This document shows positions 1 to 64,000 of a stretch of 64,000 bases of DNA, one piece after another. Source of the stretch: Rhizophagus irregularis (taxonomy: Eukaryota). Location of the stretch: positions 5,022,001-5,086,000 of the forward strand of contig NC_089432.1 in NCBI RefSeq assembly GCF_026210795.1, in the 5' to 3' direction. The position numbers and the translations under genes are program-made. Positions within the stretch are counted from its first letter, which is position 1. Each line of letters starts with the position of its first letter. The notes below the pieces were generated by a model, which saw only the letters and a list, made by a program, of their open reading frames with translations, did not search any database and had not been told where the DNA came from.

Positions 1-21
1 TCCCTATGAAAAATTAATATA

Positions 22-39
22 ATTACTGCGGTACTGCGG
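22..39 (+). promoter_or_regulatory. Conserved upstream motif ATTACTGCGGTACTGCGG (G1)
   Basis: Identical 18-mer about 150-215 bp upstream of four paralog ATGs. Confidence 0.6.
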
Positions 40-234
40 CTAATATAGTAGACTTGATGGTCAGAAAAATTTTTTGTTTGGTGATACCTAGCAACATTGT
101 GCGACAAATAATCGGAAAATAAATTGCATAAAATACTTAAAATGGAATTATTTTTGTACGCAATAAATTTTACAACTTTGACCGTTCAATCTTATTGTTT
201 TTAAAAACTATTCTGTCTATTATTATTATTTAAT

Positions 235-2553
235 ATGTCTGATAATAAGCAAATGCAAAATACCGAAAATACAAATGAATGGATTAATTGGATTGAAGAA
301 GCTATTGTTAAAGAACATTTAAAATATTACGAATACAAAGAATTTAGTAACTTTCAAGAAATTGGTACCGGAGGTTTTGGAAAAGTGTATCGTGCAAAGT
401 GGAAAAACTTAGAAAAAAGTTTTGCCTTGAAATCTTTTTTTAGTCTTAATAATATCACTATGAAAGAAATTGTTCGTGAGGTAATTTAATATTATAATTA
501 ATTTTTTTTTTTTACTCTATAATTTTTTAGTATTATTATATTTATTTTAAAAACTTGAATTTATTTAGTTAAAAATTCAACGTGAAGTTGATTTTCATGA
601 TAATATTATTCGTTGCCATGGAATAACAAAATTTGAATCGGGTATTTATATAAAGATACTTTAGTAATAAATATAATCTTTTAAGATTTTATTCACAAAA
701 TTGCATTTCAATAATGATATTTTTTTTTTTAGAAAATCATCTTAATAATAATTATATGTTGGTAATAGAATACGCTGACGGTGGCAGTCTTCGAAATTAT
801 TTAAAGGAAAATTTCGGTGAACTTACCTGGGACGATAAGTACCTTATGGCGTATCAGTTAGCTTGCGCAGTATCATGCTTGCATGATGAGAAGATTATTC
901 ATCGTGACTTGGTAATTATTATTTTAGTCATTTTTAGGTAATTCAATGTTTGTATTTATTCATTTAGCACGCACTCTTTAATAGCACTCTGGCAATATAT
1001 TAGTCCATAAAAACACGATCAAATTAGCGGATTTTGGTCTATCAAAAAGAATTGGAGCATCGTCCAACTTTCAATCTAAATTATTTGGGATGGTTCCTTA
1101 TGTTGATCCAAAAAGTTTTAGCAGACGAAGAAATAATAATCAAATGTTTACATTAAATGAAAAAAGTGATGTTTACAGTGTTGGCGTATTATTATGGGAA
1201 ATTTCTAGTGGACAACCTCCTTTTTATGCTGAAGATGAACATTATGACGTTGGATTAATTTATGACATTTCACAAGGTCATAGAGAAACGGTTGTTCCCG
1301 ACACCCCCGAAGATTATATAAAAATTTATACTAGTAAGTAAAATTAATTTAAATCTAACTAGAGCTATTATTTTAATAAATTTTAAATTATATTTTTAAT
1401 TGTTTTAGAATGTTGGGACGGTGAGCCTGATAATCGACCTACTATTTATCAAGTAGTTGATTGGTTAAAAGCAAAGATTACAAAAACAGATATAATAACG
1501 GAAAATCCTCAATTATCAGATGAACAAGAACTTAATGAGGTTCCTTTAAGCACCAATAATTCAGAATCACAAGGAGATTTATCTCAACTTATCCAAAATT
1601 TTAATAAAATGAATACAAAAGAAATTGATAATATAGTAGTATCAAGTGAGCAAGAGATACTTTTAAATGAAAAGGATTTAAAGGATTTTAACAGAAAAGA
1701 TTTTAGCATTATAGTTGATGAAATAAATGATTTAATTTATAAATTATGTAATAAAGGAATTGAATGGAAATTAGTAAGAGAGCAAGTTATTGAATATTTT
1801 AATAATTATAATACAAATTCACAAGAAATTAATAATTGGTTATTAAATAATCAAAATAATTCAAATTCCATTTTTTTACTTGGATATTTTAATTTTTATG
1901 TAATTGAGACAAGCCGAAATTATGAGAAAGCATTTAAATTATTTATTAATTCATCAGAAAAAAATCATATATTAGCACAATCTTTTGTTGGTGGATGTTA
2001 TCAATATGGAAATGGAACTAAAAAAAATGAAAAGTTAGCTTTTAAATATTTTGAAAAATTAGCTAATAAAAATTTCACACATGGACAACTTAAAATTAGT
2101 TATTGTTATGAAAATGGAATAGGTATTGAAAAAGATTTAAAAAAGGCTTTTTATTGGTATGAAAAAGCCGCAAATAATGGAAATATATTAGCTAAGCATA
2201 ATCTTGGTCTTTGTTATAAAAATGGAAAAGGGGTTGAAAAAGATTATAACAAAGCTTTTGAATTGTTTAAACAATCAGCTGATGGAGGATATTTAGGTGG
2301 AATAACAATGTTAGGAAATTGTTGTTTTTATGGTATTGGAACTAAAATTGACAAGCAAAAAGCATTTGAACTATGTCAAAAATCAGCGAATTTAGGACAA
2401 ATGGTAGGACAATCTAATCTTGCTTTGATGTATGAAAGTGGAAATGGAATTATAAAGGACATGGATAAAGCGATTTATTGGTATGAAAAATCTGCCAAAC
2501 AAGGTTATCAGGATGCACAAAATAGATTAGAAATACTTCAAAAAAATAAATAA
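235..2553 (+). CDS. G1: TKL protein kinase-Sel1 repeat protein (~663 aa), 5 exons: 235-480, 569-641, 733-911, 985-1333, 1409-2553
   Basis: GT-AG introns join the ORF pieces in frame. Motifs [42 protein letters not shown]. About six Sel1 repeats (e.g. [26 protein letters not shown]). No signal peptide or TM segment seen. Confidence 0.92.
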
Positions 2554-3834
2554 TTTATAATAAATTCTTTCTTATTAAATCGTAAAATGTAAATCAATTA
2601 AATCAATTAAATTTGCTAAATTATTTTTTTTTATTTTATAGAATAGTGTATACTAAGATATAATAAATAAAATCTTATCAATATTTATAATCATCCTTAA
2701 GTAATTACAAGTATTTTTTTTTATCAAGTTAATATGTATATTTTTCTTATAAATTAAAATGTCGTTCTAGGATTTACAAAACTCATGAGGGTTTAATTCA
2801 TTTTTCCGAAAATTTAATTGTTAAAATTATTGATGCTTATTTTTTGGCACTATTTTTTGAAATGATCTCATATATGAAAGAAAATACAATGAAGTATGAT
2901 GGTAATTAAGGAAGTGCTTTTTATATTATATAAAGCAAAAAAAAAAATTAATAATTTAGATCTTTTATGTAAAAGAAATATTTTTATAAAATATAAAAAT
3001 ACTTGTATTATAAATCACTTATATTACTGTACGATATTGATTGTTAAGCATTTGTCAACCATATGATGGTAAACTTAAAATCAATGAATACCTGCTTAAA
3101 CTACATCAATCTAAATTTCTCATGATGTTTAAAATAAGAAGCAGAATGATGGCAGTATTGCGATTTTGATGTTTCATTTAATTGTTAATAAGTCGAATAA
3201 AAGAAATACCCGGTTTGTTAGTCTTTAAAAAGGTAACAATAAGTATTTGAGAAATGAAAATGTCACAATGAATCCAGGGTATAGGACTAAACGATCGTCA
3301 TTACTAGCTGGTAACAAAGCAACTGAAAATGTTTTCTATCTTTGAAAATATTAGCTGTTAAGTAAACAACTTGAGAGAAATTGGTAAATTTACGACAATA
3401 TGTTCAAACGTCCTTCACCAATCACCATCTGGTTTTTTAAGCCAATTTATACTCTCAAGTTGAAAATATTATTCTATATATTATTATTATTATCATGGTC
3501 TTGCATTAAATTAATAGATAAGTTCAAACTAACGAGCCCTAGTACAAAGTTTGTGCCACATAACTTATCGATGTTCTCTTTAAACTAATGTATATTTGTA
3601 TGGTTATCATAGTTATCGATAATAGGATATCGAATAATCAACCAACTTCAATTAGAAAATGTACCTAATTATTTATTATTAGACTACTAAAGATATAAGC
3701 TTACATAATTTTGTTTTAAAAATAATTACGCAATATTACCCAAGACCTACTTAAAGACGACATTGATTTTTTTCACATAATAATAATTTATACATTAAAA
3801 ATTCATTACAAATTACTTAATAATTATATAATTA

Positions 3835-4310
3835 TCATATTATATAAGTCATTTTCTGTTCATAAATGTTTATTTATTTCGAGCATCTTGATCTCCTTGT
3901 TTGACTGATTTTTCATATTAAAGTATCGCTTTACCAATATTTTTCGTTACTCCTTGTCCTATTTTAGTTCGTATGATTTTAAAAGATTAGGTATATTGAG
4001 CTGCACTATTTCCTAAATTTGCGACTTTTTGATATTATTCAAATTTCAAATTCATTTTGTCTATCAGTCAAATTGAAATAATATTGAAATGATCTCTGAA
4101 TACTCGATATATACGTATATATATCAGGAAAAAGAAAAAAATACATAGCTGATAATAATTATCTAATATTAAGCGAAAACTAAAAAATTTATGTTTATTT
4201 AGCGGCATAATCTTCTAAAAGTTTGATTATTTTTGATAAACCAATATTTGCTAACTTGATTGTGTTTGATTGACAGGCTCATTGACCAATATATTACTAG
4301 AGTATTATTA
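3835..4310 (-). pseudogene. Relic of G6-type kinase-Sel1 gene (last Sel1 repeats plus a kinase DFG-region remnant)
   Basis: tttatttcgagcatcttgatctccttgttt...gagctgcactatttcctaaattt matches 32806-32943; ttttgataaacc...aacttgat...accaatatattac matches 34212-34267; many indels. Confidence 0.8.
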
Positions 4311-5786
4311 AATAAATATAGTATATATTTTATATAAATACCGTAAATAACATAATTATATAGATAACGATTTGTCATACAATTTCTCCATTATATAACA
4401 TAAGTCCAAAGTCAATTTTAGAATAAATAATGATGTCATCAATTTCACTATATCTATTTGTTTCTTTTAGTGGTCAAAGATAGAGTAGCTAGAGTTATAT
4501 TATTTAAGATTATACAAATTTATTAAAGTACCAAATTTAGTAACAAATTTATATCAATATAATTTTTTAAGTATTTATAATCTACCTATTTAGTCGAAAC
4601 CTCGAAACCAAGCCAATGCGACCCGCCGAAATTTAATCAAAGCTAGATTTTATTTCCAGCTTAGATTTATTAAATCTCTATATTTTCGATTTATTTTTAT
4701 TAATGTTATTCAATTTTTCCTTCTATCTCTTTCATCCTTTGTATCATAAATACATTTCTGATTTTTTCAAATGTGATGTCGTAAAGAGGCGTTAATTATT
4801 AATATTCTCTTGTTTTTTAATGAAAAAAAAAGGTAACATACTCTAAAATTTAAAATGCGAAAAAAAAAATTGAATTGTGTCCTTTAGCAAACAAAATAAA
4901 TAAATTTATTTTATAGATACAGTATATTGAGTGCATAAATTTTGGTATGTATTAGAATCAAAATTTATTTGATACATTTTTTTTAATCTTTTTATGGTTT
5001 ATAATCACACAAATATTTATACTTTTTTTTCGCTTTTTTTTAATATCCATTTAATTTCATACTTTTTATCAATATGATAATGAATTTTTGACTTGGAAAA
5101 TATTTCAAAGCATAGTGATTTTAGCGATAATGATAGTTTGGAATACACTTCTTTTTAATAAGAATTAAATATTTCACCAAAGTTGCATTTTAACATAATA
5201 AATTGACCATATCTGAAAGGTATTTGTATTTTGGAAGGCCAAAAAAAAAGTTCAAGACCGAAAGAAACAGACAATATTATACCATTGTGAAACCGAAAAT
5301 TATATTACTATAAATATATCCAAAATAATGACCTTCGTTACTATATTTTAATGAACATTTAGTCATGATTTAGATCCTTTAGATGATTATTTATGTATTA
5401 ATATGACCTAAGATAATAATAAATTCAGTATTTAGATACGTAAATTATTCTTAATTTTTTTAGTTTATGTAATTAATTTTCGTATCTCTTGTTAACAATA
5501 GTACCAACGCACTGCAGTATGTGGTTCAAATTTGTTTATAAAAAAAGCTGGTTGATACCGTTTTCAATGTTAAAAATGACGAATAGGGCGTTATGAATAG
5601 ACTTTATTAAAGTCTAAAAAATGAGATGCAAAATTGCAAATTATCACGTGATATTTCGTTCATTACTGCGGAATTATCCAATTCTGTCGTTTTTTAATAC
5701 CTTTTGAGTGATTCAAAAATCACGTATAGTTATCTATCGAGAACTTTATTTTATTTATCATAATTCCGTCAAATTATTTATTCACT

Positions 5787-5913
5787 ATGTCCGACCATAT
5801 CAAAATGCAAGATACAGAAAATGCGAATGAATGAATTAATGGATTTGAAGAAATTATTGTTAAAGAACCGATACAGAACAATTTAGTAATTCTCAACAAA
5901 TTAGAATACCTGG
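5787..5913 (+). pseudogene. Relic of exon 1 of a kinase-Sel1 gene
   Basis: atgtccgaccatatcaaaatgcaagatacagaaaatgcgaatgaatga resembles the G2/G7 start, with the Trp codon changed to TGA and deletions; a single ATTACTGCGG lies upstream at 5662. Confidence 0.75.
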
Positions 5914-6529
5914 CGGTATTCACGTGTGATGCTTCAGCGAAAGAAAAATAGGGAATATTACTCACTTTCTAGGTAATTAGTTCAAGTCATTCTGTATCCC
6001 CTCATAGATTCTAATCAATTGAAGATCTGCTGAATCGTTAGAGGTACTATAAAATTTAATTAGGTATATAGAACCTATGTTTTAGTGTTTCCGTGTTTTT
6101 TTCATGTTTTTCATGCATGTCTTTACTTGAATAAAAAATATATATAATAATAATTTTCAATTTACCATTTTATATTGTATTTTTTTTTAAAAAATGTAAA
6201 AAAATAACAATTTTTCGATATTTATTTATTTGAATACCAAGAATAAAAATGATTCCACATATAATTACACACAATTTAATATTGATTTTTTTTTTTAATT
6301 AAAAAAAAAAATTTTTTTTTATTTAATAATTCAAATAGAAAATTTACTTAATAATTCTGTCTATTTTTCTACTCATAAAAATTAATTTATTCGAGCTTCT
6401 TGATTTTCTTATTTGGCCAATATTATCATTCGCTGATCGAGCTGCTAAATATTTTAAAATTTTAATTTAACTTTTTTTCGAACTATACATGTTTAATGAC
6501 ATAATTTTTTTTGGCAATTTAATTACGTA

Positions 6530-6547
6530 ATTACTGCGGTACTGCGG
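6530..6547 (+). promoter_or_regulatory. Conserved upstream motif ATTACTGCGGTACTGCGG (G2)
   Basis: Identical 18-mer in diverged flanks. Confidence 0.6.
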
Positions 6548-6730
6548 TTAATTTCTTATTTGGTAATACTAAATGACAATGTACGACAATTAATCGGAGA
6601 ATAAGTGCATAAAATTTCGTCTATAAATACCGTACATTATATTTTTTATCAAAAAAAAAAAATAAAAAAAAAAATACATTAAATTTTATCTTTTAAAAAC
6701 TTTTATAAAACTTTTCAATCAATTATTATT

Positions 6731-9006
6731 ATGTGTGATAATATCAAAATGCATGATACCGAAAATAAAAATGAATGGATTGATTGGATTAAAGAAGTTA
6801 TTGATAAGGAACATTTAAAATATTATGAATACAAAGAATTTAATAACTTTCAAGAAATTGGTACCGGAAGTTTTGGAAAAGTGTATCGTGCAAATTATAA
6901 AAATTTTGAAAAAAATTTCTCTTTGAAATCTTTTTTTGGTTTAAACAATATCACTATGAAAGGAATCGTTCGTGAGGTAATTTAGTATATATATATATAT
7001 AATATTTATTTATTTGTTTATTTATTTATTTTTTATTATTTTATAATTTATATTCTATTATATTTATTTCATAAACTTTGAATTTATTTTAGTTAAAAAT
7101 TCAACGTGAAATTGATTTTCATGAAAATATTATTCGTTATCATGGAGTAACAAAATTTGAATCAGGTATTTTGAAGTATACAGTACTTTAATGGTTTTTA
7201 TTAACAAAATTGTATATTAATGATTTCTTTTTTTTAGAAAATCGGATCAATGACAATTATATGCTAGTAATGGAATACGCCGACGGTGGTAGTCTTCGAA
7301 ATTATTTAAAGAAAAATTTTAGTAAACTTACCTGGGATGATAAGTACCTTATGGCGTATCAGTTAGCTTCCGCTGTATCATGCTTACATAATAAAGGGAT
7401 TGTCCATCATAACTTGGTAATTTATTTATTATTATTTAATGGTTGTGATAATGTTATATATTCAACTTTGTTTAATTAATATATATATTTTAATAGCACC
7501 CTGGTAATATATTGGTTCATCAAAACACAATCAAATTGGCGGATTTTGGATTATCAAAAAGAAATGGAATATCATCCAATTTTCAATCCAAATTATTTGA
7601 AATGATTCCTTATGTTGAACCAAAAGGTTATAGTGGGAGAACAAATAACAATAATCAAACACGAATACAATCCTTTAATAAGAAAAGTAATGTTTACAGT
7701 ATTGGTGTATTATTTTGGGAAATATCCAGCGGTCAATCTCCTTTTAATGCTAAAGTTGAACAATATGATGTTGGTTTAATTTTGGAAATTTCGCAAGGTC
7801 TTAGAGAGACTGTTATTCCCAACACACCTGAAGAATATACAAAAATTTATACTAGTAAGTATATTTGATTATAATTTGAATATTTATTTCAATAATAAAA
7901 TTAATTAAATTAAATTTTTTTATTTAGAATGTTGGGATGGTGAACCGGATGATCGACCTACCATATACCAAGTAGTAGATTGGTTAAAAGCAATTATTAC
8001 AAAAACAGATGTTAATGAAATCCCTTCAAATACCAATAATTCGGAATCACAAGAATTTATTTCTAGAATTATTCAAAATTTTGACAAAATAAGTCTGAAA
8101 GAAATTGATCCTATAACAATATCAAATGAACGAGAGAAACTTTCATTTGAAAAAGGTTTTGATAAAATAATTGATGAAGTAAATGATTTGATTTTTGAAT
8201 TATTTAATAAAGGAATTATATGGAAATTAGTAAAAGAACAAGTTATTGAATATCTTAATAATTATAATACTAATTCAAAAGAAATTTATAATTGGTTATT
8301 AAATAATCAAGATAATTTAAATTTCACTTTTTTACTTGGATTTTTTAATTATTCAGGAATTGAAACAAAAAAAAATAATGAGAAAGCATTTAAATTATTT
8401 ATTAAAGCATCAGAAAAAGATCATATATTAGCAAAATCTTATATTGGTGAATGTTATCAATATGGATATGGAACTTTAAAAAATGAAAAATTAGCTTTTG
8501 AATATTATCAAAATGTTGCAGATAAAAATTTTACTCATGGACAATTAAAAATTGGATATTTTTATAAAAATGGAAAAGTTATTGAAAAAGATTTAGAAAA
8601 AGCTTTTTATTGGTATAAAAAAGCTTCAAATAATGGAAATATTTTTGCTATGCATAATCTTGGTAATTGTTATTTAAGTGGTGAAGGTATTGAAAAAGAT
8701 TATAATGAAGCTTTTGAATTATTTAATCAATCAGCTGAAGGAGGTTATTCAAGTGGAATGACTTCATTAGCATATTGTTGTTATAATGGTATTGGTACTA
8801 ATGTTGATAAACAAAAAGCATTTGATTTATATCAAAAATCTGCAAATTTAGGTAGTATGACAGCACAATATAGTCTTGGTATTATGTATGAAAATGGAAA
8901 AGGAATTACAAAAGATATAGATAGAGCTATTTATTGGTATGAAAAATCTGCCAAACAAGGTCATCAAAAAGCACAAAAAAGATTAAAAGCACTTCAAAAA
9001 AATTAA
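6731..9006 (+). CDS. G2: TKL pseudokinase-Sel1 repeat protein (~644 aa), exons 6731-6976, 7093-7165, 7238-7416, 7497-7854, 7928-9006
   Basis: Same exon structure with the frame open throughout. Catalytic loop reads HHNL|HPGN instead of HRDLHSGN; subdomain IX reads KSNVYS instead of KSDVYS; DFG and the beta-3 Lys are retained. Confidence 0.85.
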
Positions 9007-9217
9007 TTATTCTTAGAATTTGTTGTAGTTTTTTTTTTAAAAAAAAAATTTACATATATAATGAATATCATGTATATATTTTAAGATAAAGATGGACTTA
9101 ATAGAATTTAACAATCAGTATTTTTAATTATTCTTAGAATTTGTTATAGTTTTTTTTTGAATATCATTGTATTTTAAAATATAATAAAGGTGGTCTTAAT
9201 AGAATTTAACAATCAGT
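9005..9217 (+). repeat. Local imperfect tandem duplication (~100-120 bp x2) just after the G2 stop
   Basis: aattattcttagaatttgtt...gaatatca...cttaatagaatttaacaatcagt occurs at ~9005-9119 and ~9126-9218. Confidence 0.75.
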
Positions 9218-9599
9218 TTTTTTTTTCATTATTAAATAAATAAATATTATTTTCACTTCGAATTACAATGTCATTCTAGGGTTAATAAACTAATCCACAT
9301 CAAATTATTCACAAAATTTAAATTACGGTGGCACTTTGATTTTAATATTTTCAATAAATTTCATTCATCAATATTAATTCTATCGGTGCTGCAATAATGA
9401 AATAAATTTAACCGAAAACTGAAACCAGAAATTCAAGACATAGGATCAGAAAATTATCATTAACGTAGAAAGCGAAATTTGCGAACAATTAGTGTATTTA
9501 TAAAAAATAAATGCTTGAATGATAGACTGATTCAATAATGACGCGTTAGGTTTTCTTCATCAGTGTTTTGTTAAAGCCGATTTAGCCGATTTAATACTA

Positions 9600-10153
9600 T
9601 TTATACTTTTAACTTGCTAATAATGTTATCAATATCTTTTATTTCATTAGCACTTATTGATTAATAAACATGTTCGAGTTAACTATAATCTTTTTTCTAT
9701 AATAATATAAATAATTCGAATACTTTCTCAATTTTTCATTTATTTTAATTCTTAAATAATCAGAATATTTTAATAAAAATATTTGAAACTAAAAATAATT
9801 TTGATTTCTTATTATAAACCAATTGTATATTTCACATAAAATTTATATATCATGATTATAAATATAAATTTAAAAATTTTTTAAATTTATAAACTTTTTT
9901 CCTTTAATCAGTTATTTTAAAAAAATTCTATCCCATTAACTATTGTGATTAATTTCTTTTCAAATATTATTCTTTTATCTAATATTTTATTTTTTTTTTC
10001 AATCTTTTTGTATTTGATTTGATTAAAATAATTGTTCGTTTGAATGATTGAGAAGTCAATTTCCGATAATCACAATTGATCTGTTTTCATAATGAATTCT
10101 TTTAATTTTATATATATCGGTATATGATCATCCTGTCCTCCCAAAATTCTAAT
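9600..10153 (-). pseudogene. Relic of G6-type gene (exon 5 region)
   Basis: Degraded match to ~33300-33840 (ttcgaatactttc...ttttcatttattttaat; taactattgtgattaa; ccaaaattctaat). Confidence 0.7.
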
Positions 10154-10174
10154 AAAATATTCTATAACTAATTG

Positions 10175-11745
10175 TTGGGTCCGTGGCGGAAGATCTCAAT
10201 CATTAAGAGAAACTCTCTCCTGTCGATCCATCAACCAAAAATTTTGCGGAGGAAAAATAGAAGAGAGATATAAAGTATATATACAAACATACATAGATAT
10301 GGAGTCATATTTTGAGCAGAAAGAGCTTCAAGTCAAATTTCTTGAAGAAATAAGCAAGTTTATTAAACATCACTTTAAGAATATGGGAAAACGACAAAGT
10401 CAGCTTCATAAAAAATATAGACCGAGTTTTTAGACAGTTCTACCAACGTAGGAACGATTAAACTTATCGATCCAAATTAAAGAAACAACTAAAAACTAGT
10501 TTTTTTTTTAAAAGAACAAGTTGCTCAGCAAAATTAAGTAGTGAGACAGCCAAACTATTACTGAAGTGTGGTGAAAATATAGCGTATGAGTTAATGTTAT
10601 ATCAGTTAAATAGGACGACAAAACGGCATACTAAAAGGATGGTTTAAGAGAGTCACGTATGAAAAAAAGAAAATTTCATACAAAAAAAAGAGCGAATCAT
10701 ATGGTAAAATCTGGAGTAAAACGGATAGAAAAATTTATGTCAGCAGTAAAGTAAACAGACGTTACAAAAAAGAATATAAACACAAAGTCTAAGTAATAGA
10801 CATTCCATAAGTTTACGATCTCTTTTTTATTATGATATACTAAAAAGATGGGTGTAATTCGTAACATAAGCTCATTTAGAGTTGTAAAGAAAATAAAAAT
10901 TAAAAACTTTATAAATTACAAACTGTAAGAGCAGATATGTGAATTTAAAAAGTTCTTTTGGTGTTATCATGTGGGAGAATTACGTGTGTTAATATAGTGG
11001 GAATACACGCACAGTGGAAAGAGCAGAGAGATCAATAGCAACTAGTGAGGAATGTTGAATACATTTCAAGTTGAGGTAAATTTTACAGAATAATATAAAA
11101 ATTTTCATACAAATTCAACGCAAGCTTTATATAATCGATAAAGTTCAACGGCTAATTACGCGTTGGAGAAATCATTTACAAGAGAATTAAAGTTTGGTTG
11201 ATCTACAAATGTAGGAATTTATCCAAACACTTTAATATAAATTACGTAGTCAAGACGCAATCAATAGAGAAGCAAAGTGAGAGAATACGAGTGGGGATAG
11301 AGATACAGATATAGATATAATGAAGTACTATGAAGATATTATATCGATATTTGATGATGGAGTAGGAAAAATTAATTTTGTTAGGAGGCAATTGACTCAG
11401 AGGATGAATTGTCACCAAAAAGTTTCTTGGTTTAAGAGACATGTACAGTATATCATAAAATGGATGAGAAGGTTGATGAGATCACAAAGACTTAAGATGA
11501 AACAACAAGTAAATTAGATGAAAAGATAAATCAGTGATCGTGATTGAGGATAATCCTACTCCATCTACTCCATCACCGGAACAGACTAAGGGTTTCCGGG
11601 CGACGTATGAAAAAAGCGAAGGAGAGAAAGTCGCAAGAGATGGTAAAGAATCAAGTAACTTCCCGATAAACAAACTACAAACACAATCATCGGACAAGAA
11701 TCACGTGATTCCGGAAACAGAAGAGGTCGTTGATACTATAACAGA
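10175..11745 (+). mobile_element. Decayed coding-like insertion, possibly a retroelement fragment
   Basis: Purine-rich, higher-GC block with broken ORFs between two G6 relics; no diagnostic RT or transposase motif recognised. Confidence 0.3.
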
Positions 11746-11749
11746 TAAA

Positions 11750-12630
11750 CACATAAATTTATTTCATGATTATTAATATAATTTAAAATAATTTTTTTCT
11801 TAATTTAGAATCTTTCCTTGATTCGTTGAATGATACTACCTCTTTAACTATTGTGATTAAAACTTCTTAAATATTATTCTTTTATTTATTGGTATCGTAA
11901 ATTTTATTTCTTTTGTAGAATTCGACTCGCAGTGATCAACTTGATCTATTTCCGTAATGATCTCATTTCACTTGATATATAGTTGGACGATTATCTGGTT
12001 CATCATTCTAATATTAGAAAAAAGAAAGAAATATAAGAAATTATTAAGCGAGAAACCAAAAGATTAATTTTAAATTATTTTCAATTTCTTGGCTCGTATA
12101 TTTGAGTTGACTTTCCTGACTCGTATATTATAGTATTAAGTAATATCAAAAAGAATTAAAAGAATTTTAGATTTAGTATTAAATTCTTTTTACCATCTTG
12201 ACGAAATATTTTACTGTATCAGCCGGCATATCAGGAACACGACCTCTCTAAGATTTTTTGGACATGTCAGTATCATCATGATGTTGATTATTTAGATATA
12301 AAAAGAGGTCGACCACGCCAAGAATAAATTTGTGTTGTGCTACTACTACTATCTTTTCTAAATCTTTGTGGATCAACGTAAGCGTTTGATTTTGATTGTG
12401 GCTAGTTATTTGATGGACTGATATATTATGAGAGTGCTATTGAAATTTAATCGAACGATTATGACGAATTTAAATAGCATGTCGATATTTTTAAATTTAA
12501 ATAAACCAATTTAAATAGTATGAAAAATAATTTACTATTCCTCCACTATTATAGTTTAGGCCAACTGATACGCTAAATTATTTTTATCACATCGAGTAAG
12601 GTTCTTGGATTTTTTGTCTTTAAAATATGC
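11750..12630 (-). pseudogene. Relic of G6-type gene (exons 3-5)
   Basis: atagttggacgattatc, ttattaagcgagaaaccaaaag, aatctttgtggatcaacgtaag, gagagtgcta and gccaactgatacgc match G6 between ~33490 and 34450; frameshifted. Confidence 0.82.
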
Positions 12631-13276
12631 ATGTGCTGTTTTTTTTATACAGTTAAGAAATGCAAAAAGCAGCTAGCATTAATTTATTATCAAATTTATG
12701 TCAATATAAATTTTTAAAAGCGATTTTTTTTAACATTGAAGCAATTGTAGCGTCTAATCGATCAATATCATTAAAGATAAACCACATAATTCTAATTTAA
12801 AGTTTAAACAATATTAAAAATTCTAACTTTATGTACAGTATATTTAACCTATCTGATCTAACCTATCTGCTTAGTTGAAATCAAACCCATTATCATTAAA
12901 TCTACCATATACTACTACCTGAAGTACAACATAAAACCATCAAAAATCGACAACTGAAATAAATGTAATCTAGTGTATTTTTATATTCAGTTATTAAAGT
13001 TAGTATTCTCTAGCTTAGACTTATTAAATGTCTAAAACGTAATTATTCAATATTTGATTTATTTAAATACTAAAAATAATTTCATACAATTTTTTTTAAA
13101 AAAAATGTATTTACATAATAATTCAAAAATAATAAATTATACGTATAAACATACATTTTCTATAATACACTCATATTTGGCATCGTTTTACCAATATTTT
13201 TCGCTAGTGAATTACTAGATATTAAAAAATTTAATTTATCATACATAGTCTGACAAATTTCTTGAGTACATAGAAA

Positions 13277-13392
13277 GGGTGTAACGTAAATTGGCTGAGT
13301 AAATTTGGCTGAGTAACGTAAGGCAACATCTACGAGTAACGTAATTATGCGAATTTTCATTACCTTACTTAGCCAATCTAGCGTTACGCACC
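13277..13392. mobile_element. Small hairpin/MITE immediately upstream of the G3 core promoter
   Basis: Left gtgtaacgtaaattggctgagtaa pairs with right ttacttagccaatctagcgttacgc (imperfect inverted repeat). Confidence 0.6.
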
Positions 13393-13551
13393 GAAGTTTT
13401 TGTTTGGTAATACCTAGCAACACTGTGTGACAATAATCAGAGAAAATACTTTAAATGGAGTTATTTTCGTTACCCGTGCGCAATAAAATTTTACAACTTA
13501 CCGTTCAACTTTATTGTTTTTTAAAACCCTTCCTGTCAATTATTATTAAAT

Positions 13552-15818
13552 ATGTCTGATAATAAAAAAGTGCAAAATACCGAAAATACGAATGAATGGA
13601 ATAATTGGATTGAAGAAGCTATTGATAAAGAACATTTAAATTACTACGAATATAACCAATTTACTAACATTCAAGAAATTGGTGCCGGAGGTTTCGGAAA
13701 AGTATACCGTGCAAATTGGAAAAATTCAAAAAAACAGTTAGCGTTAAAATCTTTTTTTAATCTTAATCATGTCACCATGAAAGAAATTGTTTGTGAGGTA
13801 CTAATTTATTTATATATAATACTTTTTTTTTTACCAATTTTTCTATTAGCTTATATTACATTTATTTAATATTTGATTAGTTAAAAATTCAACGTAAAGT
13901 TGATTTTCATGATAATATTATTCGTTGCTATGGAATAACAAAATTTGAATCAGGTATAACAACTGATACTAATCTTCCAAGTTTTATTCACAAAAATTGC
14001 ATTTTAATAATTATTCTTTTTAGAAAATCAAATTGGTAATAATTATATGATGGTAATGGAATACGCTGACGGTGGTAGTCTTCGAAACTATTTGGAAAAA
14101 AACTTTAGTAAACTCACTTGGGACGACAAATTCAATATGGCGTACCAATTAGCTTACGCTGTATCATGCTTGCATAATGAAGGGATCATCCATCGTGATT
14201 TGGTAATTTATTTATTATTATTTAATAATTGTTCACAACGCTGATTTGCATTTACCTATTTAATAAATTTTTAATAGCATTCTGGCAATATATTAGTTTG
14301 TCAAAATACGATCAAACTGGCAGATTTTGGGTTATCAAAAAGAATTGGAGCATCATCCAATTTTCAATCCAAATTATTTGGAATGGTTCCCTATGTTGAT
14401 CCTAAAAGCTTTAGCAGACGAAGAAATAATAATAACCAAACGTATACATTAAATGAAAAAAGTGATGTTTACAGTGTTGGCATATTATTATGGGAAATAT
14501 CTAGTGGTCAACCTCCTTTTCATGCTGAAGGTGAACAATATGATGTTAGCTTAATTTTAGAGATTTCACAAGGTCTTAGAGAAACTATTGTTCCTGACAC
14601 GCCCAAAGATTATATAGAAATTTATACTAGTAAGTAAAATTTTAGGCCTATTGTAACTAAATATTATCTTAATTAACCTTAAATTATATTTGTGTTTTAG
14701 AATGTTGGGACGGTGAGCCAGACAATCGTCCTACTATATATCAAGTAGTTGAAGCAATAATTACAAAAACAAATATAATAACGGAAAATCCTCGCTTATC
14801 AAATGAGCAAGAACTTAATGAGGTCCCTTTAAGTACCAATAATTCAGAATCACGAGGAGAATTATCCCAACTTATTCAAAATTTTTATAAAATGAATACA
14901 AAGGAAATTGATAATATAGCAGTATCAAATGAACAGGAGAAACTTTTAACTGAAAAGGATTTTAACAGAATAGTTGATGAAATAAATTATTTAATTTTTA
15001 AATTATTAAATAAAGGAACTAGTAAAGGAGAATTAGTCAAAGAGCAAGTTATTGAATATTTGAAAAACTATGATACAAATTTACAAGAAATTTATAATTG
15101 GTTATTAATAAATAATCAAAACATACCAAATTCAATTTTTTTACTTGGATATTTTAATTATAAGGGAGTTGAGACAAGAATTAATTATAAGAAAGCATTT
15201 AATTTATTTATCAATGCATCAGAAAACAATCATATATTAGCACAATATTTTGTTGGTGTTTGTTATTTTTTTGGACATGGAATTATGAAGAATGAAAAAT
15301 TAGCTTTAAAATATTTTAAAACAACAGCAAATAAAAATTTAACAAATGGACAAAAGGATACAGGTTATTGTTATGAAAATGGAATAGGTATTGAAAAGGA
15401 TTTAAGTAAGGCTTTTTATTGGTATGAAAAAGCTGCAAATAATGGAAATATAATAGCTATAAAAAATCTTGGTATTTGTTATAGAGATGAAATTGGGGTG
15501 AAGAAAGATCATTACAAAGCTTTTGAATTATTTAAGCAATCAGCTGAAGGAGGATATTCAGGTGGAATGATTTCATTAGGATATTGTTATGAACTTGGTA
15601 TTGGAACTAAAATTGACAAGCAAAAAGCATTTGAATCATATCAAAAATCAGCGAATTTAGGAAATAAAGTTGCACAATATAATATTGGTGTTATGTATGA
15701 AAATGGAGATGTAATTACAAAAGATTTAGATAAAGCAATTTATTGGTATAAAAAATCTGCTAAACAAGGACATCAATTTGCAAAAAATAAGTTAGAAATA
15801 CTTCAAAAAAATCAATAA
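13552..15818 (+). CDS. G3: TKL kinase-Sel1 repeat protein (~655 aa), exons 13552-13797, 13881-13953, 14024-14202, 14278-14629, 14701-15818
   Basis: GAGGFG, HRDL|HSGN, DFG and DVYS present; Sel1 repeats; in-frame 9-nt deletion after QVV. Confidence 0.92.
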
Positions 15819-16441
15819 TTTTTTTTTTTTAATTTACAAAATATCGTAATATATAATAAATATGTCTTATAGAATTTTAATTATCATTCTTATTGCAAGT
15901 ATTTTTTTTTATTTTTATCAAGTTATATATATTTTCTTTTAAATTAAAGTTTCGTTTGTGTTACGAAATTTAGTTGTTTAAAATCGGGAAAGAGATTTTT
16001 TATGAGTTAAGCCTCAGATGTGGTTTATATGGTTAGACTATAATTGCTTAAAATGGAGCCTGTAATTGACGCTTATTTGTTTTGTACATATACTGTATGT
16101 AATAGTTAAAGCAATGCTTTTTATATCTAAGCAAAAAAATGATCTAGGCCTTTTATATAAAGGAATATTTTTTTAACAAATACAAAAATATAAATATTAT
16201 AAATCACATGTACGAAGAATTTTTTACGGTTAGTTTTTAGTCGAGGTAATCTTTGATCGATGATTGATTAGTGTGATCGATCAAATCGACTAAAGAAATT
16301 CTGACCTCAGCTAATACTACTAATCGAACTAATCGAAAGGATTTAAAAAAATTTCTTACATGATAAATATAAAATTAAGAGAATAATTGAAATGTGGAGG
16401 AAATGTATCTGATAATTTTAAATCTACCTACAAACATGTAG

Positions 16442-16972
16442 GGTATCCGGACTTTTTCGCCGAAGTCTATTCTATCGAAACCTATTTCGCCGAAGCAATT
16501 TCGCCGAAGCAATTTCGCTGAAGGGATATTTTACCGAAGTGCTATTTCGCTGAAATGTCATTTTCCCGAATGGCCATTTTACCTAAGGACATTTCTCCGA
16601 AGCCATTTCGGCGAGGGGACATTCAACTCTCCTTTTCTTTTTTATAAGATAAACGAATTATTTACACATTACAGGTCACGTTTGTTTATTTTATTTATTG
16701 AAAGGAAATTAATTTTATTAAACAATTTCATCGTACTCATCAATTTTCTGAAAAATTACTAACATTTTCGGCGAAATGTCCTTCGACGAAATGAATGATA
16801 AATGAAATTATGACATTTAAATAACGATTCGGGGAAAGGATTCGGCGAAATGTTTATTCGAAGAAACGCCATTCGACGAAAAAAATATCCATTCGGCGAA
16901 ACTTCCTTCAGCGAAATGGCCTCGGCGAAATGAGTTTCGGCGAAATAAACTTCGGCGAAACGTACCGTAACC
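16442..16972. mobile_element. Mutator-like/foldback non-autonomous DNA transposon
   Basis: 9-bp target-site duplication AACATGTAG (16433-16441 and 16973-16981); GG...CC termini; arms built from ~15-bp TTTCGCCGAAG repeats on the left and TTCGGCGAAA on the right. Confidence 0.88.
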
Positions 16973-17321
16973 AACATGTAGTACGATAACGTAAAAATCC
17001 TATACTTTCTGTTACGCAACACAAATTTTACAAGTCGCGTGATCGAACGCCATCCCATTGATCCATATATCACATGTTACTCTAAGATTTACCCATGTGT
17101 ACGCAACAACATTGAACGACTTGAACGTCCATTTTTTTCTACATACCATTAACTCATATTATGGTCGATTAATTAATTAATTGATTAATCAATTTCGATC
17201 ATGGACCACCGAAACAAATCAACCAATCAAGAGATTTAGGAACAATCAAATTCCTATAGATTACGTTATTGGTTTTTAAGCATTTGTTAAATAATCTACT
17301 GCTGTAATGGTAAACTTAAAA

Positions 17322-17664
17322 GAGTTTTGCTAACTTGCTCCCTTGGGTTAAATAACCTGGGTTAAAATCACCTCCCTAAAAATTTATATTTTACGTGATT
17401 TTTTGCCAATCATTTTTTTAAAAAAAACAAAAAATAAAATTATTTGTTTTATTATTCATTTCACTTTAGAATTGGACATTATGGAGCATAATGACCAAGT
17501 TTTCTTATATTTTTGACAATGTCTCTTACGTTTTTGATTGTGACCATAATTTACATTTTTTTTGGACATTTGGGCAAAATTTTATACTACTGTAATTATA
17601 TAAAATTTATTAGTAGGTTAAATCACCCAGATTAAATCACCCTGGGTTAAAATTAATCTTATAC
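17322..17664. mobile_element. Non-autonomous element with GGGTTAAATCACCC-type repeats
   Basis: Absent from the paralogous site at ~3066-3090 (atggtaaacttaaaa|tcaatga); AACTTAA on both flanks; similar repeats at ~55225-55573. Confidence 0.6.
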
Positions 17665-18444
17665 AACTTAAGTGTCAATGAAACCTTACCAACATATTTT
17701 ATTATAAAGAATAAGCACAAGCAAGTGAATGTATTTATAGACTAACCCTCCAAAATATATTCTTATCTCTTTACAATTATTAACAACCTGGTTGAAAAAA
17801 AACTTGGTCAATTTGTCTTAAAAAAATAACGATAAATGGCAAGACCGAAAATCCAGGATCTAGGATTAACGATGATCACTAGTAGTTGGCAGAAAAGCAT
17901 CTTAAGTACCCGTTATCCTTTAAATAATAATTGTTAACTTGAGAAAAATTAGTAAATTTACAAAAAATATATGCTTGAATGATAAATATATTCAATGATA
18001 CTTCAAGTTGAAAAATATTATATTATTATTATGACCATGATCTTACAGTCCTTAAGTTCGTGTTGTACAACCACAATGATAACTCTATCAAATAATCAAA
18101 TCGATTTCAATTTTTTAAAAAAATGTAATATATATGTAATTATTTACTGTATTAATAGTATTTATTATATGAGTTAAAATTAAAAGATTTTACAAAAACT
18201 TTTTTATCTAAGATCTACTTAAAGGTGACATTTTCTTTACATAACTCAAACTTTATTATACATATTACTCGTACCCGCTCTCTCTGGTTATATGACAATA
18301 AACCTAAGCCTCCCAGCAAATTCATCAATGAAAGCAGGCTATGGGTGAAGATTATACTAACCAAGGGGAGGCGGAGTCTGATTATGAGGATGGAATATTC
18401 GAAGAAATCGATCCCTTAAAAATAATATTATTATTATCAAATAT

Positions 18445-18990
18445 TATAATATATAAATTTCCATTTTCTACTCGTTAGGGATTGGAATCGATTATCGAAT
18501 CTTTGTAGATTTGATTTTTTGTTCCTTAAAAGATAATCAATTTTAAGCTATAATAATTAATTCTATGATCAGTAAATATATAAATTCTGAATTAAAATTG
18601 TAAAATCTATTAAGAAATTATATATCGTTACTGTTACTACTGTTACTAATACCCAGCTGTAAATTACTATGCTGATTGTTTCCGACCATTTGCAGATCAT
18701 TTCGTCATTTTTAAGTTTTCTGAAAATATTTTTATTTTTTGGATGTAATGTTGAATTAATTTTTTTGTTTAATTTTAATTTTCTCTTCAATAAATGAGAT
18801 GCGATTTTGATTCGATTGTCGATTCCAATCCCTACCACTCGTAAGTGTTTTGATTTATTTCGAGCATCTTGATCTTCTTTGTTTTGGCAGATTTTTCATA
18901 ACAAGGTATAGCTTTACCAATATTTACTGCAAGATTATATTGAGATGCACGCTTTCTGTCTATCAACTTTAGTACCAATTCCATTATTAT
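18445..18990 (-). pseudogene. Relic of the G6-type 3' end, interrupted by a hAT MITE
   Basis: ttataatatataaattt...ccattttctactcgt, then tttatttcgagcatctt...agtaccaattccattatt; matches 32761-33006 with deletions. Confidence 0.82.
18476..18834. mobile_element. hAT-type MITE
   Basis: 26-bp TIR TAGGGATTGGAATCGAnnATCGAATC (2 mismatches); 8-bp TSD CTACTCGT/CCACTCGT; empty site visible in G6 at ~32787. Confidence 0.9.
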
Positions 18991-19028
18991 GAATAAAAAT
19001 TTTTTATTTTAATAAGTGATCCTACGTC

Positions 19029-19046
19029 ATTACTGCGGTACTGCGG
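19029..19046 (+). promoter_or_regulatory. Conserved upstream motif ATTACTGCGGTACTGCGG (G4)
   Basis: Identical 18-mer. Confidence 0.6.
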
Positions 19047-19181
19047 TCAATTTTTTGTTTGGTGATTGAATCGTGACATTTGTGCGACAATAATCTTGCA
19101 TAAAATACTTAAAATGGGGTTATTTTCGCACAATTTTGATTGTTCAATTTTATTGTTTTTCTGTCAATATTATTATTCAAT

Positions 19182-21598
19182 ATGTCTGATAATAAGAAAA
19201 TTCAAAATACTAAAAATACAAATGAATGGGTTAATTGGATTCAAGAAGCTATTGATAAAGAACACTTAAATTATTATGAATACAACCAATTTACTAACAT
19301 TCAAGAAATTGGCGCCGGAGGTTTCGGAAAAGTGTACCGCGCAAATTGGAAAAATACAAAAAAACAATTAGCGTTAAAAACTTTTTTCAACCTTAATCAT
19401 ATCACCATTAAAGAAATTGTTTGTGAGGTAATTTCAGTTATTATTGATATATCTTTTTCTACGATGCTTTTTTAGTCTGTAACTCTGTATTTATTTATTT
19501 TAATATTTGTATTTATTTTAGTTAAAAATTCAGCGTAAAGTTGATTTCCATGATAATATAATTCGTTGTCATGGAATAACAAAATTTGAATCAGGTATTA
19601 TATGGTATTATAAGAGACTTTAATAAGTACTATGTTATTCTAAATTTTATTCACAAAGTGCTTTCAATTTTTTTTTTAGAAAATCAAATTGGTAATAATT
19701 ATATGATGGTAATGGAATACGCTGACAGTGGTAGTCTTCGAAACTATTTGGAAAAAAACTTTAGTAATCTCACTTGGAACGATAAATTCAATATGGCGCA
19801 CCAATTAGCTTACGCTGTATCATGCTTGCATAATGAAGGGATCATCCATCGTGACTTGGTAAGTTAATTATTCTTATTTAATAATTATTCATAACGCTGT
19901 ATTTGCATTTACTTATATGTCTTTTATAGCATTCCGGCAATATATTAGTTCATCAAAATGTGATCAAATTGGCAGATTTTGGATTATCAAAAAGAATTGG
20001 AGCATCATCCAATATTCAATCCAAATTATTTGGGATAGTTCCCTATATTGATCCGAAAAGCTTTAACAAACGAAGAAATAATAATAACCAAGTGTTTTCA
20101 TTAAATGAAAAAAGTGATGTTTACAGTGTTGGCGTATTATTATGGGAAATATCCAGTGGCCAACCTCTTTTTTATGCTGAAGGTGAAGAATATGATGTTA
20201 GTTTGATTTTGGAAATTTCACAAGGTCTTAGAGAAACTATTGTTCCTGACACGCCCGAAGAATATGTAAAAATTTATACTAGTAAGTAAAATTTTAAATT
20301 TAAATATAACTAGAATACTATTGCTGGTGATTCTCACCGTGCATTGGCAAATAGTAACGGGCAGAGTTTCATGACATTTTTAATTCGGTCCGAAATTCTA
20401 CCCTAATTCTGGTAAGGTGATAATCACTTGCGGTATTCTATTATCTTAATCACTAACCTTAAATTATATTTGTGTTTTAGACTGTTGGGACGGTGAGCCA
20501 GATAATCGTCCTACTATATATCAAGTAGTTGATTTGTTAAAAGCAATGTTTATTACAAAAACAGATATAATAGCAGAAAATCCTCAATTATTAGATGAGC
20601 AAGAACTTAGTGAAGTCCATTTAAGTACCAATAATTCAGGACTACAAGGAGAATTGTTCCAACTTATTCAAAATTTTGATGAAATGAATACAAATGAAAT
20701 TGATAATACAATAGTAAATATACAAGAGAAACTTTTAGCCGAAAAAGATTTTAGCAAAGTAGTTGATGAAACAAATGATTTAATTTTTAAATTGTATAAT
20801 AAAGGAATTGATATGGATTTAGTAAAAGAACAAATTATTAAATATTTTAATAACTATAATACAAATTCACAAGAAATTTATAATTGGCTATCAAATAATC
20901 AAAGTTCAAATTCGATTTTTTTACTTGGATATTTTAATTTGCTTGGAATTGAGATAAGTAAAAATAACGAGAAAGCATTTGACTTATTTATTAGTGCATC
21001 AGAAAAGGATCATATATTAGCACAATCTTTTGTTGGTGTATGTTATCAATATGGAAATGGAACTATAAAAAATGAAAAATTAGCTTTTAAATATTATGAA
21101 AAAGCGGCTAATAAAAATTTCGCACGTGGACAACTTAAAATTGGTTATTTTTATGACAATGGAATAGGCACAAAAAAAGATTTAAAAAAGGCTTTTTATT
21201 GGTATGAAAAAGCTGCAAATAATGGTAATATAATAGCTATGCATAATTTAGGTAGATGTTATTTAAATGGAGAGGGTGTTGAAAAGGATTATAATAAAGC
21301 TTTTTGGTTATTTAAGCAATCAGCTGAAGGGGGATATTCAAGTGGAGTAACAATGTTAGGATATTGTTATAATTATGGTATTGGAACTAACATTGATAAG
21401 CAAAAAGCTTTTGAATTATATCAAAAATCAGCAAATTTAGGAAATAAGGTAGCACGATGCAATCTTGGTATGATGTATGAATTCGGAGATGGAATCACAA
21501 AAGATAAATATAAAGCGATTTATTGGTATGAAAAATCTGCCAAACAAGGATATCATAAAGCACAAAATAGATTAGAAATACTTCAAAAAAATCAATAA
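19182..21598 (+). CDS. G4: TKL kinase-Sel1 repeat protein (~655 aa), exons 19182-19427, 19522-19594, 19680-19858, 19930-20281, 20481-21598
   Basis: Same motifs and intron phases as G1; intron 4 enlarged by a MITE. Confidence 0.92.
20313..20438. mobile_element. MITE in intron 4 of G4
   Basis: TA|GAATAC...GTGATTCTCACC at the left end and GGTGATAATCAC...GTATTC|TA at the right; TA on both flanks; absent from intron 4 of the paralogs. Confidence 0.75.
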
Positions 21599-22339
21599 TT
21601 TATAATTTATTAAATTATAAAATGTAAAATTTGTTAACATTATTTTTTTAAAAAATTTAAAATATTGTAGTATATGTTGTATATAATAAATAAGTCTATT
21701 AAAAATCAATAATTATTCTTATTGACAGTATTTTTTTTATTACCATGTTAACTGAATACATATATTATCTCCCTTTTAAATTAAAATGTCGTTATAGGAT
21801 TTCTAAATTCATGAGAATTTGATTCATTTTTCTGAAAATTTTAATTATTTTAATTATTTTAATTAATTGATGCTTATTTGTTTAATACTATTTTTTTTTT
21901 TGAAATGATCGTATATATGAAAGAAAAGACAATGAAATACAGTAATTAAAGTTATGTTTAAAGTAAAAAAAAAAAGATTTAAAATTTTTATATAAAAGTA
22001 TTAATACTTTTTTATAAAATATAAAAATATTATAAATCACTTATACGAAGAATCGAAGAATTTTTTACGATATTGATCGTTAATTGTCGAACCATATAGA
22101 AATTAAGTATCTGCATACGCTTACGTCACTCTTACTAAACAAATGTACTAAGTGGGTGTAATCTTTCAAAATAATATTGGGCATCAATATCTATAAGGTA
22201 ATTCTGTTTAAAAATTTTATTTAAGTTATTTTTTAATAATTTTTTTTTAAGAAATTTAATCTATATAATATAATAAAAAAATTCGTTTAGAAGACCTGCT
22301 TGATCGGCAAGTCATATTGTATATCTAATCCAATTCCGG

Positions 22340-22900
22340 TTAATGAAATTTTTTCCTTTTCTTTCGAACCAATCTATTCTCTTTTGAAACACCTTCTTCT
22401 TTTCCTTTTTTTTTCTTTTCTTTTAAAAAATTTTCGTTTTTTTCTTTTTTTAAGTTTTTTTTTCCAAACGAAATTTTTTTTTGTTTTTTTCGTTCTTTCC
22501 CTGTTTAGATTTGGTTTTTTTTCCCCAAACCGAAAACCATTATTATTATTAATTTTTTTTGAATTTTTTTTTCAGTCTTTTTGGACCAAAATCACCGAAT
22601 TATTATCCTTTTTTTTCGGTACTTATTTTTTTCAGATTCTTTTTTTCGAAAATTTCCCCTTTTTAAACCGATTTCTTATCCTTTTTCTTTTCCCCAAATT
22701 TTTTTTTTGTTTTTTTTTTCTTTTTCTTTCGAATTTTTTTTGTTATTTTTTCTTTCTCAGTTTCTTTTTCAAATTTTTTTTTCATTTGAATTTTTTTTAT
22801 TTTTATTTTTTTTTCTGTTTTTTTTTCCGGTTGGCTTTTTCTCAAATCCGAAATTTTTTTCCCTTTTCCTTTTTTGGTTTGGCTTTTTTGAATTTTTTAT
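22340..22900 (+). repeat. T-rich low-complexity tract
   Basis: Runs of T interspersed with ttcgaa/ccaaa/ccgaaa units; produces the spurious Phe-rich ORFs. Confidence 0.8.
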
Positions 22901-23699
22901 TCCAAATAGTACATTCTTTCACCTGGAAGAGCTTGGGTATTAATGAAAATAAAATCCCGAGATTAATGCATATTTTTGCTGTGAGTCCTGATTTATAAAG
23001 GTGAATACTGAGGTTAAGTTTAGAAGTCTCTTCTTTAATGCCTTACAAATATTGTGGTTGTTAATTTTGAGGTAGCGACAGGTTGAAATCATCGAAAATT
23101 GAATGATAAGTTGATTGTAAATGTTACATGTGGAGCGGAGTGGACATGTAAGGAGCATCGTGAATGAGGCAAAAACTTCTGCTTTGGTAGAAGAAGCAAA
23201 ATGTGCGATAGCAGCTTTAAAATTGATAGGGATATTAAGGTTAATGCCCATTTTTGTTGTATTGTCTTCATTATAAAGTGAGGATCCGTCAGTGTATATT
23301 TCCAGTAATGATTGAGATTGAATAGTAGATCAAATATAGAGTAGGTCATTCTTCAACGAGGTTGATGTATTGAGAAGAGAATGAATAAGTGTATAATTAA
23401 TAGTGTTAAATAGTGGATGAGTAGGAGATTCTAAGTTCATAGTGGGGAATTTTGATTCAAATAGTTGTACAGTATATGTAATGTGATTGACTGATCGTCA
23501 AATTACATCACGTGTTTTTACATAATGTGCTATAAAAACAGTGAAAAAAAAGGCTTTTTATCTCAGAAAGTTATGTCTTCATTTCTTTCAGAATATTATA
23601 TTTTCTTATACTTTTCGCCATAGTGGTAAGTTTGTGTTGCTGATAGCGGTCTGTATAACACTATAATTATATCTTGTATAATTGTAATGCTTGATCAAA

Positions 23700-24970
23700 A
23701 AGCTCGTCGATTACAAAAATTGAGCGTAATAATCAGTTTATTTTATTTACCAGATAGTAAGGTCTCAAAACTATATAATAAAAAGAGTCTTGTCGGATCA
23801 TAGACATTTGTGCGCATGCTCTTGACAGCGGTTAGTATCGATTTTGATGCATAAAGTAGCAGGAGCGTAAAATTCATCAATTACAAAAAACTTGGCGTAA
23901 TAACAGTCAGTTTATTTTATTTACCAAATAGTAGAGCGTCATAATTATATAATGGAAGGTCTTGTTGGATTATAGACATTTGCGCACATGCTCTTGACAG
24001 CGGTTGGTATCGATCTCGGTGTATAAAGTGATGCAGGTGCATAAAATTTGTAATAATAATCTGTTATTTTATTTACCAGATAGTAAGGTGTCAGAATTAT
24101 ATAATGGAAGGGTCTTGTTTGATCATGAACATTTGTGTGGATGCTCCCAATGGCGGTTGGTATCAATCTTGGTATATAAAGTGTAAAATTCATCGATTAC
24201 ATAAAATTGGGTGTAATAATAATCATTTTTTTATTTACCAGATAATAAAGTGTCAGGATTATATAATGGAAGTGGTCTTATTGGATCATAGACATTTGCG
24301 CACATGCTCTTGACAGCGGTTGGTATCGATCTCGGTGTATAAAGTGATGCAGGAGCATAAAATTTGTCAATTACAAAAAATTTGGCATAATAATAATCTA
24401 TTTTATTTACCAGATAGTAAGGTGTCAGAATTATATAATGGAAGGTCTTGATCATAGACATTTGCGTGAATGCTCCTGATAGCGGTTGGTATCAATCTTG
24501 ATGTATGAAGTAGCGCAGTAGTGTATAATTCGTTGATTACATATAATTGGGCGTAATAATAATCATTTTTTTTTATTTAATAGATAGAAAGGGCATCAGG
24601 ATTATATGTCTTAAGGGGTATTATTGGTCATGGATGTTTGCACGCATGCTTCTGACAGCGGTTGGTATTGATCTTAGTATATACTGTATAGTAGCGCAGG
24701 TGCAAAAAATTTGTTGATACATAAAATTGTGTCTAACAATAATCAGTTTTTTAGACAGAAAAGCGTCAAGGAAGGTCTTGCTGGGTTATGGACATTTGTG
24801 CGCAATCCCTGATAACAGTTGGTATTGAACTATCGAACTTGGGTGTATAAAGCAGCGCAAAAACGTTAATTACAAAAAAGTCTGTCTAACAATAATCAGT
24901 TTTTTTTTGTTAACTAGATATAAAATCATCATGATTATTATTATACTCTTGATTACAGCAGTTGGTAAAG
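23700..24970 (+). repeat. Tandem repeat, about 8 diverged units of ~140-175 bp
   Basis: GACAGCGGTTGGTATC-like core at ~23824, 23996, 24150, 24312, 24478, 24654, 24814 and 24955; tttatttaccagatagtaagg and gatcatagacatttg recur between cores. Confidence 0.9.
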
Positions 24971-25271
24971 ATATTGGTTTTTTATATAGTCATATTAGCT
25001 TTTATATAGGCAAATTTTAGATTTATATATTTTTTACTACTTTGACACTAGTTCACCTTTCAGTTTTTTTTTCTGTAAAGAAAAATTTATTGAGGGTCGG
25101 CCATCAATGGTCTGTTCTTGTTGAAAATTGTTGAAATAGAGATTAATAAATTTCTTTTATGATAGAAATTATTAAGAAATAAGAATGTTTATATAAAATA
25201 TTTCTAATTCTTCTTAATATATTAATTTTTTTGATTCATTATTTTTTTTCATAGAAATTGTGTTGCAGTGT

Positions 25272-25451
25272 ATTATTGCCATTTTCAAAATAGTGTACAC
25301 AGTTTATTTGTGATCGTATATTCGAATACCAATATTCGCCTGGTTTTCATCCGTTGATTACCCCTATTTTGTCTGGTTTTTGTCCAATTTTCAGTTTTCT
25401 TTGTTTTTATTCAAATTTAACTGCATACATCATTTTGAAAATGGCGATAAT
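25272..25451. mobile_element. MITE with ~33-bp TIRs
   Basis: attattgccattttcaaaatagtgtacacagtt pairs with aactgcatacatcattttgaaaatggcgataat; the right half recurs at ~36425-36537. Confidence 0.75.
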
Positions 25452-27129
25452 CTTTTTACAAGAGAAACTATAGGTTTTCATAATTAAATTATTAAAAAAA
25501 ATTTAAGACTCAGAATTATTTTTAGTTGTTGTTGATCATGCAAGAAAGATAATTCTTTAATGACATTTTAAATATCGAATCTAAAATTATTATATTATTA
25601 AAATTATTAAAATAATTCGTAGCTCTTGTTAAGATTTATTACTTTTTTTAAAATATTCAGAACTTTCTAATAGAATGTTTCTTTCAAACAAAATAACACG
25701 ACTTCGAGATTTCAGTAATGCAAATGCTATAAATAAATCGTCTGCTTAAGATATATATATATATATATATATATTGAAAACTTTAATTTCGAAAAATTTG
25801 TCGAAATTAGCATTTCATTAATATAATTGAAAAATTTTAGGACGACCCTGTGATACGATTTCGAAATTTAAAGTCGTGATTCGAAACCTCCTTCTTGATT
25901 TTATCACTTGAGATGAGTTAGAAGCTTTCATCTTTAATAGCAGTAAAGACATAATTTTTCGAAAAAATAACTTAACAGTTAATAAATTTAACAGAAAAAA
26001 ATAAATCGTTCATATCCTTGGTTCTCTTCCAATTCATCTCATGTGATACAACCAGGAAAGAAGTACCGAATCAAAGTATAAATCTGATATTGAATCACAG
26101 GTTTGCAGAATATTTCGTTCTAAAGTTTTTCTAAAAAAATACTACTGTATTAAATAAACACTAATTAGTTTTGGCAAATTTTTCAAAATGACTTTCACAT
26201 GATATTAATTATCTAATAACGAGGATCTGTATTCCACATGTGTGATAAATAAAATAAAAACGAAATAAAAATTGCAATTTTTTGTTAAGTATCTAATTAA
26301 TTCAACTTTCCATAATTTTTCATCAATATTTATTGCTCTTAATCTTGAAAACGGGGATAATTCAGACGACGTCAAATTTTCGAATTAAATTTATAGTATT
26401 CTCGAAATGTATGATAAATTTTTACATTTAACAATTCATATGATAATGACAATATTTTAGCGTGAGTTTTAAGTTTATATTCATAATAGTTTTATATTTT
26501 TTATCAAGAAAATTCGCTAATTCCAAAGGATTTTATGATCCCTTGGGAGATCTCCATTAACTTGGTAAATTTTGAAATAAATTATAAATATTGCTACTTG
26601 TTATAACATATTATGTATCTTTTTCAGCGATATTTTTAAAGATATGACTGCCTCTTATATCAGTTAATTTATCTGATTTTTTGACTCTTCTCTCGTTAAC
26701 TGAACTCTAATGACAATCCTTTACCTATTTCCAATTCGTCCTTAATTCTCTTCCAATTTTTTAAACCCTTGTAATTTTACTTAATGATCCAAACTCCGTC
26801 CACGCCATCTTTGACTCATCTGGTCTGTGTACACTATAACATTCTTTTATCATAAAATCTCGCTGAGAATATTTGGTTTCTGTTTATTTTCATAAAGTTT
26901 GAGAAAATTCTCGAAGATTATCCTGAAAACCACCTCGAGGCTGACAACATGCACTTCAACTATTCTTTACATCATTATTTGATGGGATCTAACAAACATC
27001 AATTGCTACCGATAATGGTTCCATCGATGATGATGTACTACTAACTGATAATACAGTTTTCGGAGAGAAAGCTGTCCTGAGATAGGTATGAGAGGAAAAG
27101 ACTATTCAATCCAAGGGGAATAGTACTTA

Positions 27130-27887
27130 TGTAAATCCTTAAACCTCTGAAATAACTATCCGCCAACCTTTGGAAGATTCACCATTGACAAAGAACTTTT
27201 TCATTTAAAAGGTGACGATTATCTTTCTTTGTGAACTTGATGATGACGAATTTTTCTTCGTCAGTTTCTGCCTTCCAAGCCAAGTTCATTGGATCTTCAG
27301 TAAGTTTATAAAGGTATGTAAACTTGCCTTCATTTTCATCAACTTAATATTGATTATGGTAAGGAAAAACCTTTGTATCTTTTCAGCTTCGGTCTCATCT
27401 AATTCTTTTAAGCCTTTGTAGTAGTTATCTAAAGTCTGAAAGGCAAGATGTAAAGACTCAAAAAAAACTGCAAGCTCTTCTACTCTTTTTCCATTGTCTT
27501 CAGGGCGATTCATCATTAGAATGAAATCAGTGAGTAGCTCAATTACGGGGTTTTCAAGATACACAGCACCAAGGACACAAATCCAAGACCCTGCAATAGC
27601 AAGAATAATGGATGGGTAACAAGAACTATTGCGAATCTTTTCGGTCTGTTCATGAAAAATTAAACATGAATATTTGCATGACTTTATCAATATGTCACAA
27701 AGAAAACACACCTATGATTGAGCCCAATACTTTATATCACCACACCCCCTTGAATTGAAGGATCTTTTCCTCCTGTACCTATCTCATTTTTGTATTCCCA
27801 AAGAATTAGGACAGCTTTCTCTTCAAAAACTGTATTATCAATTACTAGTAATACATCATCATCAATGGAACCATTATCGGTAACAAT
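27130..27887 (-). pseudogene. Decayed PD-(D/E)XK nuclease-fold + kinase gene (Crinkler/CRN-effector-related architecture)
   Basis: Minus strand reads DNGSIDDDVLL...ILWEYKNEIGTGGKDPSIQGG / KYWAQ / KIRNSSCYPSIILAIAGSWICVLGAVYLENPVIELLTDFI / LAWKAETDEEKFVIIKFT; frameshifts and stops. Family assignment is from motif recall. Confidence 0.7.
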
Positions 27888-28694
27888 ACCAATTTCTCAC
27901 GATATTAAATATCAATAGAAGTAGTAAGTACGATTGAAGCGACCGACGGCAGCAACGATGGTATTTAATTTTGTTATTTTCAATTAATCCATTTATCATA
28001 ATAATTATTAATAAATTAATTAAAAAAAGTTTTATATGTAAAAAATATAATGTATTTTCCATACAATATATTGTAAAAAAATTTGTTAATTTTTATATAA
28101 ATTTGTACAAAGAATTATTAATTATACATATAATATTGTTAGTTATATTGCATAAATTTCGACAAATTTAACTATTTGTGCAATATTGAATACCCTGAAA
28201 ATTTTGTGATGTGTGTTGCCGCAAGAACGACTGAAATCCAAGTCCTGGATTTCAGGATCTAGGATTGAAATTAGTGAATTTACGAAAAATATATGCTTGA
28301 ATGATAAATCCACTCAATAATGATGCATTATCCTTTATCAACGGTATTTTTTTTATATCCAATGTATCCAATTCAAGTTAAACATGAACTCTTGTATTAT
28401 TCGTCCTTAAGTTCGTGTTATACGACCACCTATCGATGATAACTCCCTGAACGAATGCATACCAACATCGCAAAGTAATTCAATAAAAATTAGTTATCAA
28501 ATAATCAAATCGATTCAAAAAAAAATTTATAATTTTTACATAAATTTTTTTTTAATAATAATTATACACAAAATTACCCAAGATCTACTTAAAGGCGACA
28601 TTGAATTTTTTTTTTTTTACATAATAATAACTCATATACATTATTATACATATTACAAATAAATTGCTAAAAAATAATATTATTATTATCAAAT

Positions 28695-28927
28695 ATTATA
28701 ATATGTAAATTCTCTCGTAAATGTTGTAATTTATTTCGAGCATCTTTATCTCCTTGTTTGGCAGATTTTTCATACCAAAGTATAGCTTTACCAACATTTT
28801 TCGTTACTCTTAATCATGTTTCAAATGATACTGCAAGATTTTATTGAGCACTATTTCTTAAATTCGCTGCTTTCTGATATAATTCAAATGCTTTTTGTCT
28901 ATCAACTTTAGTACCAATTCCATTATT
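28695..28927 (-). pseudogene. Relic of the G6-type 3' end
   Basis: Near-identical to 32761-33006 with small deletions; ends at agtaccaattccattatt, about 30 bp before the G5 upstream motif. Confidence 0.85.
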
Positions 28928-28955
28928 TTAATAAGTAATCTTAATCTCCTAAGTC

Positions 28956-28973
28956 ATTACTGCGGTACTGCGG
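28956..28973 (+). promoter_or_regulatory. Conserved upstream motif ATTACTGCGGTACTGCGG (G5)
   Basis: Identical 18-mer. Confidence 0.6.
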
Positions 28974-29146
28974 TTAGTAACAAAAAATTTTCTTTTGTTT
29001 GGTGATACCTAGTGAGTGACATTTGTGCGACAATAATCGGAGAATAAGTTGCATAAAATACTTAAAATGGGGGTTATTTTCGTAATAAAATTTTACAATT
29101 CTGACCGTTCAATTTTATTATTTTTCCGCCAATATTATTATTCACT

Positions 29147-31421
29147 ATGTCCGATAATAAGCAAATGCAAAATACCGAAAATACAAATGAATGGATTAAT
29201 TGGATTGAAGAAGCTATTGATAAAGAACATTTAAATCATTATGAATACAACCAATTTACTAATATTCAAGAAATTGGTTCTGGAGGTTTCGGAAAAGTGT
29301 ACCGTGCAAATTGGAAAAATACAAAAAAACAATTAGCATTAAAAACTTTTTTTAATCTTAATCATGTCACCATGAAAGAAATCGTTTGTGAGGTAATTTA
29401 TTATATAATACCTTTTTTTTACGATGTTTTTTAACCTATATTATTTTATTTTTAATATTTGAATTTATTTTAGTTAAAAATTCAACGTAAAGTTGATTTC
29501 CACGATAATATTATTCGCTGCCATGGAATAACAAAATTTGAATCAGGTATTATAAATATTATAAAGAGATATTATATCTAAATTTTATTCACAAAATTTC
29601 ATTCCAATTTTTTTTTTTTTAGACAATCAAATTGGTAATAATAATTATATAATGGTAATGGAATACGCCGACGGTGGTAGTCTTCGAAATTATTTGGAAA
29701 AAAACTTTAATAGGCTCACATGGGACGATAAATTAGATATGGCATACCAATTAGCTTACGCTGTATCATGCTTGCATAATGAAGGGATCATCCATCGTGA
29801 CTTGGTAATTTATGTATTATTATTTAATCATTGTTCGTAACACTGTATTTGTATTTATTTATTTATATATGTTTTTTTAATAGCATTCCGGCAATATATT
29901 AGTTCATCAAAACATGATCAAATTGGCAGATTTTGGGTTATCAAAAAGAATTGGAGCATCATCCAATTTCCAATCTAAATTATTTGGGATGGTTCCCTAT
30001 ATTGATCCGAAAAGCTTTAGTAGACGAAGAAATAATAATAACCAAATTTTTTCATTAAATGAAAAAAGCGATGTTTACAGTGTTGGCGTATTATTATGGG
30101 AAATATCCAGTGGCCAACCTCCTTTTTATGTTGAAGGTGAAGAATATGATGTTAGTTTAATTTTGGAAATTTCACAAGGCCTTAGAGAAACGGTTGTTTC
30201 TGACACGCCCGAAGAATATGTAAAACTTTATACTAGTAAGTAAAATTTTAAATTTATTATAATTTAAATATTGTTTTAATTAATTATATTTGTGTTTTAG
30301 AATGTTGGGACGGTGAGCCAGATAATCGTCCTACTATATATCAAGTAGTTGATTTGTTAAAAGCAATAATTACAAAAACAGATATAATTACGGAAAATCC
30401 TCCATTATTGAATGAGCAAGAATTTAGCGAGATCCATTTAAATACCAATAATTCGGAATCACAAGGAAAATTATCCCAACTTATTCAAAATTTTAATAAA
30501 ATGGACACAAAAGAAATTGATAATATAGTAGTATCAAATAAGCAAGAGAAATTTTCAACTGAAAAAGATTTTAACATAGTAGTTGATAAAATAAATGATT
30601 TAATTTATAAATCCTATGATAAAGGAATTGAAGGGGAATTAGCAAAAGAGCAAGTTATTGAATATTTTAACAATTATAATATAAATTCACAAGAAATTTA
30701 TAATTGGTTATTAAATAATCAAGTTAATTCAAATTCCATTTTTTTACTTGGATATTTTTATTATTATAGAATTGAGACTAGTGAAAATAATGAGAAAGCA
30801 TTTAATTTATTTATCAATGCATCAGAAAACAATCATATATTAGCACAATCTTTTGTTGGTGAATGTTATCAATATGGTTATGGAACTATAAAAAATGATA
30901 AACTAGCTTTTGAACATTTTGAAAAAGTGGCTAATAAAAATTTCACATATGGAAAATTTAAAATTGGTTCTTATTATATGGAAGGAATAGGTATTAAAAA
31001 AGACTTAAAAAAGGGTATTTATTGGTATGAAATAGCTGCAAATAATGGAAATATGATTTCCATACATGATTTAGGTATTTTTTATTTATATGGAATTGGT
31101 GTTGAAAAAGATTTTAATAAAGCTTTTGAATTATTTAAACAATCAGCTGAAGGAGGAAATTTAATTGGAATGATTTCATTAGGATTTTGTTATGAAAGAG
31201 GTATTGGAACTAAAATTGATAAGCAAAAAGCATTTGAATTATATCAAAAATCAGCAAATCTAGGAAGTAAAATAGCACAATATAATGTTGGTAATATGTA
31301 TGGAAATGGAAATGGAATTACAAAAGACATAGATAAAGCAATTTATTGGTATGAAAAATCCGCCAAACAAGGATATCAAGATGCACAAAATAAGTTAAAA
31401 ATACTTCAAAAAAATCGATAA
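29147..31421 (+). CDS. G5: TKL kinase-Sel1 repeat protein (~657 aa), exons 29147-29392, 29474-29546, 29623-29804, 29884-30235, 30301-31421
   Basis: GSGGFG, HRDL|HSGN, DFG and DVYS present; Sel1 repeats; canonical splice sites. Confidence 0.92.
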
Positions 31422-32760
31422 TTTATAAATTCTTTCTTTATTAAATTGTAAAATGTTAAATAAATTAAATTTGTTACATTTTTTTTTTTTAATTTACAAA
31501 ATAGCGTAATATACTGTATAATAAATAAGTCTTATTAAATTTAATGATCATTCTATTGACGGTATTTTTTCATTATCAAAATAACTGAATATATAGTATA
31601 TTTCTCTTTTAAATTAAAATGTCGTTCTAGGGATTTCAAAATCCATGAGGATTTGATTTATTTTTCCGAAAATTTAATTGTTTAAAAAAAATTTGATACT
31701 TATTTGTTAGTATTATTTTTTGAAACGACCGTATATATGAAAAAAAAAGATAATGAAAGATGATGGTAACTAAAGCAATGCTTTTTATATCTAAAGCAAA
31801 AAAAAATTGATTTAAAATTTTTATACTTTTTTTATAAAATATAAAAATATTACTATAAATCACGTATACGAAGAATTTTTTACGATATTGATTGGTCGAC
31901 GGTAAACTTAATTAAATATCTACCTGCATACGCTTACGTCACTCTTACTAACATACTTTATCTGTTTATCATAAGGAATGGATGTGTTTTATAAACTAAT
32001 CCTCCAAAATAATATTTTTATCGCTTTACCAACTGAATTTCTCACGATATTAAATATCAATAGAAGTAATAAGTACGATTGAAGCGACCGACGGCAGCAA
32101 CGATGGATTTAATTTTGTCATTTTCAATTAATCCATTTATCATATTAATTATTAATAAATTGATTAAAAAAAAGATACCGTCTGTTTGTCTTCAAAAAAA
32201 ATGATGATAAATGAGTGCCTGTGTTGCCGCAAAACCGGAAATCCAGGATCTAGGATTGACGATCGTCATTAGTTGGCAGAAATGTTAACTTGAGAGAAAT
32301 TAGTGAATTTACGAAAAATATATGCTTGAGTGATAAATTAATGACACATTATCGGTGATTATCCTTTATCAACGGTATTTTTTTATATCCAATATATCCA
32401 ATTCAAGTTGAAAATATTATTTTATATTAAGTTCGTGTTGTACGACCTATCGACCTGAACGAATGCATACCAATATCGTATAGTAACTAGTCAATAAATC
32501 GATTTCAATTTTTTTTTAAAAAAATTTATAATATGTAATTATTTACTATATTAATATTTTATTATTTGAATATTAAAATTAAAAGATTTTACATAATTTT
32601 TTTTTTTTTACTAATAATAATTATACACAATATTACCCAAGATCTACTTAAAGGCGACATTGAAATTTTTTTTTACATAATAATAACTCATACATTATTA
32701 TAATACATATTAAAAAATAAATTGCTAAAAAAAAAATATTATTATTATTATTATCAAATA

Positions 32761-35066
32761 TTATAATATATAAATTCTCCCATTTTCTACTCGTAAATGT
32801 TGTAATTTATTTCGAGCATCTTTATCTCCTTGTTTGGCGGATTTTTCATACCAAAGTATAGCTTTACCAATATTTTTCGTTACTCCTAATCCTGATTCAT
32901 ATGATACTGCAAGATTATATTGAGCTGCACTATTTCCTAAATTCGCCGCTTTCTGATATAATTCAAATGCTTTTTGTCTATCAATTTTAGTACCAATCCC
33001 ATTATTATAACAATATCCTAACATTGATATACCATCAGCATCTTCATTATCAGCTAATCGTTTAAATAATTCAAAAACTTTTTTAAAATTTTTTTTATCC
33101 TTATAAATGAAAGCGAGATTATACATTGCTATATTATTTCCATTTTTTGCAGCTTTTTCATACCAATAAGTTGCTAATTTAAAATCTTTTTCAATACCTA
33201 TTCCCATATCATAACAATGACCAATTTTTAATTGACCCATTGCATAACCCTTATTAGCCAAACTTTCAAAATATTTAAAAGCTAATCTTTCACTTTTCGT
33301 TACACCATGTCCAAATAAATAACATTCTCCAACATAATATTGTGATAATAAATGATTTTTTTCTGATGTAATAAAAAATATTTCGAATGCTTTCTTAAAA
33401 TTTTCATTTATTTTAATACCTAAATAATTAAAATATCCTAATAAAAACATTGTATCCAAATCATCATTATTTTGATTTTTTATTAACCAATTATATATTT
33501 CACTTAAATCCATATCATGATTATTTAAATAATTTAAAATAATTTGTTTTCTTAAGTTAGCATCTTTTCCTTGATCCGTTATTTTAAAAATGTATGATAC
33601 TATTTCTTTAACTATTGTGATTAAATCTTTTTCAAATATTATTCTTTTGTTTATTGGATTTATTGTGAATTTCACTACTTTTGTATGTGATTTGATAAAA
33701 TTTTGTGATGATAATGATTTTTCGTTTGATGATTTCTCACATTGATTGGATTGATCTGATTTCATAATGATCTCATTTAACTTGGTGAACACTTGATACA
33801 TAGTTGGACGATTATCCGGCAGATCATCCCAACATTCTAATGAAAGAAGAAAAAGAAAATATAAACAATTATTAAACGAGAAACCAAAAAAGATCAATTT
33901 TAAAAATCAATTTACATACCTGTATATAATTTTACGTAATCTTCGGGCGTACCAGGAATAACAGCCTCTCTAAGACCTTTTGAAATATTTACAGACATGT
34001 CATCATCATTTTGATTACTTTCAGTATGAAAAGGAGGACGACCACTAGAAATCTCCCATAATAATACGCCAACGCTGTAAATGTCACTCTTTTTATTAAA
34101 TGAATAAATTTGTGTTGGGCTACTACTATTTCTTCTTCTAAATCTTTGTGGATCAACGTAAGGTATTATTCCGTTTAAATTTGATTGTGATTTAGTTATT
34201 TCTTCGATTCTTTTTGATAAACCAAAATCCGCCAACTTGATCGTGTTTTGATGAACCAATATATTACGAGAGTGCTATTAAAATTTAATTGATTAGTATG
34301 ACACATGACGATATAAAGTATATAACGATGTAAAATAATATGGGAAACAAAAAAAATTACCAAATCACGATGAACTATTCCACTATTATGTAAACATAAT
34401 ACGGCGTAAGCCAACTGATGCGCCAAATTATACTTATCATTCCAAGTGAGGTTGTTAAAATTTTTCTTCAAATAGTCTTGAAGGGTGCCGCTATCAGCAT
34501 ACTCCATCACTAATAAGTAATTATTTTCTATAGACGTAAAACGAATAATTAAATTTACATACATATATATATATACTTTCAATATTCAAACAATATATAA
34601 TCATACCTGATTCGTCCTTCGTAATTCCATATAAACGAAGAATATTATTATGAATAACTACGTCTCGTTGAAGTTTAAGCTAAAAAAAAACAAAAAAAAA
34701 ATTAGATAAAAATAAAAAATATTTTACCGAAAATAGGTCGAACCATCCGGAAACTTCCGACAACATTTCGAATTTCGATAACGTTTCTGCGGAAGTCTTC
34801 CGGATGAGTCCGGATAATTTCCGAAGTAAAGAAATTACCTCACGAACGATTTCCTTTGTAATAACATTGTTAAGGTTATAAAAAGATTTCAATACTATGT
34901 ATTCTTTAAAATCTGTACAATTTGCACGGAATACTTTTCCCAAATTTCCAGAGCCTATTTCTTGTATATTACTAAAATTTCTATATTCATAATATTTGAA
35001 ATATTCTTTGGCGATAGCGGATTCGATCCAATTAATCCATTCATTCGAATTTTTTGTTTCTTGCAT
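32761..35066 (-). CDS. G6: divergent TKL kinase-Sel1 repeat protein (~632 aa), exons 35066-34839, 34679-34607, 34527-34361, 34274-33920, 33836-32761
   Basis: GSGNLG, HRDL|HSRN, DFG, DIYSVG, CWDDLPDNRP; Sel1 repeats; same intron positions; convergent with G5. Confidence 0.9.
34724..34829. mobile_element. Palindromic MITE-like insert in intron 1 of G6
   Basis: catccggaaacttccg pairs with cggaagtcttccggatg; ends TTAC...GTAA; GC-rich within an AT-rich intron. Confidence 0.65.
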
Positions 35067-36424
35067 ATTTCGGTATTGTTAAAAAAAAAAGGATAAGTTT
35101 TTTTTTTTTTTTTTTTGTGCTGACAAAGTTTAATTTATATATTTAATTTATATTATATATTGTGTATACATTATACAAAATTTTTTCGCAAATTATCATC
35201 AATTTTCATAAAACGTGTTAGGGAATTTTTAATTTGATACCAAATTTATATATTGTGATACTATCTGGAATTCTGGTCATAATAATTGTTAATTTAGCAA
35301 AATTACCATTTTTGAACATCATGTCACACTTTAAATGTTTAAGATTGGCCACTACGTAATTTTCGACTTTTTTAAGGTAAATTGAATTCTTCAAAGTATT
35401 TTCTGATTCTCTAAAGTGTTTTCCTTTTTTAATATCATATTCTCAATTCGATAATATTTGTATTGTCATCTTAACTATAATTAGAACAGTTACTTTAATG
35501 ATATCATGAAATAGAATCTGATTCAGGTGCCTAATCATGTGATACATAAGAGTATATATTTTTTGAATATTTGTCATATTTGTCACGACATGGCCTGACT
35601 GCCGCCACTGCCGCCGATGCTGATCAAAATTTTAATTACTACATATAAAGATAATTTTTAAATCTGGTAAATTCTCGAATGATAAATTTGTTTTTATTCG
35701 AATGATCGATTTACTATAAACTGATGGCCAAAAATAGTTAATCATTGAAATATGAGGTTCCAGACTTCCAGTAAAAAAAATATTTTTTCGGGATTTAATT
35801 ATTATTAGTTAAATTTTTCTTTATTGCATTTAGTAAAATAATATTATTTTGTTATTGAGCTACATTTTTTTTTATTAAAAATAAAGAATAAAACGATTTA
35901 TAGTAATTTTATTTATACGTTTAACATAACTTTACTGCGCCCACTGCTGCGTTAATTTAAAAAAATAAAACATGAATAATTTACGAGTAATATCTAAAAA
36001 AAAAACTTTTATTTTATTACTGTTATTAAATATTCTTATTACTAATTAATATGTTATTATTGTTATTATATTTTGGGAAAGTTTAATGAAAATTGAAAAA
36101 GTCATACAAATTTAGAGGTAAATATGGTGAATACTGATAACAGAGGAGAGAGTAATTTAAGAATAGTAATTAGAGAGGAATTGTAATTAAATCGTAATTA
36201 TTAGAAATTATTAGGAAAATTTTTATAGATGGATAATGTTAATAAAATGTACGATTATTAAAATACAAAATAATGTTATACGTAATTTTTTATGGTGGAG
36301 AATAGTGTTCTTCTTTGGAAAGTAAGGCCAGAGTACTTTGCCATTACGGAAAGTACAAAGATTTTTAAGATGCGATTAAATTAACGTGCAATAAAATATA
36401 CACGAGTTTAAATTAAAGTTTGTC

Positions 36425-36537
36425 GCCGGTTTTCGTCCGTTTTTTGTCCATATTTCGTCCGGTTTTCGTCCGGTTTTCAGTTTTCTTTTTTTTTTATTCA
36501 ATTTAACTGAATACATCATTTTGAAAACGGCGATAAT
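36425..36537. mobile_element. Truncated copy of the 25272-25451 MITE
   Basis: ccggttttcgtcc repeats followed by tttaactgaatacatcattttgaaaacggcgataat. Confidence 0.65.
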
Positions 36538-36693
36538 TTTATCGAATTTTTTTTTTTCAGGTGCTTTACTTGTAATCATATAATTACTCATTATTTATGA
36601 CTATGAAGCTCTTGCTTTAATTTTCTCCTTCATAATTTTCTACTTCATTTAATTATCCTATTGATTGTTCAAGGTTTTCTCTAATTAAATATG

Positions 36694-36892
36694 TTCCGTT
36701 ATATCAAGGTTCCGGTATATCGAATTTCACTGTATATAAGTAAAGTCTGGATATATCGGAATTGGAGTCTGAAATGGATTATTATAATCTATAATTAATT
36801 TACCCTCGATATAACGGATTTCTCGATATAGCGGATTTTTGACAAATTTTATTAATGGAACGGATGGTTTCATTATATCGAATTTCAGTGTA
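36694..36892. mobile_element. pogo/Tigger-like MITE fragments
   Basis: Two right-end-like motifs, ATATCGAATTTCACTG|TA and ATATCGAATTTCAGTG|TA, plus ctcgatata..cggat subterminal repeats; similar to 55718-55897. Confidence 0.55.
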
Positions 36893-37799
36893 AGTAATTA
36901 AGTAATTATTAAAGTATTCCTCGTAACTGTCATTTAAAATATGTTTATCATATCGGAAGTAGTTTATGGTAAATCTTTTGTCTTTTTGATTAATTTTGAT
37001 TTTTTGACTTTGATTCGTAATATAGTATGTATTATCTATTTGGTTATAAAATTGTGTGATTAGCCAAATTTATCGTGACGACGTGACGACCGTGACGTTA
37101 ATAATGATGATCTCACTTATTTTCTTTTTCTATGATAAAAAAAGTCAATGCAAATCAATTAATAATAAACTGTTTATTTGCGTAAGTTGCGTAAGAAAAT
37201 ATGTTTAAAGACAAAATTTAAATTTTCAATGTAAAATATTATTTTATTTTATGTGGCGTTAATTCATGACGTAGAAATTTGTAATTTAACTATCATTCAC
37301 GTGTTTCGATTCTAAACGTTTTTCCGATATATTTAGATTAATAAAATGTTCACAGTAGCAACAAACAAATGAGATTAAAAAGAAATGATTCTTCAAAATA
37401 GTTACATAGCGGTACAGTAGTTATTAGTCGATTTAGATAGAGTATTATTATTTTTTCGTGTAACAATTGGTATAAGAATTAATAACGTACCCAAAAATTA
37501 CTATTTTTTTTTTTTCGTCGGAAATTTTTTTTTAAAAACCATTTTTTTTTTTATTAAAAATACGAAGTCAACACTTAAATTTCCTATAAAATTTTTTAAG
37601 GATGCTACAAAATACAAAATACAAAATTTGGATTCATATGTAATGAAAAGACATATTAGCATAGCAAGCACACATTTCTTTTAAATTATAGATATATTTA
37701 TATCAGTTCCATCATTATAAAATATAAAATAGCGAAATTAGAAGGTAATATAACAATTTTGCAATATATTTATAAGTATTTATTGAAATGTTAGTTTCT

Positions 37800-38325
37800 A
37801 TAGATGAAGAAAAGTATTCGCTTGTTCTTGAATATGCGGACTGTGGAACATTAGGAAAATATCTAAGGGACGATACTATGACTTTTAATTGGGAGAACCA
37901 ATTAAGATTACAAGTGCGATTTTATGGTTACATGATGTTAAGGGAATCCGTACATGGGGATCTGGTAAATAAAATATTTTGTGTTATCTTACTATATTAC
38001 GTAATTAACATATTCTTTTTTTAGCATCCCAATAATAGCTTTAATACACCAAGATGCAATAAAATTGTCAGATTTTTGTCGTTCATTTGAAAAAGGAAAG
38101 GGCTGTAATGATACTGGAGTATATGGTGTAATACCCTATGTGGACTCCAACATGCTTAATCGAGAAATTTTTATAAGATATTCTGGGAATTAGCAAGTCG
38201 CTCATCACCTTTCAATTATGAAACGAGAAACTATCACACTTCTCCTATGTTGGATATTCTTAGTGGTTAAGAGAAGAACCGATTCCAAACACGAATATTA
38301 AATTTATTAAACTTTATCAACGTAA
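37800..38325 (+). pseudogene. TKL kinase pseudogene fragment of a different subfamily
   Basis: YSLVLEYADCGTL, HGDL|intron|HPNN, IKLSDFC, YGVIPYVD, FWELAS...PF, ILSG*REEPIPNT; frameshifts and an in-frame stop. Confidence 0.82.
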
Positions 38326-39397
38326 GTACAGTTTGCTATAAGTCACTCAGACACATATAAAAATAGGGAAGTACACCATGTGATGAAACAATACACGTGA
38401 TTTTTCGTGCATTTTACACTAGGAACGTTATAATTTAAACTCAAATGTGATTTTACTAATGGTAAAATTTTAAATTTCCAATGTAGTTTATTTAAAATAC
38501 AAATTCAAAAAAATTCCAAATTTTTAATTTAACTTGTCCTTAATTAAGTTCACGATTGACTTTTGATTGACTTTTGGCGAAACAACACTAAATCTTAATT
38601 GATGCCGCAGTAATTTAACTATCATTCACGTGTTTCGATTTTAAGTATTTTCATTAATTAAAATATCGTATGATAGAAAAAACATTGCGAAGAATGAGTT
38701 GAATTTATTATCTACAAGAGGTGAGTTTTAATATGTTGTGTGGAATGAATCTTTGATTATTATAGGTAACCCTATTTTCTATAATCTTTTGATTAAACTA
38801 TTACACCCTCGTGTGCTTCTTCATTAATATCCTTATCGTAAGTTACATTGTTATGTAGTTTAATTCCCTTTGTTTCCATATCTTTACGCAATTCTTCATA
38901 TATAAGAAAAATTTTTTCCGACATATTAAAAATTCGATTTCAATAATTATCGACTGAGGTTAAATAACAAAATAGTGTAAACTTTAGATAGAGCTTATAA
39001 AAGGTTATTACCGCTTTTTTTTTAAAATTCATGATCTTTATTACGAAGCAGGATTCTGCATTACTTTATATTTAACATCACTACTTTCATATACCCAAAA
39101 ATTATAGCCCTTGAGTAGCATTAGTTTTACAAAATAAATTTTATCCTGTCTTGTTTATTTATTAAAAGATGTATACCGAAGGATGCAAACTTTGGCTATA
39201 AAATGCAAAATTTTCATATATAATGAAAGTCATTTTAGCACAGCAAGCATACATTTTTTATAAACGTATGTTAATTGCATTGTTACAAAATATAAAAATA
39301 GTAAAAATTTTTAATAAATTATTTATTGTTCATATTTTTTCTGTTCAAGTAAATATATTCATTATCTTATAAAATATACCGTAATTGATTTACAATT

Positions 39398-41698
39398 TTA
39401 CGATTTTAGTGAAAGAATTTCAAAATATTTTTTTTGTGCTTTTTGATATCCTTGTTTGGCGGATTTTTCATACCAATAAATCGCTTTATCTATGTCTTTT
39501 GTAATTCCATTTCCACTTTCATACATCAAAGCAAGATTAGATTGTGCTATCATGTCTCCTAAATTTGCTGATTTTTGATATAATTTAAATGCTTTTTGCT
39601 TGTCAATTTTAGTTCCAAAACCATTAAAATAACAATATCCTAACGTTGTCATTCCACTTGAATTTCCCCCTTCGACTGATTGCTTAACTAATTCAAAAGC
39701 TTTATTATGATCTTTTATGACACCCTCTCCATTTAAATAACAAAGACCTAAATCATGTATGGCTATCATATTTCCATTATTGGCAGCTTTTTCATACCAA
39801 TAAATACCCTTTATTAAGTCTTTTTCAATGCCTACTCCTTTCATATAATAATAACCAATTTGAAATTTTCCATATGTGAAATTTTTATTAGCCACTTTTT
39901 CAAAATATTTAAAAGCTAGTTCATCATTTTTTGTAGTTCCATAACCATATTGATAACATATACCAACAAAAGATTGTGCTGATATATTATTTTTTTCTGA
40001 TGCATTAATAAATAAATTAAATGCTTTCTCATAATTTCTGCTTGTCTCAATTCCATAAAAATTAAAATATCCAAGTAAAAAAATGGAATTTGAATTATTT
40101 TGATTATTTGATAACCAATTATAAATTTCTTGTGAATTTGTATTATGGTTATTAAAATATTCAATAACTTGCTCTTTTAACAATTCTTCTCCAACTCCTT
40201 TATTTAATAATTTAAAAACTAAATCAATTATTTCATCAGCTATTATGTTAAAATCTTTTTGAGTTGGAATATTTTCTTGTTTACTTGACATTACTATAGG
40301 ATCAAATTCTTTAGTATCCATTTTGTCAAAATTTTGGATAAGCTGAGATAATTCTCCTTGTGATTCTGAATTATTGGTACTTAAAGGTGGTGCTTCATTG
40401 ATTTCTTGCTCATTTGATAATTGAGGATTTTCCGTTATTATATCTGTTTTTGTAATTAAAGCCTTTAACCAATCAACAACTTGATATATGGTAGGACGAT
40501 TATCTGGTTCACCATCCCAACATTCTGAAAAATACGGTAAATATAATTTGAGATTAATTAAAAATAATATTAAAATTAAAAACTAAATTTAAAATATTAC
40601 TTACTAGTATAAATTGTTACATATTCCTCAGGTGTTTCAGGAACAATAGTTTCTCTATGGCCTTGTGAAATATCCAAAATTAAACTAACATCATATTGTC
40701 CATCTTCAGCATCAAAAGGAGGTCGGCCACTAGATAATTCCCATAATAATACGCCAATACTGTAAATATCACTTTTTTCATTTAATGAGTATATTTGTGT
40801 TTGGTTATTATTATTTCTTTTCCTGCTAAAGCTTTTTGGATCAACATAAGGGACCAACCCAAATACTTTGGATTGAAAATTGGATGATGCTCCAATTCGT
40901 CTTGATAATCCAAAGTCCGCCAATTTGATCGTGTTTTGATGGACTAATATATTGCCAGAGTGCTATTAAAAGTATATATTAAATAAGTATATACAAATAT
41001 AAAATTACCAACAATAATAAATAAATTACCAAATCACGATGGACAATCCCCTCATTATGTAAGCAAGATACAGCGCTAGCCAACTGATACGCCATAAGGT
41101 ACTTATCATCCCAAGTAAGTTTACTAAAGTTTTTTTTCAAATAACTTCGGAGACTACCACTGTCGGCGTATTCCATTACTAGCATATAATTGTTATTAAT
41201 ATGATTTTCTAAGGAATAAAGGGAATAAGTAATCATTAAAAAAATATTTTTATTAATAAATTTGGTACATTTATTATTAAGGTAGAAATTAATAATACCT
41301 GATTCAAATTTTGTTATTCCATGACAACGAATAATATTATCATGGAAATCGACTTCACGTTGAATTCTTAGCTAAATAAATTTCAAATTTTTTTAAAAAA
41401 TAAATATAATATTAAAAATCGCAAATAAAAAAAATTCTTGTACATTAATTACCTCACGAACAATTTCTTTAACGGTGAGATTGTTAAGATTAAAAAAAGA
41501 CTTTAACGCAAAATATTTATCCAAATTTTTCCAATTTGCACGATAAACTTTTCCAAAACCCCCGGTACCAATTTCTTGAAAGTTATTAAATTCGTCATAT
41601 TTGTAATATTTTAATTGATTTTTGTCAATAGTTTCTTCAATCCAATTTATCCATTCATTTTTATTCTCAGTATCATGCATTTTGATATTTTCAGACAT
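39398..41698 (-). CDS. G7: TKL kinase-Sel1 repeat protein (~660 aa), exons 41698-41453, 41371-41299, 41208-41030, 40962-40605, 40524-39398
   Basis: Inverted copy of the G1/G2 type; GTGGFG, HRDL|HSGN, DFG and DIYS present; Sel1 repeats. Confidence 0.92.
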
Positions 41699-42448
41699 AT
41701 TGAATTTAAAAAAATATAAATTGAACGGTAAAGGTTTGTATTTAACTTTAATTAATTTTTTTTTTTTCTCCGATTTATATTCTCACAATATCACTAGTAT
41801 CACCAAACAAATAAGTCGTCAATCATTCGATATTTTCAACCGCAGTACTGAACTAAGCCGAAAAATTCAGCCGAAGGCGCAGTAAATTTTCGGCTCAGCC
41901 GAAAATCGATCTTGAATAATTTGAACTAACCCTATCCGTAATCTTTGTAAATAATAATTTGGAAAATAACAAAATCTAAGCAATTTCATGTTTTAACATG
42001 GAATAAAAAAACACGGTACAAATTTTTTAGAGGGAAACGTAAAGTCTTTAAAGTCCTATTCACAGAAAAATCAAGCTAATTCTCTCTAATTGAAAAGTAT
42101 TATAAGAGTATTGTAAGCGAAATTAAATTTTATTTGCTCATAAAAAAATGAATGTTATATATAGTATGCCAAATACTGTTTCTCCAAACTTTGAATATTA
42201 CCAGTTAAAATTTAGTACTCAATAGTTACAATGTTACATGATCACACGTGACAAAATGACAAAATCTTAAGCTTAATTTCTTAATCCAATAGCTAAATTA
42301 CATTTTTTGCTAAATATCCAACATATCATACAACATTTTTCAAGATGTATACCGAAGATGTAACTGTAGAATTATAAATACTGTATAAAATGCAAAATTT
42401 TGACTTCATATGTAATGAAAGACCTAGTAACACAGCAAAGCAAATGAC

Positions 42449-42900
42449 GGATTTTTCATACCAATAAATCGCTTTATCTAAATCTTTTGTAATTCCTTTT
42501 TCATATTCGTACAATAAAACCAGGATAATATTGTGCTGTCATATTTCCTAAATTTACGTGAAAAGATAAATTCCATTTAGTTCCTTTATTGATTTATTAT
42601 AACGACTATTCCGTTTTCATTTGAAAGATTCCTATTTGATACTGACATATTATCGATTTTTTTGTATTCATTTTAACAAAATTTTGAATAAGTTGAGATG
42701 ATTCTCCTTGTGACTATTAAATGAACCTCATTAAGTTCTTACTCATTTGATTTCTGTTATTATACCTGTTTTAGTAATCAATGCTTTTACTGCTTGATAC
42801 TATAATAGGACGATTATCCGGCTCACCATCCCAACATTTCTAATGTAATTTAAGTAATATAACCAAATAATTTCAAATTTATTTACTAGTGTAAATTTTT
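42449..42900 (-). pseudogene. Relic of a G7-type gene (exon 4 end and deleted exon 5)
   Basis: Minus strand encodes [21 protein letters not shown] and [19 protein letters not shown], with a large internal deletion. Confidence 0.85.
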
Positions 42901-43376
42901 AAATAAATCCAACAAAGTGGCTAGATTTACTTTTAATTCGACTCAAACGTACTACTGTACGTGATTGTTTTTTTAATGGCAAATACAGTACAAATACGAT
43001 TAAATAAATGGAAATACTTGTGTTCTATTTTACATACATGTTTTATATAATAAACGTTCAAAAAATTTTTTTTGAGTGAATATTACTAAATAAATTAATA
43101 ACAATATGAGATTAGGTAATGTAAAATGACTTTGGTAAAAGTTTTATTGTAATTGTGAAGGCAGTGAAACATTATTACCGACATCAGTTTTTTGGACTAA
43201 TACGATGATGTATTTAAAAATTAATATATATTACCAATCAAAGAACTGTATATAATTTAATTAGTAAGACGAAGTCACAAATATTTTAGTTTTAAAATTA
43301 AAAGTACGACTAATAGTATAATAATATGACAAAACTATAAAATTGTCATCCAATAGTTTTATTCCATTATATTTTA

Positions 43377-43621
43377 GGGAGCCGTTCAAAATCCCGACAA
43401 TCAGAATCCCACTACAACACAAACCCAATGCTCACAATCCTGACACTTACTATCTTGACACGCTATTTTTTTTTCTTATTACTTTTTTTTTAATTTATAC
43501 GTAACGGTAATGTTATTGTAATTTTCTCAAAAAGGATATGTGGTTACGGATTTTCAGGTCGGAATTGTGTCGCAGGCTCGTAGCCCGTGTTTTGTAGTAG
43601 TCGGGATTTCGTGGTAAATCC
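43377..43621. mobile_element. Degenerate MITE
   Basis: aaatcccgaca/aatcccactacaacac on the left pair with gtgttttgtagtagtcgggattt on the right; no clear TSD. Confidence 0.5.
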
Positions 43622-45023
43622 GTTGTATAAAATAGGAATTACACCCCCAAAAAAAATGTCACAAGTTCCTTATAAATTATTAATTCTATGTCGATCATTA
43701 GTAATTTTTTTCTGATACCCGGTTTTCATTTCTTTAATAATGCTCTTTATGTAAACCCGTTCAACATCAACATATTTTAATACATAATATTTATCCCAAA
43801 GTTTCAAATAGTTTGTTTTTTACCTTTTATTTGACTCCACGCCAGATTCCCATTTTCAACGAATTAACGTAAAATAATATAAATAAAGATGAATTAAACT
43901 ATATAAAGTATGTTGAAAGTATGTTTCATAAATAGACTTTCCTTAATCATACATCAAATAAAGTATACTGTAAGCCACGCGCTTTCATTCTTTATGAATT
44001 TTAAACGCTTAGATAAGGTAAAGACCTGGTTAAGAACTGAGATCCTATCTATTAAAAGTTTATCATATATTATTTATTATCTCCTCCTCAAAATGGTACT
44101 CATGGATATCAGTAGTCCTGTGATAGGACAGATTGGTTATGAGACACGTAATTTTTATGCGTGGAGCAACTGGAGCATAGCAAGGCCGTAGTACTTTATC
44201 ATGATGTCTTCTAAATGTGGTTAACGCAAGGCTAATAAATTACATTAGGATTTTTTTTTTTAAATATCATATTAAGTGATATTCCACAAGACTACATATT
44301 TTTAAGGCGTACACATTCTCACCCTTAGAATATTTTTAGCAGATTTATACCAATGTCCTTTAAATTAGTATTAGGCAAAAAAGGAAACAATTTTCATTAA
44401 TCGGCAAGATATAAAATTTACCATAACTTTAAAATATTGGGGTTTAGACTTTAGATAACTAAATTTAGATCAAATATATTTTGCTAAACATACTGTATAT
44501 AGTAAAAGAAAATATTGGCATTACCTATCAAATATATTAGAACATGATTAATTTAGTATTGATTTATTGATTTGCATTTAATCGAATTAAACTTTACCTT
44601 TGTCACATTCTTAACTTTTATTGTAAATCATTAAATAATTAATAAAACTTTTAGTTTAAATGATATGTTTATCATTTAAATCATATGTCAATTTTCAAAT
44701 CATTTTCCAAACATTGTTTAGAAATCCATACTAAAAAAAAAAATCTTTTTTAATTATTTAAAAAATTCGTTACAGATGATCATAAACATTTCTCATTCAT
44801 ACTAATTCGAGTTACACACAATAAAAATTTCGAATTTTAATAAGGGGATATCGGGACTCGGGGATATATATTAGGTAGAATCGAGTTGGTCCGGCTCAAA
44901 TACTTTGTTTTTTTTTTCAAAAAAAAAAAAAAATATTAATAATAATTGTATTTTATTATTATTAAATTGAATCAAAAAAAGATAATAACTTGAGAATACC
45001 CTTTTACACCATCATAAAGAAAT

Positions 45024-45437
45024 ATGCATTTTATGCCAAGTCTATTTAATAAATTACGAACAATATCTCATAAATATTTATTACTTTTTTTGTTAAACAC
45101 ATTCTTTAATTATAATTTATCATTATGTGAAACACACATAACTTCAATGATTCATAGTAGCAAGACTAGTAGTATTGACACGATATTTAGTGTTGACACG
45201 AAGATTGGTGTTAGTACAAAGCTTGTTCTTGTCAAGGAGACTGTTATTAGTACAGGATCCGTTATTAGTAAGGCGACTCACCTTAATCCTGTAGGATCCA
45301 AACAAGTTAAAGGATTAGGGACTGAAACAATAATCGGAATAATAGCTGCATCAATAACTGTAGGAATAGCATTATTATTTTTATGTGGAAGTAAAGTTGA
45401 TAATAACAAAAATATCAAAAACAAAAGCAAAGTATAA
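45024..45437 (+). CDS. Small putative secreted or single-pass membrane protein (137 aa; possible extra 3' exon after ~45482)
   Basis: N-terminal hydrophobic stretch (YLLLFLLNTFF), Ser/Thr-rich middle, TM-like TIIGIIAASITVGIALLFLC, basic tail. Confidence 0.5.
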   Translation: MHFMPSLFNKLRTISHKYLLLFLLNTFFNYNLSLCETHITSMIHSSKTSSIDTIFSVDTKIGVSTKLVLVKETVISTGSVISKATHLNPVGSKQVKGLGTETIIGIIAASITVGIALLFLCGSKVDNNKNIKNKSKV

Positions 45438-46559
45438 TTTATTATTATCATATATTTTATTATCATATATTTTATTAATTAGATCAAAGCCGATCGGCAA
45501 CCATGGATTTTTACAATTATCATTATTCTTATTTATAATTTAATTTATTGTATTCATTGATAATGGATTTAATAGTTTTTTTTTTTTTTTGTACTCGCGG
45601 TTGCAAATCTTTATGTGAAAATCACAAGTGATCTGTTATGAATTATTTTAAAGTTTTGTTAAGATTTACATTTATTCCATCCCTGGTAATTGACGGATAA
45701 AATAACAGCTAAAATTGGAGCGAATTAAGCATATTAGCCCATATTTGATATTACCCAAACTGATCTACAAACCTAATAAGTTTAGTAATTACAACAGCAA
45801 AACGGCTAGTCGGGTAATTAAAATAATACTTTAATTAAATTTTAATATAACATAATTACATTATATAGTATATACAATTATACTTTATTATACTTTATAC
45901 TACGCCATCACAATAAAAATTTTCAATTGTCCACTATATTTCGAATTTTGTAATTTTTGTTGTAAACGAAAGTTTGCTCTTTTTTTTTTTAATGGACCAA
46001 ACAGTTTCTAAAGGAAACTACCTTTGTGATATCGTAATTTTTTTTTTTTTTTACAAACCAAAAATTGAGGAAAATTATGACATATATAATCAATTTGAAA
46101 AAAAAAAGAACTAGTCGAGCTTTGTACCTGCCGCTTCTTAAACCATTACATTTTATTGGATCGCATTAATTTCACCAACAATCATCTTTCCGATAAACGT
46201 ATTACCGACAGGGTCTTTTCATAGACAAATGTTTGCCAACGATCATCTACCGACAAGGGAATTTAGGATAGATTAGGTAAGGAAATTAGGGTTAAACAGA
46301 GTCCTGTCGGTGAAACGTTTGACGGTCTCCTCTGTCAGACCTCTGATACGAGTAAAATTGTACTCGAGTCTTTTAAATTCAAAAAAAAAAATTTCTTGCT
46401 AATTTTACTCAAGAATTCAAGCTTTATTGTTGCTTAATAACGAATCAATACACCCATTATCTATCGATCTATTTATATTATTACACACAGTATATAACAG
46501 GCGAATAAATATATATCTATATAGGCAATAAAAAACTTGATATGAATATTATTCTATAA

Positions 46560-47600
46560 TTGTTATACACAACTTACACCTTGAGAAATCATTATTATAA
46601 ATTTTAAAGATTGGCTTTGCATTTCAGTAGATTTGTATTTTGTAGCTGTGATTACTATGATACCGGAACAATACAAATGAATTATGACGTAATTGAAGAA
46701 AATTCACGAGAAATTGAGAAAGAATTAATTATATAAAATTTCGTACAGTACTTGCAGATTATATAAACATGAAGACTGTTAAATTATAAATAATTACCTA
46801 TCTAATTTTATGAATTGGTCCATAAGATGGAGTTCATAAATGTCCAAAGAGTTTCCCATAATTTATTAATAATTGGTATAGTAGATATGGTAGAAAATGA
46901 TTAATTAGTCAGGATTAAGAAATATTCGCGTGAATTCCCTTGATGCTTATTTACAAGTTTAAAACCTGATTATTCTAATTATTATGATATGGAAGACGTT
47001 GTTCTTACAGCTTGTTCCATATCGAATATTAAAAATCTTTATCAATCATTAGGCCCGATCATTGGCACCTGTATCCTTCAATTGCTCGTCCACGTTGTGT
47101 CGGACGAGTCAAGCGAAAAAAACTAATGGAATTGATTCAAAATAAAGCTTATATTTACGTCTTGTGACTTCCTAGAAGCTTTCCATTACTATTTAATATT
47201 GAGATACAGAAAGCATAAAGAGATTACAATTTTTTTTTTCACTTGACTCCCAACCCGCTAATATTGATAAAAACTGGTCACCCGTGTAATGCCAAAACTT
47301 TAATCCTCGAAAGGAGACTCGTGCCGAAGCCCGGGTAAAGTAATGGTATTTGCTACCCAAATGTGGCTGGCAAATGAGCAGGACACGTGTGACGTCGATT
47401 TTGACAAGAGATTCTTCATTAATTTACGAATTATGGAGTTGAAATAAACTGATAAGTTATCAGAAAATTACTGTAAATCTTTCCATAGATATTTGAATAA
47501 TCTTATAATCTGAAAAAATTAAAGTCTGACCACCGCTTGATGATAACTCATCATAACTGGCTTTCGATAAAACTCGACACTATCCTTTCACGTTTAACAA
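46560..47600 (+). pseudogene. Unidentified decayed coding-like region
   Basis: Higher-complexity sequence with short protein-like pieces (KPDYSNYYDMEDVVLTACSISNIKNLYQSLG; ARPRCVGRVKRKKLMELIQNKAYIY) broken by stops. Confidence 0.3.
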
Positions 47601-47944
47601 ATCTATTGATATAAACTTACAAAATTTTTACCATGATTACAGCGCGATAGTAAATAATCAAAAAGTTTGCTCTTTAATAATTTGGAATCATGAAAATTTT
47701 AGGTAGATCGATCCATGTAATTCCACATGGAATTCCATAAATCCTACGAGGATGAAAATACACCGTGTTCTGTCACAGGGTATATGTGGATTTTTTGCAA
47801 AAAAGAATGTTACCTATTTTACTACCTTTTAGTATGATATTGATGAAATCGAGATAGAAGAAGCAATTTATTTCATTTATCTAACGAATCGAATTATTAT
47901 TTTTTTTTCCTCAAAAAAAAAAAAAAAATTTGGTCTAGTCATTT

Positions 47945-48197
47945 CAGTGTTCGGAAATGATCTGGTTATTTGACCATTTAAATGGTTTATGAAATCATTC
48001 GTCATTATTCATAATCCATTTGGTCATTTCAATCATTTGATAATACTTATCACATAAATAATCATGTGACTATAATTAAAAAATAATGAATGTAGTGTAG
48101 GCAAAAATCATAATGCTGGCCAAAATTCAATGACCAAGGTCAATTGTCATTTGTCATTTGAATCATTTGGTCATTTCAAGTCATTTGCTGAACACTG
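47945..48197. mobile_element. hAT-type MITE
   Basis: TIR CAGTGTTCGGAAATGA / TCATTTGCTGAACACTG; perfect 8-bp TSD AGTCATTT (47937-47944 and 48198-48205); tcattt subterminal repeats. Confidence 0.9.
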
Positions 48198-48687
48198 AGT
48201 CATTTGTTTTTTAACAACTAAAAAAAACCCAAAAAAAAACACGCAAAATTTTCAAAACATTTTAATAAGACTTAATCGTGCGGTCTCTAATTTTTTCAGC
48301 ATCCTAATACGTATTAAATTTTACCATAATTAACCTTTTAGTTCTATTATTAAAATAATTCTTCCAAACGTTTATTCCCGTTAATAGATATTCTATTTCG
48401 TAATTGGGAATCATTATGATGGGTCGTGATGTATTAATTCAACGAACCTTCACTATATCTCGTTATCTATTGAATTGTACATTTATTTTATTGTTTCTTA
48501 TTAAAAACAGATAAATGCACGAAACGTGGGAAAAGAAAACAAATTGTAATTCACAGTCTATGATTAAAATCCAAATCAAAAAAAAAAAAGTATAAAAAAA
48601 TGTTCCAAAAAAAAAAAATCCATAAAGACCAAATGACCAAAAAAACAAAAGAAAAATAAAATCTTCTTAAAATGAAGAATAAAATGA

Positions 48688-51600
48688 TTAAGTATCTTTA
48701 GTGTCTACAGTATCTACATACTTCCAACCTCTTAATGTTTCTTTATCTTCTACCAATTGCCATGTTTTCCAATAATGTGAATCAAGTTTCATTGTTACAA
48801 CGTCTGTAACATCATTACTATTAATAATTTTTATACGTACATATCCACCATTATCATCATCTTCTTCTTCAACTGTTTCTTTCATTTCGTTCTCATATGC
48901 ATGTATTGCCTCTATAAATGTATCTAAATCTTTCACTTTCCTTTCTTGTATTTCAACAATCCAAACTCCTGGTACTAAAGAAACGTATGCTGGTGAACCA
49001 CATATCGTATGTGATACGTATACGCCCACTGGCACATTTTTAACTTGTTCCAACACCGCCTTATATGGTTCTTGTATAAGTGCACCTGACCATCCTACAA
49101 TTCGCGTTGTCTCTTTTCCATTGCATGGTGTTGTTGCTATTTTAAAATTCTTTTCTTCTCTATCACGTAATATTAGCTAAAATAAAAATAAATTGATGAA
49201 TTTTAAATTTTAATTATGAAAATAAAAAAAAAAAATTCATAAATACAAAACAATATATTTTCGAAACGAAAAATTATAATAATATTTACCAGATCAACTT
49301 CTTTTGAATAATATATAGCTGCGGGTAAATCAGCCATTTTTGTTATAATTTTATCATTAATCGTTAAAACAATATCTCCTACTTTTAATAATTTTCCTGC
49401 AGGACTTGCTGAATCAAGTATATTTATTATACTTAATAAATTATGTCTTGAATTTTTTGATGATTCAATTTTTTTAACCCAATCATCCGATAATCCATAA
49501 TTTTTTGCTTCTACTAATCTTATTGTTCTAAATTCTACATCAAGATTATATAATATTGGTTCTTCACCATTTTTAAGTGATATCATAGTCGGTTTAATTA
49601 AAGATATTGGAAATCCTTTTATAAATGAAATTTCTTCCCAATTATCATTTTGTGAAGAATAAGTTAACCATAACCCTTGTACTTTTCCATCTTCTTCGCA
49701 TAACACACCACCTAATCCAAAGAATAAAAATAATTAATTAAATAATTAAACAAAAATATAACTTATTATATAAATACCTAATAAATCTATCGGATAATCC
49801 ACTCTAATTTCATCAACATTCATAGCTCTCCATCTTGGAGGACTACATTTTTTTGTGATAACATCTTTAATATTCATTACGGCGGTTTTCTTAATTGTAG
49901 GTTTATGATTCTCATAAATTCCTATAGAATAAACCTCATCACCTTGTTCTAAATCCTTATCACTTAATTCAATCGCTCTGATAGGAGTATTCTCCAATAA
50001 TGTTTTGTCATATGTAATGAATGCACAATTATATATTGGGTGAAGATAAACTAATTTTCCAGGTATCATAATACTATTAGCAAAAGTAATAAAAATATCG
50101 CCAATATTAACTGGTACTGTATATCGATCACATACAATTAAAGGTGGTTCAGTAGATACTATCAACCCCGTACCATTAGACTATTATAACATCACATTAT
50201 TTAAAAAAAAAAAAAAAAAATGGTTAACAAATCAAAAAAAGAAAAATAATATTGATTTTTGATCATTTACCTCTAAATACCTTAATCCATCAACATTATG
50301 CGGGAAAAAACAATTAATAAAAACAAATGAAGGCCAAATTTTTCCAACAGGTTGTAATAGTTCATTAAAAGTTTGAAATTGTGCTGTAACAGGTTCATAT
50401 GATTGAATGGATACAGGAGGTGGCATTTTCTCATAATTCCATAACCCATTAGTATCTTCATTAAAGCAATTATTTTTTATTTGTCAGATATAACATCCAA
50501 AAAGGGAATGTGGATTTTTAAATAGACATACCATCACGGATAGCTACTTGAAATTTATTCCAATGTCGATCTATAAATGCGATCTCAACCATTTCCTTAT
50601 GAATATTTTGTAAATGATAAAATTTTAATGGTACTCTAGCACCATCAGGTAAAGTTTTCACAGCTTCAATAAATGCGTCCAAATTTGGTGTGGGAATATT
50701 ATTAATACTAATAAGTATATATCCATTTGTGGCTACATATGTACCTCCAACAGGTTGTGAATAAGAATGAGCGAGCTGATATGATAATTCATTAACAATC
50801 TCACCGCTAACCTCAACAAAACGATTTGGTGTTATGGAATGAAGATCCTGAATTTTTATACTAACATCCATCTGAGTTTTACCACGACATATTGTTAATT
50901 CTATATTCTCACCAACTGAATCATCAATTATTGAAAATAAATGTGTAAAATTGGTTATAATATTTTTATTTGCACAAATAACAATATCACCGGGTACAAG
51001 CAACCCATCAGCCGGTCCTTTTGGTAGGACAATACGAACGACCAATAAACCAGTTTCTTCTGGAAATTTTTCTCGAATTTCTTGTTCAATATTTGCCTTA
51101 AGACCCAAATGTCGAAGTTCATCATAAGGTGTATATTCAAATTCTGTTTGTAAAGTTCCACGAGGAACTTGTTTCCCTTCTTGAAGATATTTAAGCGCTC
51201 TTTTTACTCTATCTAAAGGAAGATAAAAACTGGATGATGCTATGCTTTCGCCGCCTGCGTTGAGAGCAACGGCGTTACCTTCAATATCAATTACAGGACT
51301 ACCTGATGATCCACCACTAGTTCCAGATGCTGCTTGAAAATAAAATGTATTAAAATCATTATATTCTCCAATACCATATTCTGGAGCTCTAATTAAAATT
51401 AATTATCGGTATAAAAAAAAACTAATTTCGTTAATGATGATGATGATAAAAATATTTATCAACTAAACTTGCCTTCTATCAAGTCTTGCTAAAGTACCAG
51501 ATAAAATTGATAAAATTTCTCCATTATCATTTCCAGCAACTCTTATTTCTATCCCTATTTTAGCCTTTTCTGGACTAAGTGGAATTTGTTCTAATTCCAT

Positions 51601-52139
51601 GAATTTAATTTTAGATGGATCAAATCTAAAAAATCCAAAATCATGTACTGGATCACGATAAATTGGTTGTAATTCTACTTCTTCATAATCTCTAAAAACA
51701 GCTTGAGCAACGATGGGCCCCGGAGACACAACGTGACGATTTGATAAAATAATTCCTCTCTCTTTATCAACAACAAATCCTGTTGCCGAATATCCGCCTA
51801 AAAAAAAAAAAATAATTCATTAAAAATAATTCTCATTTTTTTTAAAAAAAAAAAAATTAATTAATTACCAGATGGTTCGGTATCAAAGGTTCTCACATGA
51901 TTGGCCTTAATAGATACGATGGCTTTTATAGCTTTTTCCAATGTGGTTTCCCAAGAAGGTGCTTCAGTTGATTTTTGTACACTTCCACGTAATTTTATTT
52001 TTCTCAATGTTTTAAAATTCAACATTTTCTTCAGCGCAATCTTCTGTGATCTCGGATTATCATGATGTATTTCATTATCACTCATTTGTTCACGGGTTGT
52101 CGCAGTTGGAGGATTTGATTTAAAATTTTCAAAGGACAT
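48688..52139 (-). CDS. NMA111: Nma111/Ynm3-like HtrA-family PDZ serine protease (~983 aa), exons 52139-51869, 51797-51473, 51388-50532, 50455-50271, 50180-49778, 49711-49290, 49176-48688
   Basis: Triad motifs [21 protein letters not shown] and [30 protein letters not shown] segments and a second degenerate protease repeat; exon lengths sum to 2952 nt in frame. Confidence 0.92.
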
Positions 52140-54695
52140 GAGATATTAATTAAATGTTGAACAAACAATTTTATTAAGTAATCAAAAAAAAAAAACTTCT
52201 TTCAAAAAGTCGATATCAAGATTTATTATTTTTGATAAAATGAATGAAAGAAAAAGGAAAGAAATAAAAAAAAAGTAACAAATAAATTTATGATATTACT
52301 TTGTCCTATTTTCTTTCAAAATAGTATTATTCTATAGTTTATTTACTGATCAGAAGTGCATAAATGCAATAAATGCAGTATTTATATAGATTTATATCTA
52401 GGATCTACGTAAAAAGTTCAATCACTTGACCTTTTGTACCCCTGATGAGTTTAACAAGAATAATTAATCAAGTGATCAACTTATTCCAAAATTAGTAAAA
52501 GTAATAAGCAGATTAAAATGTAACAACATAATAAAATTTGCATAAAACAAACAAAGAACCTTAAGACCCTTGTGAAAGCTTCCATAATTAGTTAATATGA
52601 ATGGATTATTTTTACGTAAATAATGTACTCACAAATAAATTGTAATACTGGAATATAAATATTATTTTATATTCCATTAATATTCTAGACGGCGGATTGA
52701 CAATGGATGAGTCGTACAAATTACGTTTACTGCCAATGCGACTTGTAGAATGAGTTTCCTTTTTTACTTTAAACTTATAGTAAATGGTTAGGAATGGTTA
52801 ATAAATTAAATGATCACAAATATATCACAAAAAAGGGAGATTGTATGATGATAGAAATACAGTATTTAAAAAAAAAGTTTGATCCAATTTGTTGTCATTT
52901 GCAAAAAAACTTTCTCATCCAATTTTTTGTCAATTCAAAAAAACTAAAATTCGAGAAAAAGTTGTAAAATATGGCAAATTAATATTGTAAATTATTATTA
53001 AAGAGATTTTTTGGTAACTTATAAGCCATTTATATTTATTAACGTTCCGATATAAAAATTAAATAATAAACGAAACGTTTAAAACGGTTCAAACGTTTCG
53101 TTGAATGGCCATTATGATACAATTAAAATGTTCGAAACAAGTAGAATTTCGAACTGAATTTATTTTAACTTACTAATATATCCAACTTTCCTTCGTTTCC
53201 TTCATATTATTTGATAAAACGAAGGAATCAAACCTTCGGTTTTTGGATTTATTATATCCGGTTCGTTCGTTTTATTTGAATTTTAATTCGAATTGGGGGA
53301 ACCGGATTTTAATCCTAAGGTCGAATAACGATTCCAACCTTTAGGAACAAATCTTTCTAATTCAATATTTTGGTAAAAACGCAACAAATAATAAAATGGA
53401 ATCTAATGATTTAATGATTCTGGTTAAATAATTTAAGTTACTAACAGAAAAGCATTGATAATAGTAATAATAATAGGACACGAAATATATAATATAAAGG
53501 TCAGGAAGCCAAAAAATTTTAACTACACATTCAAGGAACTGAAAATTTTCATGATTTTTTTGGCTGGTTACCGTACGCAAACTCAAACTTAACCTTTTTA
53601 TGTATATTTCGAGGTTTTATAAAAATAAATAATCTTAATGCCAATAACAATAGAGCTTTTCAGGGCTTCGCTTCAGAGGAAATTCGCTAGCGGCATATTG
53701 ATAGAAGTGAAACTTAAATTCAAAATGATCAACATATAAAAGTAATGACATACGAAATCTTTTGTTTATATAACATGGTTTCAGTTTATTTCGCGTCATA
53801 CTCAATATTAGTTATTTTTAATAATTTATGAACATTAAAAATAATGATGTATCTGAAACATACAACTTAAAAGGGGTTTAAGTTCCTGCTTTTATAAAAA
53901 AAAAAGATGGAATTTAAATTTTATTAAACTATGCAAAATGCAGTTAATGCAGTTAATGCCAAAACAAATAAAATAGTTTGTTTCTCATTAGTAAATAATT
54001 AGTAATAAGTCATAACAGTGTCACGAGTCACGATAAAATTTTAGATAAACAATATTCTCAAGGAAACTGGTTAAACTTTGTTATTTACTTTTATGAGAAA
54101 CTAACTATCTGGCAATAACAAAAAAATTTTATAGAAAAGTTGCTGAGATTATTGAATTATTAATGTTGTATATAAAGTATAGTAATTATTAATAAAAAGT
54201 ACGATGCAAAAAAATTAGTGTCGTGAAATATTGATGATATTGGTTTCGCGAGAAAATATTGGCGGACCTGCAGTGGGGACTGTGACAAAAAGAATGATTA
54301 AAAAACAATATAATAAGTCGCATAAACCCCTGAACTACATGTTGTATCCAAGGGATGGCTCATGTTATTCCAGATATAAGATATAACGACCGAAACTCCC
54401 CGAAGGTCGTAATTTTTAATTCGATTTCAAACATTTTAAGTTTTAATTTCAATGTAAGTTAGTTTAGTATTTCGAATGACATAGTGGTCTAACAATTGTG
54501 TATGCAAATTTATCCATGTGAGTTACTAGGAAACACAACATTGCCAATAAAAAAAAGACAAAATCCGGGGAATAATGCTAGAATAGTAGCAATAGTAAGC
54601 GATGAGATTGGATAGATCTCACGATTGCAAGGCTAAGCCTTCTCCAGAGTTAGTTAGTGCACTAGCGGACGTTACATCTGTATTTACAACGCCAA

Positions 54696-54891
54696 TAGCC
54701 CTGTTCAATTTCGGTCAATTGCATTTTTCGGCCATATGCAAAATAAACTATCCTATTAGTGAAACACGTTCGACCGAAATAAAACCACAATTTTTATGAG
54801 TCAAAAGGACAAATGTTTCATGTTTTACGCAAAAAAATTAGACAAATCAACCTGGCCAAAAAATGCAATCGACCGGGATTGCACAGGGCTA
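54696..54891. mobile_element. MITE with ~39-bp TIRs (TAGCCCTG ends, hAT-like)
   Basis: tagccctgttcaatttcggtcaattgcatttttcggcca pairs with tggccaaaaaatgcaatcgaccgggattgcacagggcta; TSD not recognisable. Confidence 0.8.
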
Positions 54892-55224
54892 ACATGCATG
54901 TTTTTTCTAAATAGGGGTTTATGAAAGTTCGCTGTAGATTTGACATACATTACTGATTTTGTGACATGGAGGTACAGTTTTAATCACTAATAATGGGTAC
55001 ATTAATTGGATTGGTCGTTGAATTGAATGGGATTGGATTCTTGTACAATCCACAATCCAATCCATATTCACAAAAGATCGACAGCATAGAACCCTGAATA
55101 ATTAAAATAAGTCCAATTGAATCTATAGGATCAACTCTATTAATCCATCAATAAATATTGAATTGTCGATCAATACAAATCCAATCCGATAGAACAAATG
55201 CTTTTTTTTTAAAAAAAAAATTTC

Positions 55225-55573
55225 ATCATAACGCTCACCAGGGGTAAAAATCACAAGGGTAAAATCACCCCAGTATTCACCTTTATCATATCTGATATTA
55301 CATAATTTATATTTATTATATTAAAGTTTAAATTTTTTCATCAGTTTAGAAAAAACAAAAAAACTAAAAAAAATCTAAAAATTTTTATACAGTACATTAT
55401 GTAAATTAAGGTGAAATTTATCTTTAGTGAATTTCACCATATAATATTGGAAATTTTATGTAAATCAAGGTGAAATTCACCTTTATTAAAATTTTACCAA
55501 AATTTTATCTCTTAATAAATATTTATATAAATTAGGGTAAAATTAACCTCTGGTGAATGTAAAATTAATTCTT
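55225..55573. mobile_element. Non-autonomous element related to 17322-17664
   Basis: ctcaccaggggt pairs with acctctggtga; repeated ggtgaaattcacc/gggtaaaatcaccc motifs. Confidence 0.5.
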
Positions 55574-55717
55574 CAAATAAATATTGGTTTTTAAAAAAAT
55601 TTTTTATGTTTTACAGTATAATGGAAGAAATTTATGATAATTCTTTTTCTTATATATCTGATTATTCTGATATCTCAGATACAAGATTTCTGTTAATTTA
55701 TGAGTATTGTAAGAATA

Positions 55718-55897
55718 CAGTCAAACCTTTATATAACGATATGTCGGGACATATATGTATAAAATTTTTAGAAAATATCAAAGTTATACCGATATTTATA
55801 TGTCTTCACATATAGTAGGAAAATAAAATTTTATCGGTATATCAAGTTTTTGATAGTATATCGGTATATCGAATATCGGTATATCGAGGTTAGACTG
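55718..55897. mobile_element. Tc1/pogo (Tigger-like) MITE
   Basis: TA|CAGTCAAACCTTTATATAACGA ... TCGGTATATCGAGGTTAGACTG|TA; TA TSD. Confidence 0.85.
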
Positions 55898-56282
55898 TAT
55901 ACAGTATATATATATAAATTCATTTTAAAATAATATATTTTATTATTTAACCAGAAAGCTCTCAAACACTATTGACAATAATTATGGTTCTAAGAGTTCT
56001 AAGATAATTTGTTTTCCATTGAACATTCAATATGACGACATCAGTTGAGGATTTGCCGATAATATGGGAAATAAAATAAATTTAACCAAATGTACCATAT
56101 AGAACTGAATAAAATACCTTATTTAAAAGATTGAATTATACCCGGGTATTTTGTATGGAACATGAAAAATTGGTTGGAATTAGTCTAATTTACCAGAATT
56201 AAAAATTTTTTAACCACATATTATACCCGGGGTATATTATAATGGATAGTCAGTGCTATACGGTATTTGAAGGTTATGCCTT

Positions 56283-56842
56283 ACGGTGTCCAGTCCGATG
56301 ATCTTCCTGAGTCCAGTCATGTTAACTTTTAGCACAGTCATGTGAATTTGGGTCCGGATCATCGGACCTTGCGGTCCAGTAGTGATTCACTTAAAATTAC
56401 TTGGGTATAGAGCTTGATCTACACAAATTTTTTTTTTTTACCGTTCGCTTTATAATGAGAGTTATTATAAAAAAATTTTTTTACTATTAAATATTTAATG
56501 AGATAATGGTTTTAGTAATGATATAGTATAAATTGCTAGGAACCTCTTGCTTCAATAATAATTTAAGAAGCAATTAATTTTTGTTAAAGTTTTTAATCAT
56601 TTTATTGTATAAAAAATGTTTATTTAAATCTAAACTAATAATTATTAAATACAAGAAAAAAAATAAAATGCAGATCGGTCATGTAAATTTAGTTCGGTCC
56701 GATTGATCAAATCACAGGACTTAGCACAGTTAATTCAGTCCGATGGTAGCGAAGTCCGATCAAAGGTCTGCATCAAAATTCACATGACTGTGCTAAAAAT
56801 TTACATGACTGGACTCTGAAAAATCATCGGACCGGACTCAGT
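56283..56842. mobile_element. MITE with long (~70-85 bp) TIRs
   Basis: gtccagtccgatgat...gagtccagtcatgt...ttttagcacagtcatgtgaattt pairs with aaattcacatgactgtgctaaaa...acatgactggactc...atcatcggaccggac; TA on both flanks. Confidence 0.85.
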
Positions 56843-57123
56843 AAAGATATTTGATATACACAGTATATACTGAAAGGACAATAATTTTATGAATTTATGA
56901 TGTGTAAAATATTTATATGGCTCTTGTTATTCTAATAATGAATATCCATTATATCAATTAGCATAATGTCTTTATTGACGATAATGACTATCCGAAAAAT
57001 CATGATTAAAAGAATTCTTATATCAAAATTTGCAAAATACTTTTAATATAATAGCATTAATAAATATTACCCTGTATAATAAATTATTTTTTAATTTCAT
57101 TATGTTATATTAATTAAGATATG

Positions 57124-57577
57124 TAGGGATGGCAAAAAACATGTTTTAAAACAATTTTGGCGTTTTAAAACATGTTTTAAACAAGTTTTAAAACATTAAG
57201 AACTTTACTCTTTACTACGTAATACATATTTGCAATAAAAATTTAAGCATTTTATTATATAAATATATACTAATTTTAAATCTTCTGGAAGATTTTACAT
57301 TTCATCAATGATCTTTTAATCGATCAATTAAATCAATAATGCCATTTCCACAACAATTACACTTTTAACGAGGTGTTTTTCGACCACGTCCATCAACTTC
57401 TGTAACTTTTTCAAAGTGCTTACAGACGTCTTCTGATGGTGGTCTTTCCACGAGAAATAATTTTAATACGCAATAATCATACCGATCAATGTTTTAAACA
57501 AAAAAAAAGTTTTAAAACAATAAAAAACTGATTAAATTGTTTTAAAACATCTTGTTTTAAATCACGTGCCATCCCTA
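57124..57577. mobile_element. hAT-type MITE
   Basis: TIR TAGGGATGGCA / TGCCATCCCTA; TTTTAAAACA subterminal repeats; degenerate 8-bp TSD AAGATATG/GATATATG. Confidence 0.82.
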
Positions 57578-60500
57578 GATATATGCAATTTGCATGATGA
57601 AAAATTTTTATTTACTAGACATTGATCACGTTTGATTGATCACGTGTAATCGAATTGGTTGGCTAAATGTCACGTGTCTATAGATCATTACTAATTTTTG
57701 ATAATTTTGACCCGAATTATGTTTGATCGCAGTTGATGGTACGATTAAATCCGCTGCTTTCCTACTTTAAATTAAGTTTTGTCCTTTCCTAAATTGTAAT
57801 TACGGTAGACAAATAAATATATTAACATACATTAATTATTGTTCTATCAGGTAGATTTAAATGGGTGGAATTGTTAATATGTACTATGTAGAGTGTAGAC
57901 TGTATGTTTAGAGGTTGTTGGTGCAAGAGATGGATTCTTCATGTTTCTAAACGTGACAAAGAATCGTCACATTGTAAAATGTAAAGGCGGGTAATTAATT
58001 AACCCATCACAAGTATTGGATACGCAGGGTTCGCGTTTATAAAATTTATCGAGATATCAGATATTAATCACGTGATAATCGTGATAATTTAAAAATTTGA
58101 TACAATTAGTAAAGAATTAGCACAAAATGTTTTCTTTAATATTTCAATGGTATTTGCTTGTTACCATGAATGAATTTTATTTTTTTGGATAAATGATAAC
58201 CTGATATTTGTATAAATTTTATATTCATTCATATAATATATATCATAAATTAATTAAATCACTACCGTACAGCGTTGCTATATGCAGCGTTATACGGTAG
58301 CAAAATAACGAATATTTGAACTCTATTCCAGCAAATATGGTTAAATTTTTTCCAAACTCCCTAACAAAATACTTTATTAAAAAATATTTAAAATAATTAA
58401 AACATGTGCCAAGAAATCAGAATAGATTTTATATAGTACATTACTATATCCCTAGACATACTATAACCTCAAAAGATGTCAATATAAGTTTCATGCTACG
58501 CAAATTTTTATTCTCAAAAGTCAAAATCTTAAATAACAGTAGTAAGTAAAAGTGGAATATCCTACCATTAAATTTTATTAATATTGATAATGTTCAAATA
58601 CATAAATACATTATAAATAAATACAGTATACAATAAAGTAAACACGAAAACAAAAACGACCCTATTAAATCATTCCTTGGGGACTATTATATGCGGTACA
58701 TTGAATTGTAATGATCAGGTTCCTTAACTTCTTCATGAGTATATTCTGAAATTAAAGATTAAGTCAGTTTAAATATATGTTAAGCTAAGTTTATGAATTA
58801 ATATTAGTAATTACCAGAAAAATTATCTTTGGACGGTACTTCATCTATAGTAGAATCCATGGAATTAGGTAATGAAAACCTGATGAATTGTTCTATGGCG
58901 TCTGTCATGTACAGTTCATAGTGGTTCGACCTATGCACGATACCATCGAGTTGTTTTACTTCTTCGATGAGGATATCCCAGATTTCCGGTTATACTCATC
59001 ATATTCGTCTATATATTTCGCCCAGCATTCCTTGCCTGTGTTATTAACTCTTTCAGTTAGAGATCACTTTCGAAAATTTCGTCATACTCCTTCATAAGAT
59101 TTCAACACAGTCTCATCTGACATCTGTAAGTGAACCATGAGTGTGATGTTAATGAACAGAAAACCGAATAGAGTATAATTGATAAAGGAAGAAGTACGAC
59201 TTAACGTTAATTAACAATTTATTGACTTACTTTAGCGTTGCGGTTGTATTTATTTTGAAATCTACGCAATGTCACAACATTTGTTAAAACGTTGTATTGT
59301 CGAATTACACTAAAATTTTTAATTAACCTTGTGTATTAGTTGCAGCACGCGTTGCAACACTGTATTTGTAATAATACAACCGCTACTCCAACTTACTTTG
59401 ATGCTAGAAATAATTAATAACTATAAATTCAACATTAATACCCTTAATTGTACGGTATATATTAGGATTTATAGAATCTTATCTACTTACTTCTAATCCA
59501 TAGTAGTAATTTGGCTTCTTGACTTGGTTTAGTTCTTTTTGATTCATCGGAGTTGCTGTGAATTATATGAGTACAATGAATATATTTTTTTTATCCAAGA
59601 ACTCCTTTAAACTAGAATGAATTATTAAATGTAATCAAATAGTTAATGTGGAAAATTATTTTTGCTAAAACTGAGCGTAGGTAATTTAGAAGACGATAAA
59701 GAATGAATACATCCATATGAAATTCACCTTTTCAAGTTTAGTTAAAATCAGATACCCGACTCTGGGACCTCGCACAATTTATGGTTTAGAATCGCTCACA
59801 CGAAATATTTGCGCCAATTGTCATTATGCAGTATTATTTGAAGTAATTATTAATGAGAAAACTAAATCATATAATCAATTGTGTGAAGATCTGTGTGACA
59901 ATGCAATGACAAAGCGAAAAAAATAAGAAATTTCAATAACAAATTATTTTTGTTTTTTTTAAAAAAAAAAGAAAGAAATAAAGAAAATAATAAAAGGTAT
60001 TATTATTTATTTTACTTTAATTTAATTTATTTTTATTTTTTTTCGAGAAATAATAGAAATAATTTATTTTATTTAACAATATTTCTTTGATAAAGATACT
60101 TTCTTCATTTAGGTTTTTTTTTTAAAAAAAAAACTAATTTATCTAAAATAAGATAACAGCGCCAATATGCATTATGATTTACCAAATTATAACAATTTTT
60201 TCAAATAAAAAAATTGAATAAATTACCTATCCTGCTAATAATCAAGTGATGAAAGTAATCAAAGTAAACACAAGATTCTTTATACATAAACATCACTAAA
60301 CTTTAATTAATATATTCAATTTAAAATACTGTTAACCGAGTATACATGTATAATAATTTAAAGTTTTCTTTCAAAAAATTTTTTTGTCCCTATTCTTGTT
60401 CCTTATACGGAATTTTATTTATCTGAAAAAAGTTCACATTTCGACGATCGTATTGTTCTTTTGTATTCTTTATGTAATTATTTTTATACGCCATAAACAA

Positions 60501-63482
60501 ATTTATTGAATTTCTTTACTAAATTTTATCAAAAGGGAGGTTATGTCACGGGGTTTGTCCCGATATATCAATAAAGACATAAAATCAATGATTTTAACTC
60601 GTTAACCATTCATAATTGCAGAAAGAAATAAAGATAAATATACTTTTTTTGGGGGTAAAATATGATGACGCAGCAAAACTTTAACCCGATAATATAAATA
60701 ATATTTATAATGTAATCTGTGATATCAGGGAATACCGTTTTTTATATACATTACAGTATTTTCTTTATATTATTATTAATATGACGCACGTAAATCTTTA
60801 ATTATTTTGAAAATTTTGGATCTTTTGACAACAACGCCGGAAGTTTACATCACGTGTGATTTACATATTTACAATAATTACAGAAATTTTGTGATCAGGA
60901 TCAAAGGTCAAATTTTTATTAAGAATAAAATACGAAATATTAATATTTAATATTTATTAATACTATTCATGCGGGTTTTGTATCATCAGTAAAAATATAT
61001 TTCTTTTACAAATTTCGAATTGTTATTCTCTAACCAATAAAATGAATGTACTGAAATAATCACATGATTAGCTTGGTAGGTCAATGAAAACTCTTAAACC
61101 AATAATCAACCAATAACATATTAATAATCAAATGAATCGAAATCTGTAGTCAACCGCTAAAATATGGTAAGAATCTATTAATTAATATTAATAACAATAT
61201 TTAAGGTAACTATAATTGTTTTAAAAAATCAGGTATTTTTCTGGATTATACAGGATGATAATTATTAAGTAAAGATAATATTTGACAAAAGTATTACAAT
61301 TGTATGGGGAACAATATTTTAAGCGTTAATTAATTTTAGTGGCGTAAATAAAGACTAATACCATTATTGCCGCTAAAGTGAAAAATAAAGTTGTGATCAA
61401 TATCATTGGTTAGATTTTGATAGCAGTTGTTTACTTTTTAATAATAATGATCTACTTACTGTATATAATTTTCCAGATTATTTATATAAATTCAATATTT
61501 CTGTTAAGTACTTATAATAATAATAATCATTTATTGTAACCTTTACGAGATCATGTTAATAACAACAATTACTTTAATAGCTTTAGTAGCATTTAGTGGA
61601 AGACCATTTATTTTGTAAAATAATTTAGCTTCAGCAGCTAAATGACAACTAGACAACTGTCACTAGTAAATCTGGTTTAGAAAGTATAATCTATTACATT
61701 TCTACAACACAATTTGTTAATAGTTTGTATAATGTTGACGATTTTATTCAATAAAGTAACAGGAATCATAAATAAAAAGCGGGGACATGAACGACACGTA
61801 AATTAGAACGTATACATCTAATAAGCCTATAAGAGTAATATCACCTAACTAAATAGAAATAACCATACACTAATAATAAAAAAGAACTTAAGGAATGGAT
61901 GTAACACAAAATCAACCCAATAGACTCAAGTCACGTGATCAAGATTTTTTACCGAAAAATATCTTTCCGCTAATAAGCCCTATTATTAAGCATGTCATAC
62001 GCCAAAAGTCAAACTATTGTGTAATAAAAAAATGACAGTTAATATTAAAATTAATATTGTTTGTAGTGTATAAAAAATATCACAATCAATATAAAAATAA
62101 ATAAATAAATAAAAATATAAAAATAAAATTAATAAAATAAAATAACAACAATTAAAACCTTTTAACGAATAAAAAGTGGCAACAAGTTCTACAAATTATT
62201 GTGATAAATAATAAATAACTAAAGCATAAAAATCCCACGATATATTTATATACAATGAAATACGAAGTAAGGGTTGAAAAAAAAGAAGCGTGAACGTGAT
62301 AATAAAAAAGGTATTAAAATATTTTATAATATATTAGTAATATTTTATATTATATTAGTGATATAAAAGATTATTTTTAATTTCATTCTTGGTGTAAATA
62401 TAAATAAAACTATACACAAAAAAAGGAAGAAAAAAAAGTTTACTCACTGTTTTTTCTTGCACAAAATAAATTGTGATCGCGTTGTCTTGCAAGGTACGAT
62501 CTCAACAATAATATGTGTTACATATTATATAAAAATATATGGAAGTATATTTTAAACATATTTATTAAAGTCTTTACGTTCTATTCTTTGTATATATATA
62601 GAGAATAAACTTGTATATTAAAAGTAAAAGAAAAACAGTTCGCTTATATCGTTCGTTACGCAATCTTAAAATAAAAGATTGATTGACTTCCGAATTTGAT
62701 TAATTATCTATATATACAAGATTAAACAAGGTTATACAATATTACAGTATATATGCCTATTCTATCAAGCCACAATTTTAAACCGAAAAGGGTAATTTTT
62801 CAATATGGTAACATTAACAATTGTCTACTTTAGGATTGTAAAAAATTTTGATATGTAAATTCTAAAATTATAAAATATTAATATTAATATTAATATTAAT
62901 AATATATTAATAATAATATATATTAATAAAAAATAAAAAAATTTTTATTATAAGGAATTTTTATTTGGGTTGGCTAATTACGCCAAACACTAAAAGTTAA
63001 CCATTTCATACTATCATAATATTCGGTACAACTTATAATAAATTATGCAGTATATATATATATTTATTTTTAATTATTTGTGATCTGGATGTTACAACGT
63101 AAATTCCGATTCGTTAAGCAGCTATCTTTCCCTTTCACAATAATTCATCTTTTTTTTGTGAATCAAAAACTAATATATATATATGCGGTTAAATCTCAGC
63201 AAATGACCAGGTCACAAGTTGAACGGTACTGCTGCAATCAGTCTTCGGGAATACATATAAGGGTTAAATCTAAAAAACATTGATTGATTTTGGCAGTTTA
63301 TAACTTTACAAGGAATTTCGTGTAATTTCATGTAATTACCATACTTGGAAACAAAAACTTGATATAAATAGTTAAATATTATGATTTTTTTTTTCAAAAA
63401 AAAAAAATGTTTTTCATGCTCTCTTTTTTTCGTGCTCAAATAAATTAAAAATAATACTTGTAATAATAATATATATATAATT

Positions 63483-64000
63483 ATGTCTGAAACGAACGAG
63501 TGGGCAAATTGGATAGAAGAGGCTATTTCTAAAAAACATATTAGATATTATGAGTATGAGTACTTTAGTAATATTCAAGAAATTGGTGTTGGTGGCTTCG
63601 GTAAAATTTACCGTGCTAATTACAAAAGTTCAGAACAATATCTCGTGTTAAAATCTCTTCTTAACCTTGATAATATCGCTATTAAAGAGCTCGTTAATGA
63701 GGTGATATTTTTGTTCTTCATAAAGTTAACATATTTTCATATTTTTTAAATTTTTTTTTTTTTTATTATATTTAGCTTGAACTACAACGTGATGTTACTT
63801 TCCATGATAACATCATTAGCTTTCATGGGATCACCACAGAGAAAGGTATTTAATTTAATGTTGCATTATTATAATTTAAATAATAATAATAATTTTTTCT
63901 TTTTTTTTTTTTTTTAGGAAATCAACATGAGGCCTTTAAGAAATACTTATTGGTGATGGAATACGCTGATGGTGGTTCCCTCAAAAAATTTTTAAAAGAA
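63483..64000 (+). CDS. G8: 5' part of a further TKL kinase gene (exons 63483-63701, 63776-63845, 63918->64000)
   Basis: NEWANWIEEAI, GVGGFG, LVLKS, FHDNII and [12 protein letters not shown]; same intron positions; runs off the window. Confidence 0.88.

What the first reader, a model, noticed from the sequence alone, without database searches (positions are those of the whole stretch)
235..42900. Kinase-Sel1 array as a candidate diversifying intracellular sensor/immune receptor system
Seen: seven complete genes of one architecture (short N-terminal W-rich helix, TKL kinase, linker, about six Sel1 repeats, no signal or TM segment) mixed with at least seven relics and many transposons. Known: TKL and Sel1 families are greatly expanded in Glomeromycotina, and clustered birth-and-death loci with a superhelical repeat sensor joined to a signalling domain typify NLR/het and R-gene loci. 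Inference: these are single-chain cytosolic receptors (Sel1 as variable sensor, kinase as output) without an NTPase, for non-self, endobacterial or host-protein recognition. The family expansion is known; the receptor function is the untested part.
Basis: partly seen in the sequence, partly recalled or inferred. Interest (0 to 1): 0.85.

Follow-up and report, generated by a model that had tools for sequence, protein, structure and literature searches.

The report
Kinases with fast-evolving Sel1 binding grooves
A root-symbiotic fungus carries a tandem array of seven intact kinase genes in which the kinase part is conserved but the residues predicted to line the binding groove of the Sel1-repeat tail differ from copy to copy, so each copy likely captures a different protein, possibly a foreign one.

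Summary
The array is real: seven intact five-exon kinase–Sel1 genes, seven relics, and an eighth gene cut by the window end. Three copies are identical to Rhizophagus irregularis proteins; the one copy tested, g1, is spliced in three putative RNA runs. The family expansion is known.

The pattern of change is the finding. Kinases show purifying selection (dN/dS 0.19–0.27). In the Sel1 region, positions fixed beforehand from TPR ligand contacts evolve about 3.5 times faster than the rest. A site class with dN/dS above 1 appears only in Sel1, but its p ranges from 0.00005 to 0.39 by model. Repeats look shuffled between copies.

In eight pairs of close paralogues, 35% of groove residues differ, against 11% of other Sel1 and 3% of kinase residues. 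Alleles and cross-species orthologues keep their grooves, so diversity lies between copies, unlike het-type polymorphism. The same head also sits on BTB-BACK proteins.

Best reading: target-capture kinases with copy-specific binding. Ligands, immune role and catalytic activity are untested. 'Many transposons' is only partly confirmed.

The parts
235..2553 (+). g1, intact A-type kinase-Sel1 gene (exons 235-480, 569-641, 733-911, 985-1333, 1409-2553; 663 aa)
   Evidence: identical to P0204; introns 2 and 4 spliced out in contigs of putative RNA runs
6731..9006 (+). g2, intact A-type gene, probable pseudokinase (HRD reads HHN); 644 aa
13552..15818 (+). g3, intact A-type gene, 655 aa
   Evidence: Sel1 region 98% identical to R. 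diaphanus P0013
19182..21598 (+). g4, intact A-type gene, 655 aa
   Evidence: identical to P0185
29147..31421 (+). g5, intact A-type gene, 657 aa
   Evidence: identical to P0008; folded
32761..35066 (-). g6, intact divergent B-type gene, 632 aa (about 62% kinase identity to A types)
39398..41698 (-). g7, intact A-type gene, inverted, 660 aa
63471..64000 (+). g8, 5' part of a further family member cut by the window end
3860..4315 (-). B-type relic (3' end plus a kinase fragment)
   Evidence: best match g6
5754..5917 (+). A-type relic, 5' end only
9700..12620 (-). B-type relic in two pieces around an unclassified insert of about 1.6 kb (10157-11749)
18838..18991 (-). B-type relic, 3' end; shares its junction with the relic at 28709
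28709..28934 (-). B-type relic, 3' end, 93% identical to g6
37767..38334 (+). relic of a more distant kinase
42445..42905 (-). A-type relic with an internal deletion
23..87 (+). conserved upstream motifs of A-type genes: a 17-mer about 150-210 bp before the ATG of g1, g2, g4 and g5, and a 14-mer before g1, g2, g3, g5 and g7; function untested
   Evidence: 4 matches, 0.00 expected; 5 matches, 0.12 expected
22943..23329 (-). RNase H-like retroelement relic, below the Pfam cut-off
16455..16960 (.). small element bounded by inverted repeats
27002..27887 (.). element bounded by inverted repeats, carrying an unannotated 141-codon frame

Best explanation
These genes are a tandem repertoire of kinases, predicted to be cytosolic, in which a conserved kinase is tethered by a predicted flexible linker to a helical-cap-plus-six-Sel1 head whose predicted groove differs between copies, so each copy likely captures its own protein target, probably a foreign or fast-changing one, and would phosphorylate it. 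Shown: intact genes, splicing of g1, purifying selection on the kinase, acceleration at groove positions, and mosaic repeats. New copies arise by tandem duplication (shown). Their grooves change by point substitution and, most likely, by exchange of repeats between paralogues; they then stay nearly fixed across strains and a sister species. Inferred, not shown: that these positions face the concave groove (mapped by homology to TPRs), that they bind proteins, that the bound protein is the substrate, and that the targets are non-self.
For: Groove set 2,5,6,9,12,13 was fixed beforehand from TPR-peptide contacts (PMC1261162 passage). Its dN/dS is 3.4-4.0 times that of other Sel1 codons, LRT 75-88 in 6 of 6 fits. 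11-13 of the 20 top-ranked sites fall in that set, 3.1 expected. MG94xGTR site tests give Sel1 p 0.006-0.00005, and 0 of 8 kinase tests are significant. 0 of 69 null simulations with one tree per repeat and a neutral groove reached the observed LRT of 11.0 (maximum 7.4). Eight non-overlapping same-assembly paralogue pairs differ at 94/272 groove, 147/1362 other Sel1, 18/226 convex-face and 67/2054 kinase positions. Groove residues are 55% aromatic or aliphatic against 11% on the convex face (94 sequences). Mosaic signal: PHI p=0.001; topology gain 28.9 against a maximum of 11.9 in 40 simulations. R. clarus BTB-BACK-Sel1 paralogues carry the same head with near-identical BTB-BACK and 16/36 groove differences. 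Precedent: eEF2K needs its SEL1-like domains to phosphorylate substrates in trans (abstract, PMC3268225).
Against: dN/dS above 1 is model-dependent: not significant under GY-F3x4 (p 0.39 and 0.08), and p 0.02-0.24 once one tree per repeat and multi-nucleotide changes are allowed (groove-partitioned 0.006-0.13). The mean dN/dS over all 36 groove codons is only 0.9-1.1 (MG) or 0.5-0.7 (GY). Codon tests rest on 6-7 sequences. Groove mapping was not checked on atomic coordinates. Orthologue-like pairs show no groove acceleration (6/144 against 21/719, p=0.29), which does not fit an ongoing arms race at every locus. Kinase and Sel1 genes of R. irregularis are more CpG-methylated on average than core genes (PMC8647823 passage), so many copies may be silent; expression was tested for 1 of 7 genes. 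No ligand or activity data.
Confidence: 0.4

Rival explanations
1. Sensor-kinase receptors: the head binds a non-self ligand and this switches on the kinase, which signals to one shared downstream defence or cell-death pathway.
For: The same evolutionary pattern. A conserved kinase suits a shared downstream partner. A pseudokinase copy (g2) is kept intact. Sel1 repeats occur with TIR plus NACHT-like domains in 2 of 46 relatives scanned, and MLKL_N with kinases in 1 of 46, all from an unnamed library. MLKL-like Sel1 proteins are reported in Glomeromycotina (PMC8778642 passage).
Against: No nucleotide-binding switch and no death domain in 7 of 7 genes. The BTB-BACK version of the head is more simply read as substrate capture. 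No induction or phenotype data.
Confidence: 0.2
2. Relaxed birth-and-death: after duplication the groove is merely unconstrained, gene conversion makes mosaics, and the copies have no distinct targets.
For: Null models with a neutral groove (dN/dS = 1) are not rejected in several fits. There are seven relics, and the family sits in methylated, repeat-rich compartments (PMC8647823 passage).
Against: The exposed convex face changes about four times less than the groove. The groove is hydrophobic-rich. Grooves are conserved in orthologue-like and allele-like pairs (6/144 and 2/216), which an unconstrained surface should not show. 0 of 69 neutral simulations reached the observed LRT.
Confidence: 0.2
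3. Endogenous specialisation: each copy docks a different fungal protein for developmental or symbiotic signalling, with no role in non-self recognition.
For: Grooves stay stable once a copy is established. Shared upstream motifs suggest common regulation. Expanded kinase and Sel1 genes have been read as signalling genes (PMC6123716 passage).
Against: Very recent copies already differ mainly in the groove (P0010/P0150: 6/36 groove, 2/180 other Sel1, 2/247 kinase), which is faster than host proteomes usually demand (inference).
Confidence: 0.15
4. A het/vic-type allorecognition locus with divergent alleles held by balancing selection.
For: Repeat shuffling resembles that reported for fungal NLR sensor repeats (PMC10197012 passage). 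Sel1 content differs between haplotypes of one heterokaryon (bioRxiv 10.1101/2023.01.15.524138 passage).
Against: Six allele-like pairs differ at 2/216 groove positions. A seventh pair (9/30) matches none of four loci closely and is probably a paralogue. Presence/absence across strains was not tested.
Confidence: 0.05

Closest known systems
Expanded TKL kinase, Sel1 and BTB gene families of Rhizophagus / Glomeromycotina (PMC8647823, PMC6123716, PMC11952901 passages)
   Same: These genes are members: three are identical to annotated R. irregularis proteins. 21 of the 24 OCT59-tagged hits among the best 120 carry tags 024038-024394 on one 5.89 Mb contig.
   Different: The passages I read list the domains as expanded or methylated. 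None describes groove-focused diversification, repeat mosaicism or a shared swappable head.
Nematode F-box and MATH-BTB adaptor families (as summarised in a passage of PMC4334554; the primary paper was not seen)
   Same: Birth-and-death clusters with a conserved output domain and a diversifying substrate-binding domain, proposed to detect foreign proteins; a BTB-BACK-Sel1 sister family exists here.
   Different: The output in this window is a kinase, the binder is a Sel1 superhelix, and selection support here is weaker and model-dependent.
eEF2 kinase (alpha-kinase, linker, SEL1-like domains; abstract of PMC3268225)
   Same: Kinase, linker, C-terminal SEL1 module needed for substrate phosphorylation.
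   Different: Unrelated kinase fold, calmodulin-regulated, and a single conserved gene with one substrate (gene number recalled).
Fungal NLRs and het genes with TPR/WD40/ANK sensors (PMC10197012 passages)
   Same: Superhelical repeat head with variable surface residues and repeat shuffling, joined to a signalling domain.
   Different: No NACHT/NB-ARC domain, and diversity lies between paralogues rather than between alleles.

Membership tests
Glomeromycotina expanded TKL kinase-Sel1 family | PK_Tyr_Ser-Thr kinase followed by Sel1 repeats | tested here: met
Glomeromycotina expanded TKL kinase-Sel1 family | Closest relatives are multi-copy Rhizophagus genes | tested here: met
   (1081 hits among 2968 candidates; named ones among the best 120 are Rhizophagus, plus one Funneliformis)
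Active protein kinase | VAIK Lys, HRD Asp, catalytic Asn, DFG Asp | tested here: met
   6 of 7 window genes (g2 lacks the HRD Asp); 26 of 31 full-kinase relatives
Active protein kinase | Measured phosphotransfer | not testable with these tools
   needs an assay
NLR (fungal, plant or animal) | Central NACHT or NB-ARC NTPase | tested here: not met
   no such Pfam match in 3 of 3 full proteins scanned; the alignment of all 7 leaves no room for one
NLR (fungal, plant or animal) | C-terminal superhelical repeats with variable surface residues | tested here: met
NLR (fungal, plant or animal) | Ligand-induced oligomerisation and defence output | not testable with these tools
   no functional data
het/vic allorecognition loci | Highly divergent alleles at one locus | tested here: not met
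   2/216 groove differences in six allele-like pairs; small sample, allelism inferred from 90% clusters
het/vic allorecognition loci | Presence/absence or allele state predicts incompatibility | not tested
   no strain panel
Positively selected substrate-adaptor families (F-box/MATH-BTB type) | dN/dS above 1 in the binding domain and not in the output domain | tested here: inconclusive
   significant, marginal or not; never in the kinase
Positively selected substrate-adaptor families (F-box/MATH-BTB type) | Cullin-binding domain | tested here: not met
   absent from the window genes; BTB (with weak BACK) only in R. clarus sister proteins
Receptor-like kinase or secreted effector | Signal peptide or transmembrane helix | tested here: not met
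   hydropathy only, 7 of 7 negative

The most novel reading that the evidence does not exclude
Arbuscular mycorrhizal fungi run an NTPase-free intracellular surveillance repertoire. One swappable helical-cap-Sel1 recognition head, diversified at its groove by positive selection and repeat exchange, is plugged into two outputs: a TKL kinase and a BTB-BACK (Cullin-3-type) adaptor. It recognises proteins of endobacteria, viruses, plants or foreign nuclei in the shared cytoplasm.
Probability: 0.3. Interest if true: 0.85.

Novelty: new variant of a known kind. Interest (0 to 1): 0.6.

Why it matters
The large kinase, Sel1 and BTB expansions of arbuscular mycorrhizal fungi (about 8% of the R. irregularis genome per PMC11952901 and PMC11075540 passages) have no assigned function in the passages I read. 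This array shows where the variation sits (about six positions per repeat), at what level (between paralogues, not alleles), and that one head serves two outputs. That turns a vague 'signalling expansion' into experiments: groove swaps and pull-downs with near-twin paralogues. If the targets are foreign, it would be a candidate immune-like repertoire in a major plant symbiont.

Tried and rejected
No whole genome is held for this window, so copy number and strain presence/absence were not tested.

The run search listed no holder on record as RNA; the RNA label of the three runs laid is the tool's guess, backed only by intron skipping and bare intergenic DNA. Reads were laid on 200-6900 only, so expression of g2-g7 is open. 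The variant tables mix paralogues and were not used for polymorphism.

The metagenome scan gave 79 loci; about a dozen matched from query residue 1, and these were distant or partial, so none entered the codon tests.

GY-F3x4 site tests were not significant. A single dN/dS for all groove codons was not above 1. PHI on third positions of Sel1 alone was not significant (p=0.15, 37 sites).

Complex prediction of kinase against head was not available, so there is no verdict on autoinhibition. Both monomer models have pTM 0.47 and give no domain arrangement. The ESM Atlas gave only sub-0.9 leads for the helical cap. Rfam: 0 matches. Earlier-findings look-ups returned nothing.

The idea that B-type copies were lost four times independently was dropped: two of the four relics share one junction. 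A CpG-hypermutation explanation is not favoured: groove synonymous divergence equals that of other Sel1 codons (0.23 against 0.24) and CpG o/e is 0.67-1.21.

Literature searches listed no paper on selection in AMF kinase-Sel1 genes. The library lacks most subscription papers and no supplements were read, so prior description is not excluded.
Full report
1. Observation. Stop-to-stop frames and tblastn show seven complete copies of one gene and the start of an eighth at the window end. Splicing at GT..AG sites gives seven uninterrupted proteins of 632-663 aa with five exons in identical phase. Three are identical to annotated Rhizophagus irregularis proteins. A search with exon 5 of g1 found 1081 relatives among 2968 candidates; 21 of the 24 OCT59-tagged hits among the best 120 lie in tags 024038-024394 on one 5.89 Mb contig, so the window is probably part of a much larger cluster. 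Seven relic loci were found. The array reads as alternating A-type (+) and B-type (-) genes: g1-g5 are intact A copies, B is intact only as g6, and four B relics match g6 best. Two of those relics share a junction, so they represent at most three independent losses. Mobile-element evidence is modest: a sub-cutoff RNase H relic, three small inverted-repeat elements, one unclassified insert and one tandem repeat.

2. Protein anatomy. Pfam gives PK_Tyr_Ser-Thr plus Sel1 in 3 of 3 full proteins scanned. Two AlphaFold2 runs on g5 give a kinase, about 60 low-confidence linker residues, a three-helix cap and six well-predicted Sel1 repeats, with no confident arrangement between domains (pTM 0.47). 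Foldseek's best matches are Sel1 proteins and tyrosine-kinase or TKL domains. No hydrophobic segment was found in 7 of 7. Six of seven keep the catalytic residues; g2 has HHN for HRD.

3. Expression. On 200-6900, contigs of three runs guessed to be RNA, from three studies, skip g1 intron 2 (GT..AG); the DNA run does not. One 332-nt contig bridges intron 4 with no mismatch. The RNA-type runs leave most of the intergenic DNA uncovered while the DNA run covers it. Only g1 was tested.

4. Selection. I wrote the codon models myself because no codeml or HyPhy is installed. Kinase dN/dS is 0.19-0.27 with no class above 1 in any test. For Sel1 I fixed a groove set beforehand: positions 2, 5, 6, 9, 12 and 13, the TPR ligand-contact positions in a passage of PMC1261162, mapped through the LG motif. 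These fall on the first helix of each repeat in the model; the mapping was not checked on coordinates.

Groove codons (36 of 231) evolve 3.4-4.0 times faster than the rest in 6 of 6 fits, but their mean dN/dS is 0.9-1.1 (MG) or 0.5-0.7 (GY). Random-site tests give p 0.39 and 0.08 under GY-F3x4, 0.015 and 0.004 under MG-HKY, and 0.006-0.00006 under MG-GTR. The groove-partitioned test gives 0.009-0.00005, with 17-25% of groove codons at dN/dS 4-5, and 11-13 of the top 20 sites lie in the groove set against 3.1 expected.

Allowing multi-nucleotide changes and a separate tree for each repeat weakens this to p 0.004-0.24 and, groove-partitioned, 0.006-0.13. A simulation with one tree per repeat and a fully neutral groove reached the observed LRT of 11.0 in 0 of 69 runs (maximum 7.4); it did not include multi-nucleotide changes. 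Synonymous divergence is not raised at groove codons (pS 0.23 against 0.24; pN 0.32 against 0.12). Groove acceleration is therefore robust; dN/dS above 1 is likely but not settled with 6-7 sequences.

5. Mosaicism. Among the six A-type genes PHI gives p=0.001 for Sel1 and 0.0005 for the whole gene, but 0.15 for Sel1 third positions alone. g1 and g7 differ by 5-6% in repeats 1 and 6 but 15% in the kinase; g3 and g5 differ by 8% in the kinase but 22% in repeats 2-4. The likelihood gain from per-repeat topologies was 28.9 against at most 11.9 in 40 single-tree simulations. Exchange between paralogues is the simplest reading; convergence could contribute.

6. Relatives. In 90 of 120 hits kept after filtering for coverage and 90% redundancy, groove entropy is 2.12 bits against 0.96 elsewhere in the repeats. 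The cap has its own variable patch near residues 390-402. Of 104 non-independent pairs with at least 93% identity over the kinase columns, 59 differ at 17-64% of groove positions and 45 at 6% or less (one of the 59 is a BTB pair).

Eight non-overlapping pairs of different loci from one assembly, picked by me from that list, differ at 94/272 groove, 147/1362 other Sel1, 18/226 convex-face and 67/2054 kinase positions; one of the eight has no groove difference. Four R. irregularis / R. diaphanus orthologue-like pairs differ at 6/144 groove, 21/719 other Sel1 and 57/1046 kinase positions. Seven allele-like pairs differ at 11/246 groove positions, nine of them in one pair that matches none of four candidate loci and is probably a paralogue. 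Orthology and allelism are inferred from 90% clusters and accessions, not synteny. Specificity thus appears to be remade after duplication and then held.

The same cap-plus-Sel1 head is fused to BTB (with weak BACK matches) in four R. clarus proteins among the 120 hits. Two of them are nearly identical over the first 300 residues and differ at 16/36 groove positions. That BTB-BACK proteins serve as Cullin-3 adaptors is recalled knowledge.

7. Mechanism. I commit to target capture: the groove binds a copy-specific protein and the tethered kinase phosphorylates it, as SEL1-like domains enable substrate phosphorylation in eEF2K (abstract). The fast post-duplication change suggests foreign or fast-evolving targets, as proposed for nematode F-box and MATH-BTB families (passage). 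Binding, substrate role and foreign origin are inferred (0.4). Rivals: sensor feeding a shared pathway (0.2), relaxed birth-and-death (0.2), endogenous specialisation (0.15), het-type allorecognition (0.05).

8. Known versus new. The expansion of kinase, Sel1 and BTB genes in these fungi is published; I read passages only of PMC8647823, PMC6123716, PMC8778642, PMC11952901, PMC11075540 and bioRxiv 10.1101/2023.01.15.524138, and of PMC10197012 and PMC9815663 for fungal NLRs. Searches listed no paper on groove-focused selection or a shared head; subscription papers and supplements were not seen. The genes are not NLRs (no NTPase) and do not behave like het alleles, but they evolve like variable-binder families. 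Verdict: a real feature, a new variant of a known kind, interest 0.6.

Noticed in passing
window 48688-52145 (-): Multi-exon trypsin-PDZ serine protease gene beyond the array (Pfam Trypsin_2 weak, PDZ_1). The name Nma111-like is recalled; intactness not checked.
   Followed up: no
window 23-39, 6531-6547, 19030-19046, 28957-28973 and 74-87, 6556-6569, 13400-13413, 28995-29008, 41797-41810: Two conserved motifs upstream of A-type genes, possible shared promoter elements; they may only reflect common descent.
   Followed up: partly
window 6731-9006: g2 is kept intact although it lacks the catalytic Asp and a second conserved Asp: a possible pseudokinase partner or decoy.
   Followed up: partly
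window 27002-27887: Inverted-repeat-bounded element carrying a degraded coding fragment with no Pfam match; possible gene-fragment capture.
   Followed up: partly
window 23710-24674: Tandem array of about 170 bp units, about 5 copies; nature unknown.
   Followed up: no
window 56281-56844 and 25272-25451: Further small elements with inverted ends.
   Followed up: no
window 45018-45437 (+): 139-codon frame with two hydrophobic stretches and no Pfam match; possible small membrane protein.
   Followed up: no
public protein P0001: One public model of g1 skips exon 2 (637 aa against 663 aa); the intron-2 junction supports the five-exon model.
   Followed up: partly
proteins P0220, P0238 (unnamed library): Sel1 repeats combined with TIR and NACHT-like domains; organism unknown.
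   Followed up: no
proteins P0072, P0121, P0125, P0132: A five-repeat subfamily with 95-98% identical kinases on four different large contigs and 27-43% groove differences: dispersal beyond tandem arrays.
   Followed up: partly

What the first reader, a model, noticed from the sequence alone, without database searches (positions are those of the whole stretch)
1860..40100. Hypervariable residues recur at the same helix-A positions of each Sel1 repeat
Aligning G1/G2/G3/G4/G5/G7: repeat 4 LG[L/N/I/R/I/L]xY[KN/LS/RD/LN/LY/LN]; repeat 5 C[CFY/CYN/YEL/YNY/YER/YFN]G; repeat 3 Y[EN/KN/EN/DN/ME/MK]G; repeat 2 G[G/E/V/V/E/I]CY; repeat 1 F[NFY/NYS/NYK/NLL/YYY/NFY]. Helix-B segments ([37 protein letters not shown]) and the kinase are far more conserved. 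In TPR/Sel1 solenoids helix A lines the concave ligand groove, so radical charge and size swaps there suggest a variable recognition surface.
Basis: partly seen in the sequence, partly recalled or inferred. Interest (0 to 1): 0.8.

Follow-up and report, generated by a model that had tools for sequence, protein, structure and literature searches.

The report
Mycorrhizal kinases with variable recognition grooves
A root-symbiotic fungus carries a tandem array of kinase genes whose copies differ mainly at the few residues predicted to line a binding groove, while the same gene in sister species mostly keeps those residues, so the family likely works as a repertoire of sensors that each recognise a different partner.

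Summary
The window holds seven intact five-exon kinase-Sel1 genes of Rhizophagus irregularis type. Variation recurs at helix-A positions 3, 6, 7, 10, 13 and 14 of each repeat. These equal the known peptide-contact positions of TPR and Sel1 solenoids. Their dN/dS is 0.56-0.91, against 0.12-0.16 for convex exposed positions and about 0.15 for the kinase, and 71 independent relatives show the same hot sites. New here: groove residues differ at 166 of 437 sites in 11 within-species pairs but at 47 of 328 in 8 cross-species pairs, with equal convex divergence. That is a specificity signature which simple lack of constraint does not predict. omega>1 is suggestive, not proven: single-tree tests pass and beat recombination nulls (0 of 85), but the genes are mosaic and block-wise tests weaken or fail. 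The principle and the gene expansion are known. A groove-diversified, NOD-less kinase sensor repertoire in mycorrhizal fungi was not found in my searches. The ligands are unknown.

The parts
235..2553 (+). G1: kinase-helical cap-6xSel1 gene, 663 aa; exons 235-480, 569-641, 733-911, 985-1333, 1409-2553; Sel1 domain 1858-2550
   Evidence: four GT-AG introns, open frame
6731..9006 (+). G2: paralog, 644 aa; catalytic loop HHNLHPGN lacks the catalytic Asp (predicted pseudokinase); Sel1 domain 8314-9003
13552..15818 (+). G3: paralog, 655 aa; Sel1 domain 15123-15815
19182..21598 (+). G4: paralog, 655 aa, identical to P0216; introns 1, 3 and 4 are joined in contigs of runs guessed to be RNA; Sel1 domain 20903-21595
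20786..20833 (+). G4 helical-cap fast patch (residues 386-401), a second variable surface ahead of repeat 1
   Evidence: coordinates computed from the gene model
20942..21559 (+). Span of the nine G4 groove codons with M8 posterior >0.8 (residues 438, 502, 509, 545, 575, 581, 582, 614, 643; Sel1 positions 14, 6, 13, 13, 7, 13, 14, 10, 3)
   Evidence: six genes, F3x4; coordinates computed from the gene model
29147..31421 (+). G5: paralog, 657 aa, identical to P0025; intron 3 joined in a contig of a run guessed to be RNA; Sel1 domain 30726-31418
32761..35066 (-). G6: divergent member (about 55% identical to the others), 632 aa, identical to P0209; groove kept in its R. clarus counterpart P0210 (2 of 42 differ, kinase 35 of 264)
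39398..41698 (-). G7: paralog, 660 aa; Sel1 domain 40096-39401; shares the repeat 1-4 block with G5 (bootstrap 100)
28715..28927 (-). Broken remnant of a G6-type 3' end; further G6-type remnants at 3873-4043, 9723-10186, 11751-12380 and about 18570-18900
   Evidence: tblastn and self-blastn; the last remnant
42446..42905 (-). Broken remnant of a G-type last exon upstream of G7; a first-exon remnant lies at 5787-5876 (+)
63492..64000 (+). 5' part of a further kinase gene of the family, cut by the window end

Best explanation
These are intact, tandemly duplicated kinase-Sel1 genes whose copies differ mainly at the helix-A residues predicted to line the concave groove, and they likely form a repertoire of cytosolic sensor kinases in which each copy is predicted to bind a different protein ligand, most likely a foreign or non-self one. 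SHOWN: the architecture (TK/TKL-fold kinase, flexible linker, three-helix cap, six 36-residue Sel1 repeats plus a capping helix); purifying selection on kinase and scaffold; 4-6 times faster replacement at positions 3/6/7/10/13/14; mosaic exchange between copies; groove conservation between cross-species counterparts; groove change between within-species copies. INFERRED: after a duplication or conversion one copy's groove is re-specified, by episodic selection on point changes and on patches copied from other members, and is then held by purifying selection once it has a useful ligand. Ligand binding in the groove would switch on or aim the conserved kinase, so many inputs feed one output pathway. 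That the ligands are foreign (microbial, viral, other-strain or plant proteins) is inferred only from likeness to immune-receptor families. I put about 0.75 on 'groove = copy-specific ligand site' and about 0.45 on 'ligands are non-self'.
For: The position set was taken from the literature (TPR 2, 5, 6, 9, 12, 13; PMC1261162), not fitted to these data, although I had already seen the first site scan and the family entropies. It matches 9 of the 10 repeat residues named as peptide contacts in the Sel1 crystal 4bwr (PMC3851747; register). Fixed-class omega: groove 0.75-0.91, convex 0.12-0.16, kinase 0.14-0.16, linker 0.28-0.39 in 6 of 6 settings. 9 of 15 sites with M8 posterior >0.8 fall in the 42 of 636 groove codons (p 4e-8). 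In 71 relatives <85% identical to any window gene, 22 of the 40 fastest of 554 sites are groove sites. Reciprocal-nearest pairs chosen without groove sites: within species (11 pairs) groove 166/437 vs convex 64/438; across species (8 pairs) groove 47/328 vs convex 48/328 (Fisher p 2e-13 between groups). 31 of 124 groove changes in 9 within-species pairs need two or more base changes, against 7 of 99 at convex and loop sites. A protein-pair mixture puts about 17% of groove sites far above neutral in these pairs (LRT 17-28) and none in cross-species pairs. The single-tree M2a/M1a LRT of 16.1 was not reached by 0 of 48 coarse-mosaic and 0 of 37 fine-mosaic null simulations. Groove composition is 27% aromatic, against 5% on the convex face. 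G4 and G5 introns are joined in contigs of runs guessed to be RNA. Broken copies surround the genes, which fits birth-and-death evolution.
Against: The groove class never exceeds omega 1. On the Sel1 region alone it is 0.56-0.59, significantly below 1, and its 19 fast codons sit at about 1.0. With block-specific trees M2a/M1a falls to 3.9 (not significant) and M8/M8a to 6.0 on the whole gene, and to 0.4 and 1.6 on the Sel1 region. In simulations with true omega 4.7 only 1 of 15 block-tree tests fell that low, so the single-tree estimate is inflated. The nine window-picked codons changed less than the neutral expectation in other pairs (26 of 75 vs 33-38). Near-identical pairs (<5%, 13 pairs, some of them re-annotations of one gene) show no groove excess (4/532), so there is no sign of allelic balancing selection. 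Two of 19 pairs break the rule: P0172/P0193 (cross-species, groove 22/41) and P0119/P0104 (within-species, 4/42). The protein-pair mixture has no DNA, rests on an assumed scaffold omega, and cannot tell selection from conversion by distant donors. No ligand, activity or phenotype was tested.
Confidence: 0.55

Rival explanations
1. The groove is a copy-specific docking site for the fungus's own proteins (substrates, scaffolds or upstream regulators). The family diversifies ordinary signalling, not defence.
For: It predicts the same ortholog-kept, paralog-changed pattern. There is no allelic hypervariability. The literature reads the expansion as signalling complexity (PMC6123716).
Against: Rapid turnover with broken copies, mosaic exchange (PHI p<0.001; kinase and Sel1 nearest neighbours agree in only 34 of 82 proteins) and 42-45% groove change at 3-4% kinase change (P0233/P0235, P0156/P0173) are faster than self partners usually move. 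This is an inference.
Confidence: 0.25
2. Relaxed constraint plus gene conversion: after duplication the groove of a redundant copy has no ligand, drifts at about the neutral rate, and conversion shuffles the states.
For: Fast groove codons have omega about 1.0 on the Sel1 region. Total groove changes are below the neutral expectation (124 vs 152-176). Mosaicism is strong. 93 of 124 groove differences use states seen in two or more other members, though the scaffold figure is similar (130 of 200).
Against: Kinase and scaffold of the same copies stay at omega about 0.15-0.2, which is odd for redundant genes. The groove outruns the low-confidence linker by more than 2-fold. Cross-species counterparts inside the same family keep the groove (1/42, 2/42, 1/35, 2/42, 2/42). 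Multi-base changes are 3.5 times commoner than on other exposed sites. Null mosaics do not reach the observed LRT.
Confidence: 0.14
3. A het-like allorecognition locus: alleles of one gene differ at the groove between strains and control hyphal fusion.
For: Fungal allorecognition receptors use TPR-type sensors with selected concave positions (PMC4986451). Some within-species pairs come from different records and could be deeply diverged alleles rather than paralogs; this could not be resolved here.
Against: 13 near-identical pairs differ at 4 of 532 groove sites, the same rate as the kinase (28 of 3295).
Confidence: 0.05
4. Targeted mutagenesis: a DGR-like or locally hypermutable mechanism rewrites the groove codons.
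For: Multi-base codon differences are common at groove sites.
Against: The fitted synonymous rate at groove codons is 1.0-1.14 times the rest, and synonymous divergence in helix A is lower, not higher, than elsewhere (0.14 vs 0.25-0.36). The top-site codons show no single mutation type.
Confidence: 0.02

Closest known systems
Expanded kinase (PF07714/PF00069) and Sel1 (PF08238) gene families of Glomeromycotina (PMC8647823, PMC6123716, PMC8778642; passages read)
   Same: This is that family. G4, G5 and G6 are identical to R. irregularis database proteins. 22 of the 120 best hits list one 5.89-Mb contig as their longest. [quoted passage not shown]
   Different: The passages read describe copy number, methylation and transposon context. 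None reports site-level selection, groove mapping or an ortholog/paralog contrast.
Fungal NLRs with TPR/ANK/WD40 sensors, e.g. Podospora Pa_2_10340 and the HNWD het genes (PMC4986451, PMC13449251, PMC10197012; passages read)
   Same: C-terminal repeat sensor with variable concave-face positions, an N-terminal enzymatic effector, exchange between genes, clustered birth-and-death evolution.
   Different: No NACHT/NB-ARC domain; Sel1 rather than TPR repeats; repeats within a gene are not near-identical; variation is between copies, not between alleles; omega>1 is weaker here.
General TPR/SLR rule: hypervariable positions mark the ligand groove (PMC1261162; c5321 structure PMC3851747)
   Same: Same positions (TPR 2, 5, 6, 9, 12, 13 = positions 3, 6, 7, 10, 13, 14 here).
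   Different: There it is a statistic over unrelated proteins. Here it arises among recent tandem copies 68-80% identical, with codon-level and species-level data.
Helicobacter pylori slr/hcp Sel1 paralogs (PMC1941758; abstract and passages read)
   Same: An expanded Sel1 family with positive selection on surface residues.
   Different: Secreted bacterial proteins without a kinase. The passages read place selected sites on surfaces generally, not in one groove register.
[quoted passage not shown]
   Same: Signalling enzyme plus repeat sensor, diversifying selection on the concave face, high birth and death rates.
   Different: There each repeat is its own exon and is shuffled; here all repeats lie in one exon.
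F-box and BTB ubiquitin-ligase adaptors of nematodes and plants (recalled; the paper was not held)
   Same: Conserved N-terminal effector, fast C-terminal substrate-binding surface, clustered unstable copies beside a few stable members (like G6).
   Different: The output here would be phosphorylation, not ubiquitination. Recalled, not checked.

Membership tests
Sel1-like repeat solenoid (PF08238) | Tandem 36-residue helix-loop-helix repeats above the Pfam cut-off | tested here: met
   154-212 bits vs cut-off 30.7 in 7 of 7 last exons; 36-residue spacing; model helices at pLDDT 90-98, Foldseek hits to 6ok3, 4bwr, 8sxq
Sel1-like repeat solenoid (PF08238) | Variable positions lie on helix 1, on the concave peptide-binding face | tested here: met
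   DSSP puts positions 2-14 in helix A; sequence register to 4bwr puts 9 of 10 published contact residues in the set.
TK/TKL-fold protein kinase | Kinase fold with Gly loop, beta-3 Lys, catalytic Asp and DFG | tested here: met
   Fold Z 29 to BTK and RIPK4; motifs intact in 6 of 7 genes, G2 lacks the catalytic Asp
TK/TKL-fold protein kinase | Catalytic activity and residue specificity | not testable with these tools
   The catalytic loop reads HRDLHSGN, unlike the recalled HRDLKxxN or HRDLAARN; needs an assay
Fungal NLR | Central NACHT or NB-ARC nucleotide-binding domain | tested here: not met
   Pfam on P0001 lists only kinase and Sel1 families; the 110 residues between them are a low-confidence linker and a three-helix cap
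Fungal NLR (HIC type) | Near-identical internal repeats with length polymorphism | tested here: not met
   Repeats within one gene differ widely, by inspection (identity not computed); a few relatives lack one repeat
Diversifying receptor family | Sites with dN/dS > 1 | tested here: inconclusive
   Single-tree M8/M8a LRT 12-16 and M2a/M1a 9-16, beyond mosaic nulls; block-tree LRT 6.0 and 3.9 on the whole gene, 1.6 and 0.4 on Sel1 only
Diversifying receptor family | Binding surface kept in orthologs and changed in paralogs | tested here: met
   47/328 vs 166/437 at equal convex divergence; orthology inferred from reciprocal nearest neighbours, not from synteny
Diversifying receptor family | Exchange between copies and birth-and-death turnover | tested here: met
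   PHI 0 of 1000 shuffles, conflicting block trees; broken remnants
het/vic allorecognition locus | Highly divergent alleles under balancing selection | tested here: inconclusive
   No groove excess in 13 near-identical pairs, but deep alleles would have been classed as paralogs and synteny was not available
Immune or non-self receptor | Binds a non-self ligand and triggers a response | not testable with these tools
   No ligand or phenotype data

The most novel reading that the evidence does not exclude
Arbuscular mycorrhizal fungi have built an NLR-analogous intracellular immune repertoire without NLR switches: large arrays of kinase-Sel1 receptors whose grooves are re-specified by selection and inter-copy conversion to detect proteins of endobacteria, viruses, foreign nuclei or the host plant, with pseudokinase copies such as G2 as decoy sensors and stable copies such as G6 as fixed-ligand members.
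Probability: 0.3. Interest if true: 0.82.

Novelty: new variant of a known kind. Interest (0 to 1): 0.55.

Why it matters
The large kinase and Sel1 expansions of mycorrhizal fungi are well catalogued but unexplained, and could be transposon-driven clutter. This array shows they are not drifting uniformly: kinase and scaffold are under purifying selection, while one defined surface changes between copies and is kept between species. That turns 'what are these genes for?' into a concrete test: find what about 40 groove residues bind, and swap them. If the ligands are foreign, it would be a first receptor repertoire for non-self sensing in a symbiont of most land plants that shares one cytoplasm among many nuclei.

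Tried and rejected
No whole genome was held, so codon tests rest on six or seven genes. The metagenome scan gave 54 loci, of which about 11 are family members 43-71% identical and mostly partial; I read 13 of them and did not use them for codon models. Laying DNA-run contigs at 80% likeness drew 1053-2140 contigs per run, showing a very large family, but the variant table was cut to 40 rows and could not give pN/pS. Contig depth was not used to rank expression. The single-sequence fold of the Sel1 part (pLDDT 69) added nothing. The ESM Atlas search for the helical cap did not complete, so the cap has no assignment, and the VIA run covered only the kinase. Hypermutation at groove codons was rejected. 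'G6 duplicates were selectively lost' was considered and dropped: self-alignment shows the duplicated unit ends inside G6's 3' end, so several remnants may never have been whole. No complex prediction was run, because no binding pair is claimed. Literature: 10 searches. 'Sel1 + arbuscular mycorrhizal + positive selection' gave 0 papers, and 'Sel1 + positively selected + repeat + paralogs' gave 4, none on fungi. Subscription papers and supplements were not seen, so prior mention there is not excluded. Earlier scan notes on Naegleria kinase-Sel1 genes did not address site variation.
Full report
What is in the window. The DNA is 21-31% GC and intron-rich. Exon mapping gives seven intact genes with the same five exons and four GT-AG introns: G1 235-2553, G2 6731-9006, G3 13552-15818, G4 19182-21598, G5 29147-31421 on the plus strand, and G6 35066-32761, G7 41698-39398 on the minus strand. 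G1-G5 and G7 are 68-80% identical to each other; G6 is about 55% identical to them. G4, G5 and G6 are identical to database proteins named as Rhizophagus irregularis, and G1 differs from one at a single aligned residue. The best hits with the same architecture are named as Rhizophagus or Glomus proteins. Contigs of runs guessed to be RNA join G4 introns 1, 3 and 4 and G5 intron 3 at the modelled borders. An AlphaFold2 model from 73 sequences shows a kinase (fold Z 29 to BTK and RIPK4), a low-confidence linker, a three-helix cap and a Sel1 solenoid of six repeats plus a capping helix at pLDDT mostly 90-98, with pTM 0.48, so no fixed kinase-solenoid pose. I saw no signal peptide or membrane helix by inspection; no predictor was run.

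The observation. Numbering each repeat 1-36 (conserved L8, G9, Y12, G15), variability recurs at the same positions across repeats (Spearman 0.307; 0 of 2000 shuffles). It peaks at 10, 13 and 14, then 3, 16 and 19.

Where the positions lie. Helix A spans positions 2-14 in the model. Position n here equals TPR position n-1. Magliery and Regan (PMC1261162, passages read) give TPR positions 2, 5, 6, 9, 12 and 13 as peptide contacts on the concave face, which is 3, 6, 7, 10, 13, 14 here. I used this published set as the 'groove' class (42 codons), after having seen the first site scan and the family entropies. For a Sel1-specific check I took the residues that contact a peptide tail in the c5321 crystal (PMC3851747, sections 7 and 9 read) and placed them with the phmmer alignment to 4bwr: D304, T306, A309, N310, A313, R317, A341, N345, Y272 and K280 fall at positions 1, 3, 6, 7, 10, 14, 3, 7, 6 and 14. 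Nine of ten are in the set. That contact is a crystal contact, and the mapping is by sequence, not by model coordinates. The same paper already says the concave face is less conserved than the convex one.

Codon tests. PAML was not available, so I wrote GY94 models (naive Bayes posteriors, six beta classes, branch lengths scaled from M0). With one omega per class, groove codons give 0.75-0.91, exposed helix-B codons 0.12-0.16, kinase 0.14-0.16 and linker 0.28-0.39, in all six settings of gene set and codon frequencies. On the Sel1 region alone the figures are 0.56-0.59 and 0.12-0.13, and the groove class is significantly below 1. Site models on one tree favour a class of 4-6% of codons at omega 2.6-3.2 (M8/M8a LRT 12.4-16.5; M2a/M1a 8.7-16.5). 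Nine of the 15 sites with posterior above 0.8 are groove codons (p 4e-8). But the genes are mosaic: PHI is below all 1000 shuffles, G3/G4/G5 group in the kinase (bootstrap 100) and G5/G7 group in repeats 1-4 (bootstrap 100). With six block trees M8/M8a falls to 6.0 and M2a/M1a to 3.9; on the Sel1 region with three block trees they fall to 1.6 and 0.4. Simulation brackets this. Neutral data on coarse or exaggerated fine mosaics never reached the observed 16.1 (0 of 48, maximum 10.0; 0 of 37, maximum 13.2, with 4 of 37 above the nominal 5% line). True selection at omega 4.7 fell to a block-tree LRT of 3.9 or less in only 1 of 15 runs. So recombination does not fully explain the signal, but it does inflate it. 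Twenty groove codons chosen as fast in an independent protein set give omega 1.85 by tree-free pairwise likelihood (no test run), 1.4 by block trees (LRT 2.3-2.6, not significant), and about 1.0 on the Sel1 region alone (19 codons). Verdict: suggestive, not proven.

The family. From two protein searches I kept 79 full-length single-architecture hits; 78 sequences remained with the window genes after removing near-duplicates. In the 71 that are under 85% identical to any window gene, groove sites run at 3.3 times the kinase mean and exposed helix-B sites at 1.6 times, and 22 of the 40 fastest of 554 scored sites are groove sites. Seven more of the 40 lie in the helical cap, most at residues 389-400. 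Groove positions are 27% aromatic and 14% Lys/Glu; convex positions are 5% and 50%.

The decisive contrast. Of 105 aligned proteins, 82 passed coverage and redundancy filters (52 labelled R. irregularis, 21 R. clarus, 9 R. diaphanus; labels copied by hand from database names). I paired reciprocal nearest neighbours on non-groove Sel1 sites only, which gave 19 pairs. The 8 cross-species pairs differ at 47 of 328 groove and 48 of 328 convex sites. The 11 within-species pairs differ at 166 of 437 groove and 64 of 438 convex sites. Convex divergence is 14.6% in both; the per-pair ratio differs at p 0.007. G6 and its R. clarus counterpart differ at 2 of 42 groove sites, 35 of 264 kinase sites and 20 of 39 linker sites. 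P0233 and P0235 differ at 15 of 36 groove sites, 1 of 35 convex sites and 4% of the kinase. Two pairs go against the rule (P0172/P0193, P0119/P0104). Orthology is inferred, and some within-species pairs could be deep alleles. In the 9 within-species pairs without window genes, total groove change is below a neutral expectation (124 vs 152-176), yet 31 of the 124 changes need two or more base substitutions, against 7 of 99 at convex and loop sites. A two-class fit puts about 17% of sites far above neutral (LRT 17-28), with no such class in cross-species pairs. This fit has no DNA behind it and cannot separate selection from conversion by distant donors. Near-identical pairs show no groove excess (4 of 532 vs kinase 28 of 3295). 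The synonymous rate at groove codons is not raised.

How it most likely works. A conserved kinase is tethered to a solenoid whose groove sets partner choice. Tandem duplication makes copies; conversion reassorts kinase and repeat blocks (nearest neighbours agree for only 34 of 82 proteins); a copy that gains a useful groove is kept and its groove then fixed; others decay, leaving the remnants seen here. Ligand binding would activate or aim the kinase. Groove-as-specificity-site is well supported by indirect evidence. Episodic positive selection is likely but unproven. A non-self ligand is an analogy only. Internal signalling is the main rival, and drift of redundant grooves the next.

Comparison with what is known. 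The expansion of kinase and Sel1 genes in these fungi, and the fusion itself, are published (passages of PMC8647823, PMC6123716, PMC8778642). Groove hypervariability is a published rule for TPR/Sel1 scaffolds, and selected concave positions are known in fungal NLR TPRs (PMC4986451), in algal receptors (PMC3341825) and, as surface sites, in H. pylori Sel1 paralogs (PMC1941758). These genes are not NLRs: they have no NOD domain and no near-identical repeats. They behave evolutionarily like NLR sensor domains. My ten searches found no paper reporting site-level selection or an ortholog/paralog groove contrast for mycorrhizal kinase-Sel1 genes (bear on this); subscription papers and supplements were not seen.

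Verdict. Observation confirmed; interpretation partly supported; a new variant of a known kind; interest 0.55, rising to about 0.8 if the ligands prove to be non-self.

Noticed in passing
window 6731-9006 (G2): G2 keeps an open frame and intact splice sites but has lost the catalytic Asp (HHNLHPGN) and changed two other conserved kinase Asp positions; a predicted pseudokinase, either a decoy sensor or an early stage of decay. It has the longest branch among the six close copies.
   Followed up: partly
window 20786-20833 (G4 residues 386-401) and equivalents: A second fast-evolving patch in the three-helix cap before repeat 1 (residues 389, 394, 395, 398); two of its codons have M8 posterior 0.95-0.99. 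It may extend the groove; the cap has no family assignment.
   Followed up: partly
window 3873-4043, 9723-10186, 11751-12380, about 18570-18900, 28715-28927 (minus strand): Repeated remnants of the conserved G6-type gene; the tandem unit appears to end inside G6's 3' end, so each duplication carried a G6 fragment.
   Followed up: partly
window 20365-20410: One RNA-run contig (depth 3) includes a 46-base GT-AG-bounded extra exon inside G4 intron 4, between kinase and Sel1 exons; 46 bases would shift the frame and could give a kinase-only product.
   Followed up: no
window 48691-52145 (minus strand): Multi-exon trypsin-like protease gene with PDZ domains (Pfam PDZ_1, PDZ_6, Trypsin_2), resembling the Nma111/HtrA type (name recalled).
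   Followed up: no
window 23675-24938: Degenerate tandem repeat of about 160-170-base units; a low-depth contig from a run guessed to be RNA shows GT-AG joints across it.
   Followed up: no
window 22943-23329 (-), 27289-27711 (-), 37806-38317 (+): An RNase H fragment, an unassigned 141-residue frame that looks like a kinase-like fragment, and a decayed kinase of another subfamily lie between the array genes.
   Followed up: no
P0142, P0222, P0226, P0233, P0235: A young subfamily lacking one whole repeat, with members listed on four different large contigs; its members differ almost only at groove and adjacent positions. It is the best set for a codon test once DNA is available.
   Followed up: partly
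L003, L004, L006: Metagenome relatives in which the last repeat has been amplified into runs of near-identical repeats that differ at the groove positions, resembling high internal conservation in fungal NLR sensors.
   Followed up: no
kinase exons versus last exon, all six close copies: Synonymous divergence is higher in the kinase exons (0.36) than in linker, cap and helix A (0.14-0.23), which shifts omega estimates between whole-gene and Sel1-only fits; the cause was not found.
   Followed up: partly

What the first reader, a model, noticed from the sequence alone, without database searches (positions are those of the whole stretch)
2411..40060. Patchwork shuffling of Sel1 repeats between paralogs (gene conversion signature)
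G7 resembles G2 at its N-terminus and kinase ([27 protein letters not shown]), G1 in repeats 1 and 6 ([25 protein letters not shown], an identical ~42-nt stretch at 2411-2452 and ~39502-39543), and G5 in repeats 3-4 (FTYGKF.IG.YYM...[20 protein letters not shown]). G2 and G4 share AMHNLG.CYL.GEG.EKDYN...GGYSSG.T although their kinases fall in different groups (G3/G4/G5 share YNQFTNIQ...KKQLALK...IVCE). G7 is inverted, so simple unequal crossing-over cannot account for its mosaicism. This implies repeat-scale cassette exchange that creates new combinations.
Basis: partly seen in the sequence, partly recalled or inferred. Interest (0 to 1): 0.78.

Follow-up and report, generated by a model that had tools for sequence, protein, structure and literature searches.

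The report
Old swaps among fungal kinase-Sel1 duplicates
Seven neighbouring kinase-plus-repeat genes of a root-symbiotic fungus show two real traces of DNA exchange between copies, likely left by ordinary, old recombination in a tandem array rather than by a repeat-shuffling system.

Summary
The window holds seven intact five-exon kinase + six-Sel1-repeat genes; G1-G5 are identical to annotated Rhizophagus irregularis proteins. Recombination between them is real (PHI p<0.001; a recombination statistic reached by 0 of 300 no-recombination simulations), but it reduces to two signals. First, G3/G4/G5 share a young kinase half on linker+Sel1 halves that are no more related than any others, also at synonymous sites (p=0.0001). 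Second, G5 and inverted G7 share one ~210-nt tract, repeat 2 to early repeat 4, now 93% identical. Without G5 or G7 the Sel1 domain shows no recombination signal. The 44-nt G1/G7 identity is chance-level (21-59% of simulations); the G2/G4 and G2/G7 patches fail correction. All 42 repeats are nearest to a same-position repeat, so nothing is shuffled between positions. R. diaphanus orthologues of G2 and G3 keep 212 of 216 Sel1 residues, so turnover is slow. No sign of mis-assembly. Binding-face positions vary (omega 1.1-1.4), not significantly above 1. Verdict: ordinary, old, in-register exchange in a birth-and-death array, like plant resistance-gene clusters; not found described for this family in my searches.

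The parts
235..2553 (+). G1, kinase + 6 Sel1; exons 235-480, 569-641, 733-911, 985-1333, 1409-2553; 663 aa
   Evidence: 100% identical to P0206 (OCT59_024388)
6731..9006 (+). G2, 644 aa; likely pseudokinase (HHN in place of HRD, GTGSFG, SNVY)
   Evidence: identical to P0208 (OCT59_024389); R. diaphanus orthologue P0207 96.4% over 445 aa
13552..15818 (+). G3, 655 aa; G3/G4/G5-type kinase half to about 14770
   Evidence: identical to P0286 (OCT59_024390); R. diaphanus orthologue P0228 95.6%
19182..21598 (+). G4, 655 aa; G3/G4/G5-type kinase half to about 20570
   Evidence: identical to P0203 (OCT59_024391)
29147..31421 (+). G5, 657 aa; G3/G4/G5-type kinase half to about 30440
   Evidence: identical to P0007 (OCT59_024394); Pfam PF07714 + PF08238
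32761..35066 (-). G6, 632 aa, divergent member (about 70% nucleotide identity to the others)
39398..41698 (-). G7, 660 aa, inverted; exons 41453-41698, 41299-41371, 41030-41208, 40605-40962, 39398-40524
   Evidence: six Sel1 stretches; no near-identical record among the listed hits
30869..31076 (+). G5 copy of the shared G5/G7 tract (repeat 2 codon ~9 to repeat 4 codon ~6)
39746..39953 (-). G7 copy of the shared G5/G7 tract, 193 of 208 nt identical to G5
   Evidence: AU test
2409..2452 (+). 44-nt stretch of G1 repeat 6 identical to G7 39502-39545; not beyond chance
39502..39545 (-). G7 copy of the 44-nt stretch
3666..4066 (-). decayed G6-like remnant downstream of G1
   Evidence: tblastn and blastn
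9476..12411 (-). scattered G6-like remnants downstream of G2 (9691-10186, 11750-12074, 12322-12411)
17775..18990 (-). G6-like 3' remnant and flank between G3 and G4
   Evidence: blastn
28267..28934 (-). G6-like 3' remnant between G4 and G5 (87.5% amino-acid identity to G6 residues 552-623)
42445..42905 (-). family remnant (linker and repeats 5-6) upstream of G7

Best explanation
This is a tandem array of Rhizophagus kinase-Sel1 genes whose copies carry two real traces of sequence exchange, likely made long ago by ordinary homologous recombination between aligned copies. Shown: the kinase halves of G3, G4 and G5 are younger than their linker+Sel1 halves; G5 and G7 share one ~210-nt tract across repeats 2-4; every repeat keeps its position. 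Inferred: the array grew by duplicating a unit of one plus-strand gene and one G6-like minus-strand gene, most partners decayed, and unequal crossing-over or long conversion with breakpoints in the linker put one kinase type on several older Sel1 halves; a separate non-crossover conversion copied the repeat 2-4 tract between G5, G7 or an outside copy (direction unresolved). Inferred function: cytoplasmic signalling proteins in which the Sel1 superhelix binds a partner and the kinase relays; exchange occasionally yields a new kinase/binding-face pairing, after which the pairing is kept under purifying selection.
For: PHI p=0.0005 (floor of 2000 permutations) for the whole CDS, at third positions, and p=0.001 (floor) with any one gene dropped; it holds with one site per codon. 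Single-tree simulations with region and codon-position rates, with and without autocorrelated rates, reached the observed triplet-range statistic (3.69) and cherry-cluster statistic (10.4) in 0 of 300 each. AU: the kinase rejects the Sel1 tree (p 9e-5), the repeat 2-4a segment rejects the kinase tree (p 7e-7) (that segment was chosen after seeing the data). Synonymous sites only: within-G345/between ratio 0.46 in the kinase and 1.02 beyond, 9 against 0 diagnostic codons, p=0.0001; it holds without G7 (0.0006) or G5 (0.0007). G4/G5 similarity runs through introns (85-94%) and the 5' flank (94%) and into the upstream remnant. Same-chromosome paralogues P0010 and P0123 repeat the pattern (G5-like kinase, then a switch; p 5e-5). 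42 of 42 repeats in register. Tract already 7% diverged; G2 and G3 Sel1 domains match R. diaphanus orthologues at 212 of 216 residues each. Assembly: G1-G5 proteins are identical to database records, G3 and G5 under several accessions; G7 contigs from four runs of four studies span 39589-39892 with no difference, and two runs bridge the 5' end of the tract.
Against: No synonymous-only triplet passes Bonferroni (best p=0.0007 of 112). The pair G4/G5 against G1/G2 loses significance when the split is placed at the first repeat (p=0.19). My GENECONV-like scan gave the G5/G7 tract only global P 0.04-0.64 depending on settings. Crossing-over and conversion cannot be told apart here, nor donor from recipient. 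P0146 (R. diaphanus, accession next to the G2 orthologue) is only 81% identical to G1 with a G5-like exon 3 and G1-like exon 4 (triplet p 0.03-0.06), which hints at exchange or turnover after the species split and inside the kinase. No single contig spans all of G7 and no long reads were seen. The binding function is not tested.
Confidence: 0.75

Rival explanations
1. Repeat-scale cassette exchange: individual Sel1 repeats are swapped often between paralogues, building new combinations as a diversifying mechanism.
For: Nearest neighbours change from repeat to repeat and a copying model paints every gene as a patchwork (run with no null, so not a test). Sel1 distances of the two halves correlate only 0.42 across 44 family proteins, against 0.70 for the two kinase halves. 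G1/G7 share rare residues in repeat 6 (2-5%). Old, overlapping short tracts would erase their own signal and leave a star-like Sel1 tree, as seen.
Against: PHI finds nothing in the Sel1 domain without G5 or G7 (p 0.28-0.94); no out-of-register repeat; the one supported tract spans parts of three repeats and is 7% diverged; orthologues in R. diaphanus are unchanged in repeat content for G2 and G3.
Confidence: 0.12
2. No exchange: a rapid burst of duplications left an unresolved tree, and the patches come from retained ancestral residues, uneven rates and convergent changes at a few variable positions.
For: Internal branches are very short. This explains the 44-nt run, the N-terminal motif and the G2/G4 motif. 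In one search the summed contig depth is many times the flanking level over the two G1/G7 identical stretches, as expected of sequence shared by many copies (summed depth is not a copy number).
Against: Cannot give the synonymous-site decoupling, the simulation results or the G5/G7 cluster with synonymous changes among its sites.
Confidence: 0.08
3. Assembly chimeras between similar paralogues created the mosaics.
For: No long reads were available and no contig spans all of G7; G7 has no identical record among listed hits.
Against: The G5/G7 tract differs at 15 of 208 nt, so it is not a collapsed copy; the longest identical run between any two genes is 67 nt; independent runs bridge the tract ends; G1-G5 match database proteins exactly.
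Confidence: 0.03

Closest known systems
Expanded tyrosine-kinase-like (PF07714) + Sel1 (PF08238) genes of Glomeromycotina
   Same: It is this family: same domains, G1-G5 identical to annotated R. irregularis proteins; 714 hits at E<=1e-100. The expansion, tandem arrays and location in the rearranging B compartment are in print (PMC8647823, PMC6123716, bioRxiv 10.1101/2021.08.12.456011; passages read).
   Different: The passages I read describe copy number, methylation and transposon links, not exchange between paralogues.
Plant resistance-gene clusters (Cf-4/Cf-9, RGC2, RPP5 type; recalled, not read here)
   Same: Tandem paralogues, decayed copies, conserved signalling half and variable repeat half, in-register exchange by unequal crossing-over and conversion.
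   Different: Kinase + Sel1 rather than NB-LRR or receptor-like protein; no significant omega above 1 here; no ligand or immune role shown.
Fungal NLRs with high internal repeat conservation (Podospora HNWD/NWD, TPR and ANK NLRs; PMC4986451, PMC13449251, passages read)
   Same: Repeat sensor domain, variability at helix positions, reported exchange of repeats between genes.
   Different: Those have near-identical repeats within a gene, repeat-number polymorphism, shuffling between positions and a NOD domain. Here repeats of different positions are at most 56-74% identical, all seven genes have six, none moved, and Pfam finds no NOD.
Programmed cassette conversion (trypanosome VSG, Neisseria pilin, chicken Ig; recalled)
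   Same: Short tracts copied between related sequences; silent fragments nearby.
   Different: No single expression site, no fresh identical tracts, and most fragments here are G6-like while G6 is equally distant from all intact genes.

Membership tests
AMF kinase-Sel1 expanded family | N-terminal PF07714/PF00069 kinase plus C-terminal PF08238 repeats | tested here: met
   model with kinase fold and Sel1 helix pairs
AMF kinase-Sel1 expanded family | Closest relatives are Glomeromycotina multi-copy genes | tested here: met
Inter-paralogue recombination in a tandem array | Significantly incongruent trees along the gene | tested here: met
Inter-paralogue recombination in a tandem array | Signal present at synonymous sites, not only at selected residues | tested here: met
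   (p=0.0001 for the kinase/Sel1 split); third-position PHI; single triplets miss Bonferroni
Gene conversion in the strict sense | Non-reciprocal transfer with an identified donor and recipient | tested here: inconclusive
   a shared internal tract fits conversion, but the direction is unresolved and a third carrier, P0024, exists
High-internal-conservation NLR repeat shuffling (HNWD type) | Near-identical repeats within a gene | tested here: not met
   best identity to any other-position repeat 56-74%
High-internal-conservation NLR repeat shuffling (HNWD type) | Exchange between repeat positions or change in repeat number | tested here: not met
   42 of 42 in register, six repeats in all seven genes; longer family members exist elsewhere and were not analysed
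High-internal-conservation NLR repeat shuffling (HNWD type) | NACHT or NB-ARC domain | tested here: not met
   Pfam scan of G5 (P0007)
High-internal-conservation NLR repeat shuffling (HNWD type) | Positive selection at binding-face positions | tested here: inconclusive
   omega 1.10-1.38 at repeat positions 36,3,4,7,10,11 against 0.26-0.28 elsewhere; p 0.57 and 0.06 against omega=1; 1.11, p 0.54 for positions chosen from 53 outside homologues
Programmed cassette conversion | Silent donor cassettes and recent, identical tracts in an expressed recipient | tested here: not met
   tract 93% identical; remnants mostly G6-like; the remnant at 42445-42905 was not tested as a donor
Immune or non-self receptor | Ligand binding and a downstream response | not testable with these tools
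   no data

The most novel reading that the evidence does not exclude
Kinase-Sel1 arrays are the variable receptor repertoire of arbuscular mycorrhizal fungi: recombination mounts one successful kinase module on many different Sel1 binding surfaces and rewrites those surfaces by conversion, playing the role that NLR clusters play in plants and ascomycetes, and generating new sensors without sex.
Probability: 0.2. Interest if true: 0.65.

Novelty: new member of a known kind. Interest (0 to 1): 0.32.

Why it matters
It shows that the largest signalling gene family of mycorrhizal fungi evolves partly by exchange between paralogues, so single-gene trees and orthology calls for it are unreliable, and that kinase and Sel1 halves have separate histories. 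That pattern is common in tandem gene families; it would matter more if a genome-wide, multi-strain analysis showed ongoing exchange aimed at the binding face and a role in sensing hosts, microbes or other strains.

Tried and rejected
No whole genome is held for this window, so DNA-level tests used only the seven genes; outside copies were compared as proteins. Counting-based pN/pS of 2.5-3 at repeat positions 7, 10, 11 and 36 was rejected as evidence of positive selection: a likelihood codon model gave 1.1-1.4. The M1a/M2a likelihood ratio printed is invalid because M1a did not converge; M2a itself gave the omega>1 class no weight. The IQ-TREE codon fits returned no parsed value. The copying-model painting has no null and was used only to place tract ends. 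Five 36-nt windows were closer to another repeat position; all are at 64-83% identity and were not counted as exchange. P0141 and P0003 were checked as possible G7 alleles and are not (48-59%). Short 'joints' have 20-26 letters on the short side and were treated as paralogue noise. G5 itself was not covered by a read lay. One search failed on a pattern error; one search timed out and its alignment files were reused. Rows dropped: 5 redundant or allelic records, 4 more close paralogues, and 14 redundant ids, then 15 of 59 aligned proteins lacking a part. The search of earlier findings returned nothing. Eight paper searches listed no study of exchange among AMF kinase-Sel1 paralogues; subscription papers, including several key AMF genome papers, are not in the library, and no supplements were read.
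Full report
What is there. Six-frame translation and splicing give seven intact genes of 632-663 aa with the same five exons: G1-G5 on the plus strand, G6 and G7 on the minus strand. Each has a tyrosine-kinase-like domain and six Sel1 repeats (Pfam). The AlphaFold model of G5 shows a kinase, a low-confidence linker (312-372), three helices and six helix pairs (pLDDT 79); fold matches are Sel1 proteins and Tyr/TKL kinases. G1-G5 are identical to R. irregularis proteins OCT59_024388, 389, 390, 391 and 394. G7 had no near-identical record among the listed hits. Six genes are 80-88% identical in DNA, G6 about 70%. Each of G1-G4 is followed by a decayed minus-strand G6-like remnant, and only the partner behind G5 is intact; I infer that the duplicated unit was a convergent gene pair.

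Is there recombination? Yes. My PHI implementation gives p=0.0005 (permutation floor) for the whole CDS and for third positions, and p=0.001 (floor) with any gene dropped; it holds with one site per codon. Simulations on one tree with nine rate partitions, with and without autocorrelated rates, reached neither of two observed statistics in 300 runs each. The kinase rejects the Sel1 tree and the repeat 2-4a segment rejects the kinase tree in AU tests; repeats 1, 4b-5 and 6 alone reject it weakly or not at all (p 0.05-0.13).

Signal one: kinase and Sel1 halves are decoupled. G3/G4/G5 form a clade in the kinase (bootstrap 100) but not beyond it. At codons with an invariant amino acid, divergence within the trio is 0.46 of that to G1/G2/G7 in the kinase and 1.02 beyond, with 9 against 0 diagnostic codons (p=0.0001; 0.0006 without G7, 0.0007 without G5; weaker for G4/G5 alone). 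Selection on residues cannot produce that. Estimated switch points scatter from the end of the kinase through the linker to just before repeat 1. G4 and G5 also share introns and 5' flank back into the upstream remnant, as unequal crossing-over would leave. Paralogues P0010 and P0123 on the same chromosome-size record show the same switch; across 44 family proteins the nearest neighbour is the same for kinase and Sel1 in 12 (no null was run for this count).

Signal two: one G5/G7 tract. Sites grouping G5 with G7 cluster from repeat 2 codon 12 to repeat 4 codon 4 and include synonymous ones. Over G7 39746-39953 / G5 30869-31076 the two share 193 of 208 nt, against 154-175 for comparisons with G1-G4 and 756 of 895 in the kinase. 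The shared residues are rare in 63 family sequences. P0024, on another chromosome-size record and about 62-67% identical to these genes, carries part of the same repeat-3 type and groups with G5/G7 in the Sel1 tree, so the donor need not be in the window. With G5 or G7 removed, PHI finds nothing in the Sel1 domain (p 0.28-0.94).

The other patches. The 44-nt G1/G7 identity is real but not significant (global P 0.29-0.48; 63 and 178 of 300 simulations give a run that long). G1 and G7 do share rare residues there, but both fall outside the G3/G4/G5 group, so common descent suffices. The G2-like exon 3 of G7 is suggestive (p=0.0074 of 107 triplets). The G2/G4 repeat-4 motif is matched better by outside homologues. 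No repeat has moved: 42 of 42 are nearest to the same position.

Age and assembly. The tract has diverged by 7%. R. diaphanus orthologues of G2 and G3 keep 212 of 216 Sel1 residues each, and an allele of G4 from another R. irregularis record 214 of 216, so these combinations are stable. Against this, P0146, whose accession is next to the G2 orthologue, is 81% identical to G1 and looks chimeric inside the kinase (p 0.03-0.06); its position is inferred from accession order only. Contigs from four runs of four studies span G7 39589-39892 without a difference and two bridge the tract's 5' end; none spans the whole gene.

Selection. Variation concentrates at repeat positions 3, 4, 7, 10, 11, 13, 16 and 36. 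The first five lie in the first helix of each repeat (DSSP); that they face the binding groove is recalled TPR geometry, consistent with what PMC4986451 reports for fungal NLR TPRs, and was not computed on the model. A codon model gives omega 1.1-1.4 there and 0.26-0.28 elsewhere, not significantly above 1; kinase 0.27, Sel1 overall 0.36.

Mechanism. Shown: two exchange signals, in register, already diverged. Inferred: birth-and-death duplication, unequal crossing-over or long conversion through the linker among same-strand copies, and one conversion tract involving G5 and G7. Conversion is indifferent to orientation, but G7's inversion proves nothing: G5 may be the recipient and the event may predate the inversion. 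A sensing role is inferred from architecture only.

Comparison and novelty. The family expansion is known (passages read in PMC8647823, PMC6123716, PMC8778642 and bioRxiv 10.1101/2021.08.12.456011). Repeat exchange between genes is known for fungal NLRs (passages in PMC4986451, PMC13449251, PMC10197012), but the defining features of that system fail here. The closest analogue, plant resistance-gene clusters, is recalled; one search listing was not read further. Eight searches listed no analysis of exchange among AMF kinase-Sel1 paralogues; the library lacks most subscription papers and I read no supplements. Verdict: real but ordinary and smaller than claimed; new member of a known kind; interest 0.32.

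Noticed in passing
window 3666-4066, 9476-12411, 17775-18990, 28267-28934 (minus strand): Decayed G6-like copies follow G1-G4, implying that the tandem unit was a convergent pair of kinase-Sel1 genes of which only G6 survives.
   Followed up: partly
window 6731-9006: G2 has HHN for HRD and other catalytic-motif changes, yet its R. diaphanus orthologue is 96% identical from residue 202 on: a likely conserved pseudokinase. The orthologue record does not cover the HRD site.
   Followed up: partly
window 63444-64000: Start of an eighth family gene on the plus strand, cut by the window end.
   Followed up: no
window 37776-38323 and 5754-5902: A decayed kinase fragment of another type and a short remnant of a family 5' end.
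   Followed up: no
window 48691-52145 (minus strand): Multi-exon gene with trypsin-like and PDZ domains; looks like an Nma111-type protease (name recalled).
   Followed up: no
window 22943-23329 (minus) and 23675-24938: RNase H-like remnant next to a degenerate tandem repeat of about 170 nt, between G4 and G5.
   Followed up: no
window about 20320-20450: G4 intron 4 carries an insertion of about 130 nt that the other genes lack.
   Followed up: no
window 27891-28028 and 32036-32172: A 138-nt intergenic direct repeat at 96% identity, younger than the gene duplications.
   Followed up: no
proteins P0004, P0141, P0003: P0004 has an internal duplication of about 46 residues in the linker; P0141 and P0003 hold two kinase-end/Sel1 units in one model, either fusions or merged gene models.
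   Followed up: no
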